Shown: positions 1 through 64,000, counted from the stretch's first letter. The stretch: DNA of 64,000 nucleotides from Deltaproteobacteria bacterium (GCA_038150265.1 JAYOTF010000018.1:2458-66457), one strand, 5' to 3'. Numbers and translations are program-made. Notes: a model not told the origin generated them from the sequence alone.

Positions 1-1370
1 CCCACGTCCAGGGGTTGCTCCCGCTCAGCGCCGGGCTCCTCGTAACGCTCTCCCAACCGAGGCTCCAGCTTCTCCTCGGAGACGTACCAGAACCGAGCGC
101 TGTGCTGCGGATTCGTGTAGTCAATCTCCAGCGCCCACCCGTAGTGCTCGTGCAGCAGGTCCCGAAGGGCTTGCACCGGCATCTTCCCCTGCAGGCAAAA
201 GGCCTGTTCTTCATCTGCGTCCATTTCCTCTCCCCACGGGTCCACGAGGGCGCCATGCGGTTCCAGCAGCAACGCCAGCAGGGCCTCCTGGGCTTCCAGT
301 GGCAGGTGTGCTTCCCCCCAGCGCCACAGGGCATCCCAAGGGTGCGGCACCTGAGGATCCCATGAGTTCCGGACGTAGTGCTCCAGCGCCGTGAGCCCCT
401 CCAGCAGCTCCTGGATCTTGACGGTTTGCAGCGGGTGCTCGCTGTGCCACAGCCTGGCGTTTTCCTGTGCGGCCTCCAGCGCCTGCAGGAAGGCCTCCCG
501 GGTTCCGGGCAACAGGGCTGGCTGCGCCCGGACCTGCGCCAGGGCCGATTCCCGAGCCGCCATCCAGCGGTGGATCAGCACGGGGTGCCGAATCAGAAAC
601 GGCGCCATGCCGAGTCCGGTTGAGTTCCCCACGCCCAGCAGACGCTTCAACTCCGGAGCCAGCCGCGTCGCCCGAGCTCCGCCCCGAGAGGCGGCAAGGT
701 GCTCCACGAGGTCAATCGAGAAGGACCGCGTCAGCCACACCGACAGCAATTCCGCCTGAAACGGCGCCTTCAGCTCCGGACGGTCGGCAAGCAGCCCCCG
801 GTCAGCCGCTCCAAACTTGCCGTTGCCATAAACGGCGGTGGTCCGCATCAGGTAACCCGTCGCTTCCAGCTGCGCTGCGTCCGGTTGCCTTCCCTGTGCC
901 AGCGCCTCCACGACCTGATTGAAGAGCCGGACCGACCGGTTGGCACGGCTGAGGGACAGCTCCCGGGAGCTCACCCGTCCCGCCTCCTGAAGGGGCACCT
1001 GCGTGGAAAGACGCTGCAGGTCTTCCGGAGTGGGGGTGCCATCAAACAGCGTAAAGGTCGCGTCCCAGGCGGTCGCGATGACGCGGTCGGAGCGCTGCTC
1101 ATCCGGAAGGTCATGCGAGAAGACGACCAGGCTGTAGCAGCGTTCCGGACCCGACATGCGGTAAACGGCCTGCCCCACGCCGCGCGCATCCAGGTTCCAG
1201 ACGGGGCGGTCAAACGTCCACTGTTCGGTTTGCAGGCGCCGGAGGAGCTGGCGGAGGAAGGAGAGGCGGGTGGGGTGACTGCTGCCCATGCGGGCCAGAC
1301 GCATGACCGCCCCGGGCGAGCGCCGGAAGGGAGCCGTCGATGACGGGGCAAAGGGGGAGGTCTGGCTCAT
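1..1370 (-). CDS. Conserved hypothetical protein, 3' end runs off the window (not in the ORF track)
   Basis: Hand translation from ATG at 1370: MSQTSPF...MRLARMGSSHPTRLSFLRQLL...RSDRVIATAWDATF...GVGNSTGLGMAPFL...FWYVSEEKLEPRLGER. Segments read at both ends and the middle share one frame. Starts 7 bp after the dipeptidase stop. Resembles uncharacterised proteins I recall next to membrane dipeptidases in marine proteobacteria. Confidence 0.85.
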   Translation of the reverse strand, partial: MSQTSPFAPSSTAPFRRSPGAVMRLARMGSSHPTRLSFLRQLLRRLQTEQWTFDRPVWNLDARGVGQAVYRMSGPERCYSLVVFSHDLPDEQRSDRVIATAWDATFTLFDGTPTPEDLQRLSTQVPLQEAGRVSSRELSLSRANRSVRLFNQVVEALAQGRQPDAAQLEATGYLMRTTAVYGNGKFGAADRGLLADRPELKAPFQAELLSVWLTRSFSIDLVEHLAASRGGARATRLAPELKRLLGVGNSTGLGMAPFLIRHPVLIHRWMAARESALAQVRAQPALLPGTREAFLQALEAAQENARLWHSEHPLQTVKIQELLEGLTALEHYVRNSWDPQVPHPWDALWRWGEAHLPLEAQEALLALLLEPHGALVDPWGEEMDADEEQAFCLQGKMPVQALRDLLHEHYGWALEIDYTNPQHSARFWYVSEEKLEPRLGERYEEPGAEREQPLDV

Positions 1371-1377
1371 GGGATCC

Positions 1378-2385
1378 TCACGACATGAAGGGGGCAGGGC
1401 TGAAGCTGTTGGCAAAAAACCGGGCCCAGTTGTTGCCCAGGATTCCGGCAACCTCGGACTCGGAAAACCCGACCTCTCGGAGGCCGGAAGCCAGGGTGCC
1501 AAACGCTCGGCTGTCTGGGTACCACGCGGGCATTGGAGGAAATCCGGGAGCCGCCGCACTGCCCTCCCCGAAGTCGCGGGACCTGGTCCAGCGCCCGTTG
1601 CGCATCCACTCCACCACCGAGTCGGGCTGATCCTGACAGAGGTCTGAACCAATGCCGAGGTGCGTCACGCCCATGACTTCAGCAGTCCGGGCCACCATTT
1701 CACAAAAGGACGCCAGCGTGCAGGCGCTGCCCTCCTTGAGGTGATGCGGGTAAAGCGAGAAGCCGAGCATGCCTCCGGACGCAGCCAGCGCGCGGAGGAC
1801 GGTTTCCGATTTGTTCCGGAGGGCCGGGTGCCAGCTCGCAGGGTTGGCATGGGTCAGGGCGATTGGACGCGTCGAGTGCTCCATCGCCTCCAGGGTGGAG
1901 CGCTCCGCCGAGTGACTCATGTCAATGACCAGCCCCACGCGGTTCATCTCGCGGATCACCTCCTTTCCCATACGGGTCAGGCCCGGGTCTTCCGCTTCGT
2001 AGCATCCGGTGGCCAGCAGCGACTGGTTGTTGTAGGTCAGCTGCATGAACCGCAGGCCAAGGCGGTGGAGGATCTCCACCAGCCCCAGGTCGTCTTCCAT
2101 GCAGCTCGGATTCTGTGAGCCGAAGAAGATCGCGGTCCGGTTGCTGGCCCGTGCGGTTTCCAGATCAGCGGCCGTGAAGCCCGGGAAGATCAGGTCCGGG
2201 AAGCGCTCAAACCAGCGGTTCCACGCTTCCATCACCGCCACGGTCTCCCGGAAGGTTTCATGGTAGGTGATGGTGACATGGACGCCATCGAGCTGCCCTT
2301 CACGCATCTGGCGGAAGATCGTTTCCGACCAGTTGGCATACTGGAGGGCATCAATGCGGTAGTCTGTGGAGACAGAGGGGGGCAT
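1378..2385 (-). CDS. Membrane dipeptidase family (peptidase M19 / amidohydrolase fold), atypical metal site
   Basis: MQLTYN, VIDMSH, THAN and GIGSD motifs; C-terminal GILGNNWARF. Confidence 0.85.
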   Translation of the reverse strand: MPPSVSTDYRIDALQYANWSETIFRQMREGQLDGVHVTITYHETFRETVAVMEAWNRWFERFPDLIFPGFTAADLETARASNRTAIFFGSQNPSCMEDDLGLVEILHRLGLRFMQLTYNNQSLLATGCYEAEDPGLTRMGKEVIREMNRVGLVIDMSHSAERSTLEAMEHSTRPIALTHANPASWHPALRNKSETVLRALAASGGMLGFSLYPHHLKEGSACTLASFCEMVARTAEVMGVTHLGIGSDLCQDQPDSVVEWMRNGRWTRSRDFGEGSAAAPGFPPMPAWYPDSRAFGTLASGLREVGFSESEVAGILGNNWARFFANSFSPAPFMS

Positions 2386-2565
2386 GACGAAGAAGGGGGT
2401 TTGGCCTCACTGACGGTTGCAGACAAGCCGGGTTCCGGATGAACCCGATTCTGCCACACCTTGGAACAAGCCCCGTGCGCATTACAAGCAAAAACTTCAG
2501 AAAAGGGGACGGAACGTGGCCGTGCAACCGGCTCGCTCTCCCTGAAGGCGCCTCCGGGTGCGGAC

Positions 2566-3588
2566 TCAGGAAGCGGGGAACCAGCCCCGGGTGCGGTTGA
2601 CGAAGGCGACCAGGGACAGCATCACCGGCACCTCCACCAACACGCCGACCACCGTGGCCAACGCGGCGCCGGAATGCAGGCCAAACAGGCTGATGGCGAC
2701 GGCCACCGCCAGCTCAAAAAAGTTCGAGGTTCCAATCAGGCAAGCAGGAGCAGCAATGCGGTGGGGCAGGTTGAGGAGCCTCGCCAGGGCATAGGCCAGG
2801 GCAAAGATGCCATAGGTCTGCAGGAGCAACGGAACCGCAATGAGCCCAATCGTTTCAGGCTGCTCCATCAGGGTTTCCGCCTGAAAGCCAAACAGCAGCA
2901 CCACGGTTCCCAACAGGCCCACCACCGACCAGGGCTTCAGCCACTGCACCCACGCGGCAACCGCCGCCTCGCCCCCTTGGCGCGCCAGGACCTTCCGGGT
3001 GCTGACACCGGCCAGCAGCGGAATGACCACATAGAGCGCCACTGACAGCAGCAGGGTCTCCCACGGCACCGAAATTTCGGTAACGCCCAACAGAAAGGCC
3101 GCAATCGGAGCAAACGCCACCACCATGATCAGGTCATTGACGGACACCTGCACCAGGGTGTAGTTGGGGTCTCCGGACGTCAACTGGCTCCAGACAAACA
3201 CCATCGCGGTGCAGGGCGCCACACCGAGCAGGATCATTCCGGCAATGTATTCCTGAGCACTCACCGGATCCACCCAATCCGCAAACACCCCCTCAAAGAA
3301 CAGGGTCCCCAGTAAGGCCATGCTGAAGGGCTTGACCACCCAATTGATCCCGAGGGTCAGCAGCAGCCCCTTCGGACGCCGCCCCACCTCCCGGACTGCG
3401 GCAAAGTCAATCTGCACCATCATCGGATAAATCATGACCCAGATCAGCCCCGCCACGACCAGGTTGACGTGGGCCACTTCCCAGGTTGCCACCCGGGAAA
3501 ATGCGTCTGGACTCATCCAGCCGGCGCCCACTCCCACCACAATGGCCAGCCCCACCCAGAGGGTCAGGTAACGTTCAAAGCGTCCCAT
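2566..3588 (-). CDS. acr3: ACR3 family arsenite efflux transporter
   Basis: [28 protein letters not shown] and [10 protein letters not shown] motifs; many TM helices. Confidence 0.95.
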
Positions 3589-4060
3589 CTACCTTTCCAA
3601 TCTCTTCCAGTTTGGCCTGCAGGCTCAGGCGTTCCAGCGACGCCAGGGGCAGGTTCAGGAAAATTTCGATTCGCCGCCGCAACTGGCCATACGCCTGTTG
3701 AAAGGCCTGCATGCGCTCCGGAAGTGACCCCTCTGCGGCTGCAGGGTCCGGGATGCCCCAGTGCGCCGTCAGCGGCTGTCCTGGCCACACCGGACACGTC
3801 TCCTGAGCCGCCTGATCGCAGACGGTGAAGACGAAGTCAAAGGCTGGGCCCTCTCGGAAGTCGTCCCAGCTCTTGGATCGCAAATTTTGTGTTTCATGCC
3901 CCAGCGCCTGCAGCAGCTCCAGGGTCAGGGGGTTCACCTTTCCTGCCGGCTGGCTTCCGGCGCTGTAGGCATGAAAACGCCCCGCGCCCGCCTGGTTCAG
4001 GATCACTTCCGCCAAAATGCTGCGGGCCGAGTTGCCCGTACAGAGAAAAAGCACGTTCAT
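3575..4060 (-). CDS. arsC: Arsenate reductase, LMW-PTP (thioredoxin-linked) type
   Basis: [15 protein letters not shown]-loop, VCD...[14 protein letters not shown]; ATG overlaps the arsR stop. Confidence 0.93.
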
Positions 4061-4401
4061 GAAGGCTCTTCTTTCGTTTGAGGAGGAGGGGAAGGCGGAA
4101 AGCCACACAGCTCCGGATTTCCCTGGCAGCAGTCTTCCACCAAATAAGCCAGCAGCTCCTGAATGCCCTGATCCTCGACCGCATACAGGATCTGGCGCTG
4201 CTGACGCGTGGACCGGAGGAGCCCGGCGCGCTCCAGACGAGACAGGTGCGCAGAGAGAGTGGGCGCAGGCACCTGAAGGCGCAGGGCGATCTCTCCCGCC
4301 GGAAGCCCCGAAGGCCCTTCTTGCACCAGCATCCGGAAGACCTCCAGACGCGTCTCCTGGGCCAGCCCCGCCAGTTTGGTGACCGCCTCTTTTATTTCCA
4401 T
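4057..4401 (-). CDS. arsR: ArsR/SmtB family repressor with C-terminal CC-x6-C As(III) site
   Basis: LAQETRLEVFRML, TLSAHLSRL HTH, EDCCQGNPELC; first gene of the ars operon. Confidence 0.92.
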   Translation of the reverse strand: MEIKEAVTKLAGLAQETRLEVFRMLVQEGPSGLPAGEIALRLQVPAPTLSAHLSRLERAGLLRSTRQQRQILYAVEDQGIQELLAYLVEDCCQGNPELCGFPPSPPPQTKEEPS

Positions 4402-4690
4402 GTTTCCCAAATTATCAAAAAATTTAAGGATCCTTGAGGTTTGTTCAGGAATGATGAGGATTCACGCACAAACGGCGTTTTTTGTGCTCTATTTTGCCTT
4501 CCCACTAGGAAAGCCCCCTCCTGCAAGCGTTGAATACGGGTTCAGGGCAGAGGCCACGACCCGGAAACTGGAGCCGGTTGACCTGGGCTGGAGGGGGCCG
4601 CCCGCAAACCTCTGTGGAAGAGGGCGTGAGGCGGCGGGTGGCGTGAGATGGGGAGGTTGACGAGCCGCTGCAGGCCGATTGCGCCTGCGT

Positions 4691-5599
4691 TCAGGCAGCC
4701 TGAAGCACCGGAGTGGGTGGGGCGAAGTCTTCCGACCGAAAGGCATGGAAGGCATCAGCGTGGTGCTTCCGGAGGCGCATGGTGGACGCGTAAAGGTGTT
4801 CCAGCAATTGGGCCTCCTGGTGCTTTGCCATGGCGTGCAGGTCCATCAGCGGGCTCCCGAGGGTCAGGCGCACCGACTGCCCACGCATGCGGATCATCTC
4901 ATGGAAGAAGAGGCTGAGCTTGAGGTTGTAGTTGAGGTGGCTGGCAATCTGGAACAGCCGGCTGTTTTGCCCATGCACGTACACCGGCAGCACCGTCGGG
5001 TTGGCGGCAGAGATCAGCTTGGCCAGGAACTTCTGCCACGGAGCATCCTCAGCGAGGCCCCACCACCCCTTGCTCACGGAGGTGGACCCTGCTGGAAACA
5101 GAATCACCGTTCGCCCATTTTGCAGCGACTGAATGGAGCGGCGCAGCGTCAACAGATTGTTCCGGCGAGCCCGGTAGTCGTCCTTAAAGGAAATGGGCAG
5201 CACCACATCTTCCAGTTGATCAGCAGCATTGAGGATCTCCCAGGCAATGACCTGATAATCCGGACGTAGCGTCTCCACGAGGTGCGACAGCACCACGCCA
5301 TCGATCTGCCCATAAGGGTGATTGGCCACCACCAGCAGCGGTCCCTGACGGGGAACTTCCAGCAAGGGCAACCCGTTGGTTTCAATCGCGAGCTCCAGCT
5401 GTTCCACCGTCCGGTGCCAAAACGTCTTCCCGCTGCTCTGCGCCTCAACCACCTGCTCATAAATCCGGGCCAGCTGCCGCTTCCCCAGCAACTCCTCGGC
5501 GCCCGTAACCAGAAGCCGTTCCCACCAGGGCATGTCTCCCTCAATGAAGGAAAAGCTCGCCATGTGCTGAATGCTATTGGACACGCGGGGTGAGATCAC
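4691..5599 (-). CDS. Lysophospholipid acyltransferase family protein (start may be ATG 5563)
   Basis: VVANHPYGQIDG (HX4D) and LFPAG motifs. Confidence 0.85.
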   Translation of the reverse strand: MISPRVSNSIQHMASFSFIEGDMPWWERLLVTGAEELLGKRQLARIYEQVVEAQSSGKTFWHRTVEQLELAIETNGLPLLEVPRQGPLLVVANHPYGQIDGVVLSHLVETLRPDYQVIAWEILNAADQLEDVVLPISFKDDYRARRNNLLTLRRSIQSLQNGRTVILFPAGSTSVSKGWWGLAEDAPWQKFLAKLISAANPTVLPVYVHGQNSRLFQIASHLNYNLKLSLFFHEMIRMRGQSVRLTLGSPLMDLHAMAKHQEAQLLEHLYASTMRLRKHHADAFHAFRSEDFAPPTPVLQAA

Positions 5600-5676
5600 G
5601 TTTACCGTTGGTGAAAAGGTTCAAAAGCCCATGGGGCTTCAGGAAATCAAGCGCAGGGTCCAGACCAGATGGAGCC

Positions 5677-5937
5677 TCACCCTTGGGGAAGAAACAGTAA
5701 GGAACGCCCCTGACCAAGCCACTCCCGAAACGCCAACCGTGTGGCTTCCGGAAACCAGTCAGGCCAGCCAAAGAGCGGGGCCAGGACTTCGGAGTGCAAC
5801 CACATGCCCAAGTACCCATAAAGGCTGCCCCAGAGCGGAGCGGTCAGGATCAACAGCAGCATCGGCCACTGCAGACGGCGGGTTTCCGTGTGGCTGGAGA
5901 ACCGCTCTTGTTGGGATGCGATCGAAGAAGGACTCAT
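5677..5937 (-). CDS. Small hypothetical membrane protein
   Basis: 86-aa ORF from ATG 5937 with one hydrophobic stretch (MLLLILTAPLWGSLYGYLGMWL); fills the gap upstream of the acyltransferase. Confidence 0.35.
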   Translation of the reverse strand: MSPSSIASQQERFSSHTETRRLQWPMLLLILTAPLWGSLYGYLGMWLHSEVLAPLFGWPDWFPEATRLAFREWLGQGRSLLFLPQG

Positions 5938-6208
5938 GGCTTTGCAGACAAAAGCAGGAGGAACAGGCCCAATCAGCCTCGCATCATGCCCATGAGGTGT
6001 TAAGGCTTGATGAAGACTCCATGAGGGCTCTGTCTGAACCGCCGCCGCTCGCTCGCTCCTCCGGTTTGGGGCGGGGCCGCACGCCGGATTTGCAAGTCCT
6101 CCGGATTGATGGCTTGCCCCCTCAGGCGATCCGTCTCTACAATTGCAGAACGGGCTCACCGAGCCGCATCAACCGCCCAACCCCATCGAACTGCTGAATC
6201 ACCCTCTT

Positions 6209-7483
6209 ATGCCCCCCCGAATTCTGGTCATGGGCATTGGCGCCTTTGCCCACGCCATGATGCAAACCCTCCGGGATGCCGGTGCCGAAGTGGCCGGCTA
6301 CCTGGACCGAGATTACGGCCACTACGGCCCCTCCCTCGTGGGCCCCACCTGGACCCGCAAGGAGCACCCGTCTCCGCTGCCACTGATTGATGACTTTGCC
6401 CCGGACGTGATCATCCCCATGGCGATCTCCTGGCGAGAACAGCCCTGGGCCGCAGAAGCCATCGCCCGGCGCCTGCCCCTTCTCTCACCGTGGGGAGAGG
6501 CGCTGAACATTGAAGCGTCCCGCGAATACGCGTCCCTCCGCTGCCGGGAACACGGGGTGCCGGTTCCGCAGTTTCACCAGGTCTCCAACCGCCTGGAAGC
6601 CCGGGAGCTGATGCGCCGCGACCCTCGCCCCTATGTCATCAAGAATCCGATTTGTTCGCCGTTCAGTCCGGTGCACACGATCGTCTGTGAAACCGTGGAA
6701 GACACGCTCGGGTGGCTCGAGCGGGTGGACTACGCAGAGGGCGTCTTTCTGCAGGAGTACCTCGGCACGGTGGAAGCCGGGCATTTTGTTGCCGTCAGCG
6801 GTGGGAAGGTCGTCAGCCTGGTGACGAATCAGGAGTACAAGCGGGCCTACACCGGAAACCTCGGGCCCGTCGCCGGCGCCCCGCTTGCCGGAATTGTGGA
6901 GCAGGATCCGGACGACCGGTATGGGCTGGCGGCAGAGCTGATTCACCCCCTGCAGCCGTGGCTGGAAGCAACCGGCTTTCAGGGCATCTTGCAGGTCACC
7001 GCGATGCAGCACGCCGGACGCTGGCATGCCATTGAGTACAACGTCCGCCTCGGTGTGACCACAGGAGCCCTGATGATGCGGATGCTGGCCAACCCGCTGG
7101 AAGTGCTCACCGCGTTGGTCCAGAACCAACCCCTGGCGCCCCAGTGGCGTCCGGAGCACCGAATCGGATGCTCCCTGACCCTGGCCGGCTACGGCTACCC
7201 CTACGTCATTCCGCTGGCGCCCAAGCTCCCCGTGACGGTTCGTGAAGCAATCGGAGGTGATTTGTGGTGGAACGAGGTGGACCTCGAAGGAGACGGGCTG
7301 TCCATGGTGTCGCATGACAACCTGAGCATGGGGCACCGCATTGCCGACCTGAACGCCTGCGCTCCCGAGCTGGAGGCCGCGATTGCCCAGGTGTATGCGG
7401 ACATCCGGAAGGTCCATTGCCTCGGGAGCTACTACCGGACGGACCTTGGCCAGTCCCTCTGGCCTCCCGGAGCAGGATTCTGA
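6209..7483 (+). CDS. Divergent phosphoribosylamine-glycine ligase (PurD)-like ATP-grasp enzyme
   Basis: Collinear with PurD: ILVMGIG, IEASREYA..., YVIKNP, FLQEYLG, QEYKRAYTGNLGP, IEYNVRLG, YYRTDLG. Substrate motifs are non-canonical. Confidence 0.75.
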   Translation: MPPRILVMGIGAFAHAMMQTLRDAGAEVAGYLDRDYGHYGPSLVGPTWTRKEHPSPLPLIDDFAPDVIIPMAISWREQPWAAEAIARRLPLLSPWGEALNIEASREYASLRCREHGVPVPQFHQVSNRLEARELMRRDPRPYVIKNPICSPFSPVHTIVCETVEDTLGWLERVDYAEGVFLQEYLGTVEAGHFVAVSGGKVVSLVTNQEYKRAYTGNLGPVAGAPLAGIVEQDPDDRYGLAAELIHPLQPWLEATGFQGILQVTAMQHAGRWHAIEYNVRLGVTTGALMMRMLANPLEVLTALVQNQPLAPQWRPEHRIGCSLTLAGYGYPYVIPLAPKLPVTVREAIGGDLWWNEVDLEGDGLSMVSHDNLSMGHRIADLNACAPELEAAIAQVYADIRKVHCLGSYYRTDLGQSLWPPGAGF

Positions 7484-7878
7484 TGCACCCCCCTGCGCTA
7501 CGTCCGCACCTCCCGCTTCTGGAACCCCTCCCGGAACCGGACGCTCTGCTCCAGGAGCATCCGGACGCCCTCACGCTGCGGCACTGGGCGCAAGGCCAGG
7601 TTCCGGAAGCGACGTCCGAGCGGCTCCGGCCGTGGTTTCAGCAGGTGCTGTTGGGGTATGCGTGGGGACTGTCTGAGCGGCACATGCGCCGAGAGGACCT
7701 CCGGCACGTGGAGCCGATCCCCCGGATTCTGGAAGATGTGGCCGGACTCTTTGAGCAGTTGGAGGGGCATCCGGAGCTTCAGGAGGCTCCGGACTTGCTG
7801 GCCCAGGTGTTTGACTTCGGAGTCCAGTGGGCCTACTACCTGGACTGGAAGCTGTACCTGTCTCAGGAGCTCTACTGA
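7483..7878 (+). CDS. Hypothetical protein (131 aa), translationally coupled to the PurD-like gene
   Basis: TGATG stop/start overlap at 7481-7485; helical, aromatic-rich C-terminus WAYYLDWKLYLSQELY. Confidence 0.7.
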   Translation: MHPPALRPHLPLLEPLPEPDALLQEHPDALTLRHWAQGQVPEATSERLRPWFQQVLLGYAWGLSERHMRREDLRHVEPIPRILEDVAGLFEQLEGHPELQEAPDLLAQVFDFGVQWAYYLDWKLYLSQELY

Positions 7879-8882
7879 GACGAGGCGGCAAACTCGCGGG
7901 TGGAGCGGATGAACTCGTGAACGATGCCGGGCTCAGAGGCCGCATGCCCCGCATCCGGAATCACCCGGAAGTCGGCTTCAGGCCAAGCCTGGTGCAGATC
8001 CCACGCACTCCGCATCGGGGTGCAAATGTCGTAACGTCCCTGAATGATCACCGCCGGGATGTGGCGGATGCGGTCCACGTTTTCCAGCAGTTGCCCGTCG
8101 GTTTCAAAGAAGCCGCCATTCATGAAGTAGTGGCACTCGATCCGGGCAAAGGCGACAGCGAATTCCGGATTTCCAAACGACTCCACCCGTTGCACATTGG
8201 GGTAGAGCGACAGGGCGCTCCCTTCCCAGGAGGCCCAGGCGCGCGCCGCCTGAATCCGGACCTCGGCCTCTTCTGAAGTCAGGCGCCGGTGGTAGGCTTC
8301 CAGCAGGTTGCCCCGCTCTTCCTCGGGAATGGGCGCGAGGTAGTTTTCCCACGTGTCCGGATAGATGAAGCTGGCCCCTTCCTGGTAGAACCACCGGATC
8401 TCCTTCTTGCGGAGGAGGAAGATGCCACGGAGGATGAGCTCGGAAACCCGGTCTGGATGCGTCTCGGCATACGTCAGGGAAAGCGTGCTGCCCCAGGACC
8501 CGCCAAACACCATCCACTGCTCAATCCCCAGGTGTTCCCGGAGCTGCTCCATGTCGGCCACAAGGTCCCAGGTGGTGTTCTCTCGCAGCTCGGCGTTGGG
8601 CGTGCTCTGCCCACACCCCCGCTGGTCAAACTGCACAATCCGGTACTGCCTGGCGTCAAAGTACCGGCGGTATTCGGGCTGTGACCCGCCTCCGGGCCCC
8701 CCATGCACCACCACCACCGGCTTGCCCTTGGGGTTGCCGGAAACTTCGTAGTAGACCCGATGCAGCGAGGAGACATCCAGGAAGCCCGTTTCATGAGGAG
8801 GGAGGAGGGGATAAGGCTTGAGCAGGTGCTGTGACATCTGGAGGCTCCAGTAAGGTTGGGGGGAATCAGCAACAAGGCTCAT
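7872..8882 (-). CDS. pip: Proline iminopeptidase (S33)
   Basis: HGGPGGG, FDQRGCG, GGSWG nucleophile elbow, QGRYD, DAGH; start may be 8837. Confidence 0.95.
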   Translation of the reverse strand: MSLVADSPQPYWSLQMSQHLLKPYPLLPPHETGFLDVSSLHRVYYEVSGNPKGKPVVVVHGGPGGGSQPEYRRYFDARQYRIVQFDQRGCGQSTPNAELRENTTWDLVADMEQLREHLGIEQWMVFGGSWGSTLSLTYAETHPDRVSELILRGIFLLRKKEIRWFYQEGASFIYPDTWENYLAPIPEEERGNLLEAYHRRLTSEEAEVRIQAARAWASWEGSALSLYPNVQRVESFGNPEFAVAFARIECHYFMNGGFFETDGQLLENVDRIRHIPAVIIQGRYDICTPMRSAWDLHQAWPEADFRVIPDAGHAASEPGIVHEFIRSTREFAASSQ

Positions 8883-9331
8883 TCCAGAGTACGCACTTTC
8901 TGGAGGTTTGCAACGTACCCTTCAGAAAGGAGCGGTGCGCCTGCCAGCAAATGGTTGAGGTACTCCCGCGTCGGCGGCTTGTCTGGCCCCGTTTGTAGCG
9001 CGACGTACCCGATGACGGCGCATGGGGTGTCATCGGCCACCCGGAAGACCGTCATCGGCTGGCGCTCGTAGTGCCCCTCTGCCACCTTCTCATAGCCGTC
9101 CAAAATCGCCAATTCCCGCTCTTGCACTTCATAGGCAATGCCCTCGACCTGCTTTCCGGGCGCCGGCACAATGTTGGCTGCACACCAGCCGTAACTGGGA
9201 ATTTCCTTGTTGAAGCGCAGCTCGTAGTCCGGGAGGTACACCGCAAATCGAGGGGCCTCCCAGCCCACACGTTCGTGCATGCGGGCCGCGTTCATGTTGG
9301 ATCCGTAGGCAAAGTAAAGCAGGTCACTCAT
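8879..9331 (-). CDS. Gamma-glutamylcyclotransferase (GGCT/AIG2-like) family protein
   Basis: YFAYGSNM, LDGYE and GHYER motifs. Confidence 0.88.
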   Translation of the reverse strand: MSDLLYFAYGSNMNAARMHERVGWEAPRFAVYLPDYELRFNKEIPSYGWCAANIVPAPGKQVEGIAYEVQERELAILDGYEKVAEGHYERQPMTVFRVADDTPCAVIGYVALQTGPDKPPTREYLNHLLAGAPLLSEGYVANLQKVRTLE

Positions 9332-9349
9332 GGGACAAGGGGGTTGGGG

Positions 9350-10498
9350 TTAACGGATGGATTGGGTCAGGTAGTCCAGCACGGGGTGAGGCTCCTGGGG
9401 GTTCACAAACGCCTCCGGAATGAAGCGTGGAGGAAGCACCATGCCGCGCTCCATCATGTGCTCAATGATGTGCTGGTACGGCAGGTGGGTCTTTCCCACC
9501 AGCAGCGTTTCCAGGCTCTTGCCACTCCGGAAGTGCTCGAGCATCATCCGGAAGCCGCTCAGGTAGACGTGATCCTTGGTAAAGCCGCCTCCTCGGTACG
9601 CCCGGGCCGTGACGTCAAACGCATGGTGCGGGTCAATGTGATGCTGCTCCACCAGGCGCTGAAAGGTCCGGCTGAACGGGTTCGCACGGAGCATCGACGA
9701 AATGGCCACCACCCGCAGCGCCATCTCACGCAAGCGCGTCACGGTCAGGTTTCCGGAGAGGAACTCGCTCAAAATGGCCAGCCCCTCCTGCGTCGTCGTG
9801 TTCACCGGCAGGCCACTCTGAAAGACATTCAGGGGCTGCAGGCGGGCATTGGTCGTGGTGAGGAAGTGGATGCCAATCTCGTGATTTGCCAGCGCCTGAG
9901 CTTCACGACGCGACAGCGTGACCCCCTTGCGGATCTTCAGCCCCTTCGAGCCCGCGAGGGCCTTCGCAATGATCTGGGTGCTGTGTTCAATGGGACACCG
10001 GAAGCCATAGCCCTCGGAGGTGGTGTGAAACAGCGCCTCCATCTCGGCAGCAGAGAGGAGGTGGTGCTCTTCCGGATCATGCAGGGGTGCGGCATGAAGC
10101 AGGAACTCGGCGTTGTCGATGTCTGCGGCACTGGGCTCTCCGAAGTAGCGCATGCTGCTGTACATGAAGCGCTCGGTTCCAATGCTGAAGAGCAGGTCCG
10201 CCCGGTCTGAGTTCGACTGCACCACGTCCCCATAAAGCTCCTGCACCAGCGGGTCATCAATCCGCTCCACGGGGACCCGATGCAGCGTCCGCTTGAACTC
10301 AAACGGATCCAGCACAATGGGACGGTAGCGGAACTCGGGCTCATGCCGGTAGTGGGAGGAGAAGAAGCGACGCCGTTCGGATTCAAGGTTGACGGGGGTG
10401 ACAAAGCGGAGGAGGTCGGTGTGACGCCCGGCTTTCTGGATGGCGCGGTCGATCTTGAGGACCACCGGGTCCGGGAACGCGCTGATGCCCTTTTTCAT
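9350..10498 (-). CDS. DUF1704 / QEGLA-motif metallopeptidase (MATCAP-like tyrosine/phenylalanine carboxypeptidase fold)
   Basis: HEIGIH zinc motif, TQEGLA, RAYRGGGFTKDHVYLSG. Confidence 0.85.
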   Translation of the reverse strand: MKKGISAFPDPVVLKIDRAIQKAGRHTDLLRFVTPVNLESERRRFFSSHYRHEPEFRYRPIVLDPFEFKRTLHRVPVERIDDPLVQELYGDVVQSNSDRADLLFSIGTERFMYSSMRYFGEPSAADIDNAEFLLHAAPLHDPEEHHLLSAAEMEALFHTTSEGYGFRCPIEHSTQIIAKALAGSKGLKIRKGVTLSRREAQALANHEIGIHFLTTTNARLQPLNVFQSGLPVNTTTQEGLAILSEFLSGNLTVTRLREMALRVVAISSMLRANPFSRTFQRLVEQHHIDPHHAFDVTARAYRGGGFTKDHVYLSGFRMMLEHFRSGKSLETLLVGKTHLPYQHIIEHMMERGMVLPPRFIPEAFVNPQEPHPVLDYLTQSIR

Positions 10499-10598
10499 GT
10501 GAGGCCTGATGGAAGGTGGAGGTACGCTCCCCGGGAGGGAAGCGCTTCCAAGCTATCAGATTCCAATCCGGAAGCAACTCCAGAAATCAGGTGGCGCC

Positions 10599-11360
10599 TC
10601 AGTAACTTCCCGCCTGCTGCATGCGCTGCTCCATCCACCGGACACCTTGGGAAACCACCACGATGAGCAGGAAGTACTCCAGCACCAAAAACGTGTAGAT
10701 TTCCAGAGGGCGGTACTGGCTCACTACCAGCTCGTTGGCCCGGCGCGTCAGCTCCGTCATGCCAATCACCGACACCAGGGAAGACATCTTGATCATGTAC
10801 ACAAACTGGTTGCCGATGGCCGGCAACACCCGCTTGACGGCCTGGGGCAAAATGATCAGGCGCATCTTCTGCCAGTAATTGAGCCCGAGGGAACTCGCCG
10901 CGTCATGCTGCCCCCGCTCAATCGACTGAATGCCTGCCCGGAAGATCTCCGCCTCAAACGGACTGTCACAGATCGCCAGCGCCAGCACCCCTGCCGCAAA
11001 CGATTCCAGCGACACATCGAGCAGCACCGGGAGCCCATAATAGACCCAGAGGATCATCACCAGCACCGGAACCGAGCGGAAGATCTCCACATACACCCGA
11101 TTGAACGCCCGGGCTCGGGGATTTTTGGAGAGCCCGGGAAGCGCCACCAACAGCCCGAGGGCAATGGAAAACACATTGGCGAGCACCGCAAGGAGCAGCG
11201 TGTCCTGAAGCCCGGCAAGGAGGAATTTGAGGTTGGTTTGACCTTGAGGATGGGTTGGCGACACCACGTGCCAGGCCCAGGTGTAGCTGGAACTGCATCC
11301 GGCAGCCCCAAAGAGGAGCACCAGGAGCAGTCCGGAGAGTCGCAATTTCACAAAAACCAA
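10599..11360 (-). CDS. Polar amino acid ABC transporter permease (orphan)
   Basis: YVEIFRSVP, AEIFRAGIQSIERGQHDAA (EAA loop), IILPQA. Confidence 0.9.
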   Translation of the reverse strand: MVFVKLRLSGLLLVLLFGAAGCSSSYTWAWHVVSPTHPQGQTNLKFLLAGLQDTLLLAVLANVFSIALGLLVALPGLSKNPRARAFNRVYVEIFRSVPVLVMILWVYYGLPVLLDVSLESFAAGVLALAICDSPFEAEIFRAGIQSIERGQHDAASSLGLNYWQKMRLIILPQAVKRVLPAIGNQFVYMIKMSSLVSVIGMTELTRRANELVVSQYRPLEIYTFLVLEYFLLIVVVSQGVRWMEQRMQQAGSY

Positions 11361-11484
11361 AAGGAAGGATCGGCCCCTTCACACGACCTCGGCGGCCGGG
11401 GGCGTTCATCATGCACACACGTTAACAGCCACCATTATTGCGGATCCGTCTCCCGACACAAGCTCGAGACCCGGACTCCCCTCG

Positions 11485-11524
11485 AAAAAAGAGCGGGCCG
11501 CCCCGTGCTACCGGTTCAGCCCGC
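11485..11524 (-). terminator. Rho-independent terminator of the fasciclin gene
   Basis: Minus strand reads GCGGGCTG...CGGCCCGC followed by TCTTTTTT, about 60 nt after the stop. Confidence 0.6.
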
Positions 11525-11584
11525 ACCTGAAACGTGAGGCAAACATCACATTCAATCCGAGATCCGCAGCTCCCGGGACTGCCT

Positions 11585-12076
11585 TCAGGAAGAGGGCAGG
11601 ATGACCTTGTCAATGACGTGGATCACGCCATTGGACGCCTCGATGTCGGTTTGGGTCACCTGAGCATCATTGACCATGACCTTGCCCATCTGCGTCTTGA
11701 CGTCAAAGGTCTGCCCATTCAGGGTCGCCGGCGAGAGCGACTTCCCAACCACGGCCGAGGACATCACCTTCCCGTCCAGGACATGGTACAGCAGGATGCT
11801 CTTGAGCTGATCCTGATTTTCTGGCTTCAGCAGATTTTCCACAGTGCCTTCCGGAAGCGCCGCAAAGGCCGCATCGGTGGGAGCAAACACGGTGAAGGGC
11901 CCCCCATTGGCCAGCGTGTCTGCCAGCCCAGCAGCCTGAGCCGCAGCCACCAGCGTGTTGAAGGAACCCGCTCCCACGGCGACTTCCACCAGGTTCTTGC
12001 CTCCATGCCCCATTGCGAACAGGGAGTGCGCGCTGATCAGGGTCGCGGCCACCAGCATCAAAGCTTTACGAAACAT
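11585..12076 (-). CDS. Fasciclin (FAS1) domain secreted protein
   Basis: Signal peptide MFRKALML..., [30 protein letters not shown]; GGAGAA RBS upstream. Confidence 0.93.
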
Positions 12077-12614
12077 TTGCTTCTCCATCTCATCAACAAT
12101 TCCAAAAAAGAAAACAGGCCCTGAACCATTTCGGAGCCCTCGCCTTTCCAACTGCAGGGGCCCCACCATCAAAAAAATTTCAGGAGCGCTTTCGTGTATC
12201 AAATGATCTGTATCAATTTCCCACTCCGTTTTCTCTAAGGCTGACGGCCTCAGCCCCCCAAAAAATTCCCGGCGCCCCCACCCCCTGGAAGGAGGAAGGT
12301 GTAACCAATTCTCCAAGGAAACCGTGAGAAATTCTCCGGACCGCCCCGTCATCCGCTCTTTTTGAGTCACTTCAAAGATAATTTTCTCACGAATCTGGAT
12401 TCTTCCGGGTTTCCGGTCCCCCAGAAGGCGATGGGTTCCAGAGGGGCCCTGGCCTCTGCTTTCCCCCATGGAGGCTTCGCTTTCGGGGGGTTCCCCTGTG
12501 CGGCAAACCAACCGTTTTGTGTTTAATTTCATGAGAAACCCTGCTATATTTTCGTCTTTCATCTCCGCTGTTTGAAGAGTCCGCAAACTCAACCGCCCCC
12601 ATCGCGAAAAGATC

Positions 12615-15368
12615 ATGGATTCCTACTCCTTCCTGAGCAACGCCGATCTCGGTGCCTACGACGACCTGTATCAGCAATTTCGGCAAGACCCCAACTCCGT
12701 CTCTCCAGACTGGCGCAAGTTCTTTGAGGGCTTTGAGTTTGCGCGGACGGATTATGACGCCCCTTCCGAGGGCGGTGGTGCCGCTGAGGCGGTGGCTCCG
12801 GAGAAGTTCCAGAAGGAGATCGCCGTCAGCAACCTGATTGGCGCCTACCGGCAGCGCGGACACCTCTTTGCGAAGACCAACCCCGTCCGGGAACGCCGCA
12901 AGCACGAAGCCCCGATTCTGCTGGAAAGCTTTGGGCTGGGAGAGGCAGACCTCGACACCACCTTTCAGGCGGGAGCCCGGATTGGGCTGGGCCCGGCAAC
13001 GCTCCGGGACATTGTGGCGCACCTTGAGCAGACCTACTGCGGCAGCATCGGGGTCGAGTACAAGTTTGTCCGGACTCCGGAAGTGATCGAGTGGCTGGAG
13101 TCACGCATGGAGGCCTGCCGGAACACTCCGGACTTTGGCCCTGAAGACCGCAACCACATCCTCCGCAAGATCCATGAGGCCGTGGCGTTCGAGAACTTCC
13201 TCCACACCAAGTTCGTGGGCCAGAAGCGCTTCTCGCTTGAGGGATGCGAGGCCATCATTCCAGCGCTTGATACCATTGTTGAGCACGGCTCCGAACACGG
13301 CATCAAGGAGTACGTCATTGGCATGGCTCACCGGGGACGCCTGAACGTCCTGGCGAACATCCTGGGAAAAACCTACGACGACATCTTCACCGAGTTTGAA
13401 GGCAAGGCCTTTGGCATTGACGGCTTTGCGGGTGACGTGAAGTACCACATGGGCTTCTCCAGCGACAAGAGCACCCGCAACGGCGAAAACGTCCACCTCA
13501 GCCTCACCCCGAATCCGTCGCACCTTGAGGCCGTGAACCCGGTGGTGGAAGGAATCGTCCGGGCCAAGATCGACCACCGTTACGGCGGAGACGAGAAGCA
13601 GATTGTCCCGATCCTCATCCACGGCGACGCCTCCATTGCCGGACAGGGCATCATTTACGAAGTGCTGCAGATGTCGCAGCTGGCAGGCTACCGCACCGGA
13701 GGGACCGTCCACGTGGTCCTCAACAACCAGGTCGGCTTCACCACCGACTACATCGAGGGGCGCTCCAGCACCTACTGCACCGACATTGCCAAGACCACCC
13801 TCTCTCCGGTCTTCCACGTCAATGCGGATGACATTGAAGCCGTCGTCTACGTGACTCAGCTCGCGCTCGAGTTCCGACAACGCTTCCACCGTGACGTGTT
13901 TGTCGACATCCTCGGGTACCGCAAGCACGGGCACAACGAGTCCGACGAGCCCCGCTTCACGCAACCGACCCTCTACAAACTCATCGGGAAGCACCCGAAT
14001 CCGCTGCAGGTCTACAGCAACAAGCTGGTGGAAACCGGCAAGATGGAAGAGGCAGACATCCGCAAGATGGAGCAGGAGTTCAAGTCCTTCCTGACCGACC
14101 GTTTTGAAGAATCCAAGCAACGAGAATCCGCCAAGGTCATGTCCTTCCTGGAGGGTGAGTGGTCGGGCATTCGGCGGGCCCTGAATGAAGACTTCGACTA
14201 CTCTCCGGAGACGGGAGTCGAGGAGCCCCGCTTCCGGGAACTGGCCCAGCGCATGACCACCCTTCCGGAAGACATGCAGTTCTTCCCGAAGATCCGGAAG
14301 CTCTACGAAGACCGCTGGAAGATGGTTGCCGACACCGACCGGTTGGACTGGGGAATGGCAGAAAACATGGCCTACGCCACCATGCTGGATGAAGGCCGCC
14401 CCGTCCGGATCAGCGGTCAGGACGTGGGACGCGGCACCTTCGCCCATCGACACGCCGTGGTCACCTCTGAAGACGACGTCAAGTACGTTCCACTCAACCA
14501 CCTCAACGATCACCAGGAACGTTTCTCCATCTACAACTCCCTGCTTTCGGAGTACGGCGTGCTGGGATTCGAGTTTGGCTACTCCTACTCCACGCCCACC
14601 GGCCTGGCGATCTGGGAGGCCCAGTTTGGGGACTTCGCCAACGGCGCCCAGATCATCATCGACCAGTTCATCAGCTGCTCGGAAACCAAGTGGCAGCGCA
14701 TGAACGGCCTGGTCATGCTCCTTCCGCACGGATACATGGGGCAGGGTCCGGAGCACTCCTCGGCACGTGTGGAGCGCTACATGGAGCTCTGCGCCGACAA
14801 CAACATGCAGGTGGCCAACTGCACCACGCCCGCGAACCTCTTCCACATCCTCCGGCGCCAGCTCGTCCGAGACTTCCGGAAGCCGCTGGTCATCTTCTCG
14901 CCCAAGGACCTCCTCCGGCATCCGCAGTGCGTCAGCTCGGTGGCCGAGTTCACTGAAGGCACCCGGTTCCGGGAGGTCATTGATGATGCGGGAGTGGAGG
15001 CCTCTCAGGTCCGGCGGGTGCTCTTCTGTACCGGAAAGATCTATTACGAACTGCTGGCCCGCCAACAGGAGCAGCAGCACCTCAACACCGCCATTGTGCG
15101 CCTGGAGCAGCTCTACCCGGTGCCTGAAGTCCAGCTCCGGGAGGTGGTCCGGCGGTACAGCAACGCGGAACAGTGGGTTTGGGTTCAGGAGGAGCCGGAG
15201 AACATGGGGGCCCTGTCCTTCATTGCTCGCCAGTTTGGCAAACGGCAACTCACACCGGCACCTCTGCGCCTGATCGCCCGACGCGAGAGCAGCACGCCTG
15301 CCACCGGATTTGCCAAAATCCACGCCATTGAGCAAAAGGAACTCATCGACAAGGCCTTTGCCGCCTGA
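12615..15368 (+). CDS. sucA: 2-oxoglutarate dehydrogenase E1
   Basis: [48 protein letters not shown]. Confidence 0.98.
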
Positions 15369-15436
15369 ACCCGGGGGCGGCTCTGCCGCCCTGAGCCACG
15401 ACCGAACCCCAACCCCTCAAGTCAAGAAAACCGACT

Positions 15437-16675
15437 ATGCCGATTGTAGACGTAAAAATCCCGAGCCCTGGCGAATCCATCACCGAAGTGGAAATTGGAA
15501 CCTGGCTCAAGGCCGATGGTGATCTGGTTCAGGTGGATGAGCCACTCTGCGAAATTGAGACCGACAAGGCCACCCTGCCGCTGATGGCCGAATCCACGGG
15601 GGTCCTCCGCATTGTTCTCGAATCCGGGGCCACTGCTGCCGTGGGAGACGTCGCGGCTCAGATTGACACCGATGCGGCGGGCGCGGCCCCGGAAGCCCCC
15701 AGCGCTCCGGCGGCAGAAGCACCGGCACCCTCCGCACCGGCTCCGGAAGCTCCAGCCCGGGACTCCTATGCGGCCGGCCACCCGGCTCCGGCGGCAGCCA
15801 AGCTGATGGCTGAGCAAAACGTCGCCTCCGGAAGCGTCGCCGGCTCCGGTCCGGGAGGGCGCGTGACCAAGCAGGACGTTCAGGAGCACCTGAAAGCGGC
15901 GCCTCCGGAAGCAGCTCCCAGCGCCCCAACTCCAGAAGCCGAGGCTCCAGCTCCGGTTGCGGCCCCCACAGAACCGCGGGCCCAGAGCCGTGAGCGCATG
16001 AGTCGCCTGCGTCGCAAGCTCGCTGAGCGGCTGGTTTCGGTCAAGAATGAAACCGCCATGCTGACGACCTTCAATGAGGTCGACATGAAGGCCATCTTTG
16101 ACCTCCGGAATGCCCACAAGGGGCAATTTGAGAAGAAGCACGGGGTGCGGCTGGGCTTCATGGGCTTCTTCGTCAAGGCCTGCTCCCAGGCCCTGATGGA
16201 GTTCCCCCTGGTCAATGGACAGATCGATGGCGACGACCTCGTTACCTTCGACTACGTGGACATGGGGATTGCTGTCAGCGCGCCGAAGGGCCTGGTGGTT
16301 CCGGTCATCCGGAATGCTGAAACCCTGACGATTCCGGAAATTGAGACCGAGATTGTTCGGTTGGCCAAGCGAGCCCGGGACAACAAGCTGTCCATTGAAG
16401 AAATGGACGGGGGCACCTTCTCCATCACCAACGGGGGGGTGTTTGGGTCCATGCTGTCCACACCGATCATCAACCCTCCGCAGAGCGCCATCCTGGGCAT
16501 GCACAACATTGTGGAGCGCCCCCTTGCGGTCAACGGCGAGGTCGTCATCCGTCCCGTCATGTACCTGGCGCTGTCCTACGACCACCGCATCATCGATGGC
16601 CAGCAGTCCGTCAGCTTCCTCTACCGGGTCAAGGAGTACCTTGAGAACCCTGCCCGGATGCTCCTGAGCGTCTAA
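15437..16675 (+). CDS. sucB: 2-oxoglutarate dehydrogenase E2 (dihydrolipoyllysine succinyltransferase)
   Basis: Lipoyl domain ETDKA, Pro/Ala linkers, YDHRIIDG. Confidence 0.98.
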
Positions 16676-16684
16676 GCTGGTGTC

Positions 16685-16708
16685 AGGAGGAGGCTCCGGC
16701 TTCCTCCT
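16685..16708 (+). other. Intercistronic stem-loop between sucB and lpdA
   Basis: AGGAGGAGGC-TCCG-GCTTCCTCCT hairpin with no U-tract. Confidence 0.5.
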
Positions 16709-16786
16709 TCCAGCGGAGGCTTCCCGTCTGGTCTTCCTCGCAACCCTCCCTGCCCACCCGCAGGAACAACTCCATACGAAACCGTT

Positions 16787-18190
16787 ATGTCCGCATTTGA
16801 TGTCACTGTTATTGGTTCTGGCCCCGGAGGCTACGTGGCCGCCATCCGTTGTGCCCAACTCGGCCTCAAGACGGCTCTGGTTGAGCGATACGCCACCCTC
16901 GGGGGCACCTGCCTGAACGTGGGCTGCATCCCGTCCAAGGCACTGCTCGACTCATCGGAGCACTTCCACAATGCCACCAAGCACTTTGAAGCCCATGGCA
17001 TCGGGGTCGCCAACCTGCAGCTGGACTGGCCCCGGATGCGGAGCCGCAAGGACGACGTGGTCTCGCAAACCTGCGCCGGCGTGAAGTACCTGATGGACAA
17101 GAACAAGATCACCGTTTTTCATGGGCACGGCAGCTTTCGGGATGCCCAGACCATTCAGGTGGCCAAGGACGACGGCACCCAGGAAACCTTCAGCACCGCC
17201 AAGGTGATCATTGCCACCGGCTCCAAGCCTTCGAGCCTGCCGGGCATCCCCCTCGACAAGCAGCGCATCATCACCTCCACTGAAGCCCTGCAGCTTCCGG
17301 AAGTCCCGAAGCGGATGGTCGTCATTGGAGGAGGCATCATTGGACTCGAGCTGGGTTCGGTCTACGCCCGTCTGGGAGCGCAGGTGCAGGTGGTGGAGTA
17401 CCTCGACCGCATCATCCCGAGCATGGATGGCGCCCTCGGCAAGGAGATGCTTCGGGTCCTCAAGCGTCAGGGCCTTGAATTCTTCCTCAGCCACGCGGTC
17501 CAGAGCGCTCAGGTGGAAGGGGACTCCGTCAGGGTTGTGGCCCGGAACAAGAAGGGCGAAGACGTCACCTTCGAAGGCGACTACTGCCTGGTTGCGGTGG
17601 GACGCCGCCCCTACACCGAAGGCCTGGGGCTGGAAAACATTGGGCTTGCGCCAACCGACCGTGGCCAGATTCCGGTCAATGAGCACCTCGAAACCGCGGT
17701 CCCGGGCGTGTACGCCATCGGAGACGTCATCCGGGGCGCCATGCTGGCTCACAAGGCGGAAGAAGAGGGCACACTGGTGGCGGAGATCATTGCAGGTCAG
17801 AAGCCCCACATCAATTACCGGAACATCCCAAGCGTCCTCTACACCTGGCCAGAGGCCGCAGGGGTCGGCTACACCGAGGAGGAGCTTCAAGCTGAAGGAC
17901 GGGCCTTCAAGTCAGGCGCCTTCCCCTTCAAGGCGCTGGGACGGGCTCGCGCGGCCATGGACACCGACGGACTCGTCAAGATCCTGGCGGATCAGGAAAC
18001 GGATGAGATCCTCGGCATCCACATGGTCGGTGCCCGAGTCGCCGACCTGATTGCAGAAGCCGTGGTGGCCCTGGAGTACCGGGCGAGCGCCGAGGACCTC
18101 TCCCGCATGTCTCACGCGCATCCCACCTTTGCCGAGGCCGTCAAGGAAGCGGCGCTGGATGCGACCGAGAAGCGTCCCATCCACCTCTAG
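16787..18190 (+). CDS. lpdA: Dihydrolipoamide dehydrogenase (E3)
   Basis: GSGPGG, GGTCLNVGCIPSK, HAHPT. Confidence 0.98.
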   Translation: MSAFDVTVIGSGPGGYVAAIRCAQLGLKTALVERYATLGGTCLNVGCIPSKALLDSSEHFHNATKHFEAHGIGVANLQLDWPRMRSRKDDVVSQTCAGVKYLMDKNKITVFHGHGSFRDAQTIQVAKDDGTQETFSTAKVIIATGSKPSSLPGIPLDKQRIITSTEALQLPEVPKRMVVIGGGIIGLELGSVYARLGAQVQVVEYLDRIIPSMDGALGKEMLRVLKRQGLEFFLSHAVQSAQVEGDSVRVVARNKKGEDVTFEGDYCLVAVGRRPYTEGLGLENIGLAPTDRGQIPVNEHLETAVPGVYAIGDVIRGAMLAHKAEEEGTLVAEIIAGQKPHINYRNIPSVLYTWPEAAGVGYTEEELQAEGRAFKSGAFPFKALGRARAAMDTDGLVKILADQETDEILGIHMVGARVADLIAEAVVALEYRASAEDLSRMSHAHPTFAEAVKEAALDATEKRPIHL

Positions 18191-18202
18191 TTCCGGGTCC
18201 GG

Positions 18203-18589
18203 ATGCTCCTGTTCTGGCACACCCAGCCCCGCCGTGTGGCGCTGGGAGCCACGGGCCTGCTGGTCCTGATCCTGGCCGTTCCGGTTCCGGAGCACCCCTT
18301 TCAGGAAACGCCGTTGCTTGACAAGTGGACGCACTTTGTGTTGTTCTGCGCGTTGGGCTGGACGTACCTGAATGCGTCCTTCCGGAGCCTTGCGGGCCCT
18401 GCCCGCACCCGCTTGTTCGTGGGGTGGGGCGCCACGGTGCTGATGGGAGGGCTCACAGAAGGCCTGCAGCGTCTGTTGCCCTGGCGATCTGCCGAGTGGC
18501 TCGACGCCGGGGCCAATGCCATTGGCGCCACCCTGGCCCTGCTGACCTGGCTCTTGCTCAAACGATCTCTTTCCTCTCAGACCCTGTAA
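18203..18589 (+). CDS. VanZ family membrane protein
   Basis: DKWTHFVLF, TEGLQRLLPWRSAEWLDAGANAIG. Confidence 0.8.
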   Translation: MLLFWHTQPRRVALGATGLLVLILAVPVPEHPFQETPLLDKWTHFVLFCALGWTYLNASFRSLAGPARTRLFVGWGATVLMGGLTEGLQRLLPWRSAEWLDAGANAIGATLALLTWLLLKRSLSSQTL

Positions 18590-18593
18590 CCTC

Positions 18594-19709
18594 ATGGCGC
18601 AACGCGATCGAATCCTCTTGGTGGACGATCAGGAAGACAATCGACTGGTGCTGGAAGACATGCTGCGCCGCCTCCGTTGCGAAGTTCATCATGCGGAATC
18701 CGGAGAAGAGGCCCTGGCCCTCGCACAGGCCTGGCGTCCGGACCTGATCCTCATGGACCAGATGATGCCGGGGCTGAGTGGGGTGGAGACCGTTGCACGC
18801 CTGAAGCAACTTCCGGACTTCGACCAGGTCCCCATCCTCATGGTCACGGCCAAGAGCGACACCGCGACCCTCCAGGATGCGTTTGACGCGGGCGCCGTCG
18901 ATTACATCGTCAAGCCGATTGACCCGGTCACGCTCACCGCACGGGTCCGCTCGGCCCTCCGGACCAAACACGCCTTTGACGAAATCCGCCGCCTCTCGCG
19001 GGACCTGATGGCGCAAAAGCAGGAGCTGAGCAACTTCACCCACATGGTCAGCCACGACCTCAAGTCCCCCGTCGTTGGCGCGGCCAGCCTCTACAACCTG
19101 TTTCTCTACCGCCTCAAGGACGAGTATCCCGATGTCTGGGGCGTGGAGGACTTTCAGGAGCTGCTGAACCGCATTCCGGACACCTTCAAGAAGATGCTCC
19201 GCTTCATTGACACCCTCCTGGCCTATGCAGAGGCGGGGCAGGTGATTGGAGAGCTGCAGCCCACAGACATGAGCCGTGTGGTGGCCATGGTGGTGCAGAA
19301 CTTTGAGTACGCCCGGCAGGAAGGGCTGGCTGAGATCGAGTGGAGTGCCACGCTTCCGGAAGTTGACTGCGACGTCGTCCGCATGGCGCAGGTCTGGCAG
19401 AACCTGATTGCCAATGCGATCAAGTACCGCGGTGAGCGTCAGCCGGTGCAGATCCGCATTGGACACGAGGTGCAGGAAGACGGGCACCACTTCTGGGTCC
19501 AGGACAACGGCCCCGGCGTGGCTCCGGATAATCATGAGCGGATCTTCGAGCCCTTTGTACGGGGTGAGGACTCGGTGGATGGACGCGGCATTGGCCTCGC
19601 CACGGTTCAGCGCATCCTGCAGGCCCACGGAGGCGCCATCTGGGTGGACTCGTCCTACACCGAAGGCGCTCGCTTCACCTTCTCCCTTCCGGTCCGTCAT
19701 GCTCCCTAG
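18594..19709 (+). CDS. Hybrid response regulator / histidine kinase (REC-HisKA-HATPase)
   Basis: ILLVDD...LMDQMMP...KP receiver; SHDLKSP H-box; NLIANAIKY, DNGPG, GIGLA. Confidence 0.92.
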   Translation: MAQRDRILLVDDQEDNRLVLEDMLRRLRCEVHHAESGEEALALAQAWRPDLILMDQMMPGLSGVETVARLKQLPDFDQVPILMVTAKSDTATLQDAFDAGAVDYIVKPIDPVTLTARVRSALRTKHAFDEIRRLSRDLMAQKQELSNFTHMVSHDLKSPVVGAASLYNLFLYRLKDEYPDVWGVEDFQELLNRIPDTFKKMLRFIDTLLAYAEAGQVIGELQPTDMSRVVAMVVQNFEYARQEGLAEIEWSATLPEVDCDVVRMAQVWQNLIANAIKYRGERQPVQIRIGHEVQEDGHHFWVQDNGPGVAPDNHERIFEPFVRGEDSVDGRGIGLATVQRILQAHGGAIWVDSSYTEGARFTFSLPVRHAP

Positions 19710-21435
19710 CCTCTTTGCCTGGAAGCGTCGCCCGGAAAACGGCTACGACCTTCAGCCCATCCGCGCGCCTCGCCTGGCACGGCGGTCCCTGCGCTGGGCC
19801 TATTACCTGTCTCGGACTCCCGGAATTGGCCGAATCCTTTCCCTGATCCTCCTGAAAAACATCGGCCTTGGGCGGCTCCGGAAGCGATCCCTCACGCAGG
19901 CGCCGACGTTCCGTTCGGTCCACCCCCCGCCTTCAGAGGCGCCTGACGAAGCCAAAGCCACCGCTTCCCGGACCCGCTTTCAGGACTGGTGTGCCCAGGC
20001 GATTTCTCCGTCTGATTCCGGTTTCTTCCCAGAGACCGTGGCTGACTTTGCTCACGCCTACCGTTCCGGAAGGACCACGCCCCTGAAGGTCGCCCAGCGC
20101 CTCCTGGATGTCATCCGGAACCTCGAAAGCAGCGCCGTTCCGCTGCGGCCGCTGGTCGCATGGGATGAGGAAAACCTGCTCCGGCAGGCTCATGACGCGA
20201 CCCAGCGCCTGGAAGCCGGCACGCCGTTTGGCCTGTGGGATGGTGTTCCGGTGGCCATCAAGGATGAGTTTCACCTCAACGGCCTTCCCACTCAGGTGGG
20301 AACCCGGCTCTTTGAAGACGTCGTCCGCCGAGACACGTCCGTGGTGGGGACGTTCCGTAAGGAAGGCGCGCTGCTGATCGGCAAGGCGCACATGCAGGAG
20401 CTGGGGCTGGGCGTCAACGGGTACTCCTCGGCTTCAGGCATTCCCCGGAACCCCTACAACCCCGAATGCTTCCCCGGCGGCTCCTCCGGAGGCTCTGCTG
20501 TCGCTGTGGCCGCGGGGCTCTGCCCGGTTGCGCTTTCGGCGGATGCTGGCGGATCCATTCGGGTGCCGGCGAGCCTGTGTGGTCTGGCCGGATTGAAGCC
20601 AACCTGGGGCCGAGTGAGCACCCACGGAAAGGTTCAGCTAGGGTGGACCCTGGGACACGTGGGCCCCATTGGAGCAACGGTCCGCGACACGGCGCTGGCG
20701 TACGCGCTCATTGGCGGAGCGTCTACCGAGGACCCCTGGACCCGGTTTCAGCCACCGATCACCCTCCCGGATCCGGAACAGCTGATGCCCCAACCGCTTC
20801 GCCTGGGCGTCTTCCCCCCCTGGTTTGAGAGCGCCCACACCGATGTGCTGGACCAGTGCCAGGGCGCACTGCAGCAGCTGGAAGAGCTGGGGGCCGAACG
20901 CCGCGAGGTCCGGATTACGTCACTGGACACGGTCCGCAGCGCCTTGCTGGTCACGTTGCTCTCCGAAACCTCGGCGCTGGCCCAGACCTTCCGGAAGCAG
21001 TGGAAGCACCTGAACCGAGAGGCGCTGATGAACCTCCACCTGACCCGCTGGCTGCGCTCGGGGGACTACCTTCAGGCCCAACGCGTCCGGACGGCTTTGC
21101 TGGAAGAGCTGGCCGAGTTGTTTGAAGACATCGACCTCCTGGTTACGCCGTCCACCGCGATCACGGCTCCCAGGATCCGGGAAGACGTTCAGGAGTCGGG
21201 AGAGTCCGACCTGGCCACCGCATCGCAGCTGATTCAGTTCATGCCTCCTGCAAGCCTCAGCGGCTACCCCGCCCTGACGCTTCCGGTCGGATACACGCCG
21301 GGCGGGATGCCCGTGGGGCTGCAGCTCATGGCTGCGCCTTGGCAAGAGGCCCTGCTGCTGGGCGTGGGGATGGCGCTGGAGGCCCAGATGCCCAAACAGC
21401 CCCCGATGCTGCACTACCGCCTGCTGCCTCAGTAA
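19699..21435 (+). CDS. Amidase-signature enzyme, fatty acid amide hydrolase (plant FAAH)-like
   Basis: VAIKDE, PGGSSGGSA and DAGGSIRVPAS (Lys-Ser-Ser triad); N-terminal YDLQPIRAPRL extension; start overlaps the kinase stop. Confidence 0.85.
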   Translation: MLPSLFAWKRRPENGYDLQPIRAPRLARRSLRWAYYLSRTPGIGRILSLILLKNIGLGRLRKRSLTQAPTFRSVHPPPSEAPDEAKATASRTRFQDWCAQAISPSDSGFFPETVADFAHAYRSGRTTPLKVAQRLLDVIRNLESSAVPLRPLVAWDEENLLRQAHDATQRLEAGTPFGLWDGVPVAIKDEFHLNGLPTQVGTRLFEDVVRRDTSVVGTFRKEGALLIGKAHMQELGLGVNGYSSASGIPRNPYNPECFPGGSSGGSAVAVAAGLCPVALSADAGGSIRVPASLCGLAGLKPTWGRVSTHGKVQLGWTLGHVGPIGATVRDTALAYALIGGASTEDPWTRFQPPITLPDPEQLMPQPLRLGVFPPWFESAHTDVLDQCQGALQQLEELGAERREVRITSLDTVRSALLVTLLSETSALAQTFRKQWKHLNREALMNLHLTRWLRSGDYLQAQRVRTALLEELAELFEDIDLLVTPSTAITAPRIREDVQESGESDLATASQLIQFMPPASLSGYPALTLPVGYTPGGMPVGLQLMAAPWQEALLLGVGMALEAQMPKQPPMLHYRLLPQ

Positions 21436-21950
21436 GCCAGCCCGAGCTTCTGCAGTTTGGGACGGATCACAAAGCCACAGTAGCCGGCTCCCGGATTGCG
21501 ACGATAATACCCTTGATGGTACTCCTCAGCCGGATAGAATTCTGGAGCGGGAGCAAGCTCGGTCACAATCGGATCCGCAAAGGCCGCGGAGGCTTTTTCC
21601 CGAGAGGCCTGGGCCTGAGCCTGCTGGCTGTCATCGTGATAAAAGATCACCGAGCGGTACTGGGTGCCCACATCGGCGCCCTGGCGATTGAGCGTGGTGG
21701 GGTCATGACAGCGCCAGAAGAGCTCCAGCAGCGCCTCATACGACGTCTGTTCCGGATCAAAGTGCACCTGAACGACTTCGGCATGTCCGGTGGCACCGGT
21801 ACAGACCTGCTCATACGTCGGGTGTTCCACGGCTCCTCCGGCGTACCCCGAGACCACTCGCTCGACCCCAGGCTGTTGCTCATAAACCGCTTCCAGGCAC
21901 CAGAAGCATCCACCTCCCAGGGTGGCCACCTGCTCTTGAGACATATACAT
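21429..21950 (-). CDS. msrA: Peptide methionine sulfoxide reductase A
   Basis: GGCFWC, TGHAE, GTQYRS, AEEYHQ. Confidence 0.96.
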   Translation of the reverse strand: MYMSQEQVATLGGGCFWCLEAVYEQQPGVERVVSGYAGGAVEHPTYEQVCTGATGHAEVVQVHFDPEQTSYEALLELFWRCHDPTTLNRQGADVGTQYRSVIFYHDDSQQAQAQASREKASAAFADPIVTELAPAPEFYPAEEYHQGYYRRNPGAGYCGFVIRPKLQKLGLAY

Positions 21951-22019
21951 CTCCTAACTGAAGGTTGATCGGACATCCGCTGATCTGCCCCTTGAACGGC
22001 ATTACAAACGGTAGGCACT

Positions 22020-22379
22020 ATGAAAATCGTCGAAGGTTACCTCGGCTCTGACATCTTGATCGAAGGAAGCCTGTTTTCCAAGCAGGGAACCCGAATTGAT
22101 GGAACCTGCGTGGGCACCATCACCTGCGAAAGCAACGTGGACGTGGGCGCTTCGGCGGTGGTACGGGGCACCATTCATGGGGAGACGGTGCAGGTGAGCG
22201 GGCACATTGAAGGGGAGGTTCTGGCATCACAACGCCTGACCGTGTTGCGGCAGGCTCAGGTCAAGGGCACCTTGATTACCCGACCCGGGGGGCTGAGCAT
22301 GGACAATGGGGGACGCTTTGAGGGGGGCTTCGTCATGAGAGACGTTCCCACCCCCAAGGAAGAAGACCCAGAGGCGTGA
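22020..22379 (+). CDS. Bactofilin (polymer-forming cytoskeletal protein)
   Basis: RIDG...G.I beta-helix repeats, GGRFEG. Confidence 0.85.
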   Translation: MKIVEGYLGSDILIEGSLFSKQGTRIDGTCVGTITCESNVDVGASAVVRGTIHGETVQVSGHIEGEVLASQRLTVLRQAQVKGTLITRPGGLSMDNGGRFEGGFVMRDVPTPKEEDPEA

Positions 22380-22391
22380 CGCCTTCCGGAC

Positions 22392-23048
22392 TCAGGCGGT
22401 GGTGGCCACCGGCTTCGGAGCCGAAGCGCCTCCTTGCGGAGCGGCAGCAGCTTGTGGAGCAGCAGCGGCTTGTGGCGCCAGGTTGGCCATCGGGTTGACC
22501 GTCACAGAGGTCAACGGCGGGGCGCCCGCAGGCTCTGCCTGGGCTCCGCTGGGCTTCACTCCGGAAGAAGTTGCCGGGACGGAGGCGGTGCGCGAGTAGG
22601 TCCCTGCGCTCTGGTTGGCTCCGCGCATCAGCTTGGCAAACTCCGGATGCCGGAGCAGCTGCAGCACCTCACCGCGCTTGTCTGATTCCTGCAGCCCCTT
22701 CTTGATCGTTGCAACCAGCTGATCCACAAATGGCTGCTCCGGATCCAGGTCCAGTCGCTTGACCTCGTTCAGCTGCTTCAGGGCGCTCAGGGCCCGCTCG
22801 TCCAGCGGTTTCAGCTCCTTGGTCACCGCCTTCCCAAATCCCTCAACCAGCACCTCCGGAAGCCCCTCGTCGGTGATCATGGCTTCCATGCGGGTCAAGA
22901 TTTTGAGGTACTCCGAGGTCCGGTTCGCCGTGTCGCCGGCCACCGGAACCGCGGCCTCCGGAGTCGCAGGAGGCGCGCCTTTGGACGCAAGGAGTTCCGG
23001 TTTTTTCGGGCTCTCTGATGTGCCTGGGGTCTGTGTGCTGATTTGCAT
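22392..23048 (-). CDS. Hypothetical protein with Pro/Ala-rich termini
   Basis: 218-aa ORF with GAGG RBS, helical core, PQAAAA repeats. Confidence 0.7.
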   Translation of the reverse strand: MQISTQTPGTSESPKKPELLASKGAPPATPEAAVPVAGDTANRTSEYLKILTRMEAMITDEGLPEVLVEGFGKAVTKELKPLDERALSALKQLNEVKRLDLDPEQPFVDQLVATIKKGLQESDKRGEVLQLLRHPEFAKLMRGANQSAGTYSRTASVPATSSGVKPSGAQAEPAGAPPLTSVTVNPMANLAPQAAAAPQAAAAPQGGASAPKPVATTA

Positions 23049-23184
23049 GGTTCCTCGATAATTTTAGGTACGCTTCCCAGAGAAATTCAAGGAATGGGCC
23101 ACAGGCTTTCCGGCTTGAACACGGAGGGGGGACTCGGAATAATGGCTCCCTTGAAAACCCATCACCTCTTTTTCAGGCCCACAC

Positions 23185-23904
23185 GTGTTGATTCTTCCTG
23201 CAATTGATCTGAAACAAGGGCGGTGCGTCCGCCTGCTGCAAGGCGCGGCGGCGGCAGAAACCGTCTACTCCGACGACCCCGTTGCCATGGCCCAGAAGTT
23301 TGAAGCCGAGGGCGCCCAACGCCTCCACGTGGTGGACCTCGACGGAGCCTTTCAGGGCGCCGGGGCCAACCAGACCTCCATTGCCGCCATCGTCAAGGCC
23401 CTGTCGATTCCGGTGCAGGTGGGGGGAGGCATCCGGACTCGAGAAGACGTGGCGCGGGTGCTGGACCTCGGTGCAACCGCGGCCATTGTGGGAACCATGG
23501 CCGTCAAGCGTCCGGACGACCTGGAAGCCGCGCTGCAGGAATTCGGAGGAGACCGCGTCATCCTGGGGGTGGACTCCCGGAACCGACAGGTGGCCGTGGA
23601 AGGCTGGCAGGAAGGGACGGAGCTTGCCGATGTTCAGTTTGCCCAGCACTGGAAGGAACGGGGCGCCACACGGGTCATCTTCACCGACATTGCCCGAGAC
23701 GGCATGCTGACCGGCCCCAACCTTGAGGCCCTGCAGGACATGGCGGAGCGTTCCGGACTCAGGGTCACGGCCTCCGGAGGGGTTTCCTCGCTGGAAGACC
23801 TGCGGCAGCTCAAGCCCCTGGAAGCCTCTGGCGTGGACCATGTGATTGTCGGGAAAGCCATCTATGAGGGACGCTTCAGCGTTGCGGAGGCCCTCGCATG
23901 CTAG
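23185..23904 (+). CDS. hisA: ProFAR isomerase
   Basis: [41 protein letters not shown]. Confidence 0.96.
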
Positions 23905-24680
23905 CTCGCCGCATCATCCCCTGCCTCGACATCAAGGACGGACGCGTGGTCAAGGGCACCAGCTTTGTCGGCCTCCGGGATGCCGGAGACCCCGTGGAAC
24001 TGGCTCAGCGCTACAATGAGCAGTCGGCTGATGAGTTGGTCTTCCTCGACATTGCGGCCACCCACGAAAACCGGGGCACCACCCTCGAACTTGCGGCACG
24101 CCTGGCCCGAGAGCTGTTCATTCCCTTCACCATCGGAGGAGGCATCTCGACCCTCGACCAGATCCACGCCCTCGTCAGCGCAGGCGCCGACAAGATCTCG
24201 GTCAACTCCTCGGCCCTCAAGAATCCAGCCCTCATCACGGAAGGCGCCAAACGGTTTGGAAGCCAGTGCATTGTGGTCGCCATTGACGCCAAGCGCGTTT
24301 CGGACGACCCGCTCCGTTGGGAAATCTTTACCCACGGTGGGCGTCGCTCCACCGGACGGGACGCCCTGGAGTGGGCTCAGGAAGCCTACGACCGGGGGGC
24401 TGGTGAGATTCTCCTCACCAGCATGGATGCCGACGGCCACCAGGATGGCTTCGACAACACGCTCAATGCTGCTGTCAGCGACCGGGTGGGCATTCCCGTG
24501 ATCGCCTCCGGAGGCGGGGGCACGCTGGAGCACTTCCGAGATGCCCTCACCGTTGGCAAGGCCGACGCCGTTTTGGCGGCCTCGGTGTTCCATTACGGCA
24601 AGTACACCGTCTCGCAGGTCAAGGACTTCCTTGCTGCAGCCGGCCTGCCGGTTCGACCTCCGGAAGCAGCCCGCTCATGA
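23898..24680 (+). CDS. hisF: Imidazole glycerol phosphate synthase cyclase subunit
   Basis: [30 protein letters not shown]. Confidence 0.97.
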
Positions 24681-25303
24681 TCATCAAAATCTGTGGCCTC
24701 ACGTCCCCTCAGCAGGCGCTGGCCTGTGCCCAGCTGGGCGCCGATTGGCTGGGCCTCAACTGCTGGCCCGGCTCCAAGCGCTACATTCCGCTGGAAACGG
24801 TTCGGGGCATCACGTCTGCGCTTCCGGAACACGTGGTCACCGTGGGGGTCTTTGTGAATGCCTCCCACACCGAAATTGAGGAAACCGTTCAGCAGGGGGG
24901 GCTCCACTGGGCTCAGTTGCATGGAGACGAAACACCGGAGTTTGCCCAGGCCCTCAAGGTGCCGTGGTTCCGGGCCTTTCGGGTGGGGCCTCAGTTTCAG
25001 GAGACAGACCTTGCGGCATACGGGCACGAGCCCGTTCTGCTGGATGCGTGGCATCCGGGGGAATATGGGGGGACCGGCTTGCAGACCGACCTCGCAGTGG
25101 CCCAGCGCTGTGCGGCAGCCACTCAGGTCCTTCTGGCAGGGGGGCTGAATCCGGAAAACGTCGGGACGGCGATTGAGGCGGTTCGTCCGTGGGGGGTGGA
25201 TGTCGCCAGCGGCGTCGAGTCGGCGCCAGGCGTGAAGGACCTGGTGAAGGTCCAGGCCTTCATTGACGAGGCCCGAGCCGCAGGAGCCCGGGCGCAGGGG
25301 TAG
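24677..25303 (+). CDS. trpF: Phosphoribosylanthranilate isomerase
   Basis: [31 protein letters not shown]. Confidence 0.95.
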
Positions 25304-25306
25304 GGC

Positions 25307-26386
25307 TTAGAGCGCGTCGAGGGCCTTGAGCACCTGCTCGCCCATGGCTTTGCAGCCAACGGCTTCTTTTCCGGGGGCCATGATGTCGCCAGTCCGGTGC
25401 GTCTCCAGGGTCTTCACCACTGCTTGCTGGATCAGCTCATCTGCTGCCGTCAGGTCAAAGGAGTAACGGAACATCATGCCCACTGAGAGGATCGTTGCCA
25501 GCGGGTTGGCCTTGTCCTGTCCGGCAATGTCGGGGGCGCTGCCGTGAACGGGCTCGTACATGCCGATGGTGCCTCCGATGCTCGCGGACGGGAGCATGCC
25601 GATGGAGCCGGTCATCATCGCTGCCGCGTCACTGAGGATGTCTCCAAACATGTTGGTGGTCACGACGGTGTCAAACTGCTTGGGCGCCCGGATGAGCTGC
25701 ATGGCGGCGTTGTCGACATACATGTGGTTCAGCTCCACGTCAGGATAATCCTGCGACACTTCCACCACCACGTCTCGCCACAGCTCAGTCGACTCCAGCA
25801 CGTTGGCCTTGTCCACAGAGGTCAGGCGCTTGTTGCGCTTCATCGCAATCTCGAAGCCCATCTTGGCAATCCGCCGAATCTCCGACTCTGAGTAGACCAG
25901 GGTGTTCCGTCCCACGCGCTCGCCGTTCTCTTCAGCCACTCCTCGGGGGTGTCCAAAGTAGATCCCTCCGGTCAGCTCCCGGATGACCATGATGTCCGCC
26001 CCTTCCACCACCTCGCGCTTCAGGGTGGAGGCATCCACCAGGTCTCCGTAAATCACGGCCGGACGCAGGTTGGCAAACAGCTGCAGTTCCGAACGCAGCT
26101 TGAGCAGCCCCCGCTCCGGACGGACGGAGAAGTCGAGCGGCTCCCACTTGGGTCCTCCCACTGCGCCCAGCAGCACCGCGTCGGCCTCCTTGCAGGCGTC
26201 CAGGGTCTCGTCCGGAATCGGTGTTCCAGCCAGGTCGTAGGCGGTGCCCCCCACCGGATGCTCACTCAGCTCCAGTTCCAGGTCAAAGCGCGAGGCCACC
26301 GCCTTCATGACCTGAATTGCCTGTTCTGTGACTTCTTGTCCAATGCCGTCACCCGGAGTAACGGCGATCTTCTTCTTGGTTGCCAT
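25307..26386 (-). CDS. leuB: 3-isopropylmalate dehydrogenase
   Basis: [44 protein letters not shown]. Confidence 0.97.
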
Positions 26387-26511
26387 GCGTTTGCCTTGGT
26401 TCAATCAAATCAGGTGGTTTGGGGAGGGCTCCCCAGTGTGGCGGAAAATCCGTGCAAACCGATCATTTTAGGGAGGAACGGACCCGCAGGCAAGCCAAAC
26501 TGCTCGGAGGA

Positions 26512-27156
26512 TCAGGCCCGGATGAAGGCGTTGAAGCGCATCTCGCGACCGATGCTGGTGGGATCGCCATGTCCCGTGACCACCTGGGTGGCTTCGTCGA
26601 GGGTATAAAGCCGCTCACGGATGGAGCGCTCAATGGTGGAGTAATCGCCTCCCCAGAGGTCGGTACGACCGATGGAGCCCTGAAAGAGGGTATCGCCGGC
26701 GACCAGCAGCTGCTCGCTTTCAAAGTGAAAGCACATGGAGCCGGGCGTGTGCCCAGGGGTATGAATGGCGACCCCACAGCAGTTGGGCAGCGTCACTTCC
26801 TCCTCATGCTCCAGCTCCTTGTCTGGCGCCGGAACGGGCTCATACGGAATGCCGAAGAAGCGGCACTGATCCTCCAGATGATCCCAGAGCATGCGGTCCT
26901 CCGGATGCAGCGACAGGGTGGCGCCCGTGGCTTCCTTCATCTTTCCAGATGCCATGAAGTGGTCGAGGTGCGCGTGGGTGTGGAGGATGTGGACCACCTC
27001 CAGCTGGTGCTGCCGCAGGCGTTCCAGAATCTGCTCCGCATCTCCTCCGGGATCAATGACCACGGCCTTGCGCGTGATCGGGTCTCCCAGAATCGTGCAG
27101 TTGCACTGCAGGGGGCCAACGGGAAAGGTTTCCGTGATCATGCGGGGCGCTTCCAT
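26512..27156 (-). CDS. MBL-fold metallo-hydrolase (glyoxalase II/GloC-like)
   Basis: THAHLDH, HTPGHTPG, GDTLF..SIGRTD; TGATG-coupled to topA. Confidence 0.9.
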   Translation of the reverse strand: MEAPRMITETFPVGPLQCNCTILGDPITRKAVVIDPGGDAEQILERLRQHQLEVVHILHTHAHLDHFMASGKMKEATGATLSLHPEDRMLWDHLEDQCRFFGIPYEPVPAPDKELEHEEEVTLPNCCGVAIHTPGHTPGSMCFHFESEQLLVAGDTLFQGSIGRTDLWGGDYSTIERSIRERLYTLDEATQVVTGHGDPTSIGREMRFNAFIRA

Positions 27157-29489
27157 CAGTCCTCCGCCTTGGCACGTTTGCGGGTGAAGCGCTTCTTGGT
27201 GCCCGGAGGCGGGGCCTCTTCAATGATCTTCCGGCAGGCCGGCTCATCAAGCGACGCGGCTTCCACATCCTTCGGGATCTTGTAGTTGCGCTTGTTGAAC
27301 TTGATGTACGGGCCATAAGGGCCATTGAGGACCTGAACTTCGCCGAAGTCGTGGATGGTCTTCTTGGCCTTGGCTTCCTCGCTTTCCTTGATGATCTCCA
27401 GCGCCCGCTCCAGGTCCACGGAGAAGGGATCCTCGCCTTTGGGCAACGAGTGGTACGCGCTCCCGGTCTTCACATAGGGGCCAAAGCGCCCACGTCCCAC
27501 CGAAATGAGCTGCCCCTCGGGGTTCTCTCCCAGGTCCCGGGGCAACGCGAAGCACCCGAGGGCGTCCTCCAGCGTCAACTCGTGCATGCTCCGGCCTTCC
27601 GGAATGGAGGCAAACTTGGGCTTTTCCTCATCGTCTTTTGTCCCAATCTGCACCATCGGACCAAAGCGTCCAATCCGGACACTGACCTCGCGTCCGGACT
27701 TCGGATCCACGCCCAGCACCCGAGCCTGAATGGCCTCAGCGCGGGTCACCGACTTTTCCTTCTCGTCAATGCGCTGGTGGAAGGGGAAGTAGAACCCGCC
27801 CATGGTCGCGACCCAGTCTTCCTCACCGTTTGCAATCCGGTCGAAGTTCCGCTCCATCTTGGCCGTGAAGCCCGGGTTGACGATTTCGGCAAAGTGATTG
27901 GTCAGGAAGTCATTGACCACCTCTCCAATGTCTGTGGGCCGGAGCTTGCCGTCCTCGGTCTTTTCCACATACTTGCGGTCCTGAATGACAGAAATGGTCG
28001 GCGCATAGGTGGAAGGTCGCCCAATGCCTTCGGCTTCCAGCTTCTTCACCAGGGTCGCCTCCGTGAAGCGGGCTGGCGGCTTGGTGAAGTGCTGCTCCTT
28101 GGTCGGGTTCGTCTGGGGCGTGCCGTCGTCCCTGGGCTGCGGAGGCACCAGGGTGAGGGCCTGGCCCTCCTTGAGTGGAGGCAGCAGCACATCTTTTTCG
28201 CCAAGCACCTGATTCGGATCTTCCTTCGCCTTGAGGTAGGCGCTGAGGAAGCCCGGAAAGAGGATGCGCTGCCCCTTGGCTTCCAGCAGGCATTCCTGAT
28301 CGGTGCCGGCGGCAATGCGAACGGTGCTGCGCGCAAAGCGAGCAGGCGCCATCTGACACGCCACCGCGCGGCGCCAGATCAGCTCATAAAGCCGGAACAG
28401 GTCGCGGCTGAGGTGGGCCTGCACGATCTCTGGCGTATAAGAGACATCCACCGGACGGATGGCCTCGTGCGCTTCCTGGGCATTTTTCGAGCGATTCTTG
28501 AAGCGCCGGGGCTCCTTGGCCACATGGTCCTCGCCAAAGCGCTTCCCAATCACTTCCCGGATCTGAGTGACCGCCTCTTCGGCCAGGGTCACCGAGTCGG
28601 TCCGCATGTAGGTGATCAGGCCCCCGCTGTAGTCCGGGATCTCGAAGTTCCCCTCATAGAGCTGTTGGGCCAGCGTCATGGTGCGCTTGACGGAGTAGCT
28701 CAGCTTGTTGGCTGCCTCCTGCTGCAGGGTCGACGTGGTAAAGGGGGCCGGAGGCTGCCGGAGGGCTTCACGCTCATCCACGCTCTGGACCGCAAATGCT
28801 CCGGCTTTCAGGCTTTCCTCCACAGCGGTCGCTTCGGCCTCAGAACCAATCTTCGCCGCCTTGCCCTGCAGCTTGGTCAGCTCTGCAGAAAAGCCGTCGA
28901 AGGTGGCAGAGAGCTTCCAGTACTCCTCCGGGACAAACTTGCGGATCTCCTTCTCCCGGTCGGCAATGAGCCGAACCGCAACGCTCTGGACCCGTCCAGC
29001 CGAAAGCCCGGGCCGCACCTTCTTCCACAGCAGGGGTGACAGCTCGTACCCCACGGCACGGTCGAGCAACCGACGCGCCTGCTGGGCGTCCACGAGGTGC
29101 CGGTCGACCTGCCGGGGATTGTTGAGCGCCTGCAAGATGGCCGTTTTGGTGATCTCATGAAAGACGATTCGCTTCACCCGCTCCTCTTCCAGTCCCAGCG
29201 CATGCATGAGGTGCCAGGAAATCGACTCCCCTTCACGGTCCTCGTCGGTTGCGAGGTAGACCAGGGTGTCCTTCTTCAGGTGCTTGCGAATGTCCTTGAT
29301 GACCTTCTCTTTATCTTTGGAAACCTCATAGTCGGGGATAAACCCCTGTTCGGGATCAAATCCGAGTTTCCGCTCAGGGAGGTCGCGTACGTGTCCCATG
29401 GAGGCGACAACGGCGTAGTCCTCTCCCAGGAACTTGCTTATGGTCCGGGCCTTGGCCGGAGATTCAACGATGATCAGCGAGCTTGGCAT
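27156..29489 (-). CDS. topA: DNA topoisomerase I (type IA) with C-terminal Toprim_C repeats and no Zn ribbons
   Basis: IVESPAK, ATDEDREGE, SAGRVQS, ITYMRTD, GIGRPSTY, repeated GR(F/Y)GP motifs. Confidence 0.96.
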   Translation of the reverse strand: MPSSLIIVESPAKARTISKFLGEDYAVVASMGHVRDLPERKLGFDPEQGFIPDYEVSKDKEKVIKDIRKHLKKDTLVYLATDEDREGESISWHLMHALGLEEERVKRIVFHEITKTAILQALNNPRQVDRHLVDAQQARRLLDRAVGYELSPLLWKKVRPGLSAGRVQSVAVRLIADREKEIRKFVPEEYWKLSATFDGFSAELTKLQGKAAKIGSEAEATAVEESLKAGAFAVQSVDEREALRQPPAPFTTSTLQQEAANKLSYSVKRTMTLAQQLYEGNFEIPDYSGGLITYMRTDSVTLAEEAVTQIREVIGKRFGEDHVAKEPRRFKNRSKNAQEAHEAIRPVDVSYTPEIVQAHLSRDLFRLYELIWRRAVACQMAPARFARSTVRIAAGTDQECLLEAKGQRILFPGFLSAYLKAKEDPNQVLGEKDVLLPPLKEGQALTLVPPQPRDDGTPQTNPTKEQHFTKPPARFTEATLVKKLEAEGIGRPSTYAPTISVIQDRKYVEKTEDGKLRPTDIGEVVNDFLTNHFAEIVNPGFTAKMERNFDRIANGEEDWVATMGGFYFPFHQRIDEKEKSVTRAEAIQARVLGVDPKSGREVSVRIGRFGPMVQIGTKDDEEKPKFASIPEGRSMHELTLEDALGCFALPRDLGENPEGQLISVGRGRFGPYVKTGSAYHSLPKGEDPFSVDLERALEIIKESEEAKAKKTIHDFGEVQVLNGPYGPYIKFNKRNYKIPKDVEAASLDEPACRKIIEEAPPPGTKKRFTRKRAKAED

Positions 29490-29553
29490 CAGAATAGTGT
29501 CACAGGTGACTTGCTTCCGGAAGCCGTCCGGGGCGCAAGGATAAGGAGTGCCC

Positions 29554-30723
29554 TCAGGGGGCCTGACAGGGGTCCAGGAGCGGATCGTCCTGGCCCAGCA
29601 CCAGACGAGCGGCCAGTTCTCCAAGGGCTTCTGAGGACTTGGCCGCTTTGCCGCATCCTCCTGTGGCGACAGAAAGACCGGGGGCCACGTGATGAACCAG
29701 GGGCTTTCCGGTCTGGGTGTAAACGGTGACGCAGGGTTTGTGGTGCATCGGAGCCTCGGCCACTCCGGGAATCAGGTCCACCAGGGCCTGGCGGAGGGGC
29801 GCTTCGTCTTCCCGGCTGCCTCCACTCTGAAACCAGCGTCTCAATTCGGTTCCGGAAGCAGCAGTCCGCAGCGGGAGGTTGCTGCCGCCAATCTTGACAT
29901 ACACCTTCCCATCCGGATACGGCACCGGCGGAAGGAGGTAGGTGTCTTCCAACCGCGGGTGCTGTTCATAATCCACAAGCAGCGACGGCATGTCCCGCAA
30001 CGTGTCCTGCAGGGCTTCCGATAGCTCTGCCAGGACGACAATGCGGGTCCGGAGCTGAAGCGGCAGCGGCTGAGGCAGGAGTTCATTGACAAACGCGCCT
30101 CCCGTCAGCAGCACCTGATCGGCGTGCCAACGCGAGCCACCAGCAAGCGTGACGTTCCATCCGGAGCGTGCCGGCTCCAGCGCTTCCGCTTGCTCCGGAA
30201 TCCATGTGGCGCCCGCCTGTTGGGCCAGCAACGCCTGAGCGTCAATCAAGCGACGTGGGTTGATCCACCCGGCGGTTCCTGTTTCCAGGTGCCCCCGCAG
30301 CGCCTCAGGGTTGAGCCACGGAAAGCGTTGGGCCAGTTCCGGAGCCTGCAGCGTCTCCAGCGGCAGGTGCAGCGAGCGAGCGACCTCCTGGAGCGCCTGG
30401 TGATGCGCCTGAAAGGTAGGGGCATCGGGCGCCAGTTGCAAGCAGCTTCCCGGATGAAAGAAGGTCACGCCACTGGCAGCTTCCAGCTCGGCATAGCGAT
30501 CGACCGACCGCCGCGCCAGTTCGGCCCAGAAGGGGTCGGCATCAAGCTTCCGGGTAATCCGGGCCTCATCATAGTGACTGGCGAAGACGCCGGAGTGCCG
30601 AGACCAGTCTGCCGGTTCAGGCGGAGCCGCCACGGCAACCGCCTTCCCGGCGTGCGCCAGGTGTTTGGCGGCAGCTGCGCCGATCAGCCCTCCTCCAATG
30701 ACCAGGATCTCGACAGACGTCAT
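29554..30723 (-). CDS. FAD-dependent oxidoreductase, monomeric sarcosine oxidase-like
   Basis: GGGLIG, SHYDEARITR, Cys in PCVTVYT (possible covalent FAD site), GGCGKAAKSS. Confidence 0.8.
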   Translation of the reverse strand: MTSVEILVIGGGLIGAAAAKHLAHAGKAVAVAAPPEPADWSRHSGVFASHYDEARITRKLDADPFWAELARRSVDRYAELEAASGVTFFHPGSCLQLAPDAPTFQAHHQALQEVARSLHLPLETLQAPELAQRFPWLNPEALRGHLETGTAGWINPRRLIDAQALLAQQAGATWIPEQAEALEPARSGWNVTLAGGSRWHADQVLLTGGAFVNELLPQPLPLQLRTRIVVLAELSEALQDTLRDMPSLLVDYEQHPRLEDTYLLPPVPYPDGKVYVKIGGSNLPLRTAASGTELRRWFQSGGSREDEAPLRQALVDLIPGVAEAPMHHKPCVTVYTQTGKPLVHHVAPGLSVATGGCGKAAKSSEALGELAARLVLGQDDPLLDPCQAP

Positions 30724-30737
30724 GGGTTCCGGTGGAC

Positions 30738-31328
30738 TCAGTCGAGGCTGTTCAGCTCCGCCCGGGTCTTGATGACACGGTCGAGCAGACCAAAGTCCAG
30801 CGCCTCAGTGGCGGTAAACCAGTTGTCGCGGTCAATGGCCTTCTTGATTTCATCATAGTCGCGACCCGTGTGTTCCGAGTAGATATTGATGATGTGGTCG
30901 CGCATCTTCAGGATCTCGCGGGCCTGGATCTCACAATCGGTGGCCCGCCCCTGGTAGCCCATGAGCAGCGGCTGGTGGATCATGATCTTGGCCTGCGGCA
31001 TGGCAAACCGCCGTCCGGGATCAGCGGCCAGGCTCAGCAGCGACCCCATGCTGGCAGCAAATCCGGTCACAATCGTGGTGACCGGGCAGGAGATGAAACG
31101 CAGGGTGTCAAAAATGGCAAAACCGGAGTAGATCTCGCCTCCGGGAGAGTTGATGAACATCGTGACTCCCGCGTCCGGGTCTTCTTGCTCCAACACCACC
31201 AGCTGGTTCAGCACCTTGGCCGCCAGCTCCGAATTCACCTGCTGTGAGACCACAATGGTCCGTGATTTCAGCAGTTTGGCAGCAAGCCCGGCACTTTCTG
31301 GAGACTCTTCTTTTTTCTCCTCACTCAT
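30738..31328 (-). CDS. clpP: ATP-dependent Clp protease proteolytic subunit
   Basis: INSPGG, AASMG, MIHQP, DRDNW. Confidence 0.95.
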   Translation of the reverse strand: MSEEKKEESPESAGLAAKLLKSRTIVVSQQVNSELAAKVLNQLVVLEQEDPDAGVTMFINSPGGEIYSGFAIFDTLRFISCPVTTIVTGFAASMGSLLSLAADPGRRFAMPQAKIMIHQPLLMGYQGRATDCEIQAREILKMRDHIINIYSEHTGRDYDEIKKAIDRDNWFTATEALDFGLLDRVIKTRAELNSLD

Positions 31329-31470
31329 GGTCACTTCTCTCTTTCGCAAAATGGGGGGAAGGATATCAGTTTTGGTTCAACTTAGGGGACGGTTTTTGGG
31401 AAAGCAAGATTTTTTGTCAACCTCACGACGCTCCCGACCGTCCGGACAGAAGGAATCAGCGGGTTCGGCA

Positions 31471-32631
31471 TCAGGACAGAAGCGTCCGCTCGACCAGCCA
31501 CCAGGCGCCCACGACGGACACGGCAAGCGAGCCCGGAATGATCACCCGTGGACGGTACCAGGCCTTGCCTCGGCCCCAGGCGCCGACCAGCGCAAAGGCC
31601 AGGGCAATGACGGTCAGTTGCCCAAGCTCCACGCCCAGGTTGAAGGCAAGGAGCCCTTCCAGGTAGGCATCGCGAGGGAGCCCGATCTCGAAGAGGACGC
31701 TCGCAAAGCCCAGGCCGTGGAGCAGGCCAAACACGAACACCACCAGCGGCCGCCACTTCTGCAGGTGGTCGGTCAGCAGGTTCTCGACACCAACGTACAC
31801 AATGGATGCGGCAATGAGGGGCTCCACAATGCTGGAAGGCAGCTGCACCAGCCCGTAAATGCTCAGACCCAGTGTAATGGAGTGCGCCACGGTGAAGGCG
31901 GTCACCTGACTCAGCAGGGGCTTCCAGTGGGTGCTGAGCAAAAAGATGCCCACCACAAAGAGGATGTGGTCCAGCCCCTCCGGAAGAATGTGCTCAAACC
32001 CGATCTTGACGTACTCCCAGAAGCGCTCGGCCCGGCTCCGGGGGTCCACGCCTTCCAGCGCCACCCGTTCGCTGGGAGTGCCCTCTTGCAGCCACGCCGA
32101 GTAGCCCTCTCCGGCTCCGGAAACAGGAAGCACCCGGATCACGCTGGACCCGAACGCCGCCTCCCACTGCCACACAAAATCGGTTGCTCCGGAGGGGACG
32201 GTTCCCGTCAGCACCACCTCGGTGATGCGGGCAATGGCGAGGTCTCCCACCTCCGGAATCCGCACCTCGGCGACTTCCGGAGCCCCGGGCGTTTCTCCAA
32301 ATTGCAGCGACACGCCTTCCAGAAAGCGGGGGGTAAAGGCATCAAACTCGCCCCGGAGTGCATCCGGAGGCAGTTCCCGGAGCTGGTTGTACTGGTTCGC
32401 GTTGGGAGAGTCGTCGGTGTCTTCATGACTGGAGCCGATGCCTGAAAGTAGGGCTTCCAGATTGAGGCTGATCGTGATGGAGTATTCTCCTGTGGGCTGC
32501 ACCTGCAGGGTCGCAATGGCCGGGCGGATCTCGTGTCCCCAACTGACCTGACTTCCCAGGAGGAAGAGGACCAGCAGCCAGCCTCCCTTGCCAACACACC
32601 GGCCCCAGGCCGTACGGAAAAGAGTCTTCAT
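31471..32631 (-). CDS. HupE/UreJ family protein with N-terminal periplasmic domain
   Basis: Signal peptide then WGHE; GFEHILPEGLDHILF, FTVAHSITL, FGLLHGLGFA, FNLGVELGQ; start uncertain. Confidence 0.88.
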   Translation of the reverse strand: MKTLFRTAWGRCVGKGGWLLVLFLLGSQVSWGHEIRPAIATLQVQPTGEYSITISLNLEALLSGIGSSHEDTDDSPNANQYNQLRELPPDALRGEFDAFTPRFLEGVSLQFGETPGAPEVAEVRIPEVGDLAIARITEVVLTGTVPSGATDFVWQWEAAFGSSVIRVLPVSGAGEGYSAWLQEGTPSERVALEGVDPRSRAERFWEYVKIGFEHILPEGLDHILFVVGIFLLSTHWKPLLSQVTAFTVAHSITLGLSIYGLVQLPSSIVEPLIAASIVYVGVENLLTDHLQKWRPLVVFVFGLLHGLGFASVLFEIGLPRDAYLEGLLAFNLGVELGQLTVIALAFALVGAWGRGKAWYRPRVIIPGSLAVSVVGAWWLVERTLLS

Positions 32632-33424
32632 GAAAACAATCATTGGGTTGCTCCTTCTGGGAGGGGTTCTGTTCCCGGCACTTGCCTCGGTGGGACACGC
32701 TCATGAATTCTGGATTGAGCCCGAGTCGTTCTCTCCTCAGGTGGGGGAACCGCTCAGGGTTCGCCTGTATGTGGGACAGCACCTGCGGGGCAATCAGCAG
32801 CCTTACATCACCTCGTGGTTTGAGGCCTTTGCGCTTCATGATGCCCAGGGCACCCAACCCGTCACCGGGATGATGGGCGACATTCCAGCCTTCTCCATGA
32901 AACCTCGTGTTTCAGGATTGCAGATCATTCACTATTGGTCCACTCCGGATCGCCTCAAGTATGCCTCGGAGGAGCAATTTGCTCGCTTCATCGACTACGA
33001 AGGCCTCACCGGCCTCAAGGCCCGGCATGAAGCCCGTGGGCTCCCGCTGGTCGGTTTTGAGGAGGATTACGTCCGTTGCGCCAAGGCCCTGGTGCCGGTC
33101 GAGACCCCAGAGGGCGCGGACCGCCTGATTGGCCTGCCCATTGAGCTGCTTGCTGAAAAAAACCCGTACACGCTGGAAGCCGACCGCCTTCCGGTCCGCC
33201 TCTTCTGGGAAGGAAAGCCGCTGGCAGATACACAGATCCGGGTCTTTCAGAAGACCAGCGAGGTTGAGGAACGGACCCTCCGGACCGATGCTTCAGGGCG
33301 CGCCGAGATCGACCTCTCCGGCGGAGGATTCTTCCTGCTCAGCGCCGTCCACCTCATTGAGCTGGATGGCAGCAACGATGCGGTCTGGAAGAGCTTTTGG
33401 GCCTCCCTGACCTTTCAGCGCTGA
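32630..33424 (+). CDS. DUF4198 domain periplasmic protein
   Basis: Signal peptide then AHEFWIEP; RCAKAL; RTDASG; WASLTF. Confidence 0.85.
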   Translation: MKTIIGLLLLGGVLFPALASVGHAHEFWIEPESFSPQVGEPLRVRLYVGQHLRGNQQPYITSWFEAFALHDAQGTQPVTGMMGDIPAFSMKPRVSGLQIIHYWSTPDRLKYASEEQFARFIDYEGLTGLKARHEARGLPLVGFEEDYVRCAKALVPVETPEGADRLIGLPIELLAEKNPYTLEADRLPVRLFWEGKPLADTQIRVFQKTSEVEERTLRTDASGRAEIDLSGGGFFLLSAVHLIELDGSNDAVWKSFWASLTFQR

Positions 33425-33441
33425 TCTCCGAGGCCCGGCTT

Positions 33442-34317
33442 TCAGTTGATCGGGTTTCCGGACTGTTCCAGGTCCATCCGGCTGATCTCATAGCGGGTCT
33501 TGCAGTACTCACAGGTCACCTCCAGGTGGTCCTCTCCGGGCTCAAACAGGCTCTTGTGCTCTCCTGCATAAACGAGGTGGATGTTCCGGATCATCTGGTC
33601 CCTGGAACACGGACACGCAAAGGTGACGGTCCGCTCCGCCAGCAGTCGGAAGCCCAGCGGCTGCAGGGCGGTGGCCAGGGCCTGGGACCCCGTGAGCGCT
33701 TGGGCAAACACGTCCTCAATGCCCTTGGCGAGCTCCTGCCGACGCTGTTCCAGCGCTTCGGGCGAGTACTCATACTCATCCGGGTCATTGGGCAGGGGCG
33801 GCAGCTGGTGCAGCATCACGCTCTGGTCACTGTGGGGGGACACCGTGACCACGCTGTTGACCTGATACGACTCTCGCAGCACCTGGTTGATCACCTCTCG
33901 CAGCGGCAGCTCCCGGGCTTCCAGAATCGACTGATACGGCTTCCGGTTGTCATTGAACAGCTTCTGCACCCGGACGGTTCCCGTCAGGTGCTCCGGAAAT
34001 TCGTGGAAGTCCTCCGGTAGCAGCATGCAGCGCGACGACCCCTGGTGCCCCGTCTCCAGCTTCAGGCGAAAGTAGGGCGCCTCGCTATCCAGGTAGAAGC
34101 CCAGCTGTTCGCGCCCCTTCAGCAGGGCAATCATCGGCTGCACGCTCAGAACCACTTCCCGGAAGTACGCAAAACCGGCACCTTGCACGGGGTGAATCAG
34201 GGCCAGGTCCCGGATGAGCCGCTGCCCCTCCAGGAAGTACAGGGCAAAGATCCGGGCTTCATCAATAAAGGTCAGGAGGCGGCTTTCCGCCAGTTCTTCG
34301 GTTTCAGGGGTCAGCAT
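33442..34317 (-). CDS. hslO: Hsp33 family redox-regulated chaperone
   Basis: C-terminal CPC...CEYC zinc centre; 291 aa. Confidence 0.85.
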   Translation of the reverse strand: MLTPETEELAESRLLTFIDEARIFALYFLEGQRLIRDLALIHPVQGAGFAYFREVVLSVQPMIALLKGREQLGFYLDSEAPYFRLKLETGHQGSSRCMLLPEDFHEFPEHLTGTVRVQKLFNDNRKPYQSILEARELPLREVINQVLRESYQVNSVVTVSPHSDQSVMLHQLPPLPNDPDEYEYSPEALEQRRQELAKGIEDVFAQALTGSQALATALQPLGFRLLAERTVTFACPCSRDQMIRNIHLVYAGEHKSLFEPGEDHLEVTCEYCKTRYEISRMDLEQSGNPIN

Positions 34318-34597
34318 CTTCCCAGGAGTGGTGTCAGGGTTGGCAGGAATCGGTTAACTGATCAGGATACGGTCATTCCGTGCCTTTGTGAAGTCCAGAC
34401 TTTGCTTCGGGTTCGGGGCCACTGGAGGAGGCCGGTTTCCTTCCAAAAAGGAGTGGCGTCTTTGAGGCTGATGGTTTGAAATGTGGCTCACTCTCTCCGG
34501 ATGCCGTGAGGCCCTCGTTTTGCCTCGCCTTGTGTGCCTCCCTTCTTTTCCTCAGAGCCCTCCCTTGATGCAGGGGATGCTCCGCCGAGTTCCTGTC

Positions 34598-35206
34598 ATG
34601 CCAGTCAACATTCGCCACCTCCAGTCTCAGCTGCTCTCGGACAACTGGTCCATCCTCAAGAAGAACACCTTTGAGCTGCAGCTTCCAGACGGCTCCTGGC
34701 AGCTCATGGAGCGAGAGACGCATGACCACGGGAACGGCAGCACGGTTCTGCTGTACAACCGGACCCGGAGCACCATCTTGCTCACCCGGCAGTTCCGCCT
34801 TCCCACCTTTGTGAACGGCAACCCCGACGGCCTGATGCTGGAAGCTCCCGGCGGCCTGATTGAGGGAGACCCGGAGGAGACGATCAAGCGGGAGGTCGAG
34901 GAAGAAACGGGGTACCGGGTGCCGGAGGTGGAAAAGATTTTTGAGGCCTACATGTCGCCTGGCACCATCACCGAGCTCGTCCACTTCTACCTGGCCGAGT
35001 ACACGGATGCCATGAAGGTCCACGCCGGGGGAGGGCTGAAGGAAGAACAGGAGTTCATTGAGATCGTGGAGGTCGGCTTTGACGAAGCCTTTGACCTCGT
35101 TGCCTCCGGACGCATCAAGGATGGCAAGACGATCCTCTTGCTCCAGCATGCCAAGCTTGCAGGGCGGTTTGACCACTCTGCGCCCTCCAGCGCGTCCGGC
35201 GCCTGA
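34598..35206 (+). CDS. nudK: NUDIX hydrolase, GDP-mannose pyrophosphatase NudK-like
   Basis: LLSDNW, RQFRLP, Nudix box GLIE...REVEEETG, MSPG, IKDGKTI. Confidence 0.85.
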   Translation: MPVNIRHLQSQLLSDNWSILKKNTFELQLPDGSWQLMERETHDHGNGSTVLLYNRTRSTILLTRQFRLPTFVNGNPDGLMLEAPGGLIEGDPEETIKREVEEETGYRVPEVEKIFEAYMSPGTITELVHFYLAEYTDAMKVHAGGGLKEEQEFIEIVEVGFDEAFDLVASGRIKDGKTILLLQHAKLAGRFDHSAPSSASGA

Positions 35207-35350
35207 GAAGGGGCTTGCCTCGTGATGAGCGGAACCCACTCATTCCTCAAAACGACAGGCAATCCAGAGGAGGACCGGTTCTGACCGAAGAAAGCAGATG
35301 CAGAAAAGAGGGGGATTTGAACGAAGGGGGCGTGCAGAGGATGCAGCAGC

Positions 35351-35426
35351 TGGCTCCCCGAGCCGGACTCGAACCAGCGACCCGGTGATTAACAGTCACC
35401 TGCTCTACCAACTGAGCTATCGGGGA
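35351..35426 (-). tRNA. tRNA-Asn(GTT)
   Basis: TCCCCGATAGCTCAGTTGGTAGAGCAGGTGACTGTTAATCACCGGGTCGCTGGTTCGAGTCCGGCTCGGGGAGCCA: cloverleaf with encoded CCA. Confidence 0.98.
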
Positions 35427-35446
35427 GTGAGCTAATGCAAACCGCT

Positions 35447-35475
35447 AATATATTCGGCTCCGGTTCCGGATGCAA
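35447..35475 (-). promoter_or_regulatory. Sigma70-type promoter of tRNA-Asn
   Basis: TTGCAT-N17-TATATT on the minus strand, about 20 nt upstream of the tRNA. Confidence 0.6.
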
Positions 35476-35696
35476 GCAAATTTTTTCAATCTCCCCTGAC
35501 TTCGCCTTCCCTGCTGCGGGAGGATTCCGCAGCAGGCCGAGTCTGCCAGAGGGGCTTCTCATGGAAGAAGTGCTTTCTGATTGACTTTTGAACGGATTTT
35601 GCGAAAATTCGCACGCTCTGAACCGTCCGGGGGGAAGCCCGGGCCAGGCACAAGGGGGATCATTCCTTATTCATACACCCAGTCAGGAGAGAACTC

Positions 35697-37022
35697 ATGG
35701 CAGACAAGAACCTCACCCGCAGAAATCTGATCAAGGCAGGCTCCGCTGCCACCGTCGCTGCGGGGTTCCCGACCATCCTCACGGCCGCCAGTCATTCCTT
35801 CCGGAACGACCCGGGAAGCAAGCCCAATGTGGTGTTTGGCTTCAACGTTCCCCAGAGTGGCCCTTATGCCGACGAGGGTGCGGATGAGCTGCGCGCCTAC
35901 CAGTTGGCGGTCAAGCACATCAACGGCGAAGGAGACGGTGGTCTGTTGAACACCATGAAGCCGCTCTCCCTGAAGGGGAATGGCGTTCTGGGCAAGAAGG
36001 TCACCTTCGTGACCGGCGACACGCAGACCAAGTCGGATGCGGCTCGCGCGTCGGCACGGAAGATGATCGAGTCCGATGGCGCCATCATGATCACCGGCGG
36101 ATCCTCCTCTGGCGTCGCCGTCGCGGTGCAGGGCCTCTGCAACGAGAACAAGGTGATCTTCATGGCAGGCCTCACGCACTCCAATGACACCACCGGGAAG
36201 GACAAGAAGCGCTACGGCTTCCGGCACTTCTTCAACGCCTACCAGTCGGGGGTGGCGCTGGGTCCGGTGCTGAAGAAGGAGTATGGCACGCAGCGACGGG
36301 CCTACCACCTCACCGCCGACTACACCTGGGGCTGGACCCAGGAAGAGTCCATCAAGAACACCACCGAGGCGCTGGGCTGGGAGACCGTCCAGACCGTCCG
36401 GACTCCGGTGGGGGCAGGGGACTTCTCTCAGTACATCACACCGGTCCTCAACTCCGGAGCGGATGTCCTGATCCTCAACCACTACGGGAAGGACATGGTC
36501 AACTCCCTGAGCCAGGCCATTTCGTTTGGACTCCGGGACAAGCAGGTGAACGGCAAGAACTTTGAAATCATCGTTCCGCTGTTCTCCCGCCTCATGGCTC
36601 AAGGGGCAGGGGCAAACATCAAGGGCATCCTCGGTTCCACCAACTGGAACTGGAAGCTCACCGATGCAGCGTCTCAGGCCTTTGTGAAGTCCTTTGGTCA
36701 AGAGTATGGCTTCCCGCCCTCCATGGCAGCCCACACCTGCTACTGCCAGGCCATCCTCTATGCCAACGCCTGTGAGATGGCGGGCACCTTCAATCCGAAG
36801 GGCGTGATCCCGGCGCTGGAAGACTTCGAGTTTGAAGGCATGGGGAACGGCAAGACCCTCTACCGCGGCTCCGACCACCAGTGCATGAAGAGCGCGTTGG
36901 TGGTGCGTGGAAACATGAACCCCACCAGCCAGTTCGATCTGCTGGAGGTGGTGGAGGTTGTGGATCGGGACACGTTGACCTACGATCCGGCCATCTTCGG
37001 AGGAAACCTCGGCCCCATCTGA
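35697..37022 (+). CDS. Tat-exported branched-chain-type (HAAT) ABC substrate-binding protein
   Basis: LTRRNLIK twin-Arg signal; GFNVPQSGPYADEG, GGSSSGVA, ADYTWG. Confidence 0.92.
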   Translation: MADKNLTRRNLIKAGSAATVAAGFPTILTAASHSFRNDPGSKPNVVFGFNVPQSGPYADEGADELRAYQLAVKHINGEGDGGLLNTMKPLSLKGNGVLGKKVTFVTGDTQTKSDAARASARKMIESDGAIMITGGSSSGVAVAVQGLCNENKVIFMAGLTHSNDTTGKDKKRYGFRHFFNAYQSGVALGPVLKKEYGTQRRAYHLTADYTWGWTQEESIKNTTEALGWETVQTVRTPVGAGDFSQYITPVLNSGADVLILNHYGKDMVNSLSQAISFGLRDKQVNGKNFEIIVPLFSRLMAQGAGANIKGILGSTNWNWKLTDAASQAFVKSFGQEYGFPPSMAAHTCYCQAILYANACEMAGTFNPKGVIPALEDFEFEGMGNGKTLYRGSDHQCMKSALVVRGNMNPTSQFDLLEVVEVVDRDTLTYDPAIFGGNLGPI

Positions 37023-37047
37023 GGCTGACCCTTCCTCTCTAAAGCCC

Positions 37048-37072
37048 AGGCCGCTTCTTCTTGAGGCGGCCT
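37048..37072 (+). other. Stem-loop after the SBP gene (mRNA stabiliser or attenuator)
   Basis: AGGCCGCTTC-TTCTT-GAGGCGGCCT. Confidence 0.5.
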
Positions 37073-37117
37073 CCTTCGGCTGGGCCGATTCCCCCCGACT
37101 CTCTCCCACAAGCTCAC

Positions 37118-38137
37118 ATGGAAGCCATTCTGCTGCAGATCCTCAATGGTCTGGACAAGGGCGGCGCCTACGCACTGATTGCGTTGGGCCTCACGCTCGT
37201 GTTCGGGACCCTTGGGGTGGTCAACTTTGCCCATGGCGCTTTGTTCATGTTGGGAGCCTTCTGTGCCGTCAGTGTCCAGAAGCTGCTCACCCTCTCCATG
37301 AAAATCAAGGACGAAAGCGTCACCTTCTTCGAGGCCTTCAAGGAGGTCCCCTACCTGGAAGTCTGGTTTGGAGAAACCGGGAAGGTCATCATTGACCTCG
37401 CGGTACCCATCTCCCTCCTGGTTTCCATCCCCATCATGCTTCTCATCGGACTCGCCATGGAGCGGGGTCTGGTTCGTTTCTTCTACAAGCGCACGCATGC
37501 TGAGCAGATCCTGGTGACCTTCGGCCTTGCCATTGTGGTGCAGGAAGTCGTCAAGTCGCTCTATGGCGCCAATCCGATTCCCACGCCGGCCCCCGCAGTG
37601 GTGCAGGGCAGCGCCGACGTCGGCGCCTGGATGGGGATTGCGGAAAACGTGGTGGTCTATCCCTGGTGGCGTCTGGTCTACCTGCTCTTTGCGCTCCTGG
37701 TCGTCTGGGCCGTGTTTGCCTTCCTGAATTACACCACCTACGGAATGGTGGTCCGGGCCGGCATGCAGGACCGGGAAACCGTGGGGCTGCTGGGCATCAA
37801 CATTGAGCGACGCTTCACCATTGTCTTTGGGCTGGCTTCGATTGTGGCCGGGCTGGCCGGGGTGATGTATGTGCCCATCCTCCCCCCTGACTACCACATG
37901 GGGATGGACTTCCTGGTCCTCTCCTTCGTGGTCGTCGTGGTTGGAGGCATGGGGTCTCTGGAAGGCGCCGTGGCCGCTGGATTCCTTCTCGGCATCCTCC
38001 AGTCGTTTGCTTCCATGAACGAGATCAAGAGCATCATCCCCGGCATTGACCAGATCATCATCTACCTCGTGGCGGTGATCATTCTCTTGGTTCGTCCTCG
38101 CGGATTGCTGGGACGCAAAGGCGTGATGGAGGGGTAA
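37118..38137 (+). CDS. Branched-chain amino acid-type ABC permease (LivH-like)
   Basis: [13 protein letters not shown]...[20 protein letters not shown]. Confidence 0.92.
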
Positions 38138-38138
38138 G

Positions 38139-39293
38139 ATGAAAAATCAAAGTGAACTCAAACTGATGGCCATCTTTTCGGTGGTCATCCTGACCATGCC
38201 CCTCTGGCTGACGCCCTTTGGCGCCTCCTACCCGGCCCTGCTCCAGAAGTTTGCCATCTACGGCCTCTTTGCCGTGGGCTTCAATCTGCTGTTCGGCCTC
38301 ACGGGTTACCTGTCGTTTGGGCACGCCGCTTTCCTGGGGGTGGGGTCGTATGCGGCCGTCTGGTCCTTCAAGCTGCTCACCATGAACGTCCTCCCGGCCG
38401 TTCTGTTTGCCATGATCCTCTCAGGCGCCTTTGCCGCCCTGATCGGGTACGTCAGCCTGCGTCGAACCGGGATCTACTTCTCGATCCTGACCCTCGCCTT
38501 TGCGCAGATGTCCTACAACCTCGCTTACTCCGTGCTGACGCCCATCACCAACGGAGAAACCGGACTGCAGCTCACCCTGGAGGATCCCCGGATCCTTGAC
38601 GGGGCAACCGAGGTCGCCGGCTTGCCCTCCACCACCCTGTTTGGTGTGGAGATGAACGGCATGGGCGGGTTCTACTTCTGTGCCGTCATGCTGATCATCG
38701 GCTTCTACGTGGCCCTGCGGTTGACGAACTCGCCGTTCGGGCTGGCGCTCAAGGCCATCAAGTCGAACCAGGTCCGCATGAGCTACACCGGGTTCAACAC
38801 CCGGCCGTACATGCTGACGGTTTTTGTGATCTCCGGCATCTATGCGGGACTCGCCGGAAGCCTCCTGGCTGTCACCGACCCCCTCGCCGGGGCCGAGCGC
38901 ATGCAGTGGACCGCCTCGGGAGAAGTCGTGCTGATGACCATCCTCGGTGGCGTGGGCACCCTCTTTGGGCCGCTGCTGGGCGCCGGGTTGATCAAGTACT
39001 TCGAGAACATCTTCTCGGCCATCAACGAAAACGACCTGCTCAACACGTTCGACTTCCTGCCCGACTTCCTCGCCCACCCGATTGCCGGGTTCCTGGGCCT
39101 GTTCATGGGAGAGGGCTGGCACCTGACCCTCGGGGCGCTGTTCATGGCCATCGTCATCTTCCTCCCCGGAGGACTGATGGAGGGCATTGAGAAGCTCTCG
39201 AAACGGATTCGCCGCTCTGCTGTGGGCGACTACCCCTATTCACCGGACCTGATCCGCAAGAAAGCCGAGGAGGAGGCTGCCCGCCATGAGTGA
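38139..39293 (+). CDS. Branched-chain amino acid-type ABC permease (LivM-like)
   Basis: [33 protein letters not shown]. Confidence 0.92.
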
Positions 39294-40056
39294 TTCCAAC
39301 AACTACGTCCTCGACGTCAACGGCGTCAACAAGAGCTTTGGCGGACTCCAGGCCCTCAACAACGTCATCCTCCAGGTCCAGCGGGGCACCACCCACGCCA
39401 TCATTGGCCCAAACGGTGCCGGAAAGTCCACCCTCCTCAACGTCTGCATCGGGCGCATTGTGCCCGATACCGGATACGTCAAGCTGAACGGCGCGACGAT
39501 GACCGGCCTGCAGCCCCATGAGATCAACCAGGCCGGCATGGTCCGGGTCTTCCAGACTCCCGAGATCTTCCCCGACCTCTCGATCCTGCAGAATGTGATG
39601 ATTGCCGCCTTCGCCAAGCGCGACGGGCACTTCACCTTCAACGGCTTCACCCGCCTCCATGAAGAAGCTCAGCTCCAGCAGGAATGTGAGGCCGTGCTGG
39701 AGGACCTGAACCTCGAAAGCCTCATGCACGAGGAAGCCGGAAGCCTCTCCCGAGGAGACAAGCGGCGCATGGAAATCGCCATGTCCCTCATTCAGCGTCC
39801 GGAACTGCTCCTCCTCGATGAGCCCACTGCCGGGATGTCGCGCATGGACACCAACCGGACGGTTGAAACGCTCCAGCGCATCAAGGCCCGAGGCATGACC
39901 AAGGTCATCATTGAACACGACATGCACGTCGTGTTTTCCCTCGCCGACAAGATCACCGTCCTGGCGCAGGGGACTGTTATTGCCGAAGGAACCCCGGACC
40001 AGATCCGCGGGAATCCGAAAGTTCAGGAAGCTTACCTTGGAGGAGAACACGAATGA
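39286..40056 (+). CDS. ABC ATP-binding protein (LivG-like)
   Basis: [27 protein letters not shown]. Confidence 0.93.
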
Positions 40057-40814
40057 GCGACACCACCCTCTCCCCTGCGGATCAGGCCGCAGAAGAACGA
40101 CGCCACCAGTATGCGTTCTTTTCTTGCTGGGACGTCCATGCCTACTACGGCGAGAGCTACATCGTCCAGGGTGTGGGATTCGACATCCGGGAAGGCGAGG
40201 TCCTGGCCCTGCTGGGCCGGAACGGAGCCGGGAAGACGTCCACGCTCCGGACCATTGCCCGCATGGCCGACCCGCAGCTCAAGCATGGCGAGATCTGGCT
40301 CGACCACCAGCCCCTCCATGAGATGCAGTCCTACCAGGCCTCCCAGCTCGGGGTCGCTCTGGTTCCGGAAGACCGGCGGATCATTGCCGGCCTCACCGTT
40401 GAGGAAAACCTCAAGCTGGCCCAGATTGAGCCGCCTCACGGCTGGAGCCTCGAGCGCATCTACGAGTCGTTTCCCCGGCTGGCCGAGCGTCGCAAGCAAG
40501 AGGCCGTCACCATGTCCGGAGGCGAGCAGCAGATGCTGGCGGTCGCCCGGGCGCTGGCGCGTGACATCAAGCTCCTCATGCTGGATGAGCCTTACGAGGG
40601 CCTCGCTCCCGTGATCCGGGAGGAGATCGCCCGCATCGTCTCCGACATCCGGGACCTGGGCATCACCACCATCATCGTGGAACAAGACGCCATGGCCGTC
40701 CTCAAGTTCTCCGACCGGGCCATCATCATGGACATGGGCGAGGTCGTCTTCAACGGCACCGCCTCAGAGGTCCGGGACAACAAGGAACTGCGCGAGCAGT
40801 ACCTCGCCGTCTGA
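40053..40814 (+). CDS. ABC ATP-binding protein (LivF-like)
   Basis: GRNGAGKT, MSGGEQQML, LDEPYEGLAP. Confidence 0.93.
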   Translation: MSDTTLSPADQAAEERRHQYAFFSCWDVHAYYGESYIVQGVGFDIREGEVLALLGRNGAGKTSTLRTIARMADPQLKHGEIWLDHQPLHEMQSYQASQLGVALVPEDRRIIAGLTVEENLKLAQIEPPHGWSLERIYESFPRLAERRKQEAVTMSGGEQQMLAVARALARDIKLLMLDEPYEGLAPVIREEIARIVSDIRDLGITTIIVEQDAMAVLKFSDRAIIMDMGEVVFNGTASEVRDNKELREQYLAV

Positions 40815-40856
40815 CCCCACCGAGGCTCTGTTCCAGACAGGGCCTCTCCTTTCACG

Positions 40857-43800
40857 TTACGCCACACTTTTCTGAAAGGCGGCCCCGGGCGCAATGCCCA
40901 GCAGCGGCCCCAGAAAGCGACCGGTGGCGCTGGCCTCACAGGCCACACACGCCTCCGGTGTGCCCTCAAAGAGCAACTCCCCGCCACCGACGCCTCCAGC
41001 AGGGCCCAGGTCCACCACCCAGTCGGCCGTCTTGATCACCTCCAGGTTGTGCTCAATCATCACCACCGTGTTGCCCTCCTCCACCAACCGGTGCAGGACC
41101 TTCAGCAGCCGCGCGACGTCATCCACATGCAGGCCGGTGGTGGGCTCATCAAGGATGTACAGCGTTCCGCCCCGGGAGCGCTTGGCCAGCTCGGCGGCAA
41201 GCTTGATGCGCTGCGCCTCGCCTCCGGAGAAGGTATGCCCCGCCTGCCCGAGTTGCATGTACCCCAGGCCCACATCCACCAGCGTCTGCAGGATGCGTTT
41301 GATCTTCGGTTGCGCGTCAAACAGCTCCAGCGCCTCCACAATCTCCATCTCCAGCACATCCGCAATCGACTTTCCCCGGTACGTCACCGCCAGGGTTTCG
41401 CGGTTGAACCGCTTCCCCTTGCAGGCATCACACGGAATCCAGACATCGGAGAGGAAGTGCATCTCAATGAGGTGAAAGCCCTGCCCCTCGCAGACGGCAC
41501 AGCGCCCCTCGCTGGCATTGAATGAGAAGCGCCGCTTGGTGAACCCCCGGGCCTTGGCCTCATTCATGGACGCAAAGACATCCCGGATCGGATCCAGCAC
41601 CTTGGAGTAGGTCGCCGGGTTGGAGCGCGGGGTCCGCCCAATCGGCTCCTGATCGATCACCATCAGCTGGCTGACGTACTCCACCCCGGTCAGGCGCTGA
41701 TGCGTTCCCACGCGTCCGGCATTCTTCGTCAGCTTCTGCTGCACCGCCTTCTGCAGCACATCCACCACCAGCGACGACTTTCCGGAACCGGACACGCCAC
41801 TGACCACCGTCAGGGTTTCCAGCGGAAACGTCACCGTCAGGTCCTTGAGGTTGTTCTCAGCGGCGCCGTGAACCGTGAGCAGGCGCTGGTGATTGACGGG
41901 CCGCCGGCGCTCCGGGACCTCAATGCCCAGGGCACCGCTGAGGTACTTCCCCGTCAGAGACTCACTCTGTGCCACCTGCTGAGGCGTTCCGGTGACGACC
42001 ACCTTGCCTCCGTAGTGTCCGGCACCCGGACCAATCTCCAGTAGGTGGTCGGCCTGCTGAATGACGTCCAGGTCGTGCTCCACCAGCAACACCGTATTTC
42101 CAAGGTCCCGGAGTCGCTTGAGGGTCTGAATCAGCCGTTCGGTGTCTCGCGGGTGCAGGCCAATCGTCGGCTCATCCAGCACATACAGCACCCCCACCAG
42201 TCCGGAGCCAATCTGAGACGCCAGCCGGATGCGCTGCGCCTCGCCTCCGGAGAGGGTCGAGGCCCGCTGGTCCAGGGTCAGGTAGTCCAGCCCAACGCTT
42301 TCCAGAAACTCCAGGCGCGTTTGAATCTCCTGCAGCGGCTGCTCCGCCACCCGGGCCTCACTTGCAGAGAGCGTCCATGCCGCCAACTCCGCCCGCGCCT
42401 TCCGGACACTGAGGGTGCAGAACTGGCTGATGTTGCGTCCGTGAATCTTCACCGCCCGAACCAGGGGCTTGAGGCGTTCGCCCTCGCACGCGGGGCACAC
42501 CACGCCCTGGCGCCCCTCCCGGACCCCCAGGCCGTCACAAGTCGGGCACGCGCCCACATGCGAGTTGAAGGAGAACATCCGGGGCGTCAGCTCCTCCTCC
42601 AGGAAGAAGTCATCGGCCACATCCGCCGGCACCTCCGAAAGAAACTCGGTCTGCTTCCGATCAGGAAAGTGCAGCTTCAGCAAGCCATGCCCCTGCTGGA
42701 ACGCCACCTCAAAGGCCTCGGCGAGACGCTTCTGCTCATCGGCCTCCACGCGGATGCGGTCCACCACGAGGTCCACACTGGTGGCCTTGGTCAGCCGAGG
42801 GCGCAGGCTTTCGTCGTCCCAGTCTTCCAGCAGGAACGGCTTGTTGTTGATGGCCAGGCGAACAAAGCCCCGTTCCTTCAGCAGGCTGATGACATTCTTG
42901 AGGTGATCCGGACGGTCGAGCAGCAGCGTCTTCGAGGAGCGGGGCAGGAAGAGCGGCGCCAGCACCTCCACGCGCTCATCCGGATGCTCGGCGACCAGGT
43001 GCTGGGCGGCTCGCGTTGGGGTGAAGTGCCGGAGCGGGCGTCCGGACTCGGGTGAGTGCGGGGTGCCGATGCGAGCAAAGAGCAGGCGCAGGTAGTCGTA
43101 AATCTCCGTTGTAGTGGCCACCGTGGAGCGCGGGTTGCGGCTGGCGGTCTTCTGATCAATGGCAATGGCAGGCGAGAGGCCATCGATCGAGTCCACCGGA
43201 GGCTTGTCCATGCGTCCCAGAAAGCGCCGGGCGTACGTGGAGAGCGACTCCACGTAACGTGCCTGCCCTTCGGCAAAGATGGTGTCAAACGCCAGGCTCG
43301 TCTTCCCGGAGCCAGACAGGCCGGTGATGACGGTCAGCTGGTTGCCGGGGAGGCGCACATCGATGTGCCGCAGGTTGTTCTTCGAGGCGCCCTTCACCAC
43401 CAGGTCACGCTGCTCGGTCCGGAAGGAAACCGATGCTTCCCGAGCCGCCTCTGCAGGCTGTGCCGGCGTGACCACGGTTGGCTGCAGAAGCGGTCCCAGG
43501 AACTGCCCGGTCAGCGTTCCCTGGGCTGCCACCGCTTCAGGCGTTCCGGTGGCCACCACCTGTCCGCCGTACTTTCCACCTCCGGGTCCCAGCTCAATGA
43601 GGTGGTCCGCCACCTTGAGGACGTCCAGGTTGTGTTCAATGACCAGCACCGTGTTCCCCTGCTCCACCAGGGCGTTGAGGGCCTTCAGCAAGATGCGGAT
43701 GTCGTGAAAGTGCAGGCCTGTGGTCGGCTCATCCAGAATGTAGAGCGTCTTCCCTGTCGCCTTCTTGCGTAGCTCCGACGCCAGCTTGACGCGCTGGGCC

Positions 43801-46310
43801 TCGCCTCCGGAAAGCGTTGTGGAGGGCTGCCCCAGCTTCACGTACCCCAGCCCAATGTTCTGCAGCGTCTCCAGCGTCGGCAGGATCTTGGGCTGGCTCG
43901 CAAAGAACGCCACCGCCTCATCCACGGTCATCTCCAGCACATCAAAGATGCTCTGGTGCTTGTAACGGATCTGCAGGGTTTCCTGGTTGAAGCGCTTGCC
44001 CTGACACGTGTCGCAGGGAATCTGCACATCTGCCAGAAACTGCATCTCAATCGTCTGAACGCCGTTGCCCTGGCAGTCTTCACAGCGTCCGCCCTTGACG
44101 TTGAACGAGAAGCGTCCCTTCTTGTAGCCCCGGACCTTCGATTCCGGAAGCGCCGTGAACAGATCCCGGATCGGGTCCAGCAGCTTCGTGTAGGTCGCCG
44201 GGTTGGAGCGTGGGGTCCGTCCGATGGGAGACTGATCGATCTCGATCACGCGATCGATGTGCTTCAGTCCGGAAATGCGGTCATGTGGTCCCGGAACCGC
44301 GACACTGTTCGGAATGAGGTGCTGCGCAAGGGCCTTCTTGAGGATGCCGTCAATGAGCGAGGACTTTCCCGACCCCGACACTCCGGCGACTGCGGTGAAG
44401 ACGCCGAGGGGGAACTCAACGGTCACATTCTGCAGGTTGTTGAGCTGCGCGCCATGAACCGTCAGGCGCTGCCCGGTCAGGGGACGACGCGTCTCCGGAA
44501 CGGCGATCCGCTCCCGTCCGGCGAGGAAGCTCCCGGTCAGCGACGCCTCGGCGTTCCGGATGTGCGCCACAGAGCCCTCCGCCGTGATGTACCCGCCGTG
44601 ACTGCCAGCAAGCGGTCCCACGTCCACCAGGTGATCTGCAGCCTCAATGGTCTCTTCATCATGCTCCACCACCAGCACGGTGTTGCCTCGGTCCCGGAGC
44701 TTGTGCAGGGTCCGGATCAGCTTCTGGTTGTCACTCTGGTGCAGGCCGATGGAAGGCTCGTCCAGCACATAAAGCACCCCCTGCAGCCCGGCCCCCAGCT
44801 GTGACGCCAGGCGGATGCGCTGCCCCTCGCCTCCGGAGAGGGTGCCCGCAGAGCGGTCCAGGGTGAGGTACCCCACCCCCACATCAGCGAGAAAGCCCAG
44901 CCGCTCCCGCAGCTCCCGGAAGAGGTCCCGGCCGATTTTCTCTTCCGTGGCCGAGAGCCCAAGGGTTTCAAAGAAGCCCAGGGCTTCTTCAATGGAAGTG
45001 CTGGTGAGGTCCACAATGCCCCGCTCATGAAACTTCACGGCGCGCGCCATGGCGTTGAGGCGGTGCCCCTGACAGGTGGGGCAGGTGGCCGAGTCCTGAA
45101 ACCGCTCGAGCGGCCCCTTGACGAAGCGGAAGACGAACTCCAGCAGGGGAATGATGCCGGGCCAGTGTCCGCTCTCGATCTTCTTGCGCATCTGCCCCGG
45201 GAAGCGGAAGACGTTTGACACCCCCAGCGCAACCGTCCCCTGGCCTTCCAGAACAAGGCGTTGCTGCTCCGGGGTGAGGTCGCGCCAGCGGGCTTTCCAC
45301 GGAATCTTGAACGTCTTCGCCATCAGGTGCAGGTGCGACTCATCAATGCGGGTAAAGGTCAGGTTGCCGTTTCCCGTGAGGCACTTCAGGCAGCCTCCCT
45401 CCAGCGAAAGATCAGGGTCAATGAGCTTGCTCTCCACAAAGGTGTGCAGCGTTCCAAGACCATTGCAGGTTTCGCAGGCTCCCTGAGGCGCATTGAAGGA
45501 AAAGAGCCGGGGCTCCATTTCCGGAAGCGCCAGCTGGCACTGGGGGCAGGCGAGCAGTTGACTGAAGAGGTGGTCCGCTTCCTGGTAGTGCAGCACCACC
45601 AGTCCTTCAGAGAGCTGCAGGGCTTTTTCAACGCTCTCGGTGAAGCGGCTCTTCTCTTCCGGAAGCAGCGTCAGGCGGTCGAGCACCAGCTCAATGGTGT
45701 GCTTCTCGTAGCGGGCCAGGCTGATCTCTTCGTCCAGGCGCCGGATTTCGCCGTCAATGCGAGCCCGGACGTACCCTTCCCGGGCCCAGCCCGTCAGCTC
45801 CTTGCGGTACTCGCCCTTGCGTTCGCGGATCATCGGGGCGAGCACGAGGCACGCCTCTCCAGCTGCTTCGATAAAGGCAAAATCCGTGATCTGTTCCGGC
45901 GTCTGGGTGGTGATCGGGACCTCGCAGCTGGGACAGTGCGGGGTGCCCAGCCGCGCAAAGAGCAGGCGCAGGTGGTCGTACACCTCCGTGATCGTCCCCA
46001 CGGTTGAACGCGGGTTCCGGTTGACGGTCTTCTGGTCCACCGAAATCGTGGGACTCAGCCCCGCCATGTGCTCCACCTTCGGCTTGTCCATCTGTCCCAA
46101 AAACTGCCGGGCGTAAGGAGACAGCGACTCCACGAAGCGGCGCTGTCCCTCCTTGAAGATGGTGTCAAAGGCCAGGGAGGACTTCCCGGAGCCGCTCACC
46201 CCCGTGAACACCGTGAGGGCATTCCGCGGAAGGGTCAGGTCCACATTCTTTAAGTTGTGCTCGGCTGCTCCGACAATGATCAGTTGCTCGGCCGATTCGC
46301 GCTGGCTCAT
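40857..46310 (-). CDS. uvrA: Excinuclease ABC subunit A, tandem-duplicated (1817 aa, four ATPase modules)
   Basis: Two UvrA units, each with two G.SGSGK Walker A and (L/F)SGGE.QR signatures plus RSNPATY and FSFN...CxxC; linker at about 43400-43490. Confidence 0.96.
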
Positions 46311-46633
46311 GCTGAGGGTCCACCAGGAAGGTTAAGGAGGCGTCCAAAATTCCGTTCACGAAATTCCGCTCTTGAATCCGGACAAACAGGTCAGTTTGAC
46401 ACGGAGCCGCGACCGGCTCAAGTGACGGATGGGGTTCCACCCCTGCGCTCACCGGCTTCCGGAGCCTCTGCCAACCGGGAAAAACCGGAAAAAACACCAG
46501 ACGCTCCCCAACCGTCTCCTCCGTGAGGCCTGTTCCAAAAAGAAATCAAAATCAGTTACTTTTCAGTAACCAACTGGAACCATTCATGAAAAAATCGAAA
46601 TCGAGGGCTCCGGGGCTCCTTCCAGCGCCTCAA

Positions 46634-46677
46634 TCATAACATTTATGAATAATACAATGATAAATTCAAATTTGACA
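46634..46677 (+). promoter_or_regulatory. Putative LysR recognition box and -35 element of the catabolic operon
   Basis: TCATAA-CAT-TTATGA dyad containing T-N11-A in an AT-rich patch; TTGACA at 46672-46677. Confidence 0.5.
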
Positions 46678-46755
46678 TTATACCTTGATTGAATGGAAGA
46701 TCGCCCCGTGCAAAAAGCGCGCTGTCGAGTTCGGAACATCCATCAGAGGAGACGT

Positions 46756-48372
46756 ATGAAACGAAGGGACTTCTTAAAGCGAGCAGGAATCGTGGCTGGG
46801 GCATCGGCTACCACATGGTTGCCGGGCACCGGATTTGCCGCAGGAAAGCCGGTGGAGCCAATGACGCTCCTGACCTCAAACGCCAGCTTTGACCCGGTTC
46901 GTCCGGAAATGGGACGCCTGATCACCCAGGCTTGCAAGAAGATCGGCTGGGACGTCACTCTGGCGGCAGAGGACTACAACATGGGCATCGGGAAGGTCTT
47001 CAACGAGAAGGACTTCGACATGTTCATCGTCCGCTGGACCGGACGCGCCAACCGGATTGATCCGGAGACCTTCACGGCGATGATGCATCACCGAGACGGG
47101 AACTACAACAAGTGGGGCTACAACAACGCTCGGGTCAACGAACTCAGTGACGCCCAGCAGGTGGAGATGGACCCGAACAAGCGACGGGACATCGTCCGGA
47201 ACATTCAGGAGCTGATCTACACCGATGCCGCCAGCAGCCCCATCGTCTACCCGAGCATGACAAACGCCTACCGCGAGGACCGCCTCAAGGGCCTCGTTCC
47301 GCAGGTGGGAGAAGGCATTGGCAGCCTCTGGACCGACCTCTCGGCCTACACGACCGGAGGCGACGGCTACATCCGGACGGGTCAGACGTCTCCCCTCAAG
47401 AACCTCAACCCGGTCTCGGTGACCGACTCCAACGAGTTCAAGGAGCTGCGGATGATCTACGACCGCCTCCTGCAGGTCGGTCCGGACGGCAGCCTGGAGC
47501 CCTGGGCGGCCACGTCCATCAATGCCGTGGACGCCACCACCATCGACATCACCCTCCGGGACGGCATGAAGTTCCATGATGGTCAGCCGGTGACGGTGGA
47601 AGACGTCAAGTTCACCTTTGACTACCACAAGCAGTGGAAGGCTCCGTTCTTCATCTCCTCGCTGGAGAAGTTCGAGTCGGTGGAGATCACGGGCAAGAAC
47701 ACCCTGCGCATCAAGCTGACGGCACCGCATGCCCCGCTGATGATCAACTTCTTTGCCCAGATCTTCATCCTGCCGCAGCACATCTGGAAGGACATTCCGG
47801 AGAAGGTCAACGTCGATGACGTCCTCAAGTTTGCCAACGAAAACCCGGTCGGCAGCGGCCCCTTCAAGTTTGACTACTGGGACCGCGGCAAGGAGCTGAA
47901 GGTCAGCGCCAACAAGGACCACTTCCGGGCCCCCAAGTGTGCCGGCATCATCCGGGTGACCTACGGCAGCCACGATGCCATGGCCGCAGCGATTGAGGCA
48001 GGCGAGTGCGACCGCACGCGCTACATCCTCAAGCCGGCACTTGTGGAGGACCTCAACAAGATCAACGGCATCGTCGGACGCGGCTACGCCAGCCACGGCT
48101 GGTACGGCTTCATGTTCAATCACCTCCGGGGGCCACTCCAGGATCCGGTCTTCCGGAAGGCCCTCGACCACGTGGTGCCACGTGACGTCATTCAGATGGT
48201 GGTCATGTCCGGATTTGCCGAAAAGGGCGGGTCCGTGATTGCCCCGGCCAACGAGTTCTGGCACAACGCCGACCTCAAGGCCCGGCCGTCGAACATCAAG
48301 ATGGCCCGCGAGGTTCTTCAAAGCGGAGGCTACTCCTGGGACAGCAACGGCACCCTGCTCTACCCAGCCTGA
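46756..48372 (+). CDS. Tat-exported peptide/nickel/opine (family 5) ABC substrate-binding protein
   Basis: MKRRDFLK signal; LRDGMKFHDGQPVTVEDVKFT, VGSGPFK; AGGAGA RBS. Confidence 0.9.
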   Translation: MKRRDFLKRAGIVAGASATTWLPGTGFAAGKPVEPMTLLTSNASFDPVRPEMGRLITQACKKIGWDVTLAAEDYNMGIGKVFNEKDFDMFIVRWTGRANRIDPETFTAMMHHRDGNYNKWGYNNARVNELSDAQQVEMDPNKRRDIVRNIQELIYTDAASSPIVYPSMTNAYREDRLKGLVPQVGEGIGSLWTDLSAYTTGGDGYIRTGQTSPLKNLNPVSVTDSNEFKELRMIYDRLLQVGPDGSLEPWAATSINAVDATTIDITLRDGMKFHDGQPVTVEDVKFTFDYHKQWKAPFFISSLEKFESVEITGKNTLRIKLTAPHAPLMINFFAQIFILPQHIWKDIPEKVNVDDVLKFANENPVGSGPFKFDYWDRGKELKVSANKDHFRAPKCAGIIRVTYGSHDAMAAAIEAGECDRTRYILKPALVEDLNKINGIVGRGYASHGWYGFMFNHLRGPLQDPVFRKALDHVVPRDVIQMVVMSGFAEKGGSVIAPANEFWHNADLKARPSNIKMAREVLQSGGYSWDSNGTLLYPA

Positions 48373-48451
48373 CTCCTCTCGCCTCTGGAGGTGCTGGTTT
48401 TCGAACCGGGGCCTTCAGGGGTTCGCTCTGTTTCCCCAAGGGTTCTGCTTC

Positions 48452-49438
48452 ATGCTTGACTACGTCCTCCGACGCCTGCTGTACATGCTCATCACCCTCT
48501 TTGCGGTGGCGTCCATCCTGTTCCTGCTGTTCCGACTCCTTCCGGGAGAGGCCACCATGCAGGTCATCAGTCCTGCGATGGATGAGGCAGTGCAGAAGCG
48601 CATGAAGGCGGCCTTTGGGCTCGATCTGCCCCTGTGGCAGCAGTACTTCGTGTACCTCAAGAACCTCGTCACCCTCGAGTGGGGACGGTCCTTTGTCTCG
48701 GCGCAGGAGGTCACCGCCATCATCGCCTACCGCTTCTGGAACACCCTCTTGCTCATGCTCACCGGGCTCTGCCTGACGCTGGCGCTCGGCATTGGCCTGG
48801 GCATCTGGATGGCCTGGCGCCGCAATGGTCCGCTGGATGTGGGGGGCACCATCGTCAGCCTCATCTTTCAGGCGGCCCCGCCGTTCATTACCGGGCTGCT
48901 CCTGCTGATGGTCCTCAGCTACCGGCTGGGGCTCTTTCCCACCGGAGGCATGTACCCGCCCGGACAGCGTCCGGACACCCTGCTGGACCTGCTCTTCATG
49001 CCGGCCTTCTGGGAACGCATTGTGCTGCCGACGATCACCGTGGGGATGTACTACCTGGCGACCCCGATGCTGGTGATGCGCGACAGCATGCTGGAAGTCC
49101 TCGGGAGCGACTACATTGAACTCGCCCGCGCCAAGGGGCTTCGTCCCAGCCGGGTGATGTTTCGGCATGCTGCCCGGAACGCCCTGCTTGGCGTCGTCAC
49201 CCTGGCCTCGATCATGGTGGGCTTTGCCGTTGGAGGACAGGTGGTGGTCGAATCCCTGTTTTCATGGCCCGGCATGGGGCAGCTCATGGTCGAATCAGCC
49301 GCCGCCCATGACTACCCGGTTGCACAGGGGACCTTCCTGATGCTGGCGATCCTCGTCATCGGCCTCAACTTCCTGACCGATATTCTCTACAGCTACCTGG
49401 ACCCGAGGATCAAGATGTCCTCGGAAGGAATCGCCTGA
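48452..49438 (+). CDS. Peptide-type ABC permease (OppB/DppB-like)
   Basis: YVLRRLL, FGLDLPLWQQY, DYIELARAKGL, LDPRI. Confidence 0.93.
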   Translation: MLDYVLRRLLYMLITLFAVASILFLLFRLLPGEATMQVISPAMDEAVQKRMKAAFGLDLPLWQQYFVYLKNLVTLEWGRSFVSAQEVTAIIAYRFWNTLLLMLTGLCLTLALGIGLGIWMAWRRNGPLDVGGTIVSLIFQAAPPFITGLLLLMVLSYRLGLFPTGGMYPPGQRPDTLLDLLFMPAFWERIVLPTITVGMYYLATPMLVMRDSMLEVLGSDYIELARAKGLRPSRVMFRHAARNALLGVVTLASIMVGFAVGGQVVVESLFSWPGMGQLMVESAAAHDYPVAQGTFLMLAILVIGLNFLTDILYSYLDPRIKMSSEGIA

Positions 49439-49449
49439 CGGACTCCCGC

Positions 49450-50580
49450 ATGCCTCACGCTTCTGCCATCACGGCCTACTCCGCCTACCGCATCCGCATT
49501 CCACTCCGGACGCCTTACCACCTCTCGAAGGTCTATGGCACGCTCACCCACAGTGACTCGATCCTCCTCCGGATTGAAACCGCCAACGGCACCATCGGCT
49601 GGGGCGAAGGCGACCCCGGAGGCAAGCGCTTCACCGGCGACACCCCGGCTTCTGTCATGGAGGCCGTGCGGGCGGGCGCGCTGGATGACCTCCTCGGGGT
49701 GGACCTGGCGACCTGGGTGGAACAGAGCCACGGCCGCCGCCACGCGGGCACGCTCGGCGCGATGCGCGACGTGGCCATTCACGATGCCTTCGGACGGGCC
49801 ACCCAGCGGCCGGTGTGGCAGCTGCTCGGCCCCCAAAAGCGCCAGCAGATCGACCTCCTCTGGCCCACCTCCAGCGGCTCCGCCGAAGCGGACCTCGCCC
49901 TCATCCGCGACTATGCCGCCCAGGGCTTCCGGACCTTCATGCTGAAGATGGGCGACCGTCCGATTGCAGAAGACCTGGCCCGCATCCGTCAGGTGGTCGC
50001 TGAGGCCCCGGAAGGCGTCCGCGTCATGGCGGATGCAAACCAGGGCTGGACCCGTGAAGAAGCGCAGGCGTTCATGGCCGGGGTCCGGGAGCTTCCGGTC
50101 TTGCTGGTGGAACAGCCGGTCGCTGCCGATGACCTGGAAGGGCTCCAGTCGCTTGCCGGAGGCACGGTCCCGGTCTCTGTGGATGAGAGCCTGCAGGACC
50201 TGGCCAGCGTCCAGGCGATTCTGGCGGCGGAGGCAGCAGATGTGTTCAGCATCAAGATTTCCAAAAACGGCGGACTCCAGAACAGCCTTGCCATCGGCCA
50301 GACCGTTGCGGCGCAGGGCAAGCGCATCCTCATGAACAGCATGATCGAACTCGGCCTGACCCAAAGCGCCTCCCTGCACCTGGGCTGTGTGCTCGACGGG
50401 CTCATGGACTGCGGACACGCCTACATGTCCACCCTGAGGATGGCAGACGACATCACCGATTTTTCCAGCTGGATCCGCAACGGCACCGCCACCCTTCCGG
50501 ACGCGCCGGGGCTGGGTGTGACCGTCGATGAGGCCCGGGTTCAGCAGTACCTTGTGGAGGAGCACCATGGCCGCCGCTGA
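49450..50580 (+). CDS. Mandelate racemase / muconate lactonising enzyme (enolase superfamily) epimerase-like protein
   Basis: GWGEG capping domain; MLKMG, DANQGW, EQP, DES and IKISKNGG barrel motifs. Confidence 0.88.
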   Translation: MPHASAITAYSAYRIRIPLRTPYHLSKVYGTLTHSDSILLRIETANGTIGWGEGDPGGKRFTGDTPASVMEAVRAGALDDLLGVDLATWVEQSHGRRHAGTLGAMRDVAIHDAFGRATQRPVWQLLGPQKRQQIDLLWPTSSGSAEADLALIRDYAAQGFRTFMLKMGDRPIAEDLARIRQVVAEAPEGVRVMADANQGWTREEAQAFMAGVRELPVLLVEQPVAADDLEGLQSLAGGTVPVSVDESLQDLASVQAILAAEAADVFSIKISKNGGLQNSLAIGQTVAAQGKRILMNSMIELGLTQSASLHLGCVLDGLMDCGHAYMSTLRMADDITDFSSWIRNGTATLPDAPGLGVTVDEARVQQYLVEEHHGRR

Positions 50581-51463
50581 GCACGCCCCCTTCCGGAACC
50601 TGCGGCGCGGGCTGCAGGAACACTACCGGATCATCACCTCGAACCGACTCAGCGCCACCGGGTTCGGATTCATTGTCGTGTTTGTGATCGTGGCCCTCTT
50701 TGCGCCATGGCTGGCGCCCCATGACCCATGGGAGATGCTGTACGACAGCGAGGGCAACTTTGCCTCGCTCCGGCCCCCTTCCTGGGAGTTTCCCGTGGGT
50801 ACCACGCACCTCGGGTACGACCTGTTTTCCCAGCTGATCCTTGCGACCCGGACGACGCTCCTCATCGGGGCAATCTCCGGCGGCATCTCCATTGTCATCG
50901 GAGCCAACATTGGCCTCATTGCCGGCTACTACGGTGGCAAGATCGATGAAGCCCTGATGCGCTTCACGGACATCCTCTACGGCATGCCGTTCCTGCCGTT
51001 CATCATCGTCCTCATTTCCCTGTTTGGGCGTCAGCTGGAGTTCGTGATTCTGGCAATTGTCCTCATCATCTGGCGAACCTCGGCCCGCGTCATCCGGGCG
51101 CAGACGATCTCGATCAAGCAGCGTCAGTTCATTGCCGCCGCCCGGGCCCGAGGCTGCAGCGACTTCCGGATCATCTACCGGCACATCCTCCCCAACGTCC
51201 TCCCGCTGCTCCTGCTCTATGCCGCGTTCAACATCGCGTGGTCGATCATCACAGAGGCCAGCGCCAGCTTCCTCGGCTTTGGCGATGGCGAGACGATCAG
51301 CTGGGGAGGCATGCTGTATGAGCTGTGGCTTTCCGGAAAGACCCGGGTCGCCTGGTGGTGGTTCACAGCGCCCTCTCTCTGCATCGTGCTCCTGGTCACG
51401 TCCCTCGTGTTTGTCAGCCGGGCGTATGAGGAAGTGGCCAACCCCCGCCTGAGGAAACGATGA
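50567..51463 (+). CDS. Peptide-type ABC permease (OppC/DppC-like)
   Basis: GTTHLGYDLFS, ARVIRAQ, HILPN, WGGML. Confidence 0.92.
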   Translation: MAAAEHAPFRNLRRGLQEHYRIITSNRLSATGFGFIVVFVIVALFAPWLAPHDPWEMLYDSEGNFASLRPPSWEFPVGTTHLGYDLFSQLILATRTTLLIGAISGGISIVIGANIGLIAGYYGGKIDEALMRFTDILYGMPFLPFIIVLISLFGRQLEFVILAIVLIIWRTSARVIRAQTISIKQRQFIAAARARGCSDFRIIYRHILPNVLPLLLLYAAFNIAWSIITEASASFLGFGDGETISWGGMLYELWLSGKTRVAWWWFTAPSLCIVLLVTSLVFVSRAYEEVANPRLRKR

Positions 51464-52482
51464 ACCAGAAGCGCGTTTTGGGCGTCCGGAACCTGAGCGT
51501 CCGCTACCAGACCCAGGCGGGAGCCGTGCATGCGGTCAGTGACGTTTCGTTTGATGTCTTTGAAAATGAGGTCTTCGGCATCGCCGGCGAGTCCGGATGC
51601 GGCAAGTCGACCCTGATCCGGGCCCTGATGCGCCTGCATGCCGACAATGCCACCGTCACCGCCGACGAGATTTCCTATGAGGAGCAGGACCTCCAGGGGC
51701 TGTCGGACGCGGCCTTCCGGGAGCAGGTGCTCTGGTCGCGCATGTCGCTGGTGCCACAGAGTGCCATGAATTCGCTGAACCCGGTTTACCGCGTGGGGGA
51801 CCAGGTGGTGGAAGCGATCCAGGCGCACTCCCGGAAATCCAAAGCAGAGGCTCAGGAACGCGTGGCAGAGCTGTTTGATGTGGTGGGCCTGCAGGCCGAT
51901 CTGATGCACAACTACCCACACGAATTTTCGGGAGGCATGCGCCAGCGGGCCATGATCGCCATGTCCCTGGCACTTGATCCCGGACTGATCATCATGGATG
52001 AGCCGACCACCGGACTGGACGTCCTGGTGCAGGAGCGCATCCTCCGCCGCATCCGGGAGATCCGGGAGCAGATCTCCAGCTCCATCATCCTCATCACCCA
52101 CGACATCGCGGTGATTGCCGAAATGAGCAACCGCATTGCCATCATGTACGGCGGGCAGATCATGGAGCAGGCCCCGGCGATTGACCTCTTTGAAGCACCG
52201 CATCACCCCTATACCCTGGGACTCAAGAACGCCTTTCCTTCCATCCGGAACCTCGGGCAGGAGCTGATTTCCATTCCGGGCTCTCCTCCGACGCTGCTGG
52301 GCGAGCTGACCCACTGCCCGTTTCAGGAGCGGTGTCCGTTTCGCATCGACCGCTGCCGCACCACGCTTCCGGAGGTGACGGCGCTGGCCGACCAGCATGA
52401 GGTCCGCTGCTTCCGGCATCCGGAGGCTCCGACATTACGAGAACAGGCAACCGAGAAGGCAACGTGGCGCTCCTTGAACTGA
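51460..52482 (+). CDS. Peptide-type ABC ATP-binding protein (OppD-like)
   Basis: GESGCGKST, YPHEFSGGMRQR, HPYT, C-terminal Cys cluster. Confidence 0.93.
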   Translation: MNQKRVLGVRNLSVRYQTQAGAVHAVSDVSFDVFENEVFGIAGESGCGKSTLIRALMRLHADNATVTADEISYEEQDLQGLSDAAFREQVLWSRMSLVPQSAMNSLNPVYRVGDQVVEAIQAHSRKSKAEAQERVAELFDVVGLQADLMHNYPHEFSGGMRQRAMIAMSLALDPGLIIMDEPTTGLDVLVQERILRRIREIREQISSSIILITHDIAVIAEMSNRIAIMYGGQIMEQAPAIDLFEAPHHPYTLGLKNAFPSIRNLGQELISIPGSPPTLLGELTHCPFQERCPFRIDRCRTTLPEVTALADQHEVRCFRHPEAPTLREQATEKATWRSLN

Positions 52483-53459
52483 AAGACGTTTCCCGGCACT
52501 TTGACGTCAAGGCCGGCCTGTTCGGACGCGTGGTGCAGGGAAAGCCCGACCGCAAGATCAAGGCGGTGGAAAGCGTCAACTTCACCCTCGCGGAAGATGA
52601 GGTCCTTGGCATTGCTGGCGAATCCGGATGTGGCAAGTCCACCACCTGCCTGATGATCGCCGGACTCCTGCAACCCTCGTCTGGAGACATCCTTTACGAG
52701 GGCCGGGCCCTCAGCCAGTTCAGCGCCTCCGACCGCCAGTGGTACCGGAGCCAGGTGCAGATGATCTTTCAGGATCCGTATGAGTCGCTCAACCCGCGGT
52801 TCCGGGTCTTTGACACGGTGGCTGAAGGGCCCCGGGCGCTGAAGATGTGGCCCGAGCCCGAGATTGCCCGCCGGGTGGAGGAGATGCTGCAGAGCGTGGG
52901 GCTGCCTCCGGCCAAGTATGCCGAGCGCTACCCGCACGAACTCAGTGGTGGCGAACGCCAACGCGTCGGCATCGCCAGTGCGCTCGTGATGGAGCCCCGG
53001 ATGGTGGTGGCCGATGAGCCGCTGTCGATGCTGGACGTGTCCATCCGGGCTGGCATCCTCGACCTCCTCAAGGACCTGGCCCGGCAGCGCCACTTCTCCT
53101 GCATCTACGTCTCCCACGACCTGTCGATCCTGGGACACATTGCCGACCGGCTGATGATCATGTACCTCGGGCAGGCCATGGAAATTGGTCCGGCCCACGA
53201 GGTCATCCGCCACCCGAAGCACCCGTACACCCGTGCCCTCATCCATGCGGTTCCGGTTCCGGATCCTCGGACTCGCCGGCCGGTGCCCAACATTTCAGGC
53301 GACCTGTCTCGTCCCATTGATCCGCCTCCGGGGTGCCGCTTTGCCCCACGCTGCCCGTATGCCGATGCGTCTTGCCGCGAAACCTTCTTGCCGCTGGAAC
53401 GTCACTCAGCCGTATCGCATCAGGCCGCCTGTCACCGCCTGGAGGCCCTTGACCTGTAA
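52464..53459 (+). CDS. Peptide-type ABC ATP-binding protein (OppF-like)
   Basis: GESGCGKST, FQDPYESLNPR, LSGGERQR, GCRFAPRCP. Confidence 0.93.
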   Translation: MALLELKDVSRHFDVKAGLFGRVVQGKPDRKIKAVESVNFTLAEDEVLGIAGESGCGKSTTCLMIAGLLQPSSGDILYEGRALSQFSASDRQWYRSQVQMIFQDPYESLNPRFRVFDTVAEGPRALKMWPEPEIARRVEEMLQSVGLPPAKYAERYPHELSGGERQRVGIASALVMEPRMVVADEPLSMLDVSIRAGILDLLKDLARQRHFSCIYVSHDLSILGHIADRLMIMYLGQAMEIGPAHEVIRHPKHPYTRALIHAVPVPDPRTRRPVPNISGDLSRPIDPPPGCRFAPRCPYADASCRETFLPLERHSAVSHQAACHRLEALDL

Positions 53460-53481
53460 CCCTTCTTTCTGTTCGTAAGGC

Positions 53482-54609
53482 ATGAACCAGGAACAAGCAG
53501 ACGTCGTCATCATCGGCGGAGGCGTCATTGGGGCGTCACTGGGCTACGGCCTCACCAAGCGCCAGGCCCGGGTCATCATCCTGGACCGCGAGGACTTCCG
53601 CCTGACGGCCTCCCGGGGCAATTTTGGGCTCGTTTGGGTCCAGAGCAAGGGCTTTGGCATGCCTCGGTACGCCCAATGGAGCCAGGAGGCAGCGGAGCGC
53701 TGGCCTGCGTTTTCAGAGCAACTCGAGAGCGAAACCGGCCTGGCCCTCAGCTACCAGCAAACCGGGGGCTTTGAGATGTGCCTCGGCGAAGAGGAGTTTG
53801 CCCAGCGCGAGGCCTTCCTGGAGCAGATGCGGCAGCAGTCCCTCACCGGCACCTACCCCTGCACCATGATGACCCGCGAGGCGATGCAGGAGCGCATGCC
53901 CCGGATTGAGCTGGGCCCCAGGGTCAGTGGCGGCTCCTTTTGTGCGTACGATGGCATCGTCAACCCCCTGCACCTGCTCAAGGCCCTCCACGAGGGGTTT
54001 GCCCAACAGGGCGGGGAGTTTCATCCCGGACACACCGTCCAGACCATCCGGCCCACCGGCCGGGGCTTTCAGATCGAAACCGAGACCCAGCGCTATGAGG
54101 CCGCCAAGCTCGTCTTTGCTTCGGGCCTGGCCACCACCCAGCTGGCCGGCCTCGTGGGCCTGCAGGTGCCCGTGGCCCCGCAGCGCGGGCAGGTGCTGGT
54201 AACGGAGCGGACCGAGCGGATCTTCCCCTTTGCCACCGGACGCATCCGTCAGAATGCCGACGGCAGCTTCATGCTGGGCGCCTCTCATGAAGACGTGGGC
54301 TACGACCTGGCCACAACCAACGAGGTGATGCAGGAAATTGCCACTCATGCCATTGAGGTGTTTCCGGCGCTCAAGCAGCTGCAGCTCATCCGCAGCTGGG
54401 GAGCCCTGAGGGTGCTGACTCCAGACCAGAAACCCGTGTACGTTGAGTCTGAAGCCTGCCCCGGCGCCTATGCCGTCACCAGTCATAGCGGGGTCAGCCT
54501 GGCTTCCCTCCACTCCACCTACCTTCCGGAGTGGATCCTCAACGGGCAGACGCAGCCCGGTTTTGACGCCTTTCACCCGAGGAGGTTCGATGTTTCACCA
54601 GCCGCGTGA
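53482..54609 (+). CDS. Flavin-containing opine dehydrogenase/oxidase beta subunit (OoxB/NoxB/HcnC-like)
   Basis: IIGGGVIG, ASRGNFGLVWVQSKG, PQRGQ, WGALRV, HSGVSLA. Confidence 0.85.
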   Translation: MNQEQADVVIIGGGVIGASLGYGLTKRQARVIILDREDFRLTASRGNFGLVWVQSKGFGMPRYAQWSQEAAERWPAFSEQLESETGLALSYQQTGGFEMCLGEEEFAQREAFLEQMRQQSLTGTYPCTMMTREAMQERMPRIELGPRVSGGSFCAYDGIVNPLHLLKALHEGFAQQGGEFHPGHTVQTIRPTGRGFQIETETQRYEAAKLVFASGLATTQLAGLVGLQVPVAPQRGQVLVTERTERIFPFATGRIRQNADGSFMLGASHEDVGYDLATTNEVMQEIATHAIEVFPALKQLQLIRSWGALRVLTPDQKPVYVESEACPGAYAVTSHSGVSLASLHSTYLPEWILNGQTQPGFDAFHPRRFDVSPAA

Positions 54610-54880
54610 CCCGCGGAGTCCGTCTGTCCCCTTCACGTTTGAGGGCCAGGCCTGCGAGGCCACTGCTGGCCAAACCGTGGCTGCTGCCCTGATGGGCGCC
54701 GGGCACCTCACCCTCCGGGAGTCCATCGTCAGCGGCTCCCCACGGGCTGCCTACTGCATGATGGGGGTCTGCTTTGAGTGCCTCGTGGAAATCGACGGGC
54801 ACCCCAACCAGCAGGCCTGCATGGTCCTGATCCGCGAGGGCATGCAGATCAAACGACAATCTCGCCCACTTGGAGAGTGA
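54590..54880 (+). CDS. 2Fe-2S subunit (opine dehydrogenase gamma / HcnA-like)
   Basis: GQTVAAAL, YCMMGVCFECLVEIDG...QAC; GGAGG RBS. Confidence 0.88.
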   Translation: MFHQPRDPRSPSVPFTFEGQACEATAGQTVAAALMGAGHLTLRESIVSGSPRAAYCMMGVCFECLVEIDGHPNQQACMVLIREGMQIKRQSRPLGE

Positions 54881-54881
54881 C

Positions 54882-56291
54882 ATGCCTTCTTATCCGGAAT
54901 ACGATTACGTCATCATCGGGTCCGGCCCTGCCGGCATGGCCGCTGCGGTCACGGCGAGGCAGCAGGGCCTGTCGGTGCTGGTTCTGGACGAACAACCGGC
55001 CGTGGGGGGGCAGATCTACCGGAACCTGGAAGCCCTGGAGTCAGACCGTCCGGACGAGTTCCGCAAGCTTGGCGCCGAGTACCAAACCGCCAGCGAACTG
55101 GTCCGGGCGTTCCGGCAGAGTGGCGCGGAGCACCTGAGGGGCCGCTCCGTTTGGCAGATTGATCCCGACCTGACCATCCGGCACCTCGGGCTGGTGGACT
55201 CTGGCACAACGGTCCCCTCCGGATGCCGGGCCAAGCGGCTCCTCATCGCCATTGGTGCCATGGAACGTCCGATGCCGCTGCCCGGATGGACGCTTCCGGG
55301 CGTCATGGCCTGCACCGCGGCGGATGTGCTTTACAAAAGCTCCGGGCTCTTGCCCAGCGGACAGGTGGTGCTGGCAGGAAGCGGGCCCCTGCTCCTGCTC
55401 ATTGCCTGCCGCCTCCTGGATGCCGGTGTGTCGATCGGGGCCTTCCTGGACACCAATCCACGAGGCTCGTTGCTCAAGGCGCTGCCGCTGCTGCCGGATG
55501 CCCTGAAGGCCGCAGGCTACCTGACCAAGGGGGCCGGAATGCTGTGGAAGCTCTACACGTCCGGAATCCCGGTCCACTCCGGGGTCGATGGCCTGGAAGC
55601 GGTGGGAGACGAACAGGTGAAGAAGGTCCGGTTCCGCAAGGAAGGCCAGTGGCACGAAGTGGAAACCGACCTCTTTTTGCTGCATCATGGCGTGGTGCCC
55701 AATGTGCAGATCACCCGGCAGCTGGGCTGCGAACACCGCTGGTATGAACCGCAGCGCTACTGGGAGCCCGTGCTGGACGAGTGGGGAAACACCACTCTTG
55801 ACAACGTCGCGGTCGCCGGAGACTGTGGACGGGTCTGTGGCGCAGCCGTTTCCGAACTCTCCGGACACCTCGCTGCACTGGAAACCGCCCGGGCGCTGGG
55901 CCGGCTTTCGCCAACGGGTCGGGATGCGGCCGCCGCGCCCTTCCGGACCCAGCTGGCCAGGCAGAAGGCCGTCCGCCCCTTTCTGGATGCCCTCTTTGCT
56001 CCGGCACAGCCGTGGCTGGTTCCCGAAAATGAAGACACCGTCGTGTGCCGCTGCGAGGAAGTGCGGGTCCGGGACCTCCGGACCGTCGTTCAGCACGGAG
56101 TTCAGGGACCGGACCGCGTCAAGTCCATGATCCGTTGTGGCATGGGGCCCTGCCAGGCCCGGATGTGTGGCCTGACGGTTTCCGAGGTGATTGCCGATGA
56201 GCGCCAGCTGTCTCCCGAAGACGTCGGCTACTTCCGCATCCGCTCCCCCATCAAGCCCGTGACCCTCGCTCAGCTGGCTGGACTGGATTGA
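54882..56291 (+). CDS. Opine dehydrogenase/oxidase alpha subunit (OoxA/NoxA/HcnB-like) with BFD-like Fe-S domain
   Basis: GSGPAG, GGQIYR, ERPMPLPGWTLPGV, CRCEEV...RCGMGPCQARMC, R.PIKPV. Confidence 0.88.
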   Translation: MPSYPEYDYVIIGSGPAGMAAAVTARQQGLSVLVLDEQPAVGGQIYRNLEALESDRPDEFRKLGAEYQTASELVRAFRQSGAEHLRGRSVWQIDPDLTIRHLGLVDSGTTVPSGCRAKRLLIAIGAMERPMPLPGWTLPGVMACTAADVLYKSSGLLPSGQVVLAGSGPLLLLIACRLLDAGVSIGAFLDTNPRGSLLKALPLLPDALKAAGYLTKGAGMLWKLYTSGIPVHSGVDGLEAVGDEQVKKVRFRKEGQWHEVETDLFLLHHGVVPNVQITRQLGCEHRWYEPQRYWEPVLDEWGNTTLDNVAVAGDCGRVCGAAVSELSGHLAALETARALGRLSPTGRDAAAAPFRTQLARQKAVRPFLDALFAPAQPWLVPENEDTVVCRCEEVRVRDLRTVVQHGVQGPDRVKSMIRCGMGPCQARMCGLTVSEVIADERQLSPEDVGYFRIRSPIKPVTLAQLAGLD

Positions 56292-56341
56292 CCCACCCCG
56301 TCCCAGCCTTGGGGGCGGTCCGGAGTGTTTCAGGTTGATCC

Positions 56342-57235
56342 ATGAATTTTCGACAAATGGAGGCGTTCGACGCCGTCATGAAAACCGGGAGCATGACCCT
56401 TGCCGGGAAGCTCCTTTACATCAGCCAGCCTGCTGTGAGCCGGCTCATCCTTGAGCTGGAGCAGGAGGTGGGGTTCAAGCTTTTTGAGCGCCGCAAGAAC
56501 GGCCTGAGCCCCACGGTGGAGGGCGAGCTGCTCTATGAGGAGGTGGAGAAGTCCTTTGTGGGGCTCCGGGAGCTTTCTCAAACGGCAGACTCCATCCGGG
56601 AACTCCGGCGCGGGGTGCTCCGCATCATCGCCATGCCGGGGGTCACGCACCTGATGCTTCCGAGTGTCATGGAGCACTTCTGGGAACACTTCCCCAACAT
56701 CAATGTCGAAATCGAAAGCCACCCCCGGACGGTGGTGGTGGATTGGATCCACTCCAAGCAGTTTGACATTGGCATCGCCAACCTTCCGATTGACAGCCAC
56801 GAAATCCAGGTCGGCCTCACCTTTGACGTCAGCATGATGTGCGTGATGCCAGAGCACCACCGGTTTGCCCAGAAGGAGCGGCTGCTGCTGAAGGACCTCA
56901 GCGACGAGAGCCTGGTCACCTTTCCGCTGGGGACCTACGTCCGGCACCAGGTCGAGGAGTTGCTGGAGAAGAACCAGGTCAAGTGCCGCTTCAAGCTGTC
57001 GGCCCGCTCCACCTCAGACATCTACCAGTACGTCAAGCATGGGGCGGGCATCTCCCTCGTCTTTCCCTTCGACCAGTTTGGGGACAGCGCCATCTCCGGG
57101 CTCGTGTTCCGTCCGGTGGAGGTCGACTTCTGCATGCAGATCGGCATCATGCACTCCAAGCGCCGCAAGCCCTCCATCGCGGCCACCCACTTCCTGACGG
57201 TCATGGAAGAGCTGATCCAGCAGCGAGACCGCTGA
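56342..57235 (+). CDS. LysR family transcriptional regulator (OccR/NocR-like)
   Basis: MNFRQMEAF...ISQPAVSRLI..LE..GFKLFER HTH; 297 aa. Confidence 0.93.
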   Translation: MNFRQMEAFDAVMKTGSMTLAGKLLYISQPAVSRLILELEQEVGFKLFERRKNGLSPTVEGELLYEEVEKSFVGLRELSQTADSIRELRRGVLRIIAMPGVTHLMLPSVMEHFWEHFPNINVEIESHPRTVVVDWIHSKQFDIGIANLPIDSHEIQVGLTFDVSMMCVMPEHHRFAQKERLLLKDLSDESLVTFPLGTYVRHQVEELLEKNQVKCRFKLSARSTSDIYQYVKHGAGISLVFPFDQFGDSAISGLVFRPVEVDFCMQIGIMHSKRRKPSIAATHFLTVMEELIQQRDR

Positions 57236-57253
57236 GGGCGATCCGGATTCCGC

Positions 57254-57282
57254 TTGCAATGCCACGTCCGGAAGGGGATACT
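57254..57282 (+). promoter_or_regulatory. Sigma70-type promoter upstream of ffs-dnaX
   Basis: TTGCAA-N17-GATACT. Confidence 0.5.
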
Positions 57283-57367
57283 GGCTGACCAGTCCCTCAA
57301 GGGATCCCGTTTCCTTGAGCCCGGATGCCGATCCTTGCAGCGCCCTCCAAACGGGCTCTGTCCTGAT

Positions 57368-57460
57368 GGCCGGGAATTGCGCAATTGAAGATTTCGAACC
57401 GTGTCAGGTCCTAGCGGAAGCAGCACTAAGATTTTGGAGATGTGCCGCAAACTCCCGGTC
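57368..57460 (+). ncRNA. ffs: Small bacterial SRP RNA (4.5S)
   Basis: Helix-8 consensus CGTGTCAGGTCC-TAGC-GGAAGCAGCAC; closing helix GGCCGGGAATTGCG / CGCAAACTCCCGGTC; usual position immediately upstream of dnaX. Confidence 0.9.
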
Positions 57461-57477
57461 TCCCGGAAACTCCCCAC

Positions 57478-59415
57478 ATGAGCTACGTTGTTCTGGCGCG
57501 CAAGCTGCGTCCAGCCCGCTTTGCCGACCTCATTGGCCAGGAAACCACTGCCCGCATCCTCCGGAATGCGCTGCTGCACGACCGGGTGGCCCACGCCTTC
57601 CTGTTCTGCGGCTCCCGCGGAACCGGCAAGACCAGCGCTGCCCGCATCCTCACCCGGGCCCTCAACTGCCTGACGCCGGAAGACGGCGACCCCTGTGGCC
57701 GTTGCGACAACTGCCGGGAGATTGCCTCGAATGCCTCTCCGGATGTCTTTGAGATCGATGCCGCTTCCAACCGAGGCATTGAGAACATCCGGGAACTGCG
57801 AGAAAACGTCAACTACACCCCCGCCCGCTGCCGCTACAAGGTCTACATCATCGACGAAGCGCACATGCTGACGCTGGAGTCGTTCAATGCGTTGCTCAAG
57901 ACCCTTGAGGAACCGCCCCCGCACGTCAAGTTCATCCTGGCGACCACCGACCCTCACAAGGTCCCACAGACGATCCTCTCGCGCTGCCAGCGTTACGACT
58001 TCCTCCGCATTCCGGTCCAGAAGATGGCGGACTACCTGGAAGGCGTGGTCCAGAACGAAGGCATTGACCTCCCCCGGAAGTCGCTGGAGTTGATCGCCCG
58101 GAACTCCGTTGGTGGCATGCGAGACGCCCTGACGGCCATTGACCAGGTCCTGAGCTCCGTTGGCACCTCGGCCTCGGAAGAAGAGGTCGCTCAGGCGCTT
58201 GGGTTGATGGATGCACAGGGGCGCCTGACGCTGCTGCAGGCCCTCCTGCGCAAAGACACCGCTGGCGCCATGCGGTGCTTCCAGGACGTCCAATCCCGGG
58301 GCCATGACCTGCACGACCTGCTGGCGGAGCTGCTGGATGCGGTGAAGACGATTTCGCTGATGCAAACCCTTGGTCCGGACCCGGGGCTCTTTGAAAACCT
58401 CCCCACCGAGGAACGGGAGGCGCTCGCGGAGTTGGGCACCCAGGCTTCAGCAGATGAGCTTCAGCAGATGTTCCAGATCCTCCTTGAGCTGGAGGAGCGC
58501 ATGAAGCGCAGCGCGTATGCCCGGATCTGCTTTGAGATGGCGATTCTGCAACTGGCATCGGTGCATCCGCTCATTGGCATTCCGGAGCTGATTCGTCAGG
58601 TCCAGGCGCTTCCTGCCCAGCCCGGAGGAACGCCCGGACCTTCCGGAGCAGCGGCGCCCCCACGTTCTGCGCCGCCCTCCAGTCCGCCCGCCTCGGGAAC
58701 CCCACCGGCGGCGCCCGCGCCTTCGGTTTCTCCAGCACGCTCGATCACCTCGGTTCTGAAGGGGGAATCGTCCGCCCGTGTGGCGGCTCCCGGTGCTTCA
58801 GCACCGGCCCCGGCTGCAGCGGTCACGGCTCCGCAGGCTCCCTCAGGGGAAGCGCCTCCAGCGGCCCCGGTTGCGGTTCGTCCCCCAGCTCCGGAAGCCC
58901 CACCGCCCTCCCGAATGCCCCCAGCCCCGGAAGGGCCAACGATTGCTCCGGCCACGCCTCCCGCGACCGCCCCCCCGGAAACCGTGGCGGCCGTCGCCGA
59001 ACCCGCCCCTGCGCTCCACCCGGCTCCCACGCAACCGCCTCCGGAACTGTGGACCCGGTTTGTTGAAGAGGTCGGAAGGCAGTCCTCCCGCCTTGGGGGG
59101 ATGCTGCGGAATGCCCTTCCCGACACGCTGGAAGGAGGGGTGGTGCACCTCGCCTTCCGGCCATCGGGTCTGGAGCAGATGCTCACCCCTCAGCACCTGA
59201 GCACCCTCACCGAGGTCGCCAGCGCCTTTCTTTCACGCCCGGTGTCCATTGTTCAGCAGGCTCCGGAAGGCCCGTGGCGGACCCTGAGCGAGCAGCAGCA
59301 GTTTCTGGAGCAAGAGGAGTTGGAGCGCAAGCGTCGGGACGCAGAAAACTTGCCTTTGGTGCAGACGCTGTTGAAGGTGTTTCCGGGAAGTCACTTTACG
59401 GTTCGGCTCGCGTAG
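57478..59415 (+). CDS. dnaX: DNA polymerase III subunit gamma/tau
   Basis: MSYVVLARKLRP, GSRGTGKT, EIDAASN, IIDEAHML, ILSRCQ; long Pro/Ala linker. Confidence 0.97.
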   Translation: MSYVVLARKLRPARFADLIGQETTARILRNALLHDRVAHAFLFCGSRGTGKTSAARILTRALNCLTPEDGDPCGRCDNCREIASNASPDVFEIDAASNRGIENIRELRENVNYTPARCRYKVYIIDEAHMLTLESFNALLKTLEEPPPHVKFILATTDPHKVPQTILSRCQRYDFLRIPVQKMADYLEGVVQNEGIDLPRKSLELIARNSVGGMRDALTAIDQVLSSVGTSASEEEVAQALGLMDAQGRLTLLQALLRKDTAGAMRCFQDVQSRGHDLHDLLAELLDAVKTISLMQTLGPDPGLFENLPTEEREALAELGTQASADELQQMFQILLELEERMKRSAYARICFEMAILQLASVHPLIGIPELIRQVQALPAQPGGTPGPSGAAAPPRSAPPSSPPASGTPPAAPAPSVSPARSITSVLKGESSARVAAPGASAPAPAAAVTAPQAPSGEAPPAAPVAVRPPAPEAPPPSRMPPAPEGPTIAPATPPATAPPETVAAVAEPAPALHPAPTQPPPELWTRFVEEVGRQSSRLGGMLRNALPDTLEGGVVHLAFRPSGLEQMLTPQHLSTLTEVASAFLSRPVSIVQQAPEGPWRTLSEQQQFLEQEELERKRRDAENLPLVQTLLKVFPGSHFTVRLA

Positions 59416-59448
59416 CCCCCCTTTTTTCCTTTGCCTTGAGGAGTTGCC

Positions 59449-59811
59449 ATGTTTGACATGAACGAGTTGATGAAAAAAGCCCAGGAGCTGTCTTCTTCCA
59501 TGCAGCAGAAGCAGGAGGAGCTGGCCCAGGAAACCTTTGAGGTGTCCGTCGGGGGAGAGATGGTCAAGATGACCTTCAACGGAAAAATGGAGCTGCTGGC
59601 CGTGTCCATTGATCCGGAAGTCGTGGACCCCACCGACGTGGAGACCCTTCAGGACCTCATCCGCTCTGCAGCCAACGAAGGCATCCGGCAGGCTCAGGAA
59701 CGCATGAAGAGCATGCTGGGGCAACAGTTCGGCAACATGACCGGCGGCATGAACCTGCAGAACTTCTTTCCGGGGGGCTTTCCCGGAGGCGGCGGCAGCA
59801 ACCAGAGCTGA
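59449..59811 (+). CDS. ybaB: YbaB/EbfC nucleoid-associated protein
   Basis: LMKKAQ, GGEMVK, IDPEVV..DVETLQDLI; follows dnaX. Confidence 0.92.
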   Translation: MFDMNELMKKAQELSSSMQQKQEELAQETFEVSVGGEMVKMTFNGKMELLAVSIDPEVVDPTDVETLQDLIRSAANEGIRQAQERMKSMLGQQFGNMTGGMNLQNFFPGGFPGGGGSNQS

Positions 59812-59819
59812 CGACTCCG

Positions 59820-60623
59820 GTGCGGAAGTGGCGACTGATTGAGGAGGGGCCTCGGTCGGGCTCCTTCAACATGGCAGCGGATCAGGTGCTGCTGGAGGCC
59901 TGTGCTCCAGATGCTCCTCCGACGCTCCGGCTCTATGCCTGGAGCCAGCCCACGCTTTCCATTGGGCGGAATGAGCCCCTTGATGCCCACCTGAACCTGA
60001 CGCGACTGCAACAGCTCGGCATCCCGGTCATCCGTCGGGTGACCGGCGGAAAGGCCGTGTTGCATGGGTTTGACCTGACCTATTCCGTCAGTGGAGCCGT
60101 CTTGCATCCGGAGTTTGCCGGTGGGGTTCTGGACAACTACCGCTTCCTGGCCCAGGGCTTCCTGCGCTTCTTTGCCGCACTTGGGCTGCAGCCGGAGTTG
60201 CAGGGAGAGCGCCTTTCCAAAGACAGCGACGCCCACATCTGCTTCACCGACCCGGCGGCGTATGAAATCCTCGTTGAGGGGCGCAAGCTCATTGGCAACG
60301 CCCAACGCGTCCGCTCCGTCCGGACGGAAGCCGGACCGCAACGCGTCTTCATGCAGCATGGCTCCATCCCCCTGACCGACTCGGTGCCGCTGCTGCACCA
60401 GATCTTTCCCCATGCCTCAGAAACCGAGTTGCGGCAGGAGATGCACTCCCTTGAGTCCTGCGGAGCCCTGGAGCAGCATTCGGAAGCCAGCCTGCGGGCG
60501 CTCTTTCTCGACAGCCTCGCAGAAGCCTTTGAGGTGGAGTGGCACCGCCAGCCCTGGACGGAATCCGAGCACGCCCGGATTCAGGAACAGGAATCCGCCT
60601 TCCCGGTGATTCAGGAGGCATGA
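59820..60623 (+). CDS. Lipoate-protein ligase / LipM-like octanoyltransferase family
   Basis: NMAAD, LRLYAW, RRVTGGKAVLH, ICF, KLIGNAQ, QHGS. Confidence 0.85.
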   Translation: MRKWRLIEEGPRSGSFNMAADQVLLEACAPDAPPTLRLYAWSQPTLSIGRNEPLDAHLNLTRLQQLGIPVIRRVTGGKAVLHGFDLTYSVSGAVLHPEFAGGVLDNYRFLAQGFLRFFAALGLQPELQGERLSKDSDAHICFTDPAAYEILVEGRKLIGNAQRVRSVRTEAGPQRVFMQHGSIPLTDSVPLLHQIFPHASETELRQEMHSLESCGALEQHSEASLRALFLDSLAEAFEVEWHRQPWTESEHARIQEQESAFPVIQEA

Positions 60624-60768
60624 ACTCTGCTTGAGTCATCTCGTTGACAATGAGACGGAAAATCTTGTAGGTTTTCGGACAAATTTGTTAAAAAGGGAAC
60701 CTGTATACGGTTCGCCCTTTCTGACCCTCAACCCGAGGCGTTGCTCGTCTCGGCTTTGGCCACCCAAC

Positions 60769-61290
60769 ATGCCGGAACTCAGCCCGTACACACGGGTGAT
60801 GTGTGATTGTCTCTCCGAAATGGAAGATGATCCGCCCGAGGAGATCGACTCCAAATGTCCCGTCGGGCATTTGCTGACCAACATGCTGCAGGGGCGGATG
60901 CTGGAGCACCTCAAGGCCCGGGTCAGCGAGCACTATGGCATTGCCCCGGAGGACCTCACCGACGAGTTCTCTACCGCCCTCATTGAGGTCTTCAACCAGG
61001 AAATCTTCGGCAGCTTCCGGAAAAAGATTGAGAGCCAGCCCTGGCTGATCTCCTACCTGGCGCGCCGGATTGTTGAGGCCGAGACCGGGAATGAGCCGTA
61101 TGCGGAGCAGCGCATCAACCGCCTCTACCTCTCCATCTTCTGCCGTTACCTGGAGTACCGGAACCTCGAGCAGATCATCGAGACCCTCCAGCGCGACCCC
61201 CGCATCCAGCAAACCATCCTCGAAGCCCAGCAAAAACGGGCAGATCCCGACCCCGGCCGCTCCCTTCCGGCCGCTCCTCGCCTCAGCTAG
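60769..61290 (+). CDS. Hypothetical protein
   Basis: Native-looking codon usage from ATG 60769; CDC and CPVGH motifs; upstream TTGACA-N18-TAGGTT. Confidence 0.65.
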   Translation: MPELSPYTRVMCDCLSEMEDDPPEEIDSKCPVGHLLTNMLQGRMLEHLKARVSEHYGIAPEDLTDEFSTALIEVFNQEIFGSFRKKIESQPWLISYLARRIVEAETGNEPYAEQRINRLYLSIFCRYLEYRNLEQIIETLQRDPRIQQTILEAQQKRADPDPGRSLPAAPRLS

Positions 61291-61298
61291 CCCCTTTA

Positions 61299-61360
61299 TC
61301 ACGTACGGTAATTTTTTCTTGTCATCGGCCGATTGAGTCGTTATTTTTTACCGTACGGTA
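61299..61360 (+). promoter_or_regulatory. hipBA promoter flanked by two palindromic operators
   Basis: TACCGTACGGTA (61349-61360) and degenerate TCACGTACGGTA (61299-61310) around TTGTCA-N17-TATTTT. Confidence 0.7.
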
Positions 61361-61379
61361 TCTTTTTAGAGGCATCGCC

Positions 61380-61664
61380 ATGACCAATGAAGACAACATT
61401 TACGGCGCGGTCCTGACCGTCGAGGAGCTCGGCCGCTTGGTGCGTGCCCATCGCAAGCACCGGCACCTGACCCTGGAAACGGTCTCCGGGCTCGGCAACC
61501 TGAGCACGCGCTTCCTTTCAGAGTTTGAACGCGGCAAGGAGACGGCAGAGGTCGGCAAGGTCCTGAAGGCCCTGCGCACCCTGGGCCTGGAGGTCATCAT
61601 CCAACCGCGTGGGCGGGCAACGCCGGTTCACCGTACCGGCAGGCCCCGTGAGGAAGCCCCATGA
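61380..61664 (+). CDS. hipB: HipB-like XRE/HTH antitoxin
   Basis: ELGRLVRAHRK...TLETVSGL...RFLSEFERGK...KVLKAL; ATGA overlap with hipA. Confidence 0.88.
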   Translation: MTNEDNIYGAVLTVEELGRLVRAHRKHRHLTLETVSGLGNLSTRFLSEFERGKETAEVGKVLKALRTLGLEVIIQPRGRATPVHRTGRPREEAP

Positions 61665-62920
61665 GCGATTCCGACACCCTCAACGTCTGGCACGAACAGC
61701 GCCGGGTCGGTCAGCTCTGGCGCAAGACGACTGGGGCCATCGGATTTCGCTACGATCCCGAGTGGCTCACTGGCGGCTTCGCTGTGTCCCGCTCCCTGCC
61801 GCTGGCGGTCCGGGAATTCGCCCCGGAGGAAGGCACCGCGCAGCTCTGGTTCGCCAATCTTTTGCCTGAGGGGACGGTGCGTGACCACATCGTCCGCGAC
61901 CTCAAACTGCCGGATACGGATTTCGACCTGCTGCGCGCCATCGGCGGCGAGTGTGCCGGCGCGCTGTCAATTCTCCCTGTAGACCGACACCCCTCGGGCC
62001 AGCGGCAGTACCGTCCATTGACGGAGAAGGATCTGGCCGACCTCGCGGCACGCCGGGGACAGGTCTACGCGGTCGGGTCAGTGGAAGAGCGCCCGCGATT
62101 GTCGCTCGCCGGCGCCCAGGACAAGTGCCCGGTACTGATGCGCGACGATCAGGTTTTTCTGCCGCAGGGCGAAGCACCTTCCAGTCACATCCTGAAGTTC
62201 GAGTTGGCCGACTACCGGCACCTGCCCGCCTACGAGACCTTCACCACACAGTTGGCCGCGGCCATCGGCCTGCCGGTGGTCGATATCACTTTGCAGTCCA
62301 TCGGAAAAACTCGGTACGCACAGATTGCGCGCTATGATCGGCTTTCGGATGAACGCGGCGAAGTGCAGCGACTGCACCAGGAGGATTTCTGCCAGGCCTT
62401 GGGTTACGGTCACGAGAAGAAGTATCAGGAACACGGTGGCCCCTCCTTCGCGCAGTGTTACCGTATGGTGCAGGAGACCTCCAGCGAGCCCGCCATTGAT
62501 GTGCAGCGCCTGTTGCGCTGGCAGATTTTCAATGTGCTCGCGGGCAACTCGGACGGTCACGCCAAGAACCTCTCCCTGTTGCATTTGCCGGATGACGCAA
62601 CCCGTCTGGCACCATTCTATGACCTGGTATGCACACGCGCCATCGAACGCATCGACAACCGCCTCGCCTTCGATGTCGGCGGAGAGCGCAACCCCAGTGT
62701 GATCACTTCAGCCCACTGGGAGGCACTTGCCAAGGCGTGCGACGTGCGGCCACAATTTCTCGGCAATCTGGTGCGTGAGACCGCAGATGCGCTACAGGAG
62801 AAGATCGGCCCGGAACGAGAAAAATTCGAGGCCCATTACGGCGCCTATCCGGCATTGCAACGCATCGAGAAGGTCGTCGCCACGCAGTGCCGGCGCCTTG
62901 TGAATCCTCTGAAAAATTAA
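61661..62920 (+). CDS. hipA: HipA family Ser/Thr kinase toxin
   Basis: FANLLPEG, RLSLAGAQDK, HQEDFCQ, GNSDGHAKNLS, LAPFYD. Confidence 0.95.
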   Translation: MSDSDTLNVWHEQRRVGQLWRKTTGAIGFRYDPEWLTGGFAVSRSLPLAVREFAPEEGTAQLWFANLLPEGTVRDHIVRDLKLPDTDFDLLRAIGGECAGALSILPVDRHPSGQRQYRPLTEKDLADLAARRGQVYAVGSVEERPRLSLAGAQDKCPVLMRDDQVFLPQGEAPSSHILKFELADYRHLPAYETFTTQLAAAIGLPVVDITLQSIGKTRYAQIARYDRLSDERGEVQRLHQEDFCQALGYGHEKKYQEHGGPSFAQCYRMVQETSSEPAIDVQRLLRWQIFNVLAGNSDGHAKNLSLLHLPDDATRLAPFYDLVCTRAIERIDNRLAFDVGGERNPSVITSAHWEALAKACDVRPQFLGNLVRETADALQEKIGPEREKFEAHYGAYPALQRIEKVVATQCRRLVNPLKN

Positions 62921-62985
62921 GACACGGATCTTTCAGTTTAATTTTGATTGCCTCGCCAGCAGGACGTTCATGGTTGAGTTGAGTT

Positions 62986-63735
62986 TCATGGTGAAGACTC
63001 CAGTTGAAGCTCATGAAGGTGGGTCAGGGTGGCACCGAGGTGTCCGGTGACCGCTACGGCGATGCTTGCTCCCAGAAGCAGAAGCAGCCCCAGGGCGGTC
63101 CACCACGGACGAGCCGGCGTCGGCCCCTGGACCTGACGAATCAGCAGCACCAGGGAAGCTCCCACTGCCAGCCCGGTTGTGGTGTAGGCCGAGAGGTCGT
63201 GGGCTTCCAGAACCGCAAAGGCCTGCGGAGACAGCGACGCCACATGCGGATGAAATCCGAAGCTGGCTCCGAGTGCGCCAACCGTTCCTCCGAGCGTCGC
63301 CAACGTGGTGGCCCACTGTGGAGGCTCCGAACGCCTCCGCAACTCCAACAGGAGCAAAAGGAAGGCAAAGGGCAGCAGCACCACAGGAACATGAACCACC
63401 AACGGGTGCAGCGTCGGAAAGTCTTCCAGCGAGGCCCAAACAGCGCTGCTCGGTGCTTCGGGCGCGTCTTCCAGTTCAGAACTCTTCGGAGCCTGAAGAA
63501 CTGGGGCCACTTTCGGAACCGCTTCTACGGGAGGCAGGGTTTCAGCCTCTGGGGCTGGCTCTTCTTCCTCCACCGGAACCACTGGAGCCTGCTCTGGTTC
63601 AAGCTGCTGTGAGAGCGCTTCTGCTGGGGCCTCCGGAACCTCCGGAACGATTTTGGGCTCGTGTTTCTCATCTCCGTGTCCCCAGACACTTAAGCCCCAG
63701 AGCAGGAGCCCTCCAAGGAGTAACGTTCGCTTCAT
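62986..63735 (-). CDS. DUF2231-like membrane protein with His-tipped Pro/Glu-rich N-terminal extension
   Basis: Signal peptide MKRTLLL..., HGDEKHE; LHPLVVHVPV, EAH and GHLGATL motifs; GGAGG RBS. Confidence 0.75.
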   Translation of the reverse strand: MKRTLLLGGLLLWGLSVWGHGDEKHEPKIVPEVPEAPAEALSQQLEPEQAPVVPVEEEEPAPEAETLPPVEAVPKVAPVLQAPKSSELEDAPEAPSSAVWASLEDFPTLHPLVVHVPVVLLPFAFLLLLLELRRRSEPPQWATTLATLGGTVGALGASFGFHPHVASLSPQAFAVLEAHDLSAYTTTGLAVGASLVLLIRQVQGPTPARPWWTALGLLLLLGASIAVAVTGHLGATLTHLHELQLESSP

Positions 63736-64000
63736 GACCCCTCCAAGGGGCCACTCCCGAATGGTTGCTGGCCAGAGTGACTTGACGTCAGTGCGGCCTT
63801 GCCCCAACTGTGTGGAGGTTGAAGGTTGAGCGAGAGCTTCCAGCGGAACGGAGGGGCTCAGTTGAAGGTACATCCGCCCATCGACCACCGGAAGCAACAG
63901 GGGGCCTGCAGCCCACGGCGATCGCCGCGGCTGGCGATTTTGTTTGTGAGACATGATCCAAGAGGAGGACTGAGTTGAAAAAGGTGCAGGACGTGCTGCA

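Follow-up and report, generated by a model that had tools for sequence, protein, structure and literature searches.

HIP1 (GCGATCGC) is a single dominant short palindrome of cyanobacterial genomes that, in the available text of PMC5861425 and PMC4390886, occurs in coding and non-coding DNA beyond the level accounted for by codon usage, shows higher conservation than control words, and is found lineage-wide with patchy losses and no known function. Its enrichment is given as 15- to 300-fold (PMC5861425), it co-occurs with a methyltransferase (Elhai, PMC4390886), and the periodicity described in the available text of Xu et al. 2018 (PMC5861425) is 18-94 kb, with no use there of the term 'helical'. 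A related case is rCCGGy of Oscillatoria PCC 10802, a six-base palindrome built on CCGG, hyper-abundant in a single lineage and linked to a methyltransferase, with helical phasing not reported in the available text (PMC4390886). The word TCCGGA, iterated in the genome (G000) of an uncultured marine bacterium, resembles HIP1 in all of the likenesses listed above. However, it is 6 bp long where HIP1 is 8 bp, and belongs to a different phylum, so it is not HIP1 proper; it is enriched 8.7-fold, no methyltransferase was found for it (draft genomes), its period is 10.5 bp with a clade-specific rule for the face of the helix, and it has T/A flanks rather than the R/Y flanks of rCCGGy. The nearest relatives of G000 are labelled Deltaproteobacteria or Pseudomonadota.

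Other systems share some of these properties. The Dam/SeqA/GATC system of E. coli (PMC2691817) is similar in that a short palindrome is read genome-wide by a protein that binds pairs cooperatively. The face of the helix matters there as well, since SeqA prefers GATC pairs whose members lie on the same face; GATC is not known to be strongly over-represented in E. coli. In contrast, G000 lacks a SeqA homologue and has no methyltransferase assignable to TCCGGA; the same-face preference is matched in G000, in its relative G002, and in genera g11 and g4, but reversed in genus g12 and in G001. CCGG-family endonucleases such as BsaWI (W/CCGGW) and Kpn2I are symmetric oligomers that read TCCGGA or a superset of it, some of them needing two to three copies (excerpts of PMC4652773 and PMC6344858). 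These are restriction nucleases, however, and hosts normally avoid their site; restriction-site avoidance involves the same kind of word, but with the opposite sign to that seen in G000 and its enriched relatives. The DNA uptake words DUS and USS are oriented, 9-12 bases long, often arranged as inverted pairs in terminators, and accompanied by competence machinery. TCCGGA has 6 bp, is palindromic and shows just a weak preference for particular flanks.

Abundance of TCCGGA in the window and its genome

The window (the whole 64,000-base stretch of DNA that was analysed) had been described from its sequence alone as highly enriched in TCCGGA throughout, and the count bears this out, with 190 copies (2.97 per kb) versus a mean of 27.0 (sd 5.05, largest 41) in 100 dinucleotide-preserving shuffles, none of which reached 190. 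All eight sites that had been named in positions 1-2000 (368, 652, 775, 1024, 1102, 1144, 1774, 1815) are exact, and the estimate of 0.3-0.4 per kb expected from base composition agrees with the computed value of ~0.33 per kb; the GC content was put slightly too high (~64%, measured 62.2%). The individual sites and landmarks are as follows.

1-64000, no strand: the set of TCCGGA sites (n=190), in genes and spacers, as counted in the window
1102-1149, no strand: example of a whole-turn pair in the sequence, 42 bp apart (four helical turns)
1774/1815 and 7560/7602, no strand: further whole-turn pairs in the sequence, 41 bp and 42 bp apart
2429-2447, no strand: inverted repeat read by eye, with a 6-bp stem (2429-2434 with 2442-2447) and a 7-base loop, in the spacer between two ORFs; overlaps the TCCGGA site at 2434-2439
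13069-13081, no strand: two copies in the sequence 7 bp apart (TCCGGA-C-TCCGGA; starts 13069 and 13076), in ORF 12615-15368
31979-32368, no strand: densest stretch of the window by site positions, 6 sites in 390 bp with spacings of 137, 72, 64, 24 and 87 bp
35465-35470, no strand: TCCGGA upstream of the minus-strand tRNA-Asn (35351-35426) at a distance of 39 bp, by position alone
36459-39797, no strand: longest site-free gap of the window by site positions, 3,345 bp between sites, third longest in G000
57242-57272, no strand: two sites upstream of the plus-strand gene for the small SRP RNA (57368-57463), 57242 at 126 bp and 57267 at 101 bp, by position alone
63632-63646, no strand: two copies in the sequence 9 bp apart (starts 63632 and 63641)

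Both near-tandem pairs had been pointed out in the sequence-only reading, as had a copy in a hairpin near 2433 (the predicted stem overlaps the site) and about 10 copies in a gene that it called sucA, where ORF 12615-15368 holds ten. Copies had also been placed in the promoter regions of tRNA-Asn and ffs; their upstream positions stand, while the promoters themselves are putative. The 9-bp spacing is enriched across G000 (45 pairs versus ~28 expected per distance). The gap at 36459-39797 is not an outlier, because the longest gap in the genome is 3,611 bp and random placement predicts ~3,144 bp, and clusters of at least 5 sites per 300 bp are no commoner than in a Poisson process (105 observed versus 112 expected).

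The genome (3.39 Mb in 87 contigs, 97.8% complete, GC 61.2%) contains 9,711 TCCGGA sites, giving an observed/expected ratio (O/E) of 8.7 on base composition, the highest of all hexamers. With a first-order model the O/E is 7.6 (rank 3, after a rare word pair with 629 copies), and with a maximal-order Markov model just 1.22, a low value that arises because the 5-mers of TCCGGA itself carry the signal. Neither the remaining NCCGGN words (0.66-2.26 times expectation, with CCCGGA at 2.26, ACCGGA at 1.62, and ACCGGT and GCCGGC at 0.66-0.68) nor other hexamers of the same composition (runner-up 3.15) are enriched to the same degree. No depletion was found among the one-substitution neighbours in G000 (TCTGGA/TCCAGA 2.57 and TTCGGA/TCCGAA 1.34 times expectation), and the preference for flanking bases is weak (1.5-1.7 times for T at -1). 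In samples of five genomes ranging from 42.9-61.2% GC, TCCGGA is the top hexamer (O/E 7.3-9.4); its enrichment is independent of base composition.

The occurrence of the word inside genes in several codon phases and in intergenic DNA, as first noticed in the window, extends to the genome, where the 8,624 coding sites are divided 2,019/2,376/4,229 among codon phases 0/1/2 and non-genic DNA carries 2.37 copies per kb (O/E 7.6). Shuffling of synonymous codons (n=20) yields a mean of 2,079 coding sites and a maximum of 2,160; rather than falling near 1, the O/E stays at about 4 (3.9-4.15; 3.9/3.3/5.1 by phase), and TCCGGA is the top hexamer in this test. The word fills 41% of the positions where the protein permits it (8,624/20,939), and Ser-Gly is written TCC-GGA in 33.7% of cases, with 8.1% expected. 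Shuffling of codon order gives an O/E of 6.7, compared with 3.9 for synonymous shuffling, and amino-acid order therefore adds ~1.7-fold. These analyses show that the pressure toward TCCGGA works on DNA, not on protein, and is specific to this word. A suggested bias of the proteome is not supported by comparison with G002, since the numbers of permissive positions are nearly equal (2,769 in G000 versus 2,704); the difference in density between the two genomes sits in synonymous occupancy (42.7% versus 34.5%), and amino-acid divergence is alike at occupied (204/1,181) and unoccupied (304/1,588) permissive positions.

Helical phasing of the copies and the face rule

The spacing data show a new property, namely that TCCGGA copies keep in phase with the helix, follow a face rule that depends on the clade, and leave an exclusion zone at short range. 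Spacings between TCCGGA pairs in G000 are periodic at ~10.5 bp (10.46-10.5), with a power of 48 versus a maximum of 8.9 in 100 jittered nulls, and among 470 abundant hexamer classes this phasing is unique to TCCGGA (the second-best class, with a power of 9.1, is a word overlapping it). The power is 0.14 for permissive positions and 39.4 for occupied sites, with random occupancy giving at most 7.5 in 200 trials, and periodicity is alike in pairs out of codon register (amplitude.119) and in register (.144). The amplitude is.24 at 20-124 bp, declines to.13 and then.075, and is ~0 beyond ~550 bp. Odd and even contigs have the same phase, just 26 of 8,273 pairs look repeat-derived, and the few intergenic-only pairs (n=712) have an amplitude of.166 and a power of 4.9. 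Phased to TCCGGA there is no A/T, AA/TT, GC, CG, GG/CC or TA content in G000 (relative amplitudes at 10.5 bp all <1%), and the general A/T period of the genome is 11.3-11.4 bp. The exclusion zone is seen at spacings of 11-17 bp, which hold 3-12 pairs each versus ~28 expected; spacing is otherwise Poisson-like (CV 0.98) without arrays, and the evenness of the distribution is ordinary (variance/mean 1.15, rank 76 of 127). Phasing is a genome-scale statistic, and the window by itself shows none (of its pairs at 20-130 bp, 22 each are in phase, in anti-phase and in between).

Scoring pairs at 41-43 bp (whole turns) against pairs at 46-48 bp (half turns) demonstrates that the favoured face differs among relatives. 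Whole turns are favoured in 12 of 12 genomes of genus g11 (sum 465/155), in g4 (57/22), in G000 (129/52) and in G002 (67/39), while half turns are favoured in all three genomes of genus g12 (17/148) and G001 leans the same way (22/57); the switch includes a split inside one genus. G013 (1.12 Mb) has a period of 10.5-10.6 bp at a phase of ~pi (amplitude.40, power 28 versus a null maximum of 8), and the control with permissive positions was also passed there. In the moderately enriched g6, g3, g10 and f7 g32, counts are small and no clear phase is seen.

Gain, loss and conservation of sites among relatives

Across 72 genomes of the phylum, TCCGGA is iterated in some and nearly eliminated in others, with a density of ~2.9 per kb at the upper extreme and 15-76 sites in 3.1-3.4 Mb at the lower, equivalent to one copy in roughly 350 bp and one in roughly 200 kb. 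Near-elimination is found in f7 g33 and g35-g38 (15-267 sites per genome) and in G023 (133 sites), and restriction-site avoidance is probably at work in these sister lineages. Enrichment is patchy in the lineage, with neutral sister genera. Together with its rank above every other hexamer and its presence in all codon phases and in non-genic DNA, this patchiness makes 'HIP-like', as the word was originally labelled, a fair description of a short palindrome of this kind.

Between G000 and G002, 609 of 1,334 aligned G000 sites (45.7%) are held in common, compared with a hexamer median of 31.7%, which ranks TCCGGA 210th of 1,387 hexamer classes; the other 725 are missing in G002 at 82% identity, indicating high turnover. 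Where the amino acid is unchanged, the same codon is kept more often within the word than outside it (TCC.678/.629, GGA.611/.482, CGG.712/.580, CCG.652/.524). TCCGGA sites are thus more conserved than control words, although the effect is modest, and the comparison shows that the pressure differs among close relatives and that sites are positionally unfixed. Sites of G000 are kept in G002 in 118/288 cases when they have whole-turn neighbours only, 70/161 when they have half-turn neighbours only, and 330/677 when they have no neighbour; whole-turn sites are kept no better, and selection on pairs is therefore not visible at this sample size.

Possible origins of the iterated word

Our tentative reading, with a probability of about 0.4, is that TCCGGA is read by a symmetric architectural DNA-binding protein and is the counterpart of HIP1 outside the cyanobacteria, with one property that is new. 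An abundant protein with two-fold symmetry would recognise TCCGGA, sit as a dimer on the palindrome, and contact or bridge neighbouring bound copies up to ~0.5 kb away. Such a reader would be a lineage-specific, 'chromatin-like' architectural protein for which a single site hardly counts. Selection, weak but genome-wide and made effective by very large marine populations, would move synonymous and non-coding positions to TCCGGA and would also favour spacings that place copies on the preferred helix face, and an altered subunit contact in the reader would switch the preferred spacing from whole to half turns between clades. The 10.5-bp phasing argues for something touching two copies at once, and a precedent exists in CCGG-family proteins, which read such words and hold several copies at once (excerpts of PMC4652773). 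From these data we infer that TCCGGA is read by a multivalent protein and owes its persistence to selection, not to mutation. A DNA-binding chromosome organiser had been proposed in the sequence-only reading; helical phasing supports it indirectly, but no reader gene was found. SeqA (PF03925), which did match in the E. coli control, has no match in G000 up to an E-value of 0.1, and the histone fold (PF00808) has none. The two models tried for CCGG-family enzymes, PF07832 and PF09015, were silent in G000, but the control genomes were equally silent, which makes this negative uninformative. A nucleosome-like positioning code was rejected on the lack of a PF00808 match and of A/T or dinucleotide phasing to TCCGGA.

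An unlikely alternative, modelled on a proposal for HIP1, is that an orphan methyltransferase marks TCCGGA or CCGG and that methyl-directed mismatch repair or very-short-patch repair converts near-matches, with phasing contributed by a cooperative enzyme or by a reader of the methyl mark. A ratchet of this kind would cover the enrichment in all codon phases and non-genic DNA, the high turnover and the unfixed positions, and rCCGGy provides an alternative iterated palindrome of one cyanobacterium (Elhai, excerpts of PMC4390886). Single-difference sites between G000 and G002 are most frequent at the outer T/A (105 and 68), and changes at the outer positions of an iterated palindrome are predicted by the Elhai model (same excerpts). 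MutS is encoded in G000, together with two methyltransferase-like genes carrying an S-P-P-Y motif, MT1 and MT2; the best solved relatives of MT2 are DNA cytosine-N4 methyltransferases, at the level of a short motif alone (E 1.7e-5). Neither gene, however, tracks TCCGGA enrichment. Among the genomes compared, MT1 is confined to G000 and G001. MT2 occurs in the depleted G023, G019, G028 and G027 as well as in five of the six neutral g2 genomes, and was found in 0/9 enriched f7 g30-g32 genomes and 0/3 g7/g10 genomes (drafts); among the 10 g11 genomes bearing it, an in-frame stop breaks the match in 5. PF00145, PF03852 and PF02384 have no match in the 97.8% complete draft of G000, in which neither a C5 methyltransferase nor Vsr was found, and PF00145 and PF03852 are also missing from the drafts of the enriched relatives G001, G013, G015 and G018. 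The earlier suggestion of a cognate methyltransferase with biased repair is therefore not borne out by gene content. One-substitution neighbours are undepleted (TCTGGA/TCCAGA 2.57), and the ratchet gives no reason to expect helical phasing or a reversal of the favoured face. Very-short-patch repair bias of the Dcm/Vsr type was rejected, neither gene having been found in the G000 draft and the T:G-derived neighbours not being depleted (2.57, 1.34).

It seems improbable that TCCGGA marks self DNA, with a CCGG-family restriction relative or an uptake or defence component needing at least two copies in a set geometry, and the host being enriched so that its own DNA is treated unlike foreign DNA. 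Short DNA loops formed by bridging proteins are expected to depend on helical phase, and the range within the phylum, from ~2.9 per kb to 15-76 sites per genome, suggests that TCCGGA-specific systems circulate in it. Enzymes of the CCGG family are dimers or tetramers that engage one to three targets, and BsaWI reads W/CCGGW (excerpts of PMC4652773). Restriction systems known so far, however, make their own site rarer in the host, not commoner, and known DNA uptake sequences are longer than TCCGGA and non-palindromic.

We also regard as quite improbable a purely mechanical origin, in which TCCGGA is bendable or bent and selection acts on curvature or supercoil geometry with no dedicated reader, whole-turn spacing producing curved DNA and half-turn spacing straight zig-zag DNA. 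The period of ~10.46-10.5 bp is the repeat of relaxed B-DNA, the signal fades over a few hundred bp, and both whole- and half-turn regimes occur. Mechanics would nevertheless leave unexplained the choice of one exact hexamer over CCCGGA (2.26) and ACCGGA (1.62), the neutral sister genera and the sharp flip inside one genus, and would not fit the A/T and dinucleotide content, which is unphased to TCCGGA, or the genomic A/T period of 11.3-11.4 bp. Finally, it is very improbable that the word results from neutral mutation biased by sequence context, or merely follows from codon, dicodon or amino-acid usage, despite the maximal-order Markov O/E of 1.22 and the ~1.7-fold contribution of amino-acid order, as ~4-fold enrichment of the top hexamer survives synonymous shuffling in each phase (largely refuting the codon-usage version already), enrichment is equally strong in non-genic DNA and holds from 43-61% GC, phasing is missing at protein-permitted positions yet present in out-of-register pairs, and a biased mutation process would have to depend on five to six bases of context and would leave copies unphased.

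After 20 years of study it was still unsettled if HIP1 serves any function (Xu et al. 2018, excerpts of PMC5861425). TCCGGA is a second, independent HIP-type system in another phylum, and it makes the question of function testable. Clades with whole- and half-turn spacing constitute a natural switch for which a full genome comparison could point to the responsible gene, and the range of abundance across the phylum supplies many contrasts of gain and loss. Both the comparison of occupied with permissive positions and the spacing spectrum are directly applicable to HIP1 and other iterated palindromes. Returning to the symmetric architectural reader, a broader version, which is held more tentatively still, is that iterated palindromes may be a sequence-written 'chromatin code', in which a clade-specific architectural protein would bind TCCGGA copies by the thousand and link those on a fixed helix face, and genomes would co-evolve with its geometry, a change in its assembly having flipped whole to half turns. 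If this is true, phasing on the helix may have been overlooked as a general feature of HIP-type words, HIP1 among them, and would point to their function.

Over-representation of TCCGGA in the window and the genome

The 64-kb window contains 190 TCCGGA sites, compared with a mean of 27.0 (sd 5.05, largest 41) in 100 dinucleotide-preserving shuffles, none of which reach 190. The sequence-only reading of this DNA had described the word as iterated throughout; its site coordinates in positions 1-2000 are all exact, the near-tandem copies are present (13069/13076 and 63632/63641), sites adjoin the tRNA-Asn and SRP RNA genes as described, and the site at 2434, where a hairpin had been proposed, shares bases with an inverted repeat (read by eye from the sequence). 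The G+C content was placed slightly too high (~64%; measured, 62.2%). Copies 9 bp apart (e.g., window 63632-63646) could fold into a hairpin with a 6-bp stem and a 3-base loop.

The draft assembly of the genome carrying the window (G000, with the window at C18:2458-66457; 3,393,712 bases, 87 contigs, 61.2% GC) contains 9,711 copies, or 2.86 per kb. On base composition the observed count divided by the expected one (O/E) is 8.7, the highest of all hexamers, and under a first-order model it is 7.6, third behind one rare word pair (629 copies). The second-order model gives 3.95, and the maximal-order model only 1.22 because the word's own 5-mers, TCCGG and CCGGA, are the top 5-mers of the genome. 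Other words also depart from expectation: TACTAC/GTAGTA (629 copies) stands at 9.6 times its first-order value, CTACTA/TAGTAG reaches 1.8 under the maximal-order model, and CATTGA/TCAATG is 2.4-2.5 times as frequent as synonymous shuffling predicts. A longer true motif was ruled out: TTCCGGAA occurs at 27 times its composition expectation, but the ratio drops to 1.14 once its 7-mers are accounted for, and the bases flanking the word show weak preferences; the unit is therefore the hexamer.

The sequence-only reading had named two ways in which the signal might dissolve, an O/E near 1 after codon shuffling and equal enrichment of all NCCGGN or same-composition words, and given the codon-aware nulls and the word comparison, neither holds. 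In the main gene set (2,689 genes called by iterative codon-usage scoring, 86.7% of the genome) there are 8,624 coding sites (2,019, 2,376, and 4,229 in phases 0, 1, and 2), compared with a mean of 2,079 (sd 34, maximum 2,160) in 20 synonymous shuffles within genes, an O/E of 4.15 overall and of 3.9, 3.3, and 5.1 for the three phases. A first gene set made of longest ORFs, with at least one strand mis-called, gives an O/E of 3.9 against synonymous shuffling, where TCCGGA is the top hexamer, and of 6.7 against codon-order shuffling. Serine-glycine is spelled TCC-GGA in 33.7% of cases versus the 8.1% expected from codon usage, and TCCGGA fills 8,624 of the 20,939 positions (41%) at which the encoded protein would allow it (permissive positions). 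DNA outside called genes, which may include missed small genes, contains 1,089 sites in 458,951 bases (2.37 per kb; O/E, 7.6). The two kinds of shuffle and the non-genic counts rule out a codon or dipeptide artefact. The fifteen other NCCGGN words occur at 0.66-2.26 times expectation, and the runner-up among 180 same-composition hexamers, CTGCAG, reaches 3.15, which rules out a general CCGG or composition effect.

Along the genome, copies are placed close to randomly, with a coefficient of variation of inter-site spacing of 0.98 and a largest TCCGGA-free gap of 3,611 bp (~3,144 bp expected). Dense clusters in G000 occur no more often than a Poisson model would give (300-bp stretches with at least five sites, 105 observed versus 112 expected; with at least six, 10 versus 18.6), and the word is of ordinary evenness (variance/mean 1.15, which places it 76th among 127 abundant hexamer classes). 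This genome showed neither operator-like arrays nor islands devoid of the motif, and its spacing was not unusually even.

Helical phasing of TCCGGA copies

The distances between copies in G000 peak near 31, 41-42, 51-52, 63, 72, 84, 93, 105, and 114 bp, and the spacing spectrum, from which the 3-bp codon signal was taken out, peaks at 10.5 bp with a power of 48, compared with a maximum of 8.9 in 100 jittered nulls. This helical phasing of the copies is a new observation. The best period over 20-1000 bp is 10.46 bp, and the relative amplitude declines from.24 (20-124 bp) through.13 and ~.075 to approximately zero past ~550 bp. Among the 470 hexamer classes represented by 2,500 copies or more (median power 2.5) TCCGGA stands alone, the runner-up (CCGGAG, power 9.1) being a word that overlaps it. 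The phase agrees between odd and even contigs (-0.46 and -0.50). Non-genic pairs (n = 712) have the same amplitude (.166) but a power of only 4.9, and the window alone, where 22 pairs are in phase, 22 in anti-phase, and 22 in between, is too small to reveal the effect. At the shortest range, distances of 11-17 bp are represented by 3-12 pairs each versus ~28 expected in G000.

Several ordinary sources of such a signal were rejected. An imprint of amphipathic protein helices on coding DNA fails because permissive positions are aperiodic (power, 0.14, compared with 39.4 for occupied positions and at most 7.5 in 200 trials of random occupancy among permissive positions) and because pairs off the codon register are as periodic as pairs in register (amplitude,.119 versus.144). 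Tandem or dispersed repeats were dismissed as the flanks resemble each other in only 26 of 8,273 pairs, and dropping these leaves the result unchanged. Neither A/T content nor any of five dinucleotide classes follows the phase of TCCGGA (relative amplitudes below 1% at 10.5 bp), and A/T content and AA/TT dinucleotides have a periodicity of their own at 11.3-11.4 bp; with different periods and no cross-phasing, membership of a general genome curvature signal is ruled out. No flank feature separating the phase classes was seen.

Distribution and evolution among relatives

In a survey of 72 genomes of the phylum, each at least 80% complete, TCCGGA was compared with its reversed word, AGGCCT. The ratio is 3.9-5.9 in the window's genus (g1), 4.8-32 in all 12 genomes of genus g11, 14-30 in g12, 3-8.4 in g4, and 4.5-4.7 in g6, and all six genomes of g2, which belongs to the same family as g1, are neutral (0.84-1.2). 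TCCGGA is the top hexamer in sequence samples of four relatives (G001, G002, G013, and G018; O/E, 7.3-9.4), one of which (G018) is enriched despite a G+C content of only 42.9%. In family f2 the ratio ranges from 0.13 to 2.0. Within family f7, genera g30-g32 are moderately enriched (2.5-8.2), and in g33 and g35-g38 the word is nearly gone, with 15-267 sites versus 1,435-1,882 for the control. The genomes almost emptied of the word (G065 and G067-G071) hold these sites in 2.7-3.7 Mb each; three f2 genomes (G023, G021, and G026) contain 133, 40, and 37 sites, with AGGCCT common, and have 21-26 PF01555 matches each. Near-elimination in these f7 and f2 genomes is the pattern that would be expected of restriction avoidance. 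A 1.6-Mb genome of another family (G053, f4), with 357 TCCGGA versus 10 AGGCCT, may have become enriched independently.

The favoured face of the helix was assessed for each genome by counting pairs 41-43 bp apart (four whole turns) versus 46-48 bp apart (four and a half turns). Whole turns are in excess in G000 (129/52) and G002 (67/39), in all 12 genomes of g11 (sum, 465/155), and in g4 (sum, 57/22), whereas half turns are in excess in G001 (22/57) and in g12 (7/47, 10/68, and 0/33). Binomial tests give p-values between 0.008 and 7e-37, which overstate the evidence because related genomes are not independent; in g6, g3, g10, and f7 the counts are too small or mixed for classification. The spectra are consistent with these counts. 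G018 (400 kb) has a period of 10.4-10.5 bp, an amplitude of.35-.50, and a phase of ~0, and G013 (1.12 Mb, 2,604 sites) has a period of 10.5-10.6 bp, an amplitude of.40, and a phase of ~pi, with a power of 27-28 (null maximum 8) that is present in both codon-register classes and a power of 23 at occupied sites versus at most 6.9 for random occupancy. Weaker signals were found in G001 (797 kb; anti-phase, power 9.3 versus a null maximum of 7.6) and in G002 (469 kb), whose copies are weakly in phase at a power of 6-8. Pairs 9 and 10 bp apart are enriched both in whole-turn G000 (45 and 22) and in half-turn G013 (12 and 10), and both genomes have a deficit of spacings of 11-17 bp.

Alignment of 450 kb of G002 to G000 (82% identity) shows that 609 of 1,334 aligned G000 sites are shared (45.7%; 57.8% of the 1,053 in G002), compared with a hexamer median of 31.7% (TCCGGA rank, 210 of 1,387). 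Where the amino acid is the same, codons are kept more often inside the word than elsewhere (TCC,.678/.629; GGA,.611/.482; CGG,.712/.580; CCG,.652/.524), and single-base differences are commonest at the outer T/A position. Occupancy of permissive positions is 1,181 of 2,769 in G000 versus 932 of 2,704 in G002; the higher density of G000 reflects more occupancy, not more permissive proteins. Amino-acid divergence is alike at occupied (204/1,181) and unoccupied (304/1,588) permissive positions. Better conservation of in-phase sites, which would speak for selection on pairs, is not seen in this alignment (sites kept in G002 with whole-turn neighbours only, 118/288; with half-turn neighbours only, 70/161; with none, 330/677).

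Candidate genes and possible causes

Profile searches of G000 (97.8% complete) returned no match to PF00145, PF03852, or PF02384, nor to SeqA (PF03925) or the histone fold (PF00808); Bse634I/NgoMIV-type nuclease profiles matched nothing in G000 and nothing in the control genomes either, so that these two negatives carry no information. Two methyltransferase-like genes, both with an S-P-P-Y motif, were considered as drivers:

G000, contig C45, 39-4562 (outside the window): retron-type reverse transcriptase island with a 936-aa ORF, MT1, and a 311-aa protein
G000, contig C45, 2844-3620: MT1, 258 aa, PF01555 at 81 bits
G000, contig C51, 248-1387 (region 2-1387): MT2, cut by the contig end, weak PF01555 matches

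MT1 comes directly after the retron-type reverse transcriptase and has a close homologue in G001 only; it was rejected as the driver since its island is found only in these two genomes. The 936-aa ORF matches PF00078 and the reverse transcriptase domain NF038233 (200 bits, below the cut-off of 235), the 311-aa protein after MT1 has no family match, and the whole looks like a defence-type island.

Among solved proteins, MT2 comes closest to DNA cytosine-N4 methyltransferases, a resemblance confined to motifs. The full protein in G002 (L026:451-2643) has 730 residues, with a long N-terminal repeat rich in Arg, Glu, Asp, and Pro; its putative methyltransferase domain is permuted, with motif I before S-P-P-Y, and the protein is conserved order-wide. 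MT2 was found in 43 of the 72 genomes (f1, 28/35; f2, 14/15; f3-f7, 0/21), including five of the six neutral g2 genomes along with several in which the word is depleted; no match turned up in the enriched f7 genera g30-g32 (0/9) or in g7/g10 (0/3). Its presence does not follow the trait over the 72 genomes, and MT2 was rejected as the driver. One in-frame stop (TGA or TAA) interrupts the match in five of the ten MT2-bearing g11 genomes (G034, G035, G038, G040, and G042) and in one g4 genome (G048), which may reflect a disrupted gene, recoding, or an error in sequencing.

The observations describe a pressure that acts on DNA, singles out one word without holding it to fixed positions, and couples neighbouring copies via double-helical geometry. 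Since occupancy differs between close relatives, the pressure is still at work. A bias of mutation or repair would hardly produce such coupling; a symmetric protein in contact with two or more copies would do so naturally. We therefore prefer, with a probability of about 0.4, a candidate symmetric DNA-binding protein touching two or more TCCGGA copies. Altered assembly of this reader protein would flip the favoured helix face, as between the clades. A methylation-linked ratchet, to which genes of the MT1 and MT2 kind would be relevant, appears unlikely. It is more doubtful that the word is a mark of self DNA whose reader is a multi-site enzyme, and slightly more doubtful again that the intrinsic mechanics of the DNA would suffice. 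Neutral bias is very improbable. MutS is present in G000. Dcm/Vsr-type repair was rejected, its genes not being found in this genome and its neighbour words not being depleted (none of nine one-substitution classes).

The closest parallel described so far is HIP1 of cyanobacteria with its alternative words, amongst which rCCGGy is given for one Oscillatoria (PMC4390886). For HIP1, selection and a periodicity of 18-94 kb have been reported (Xu et al., PMC5861425); the term "helical" is absent from the text of that article, supplements aside. The listings of a literature search, with subscription journals outside its scope, showed no article on an excess of TCCGGA in bacteria, nothing on helically phased iterated palindromes, and no article combining SAR324 and palindrome. 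TCCGGA thus joins the known but unexplained iterated palindromes, to which its phasing adds a new and testable property.
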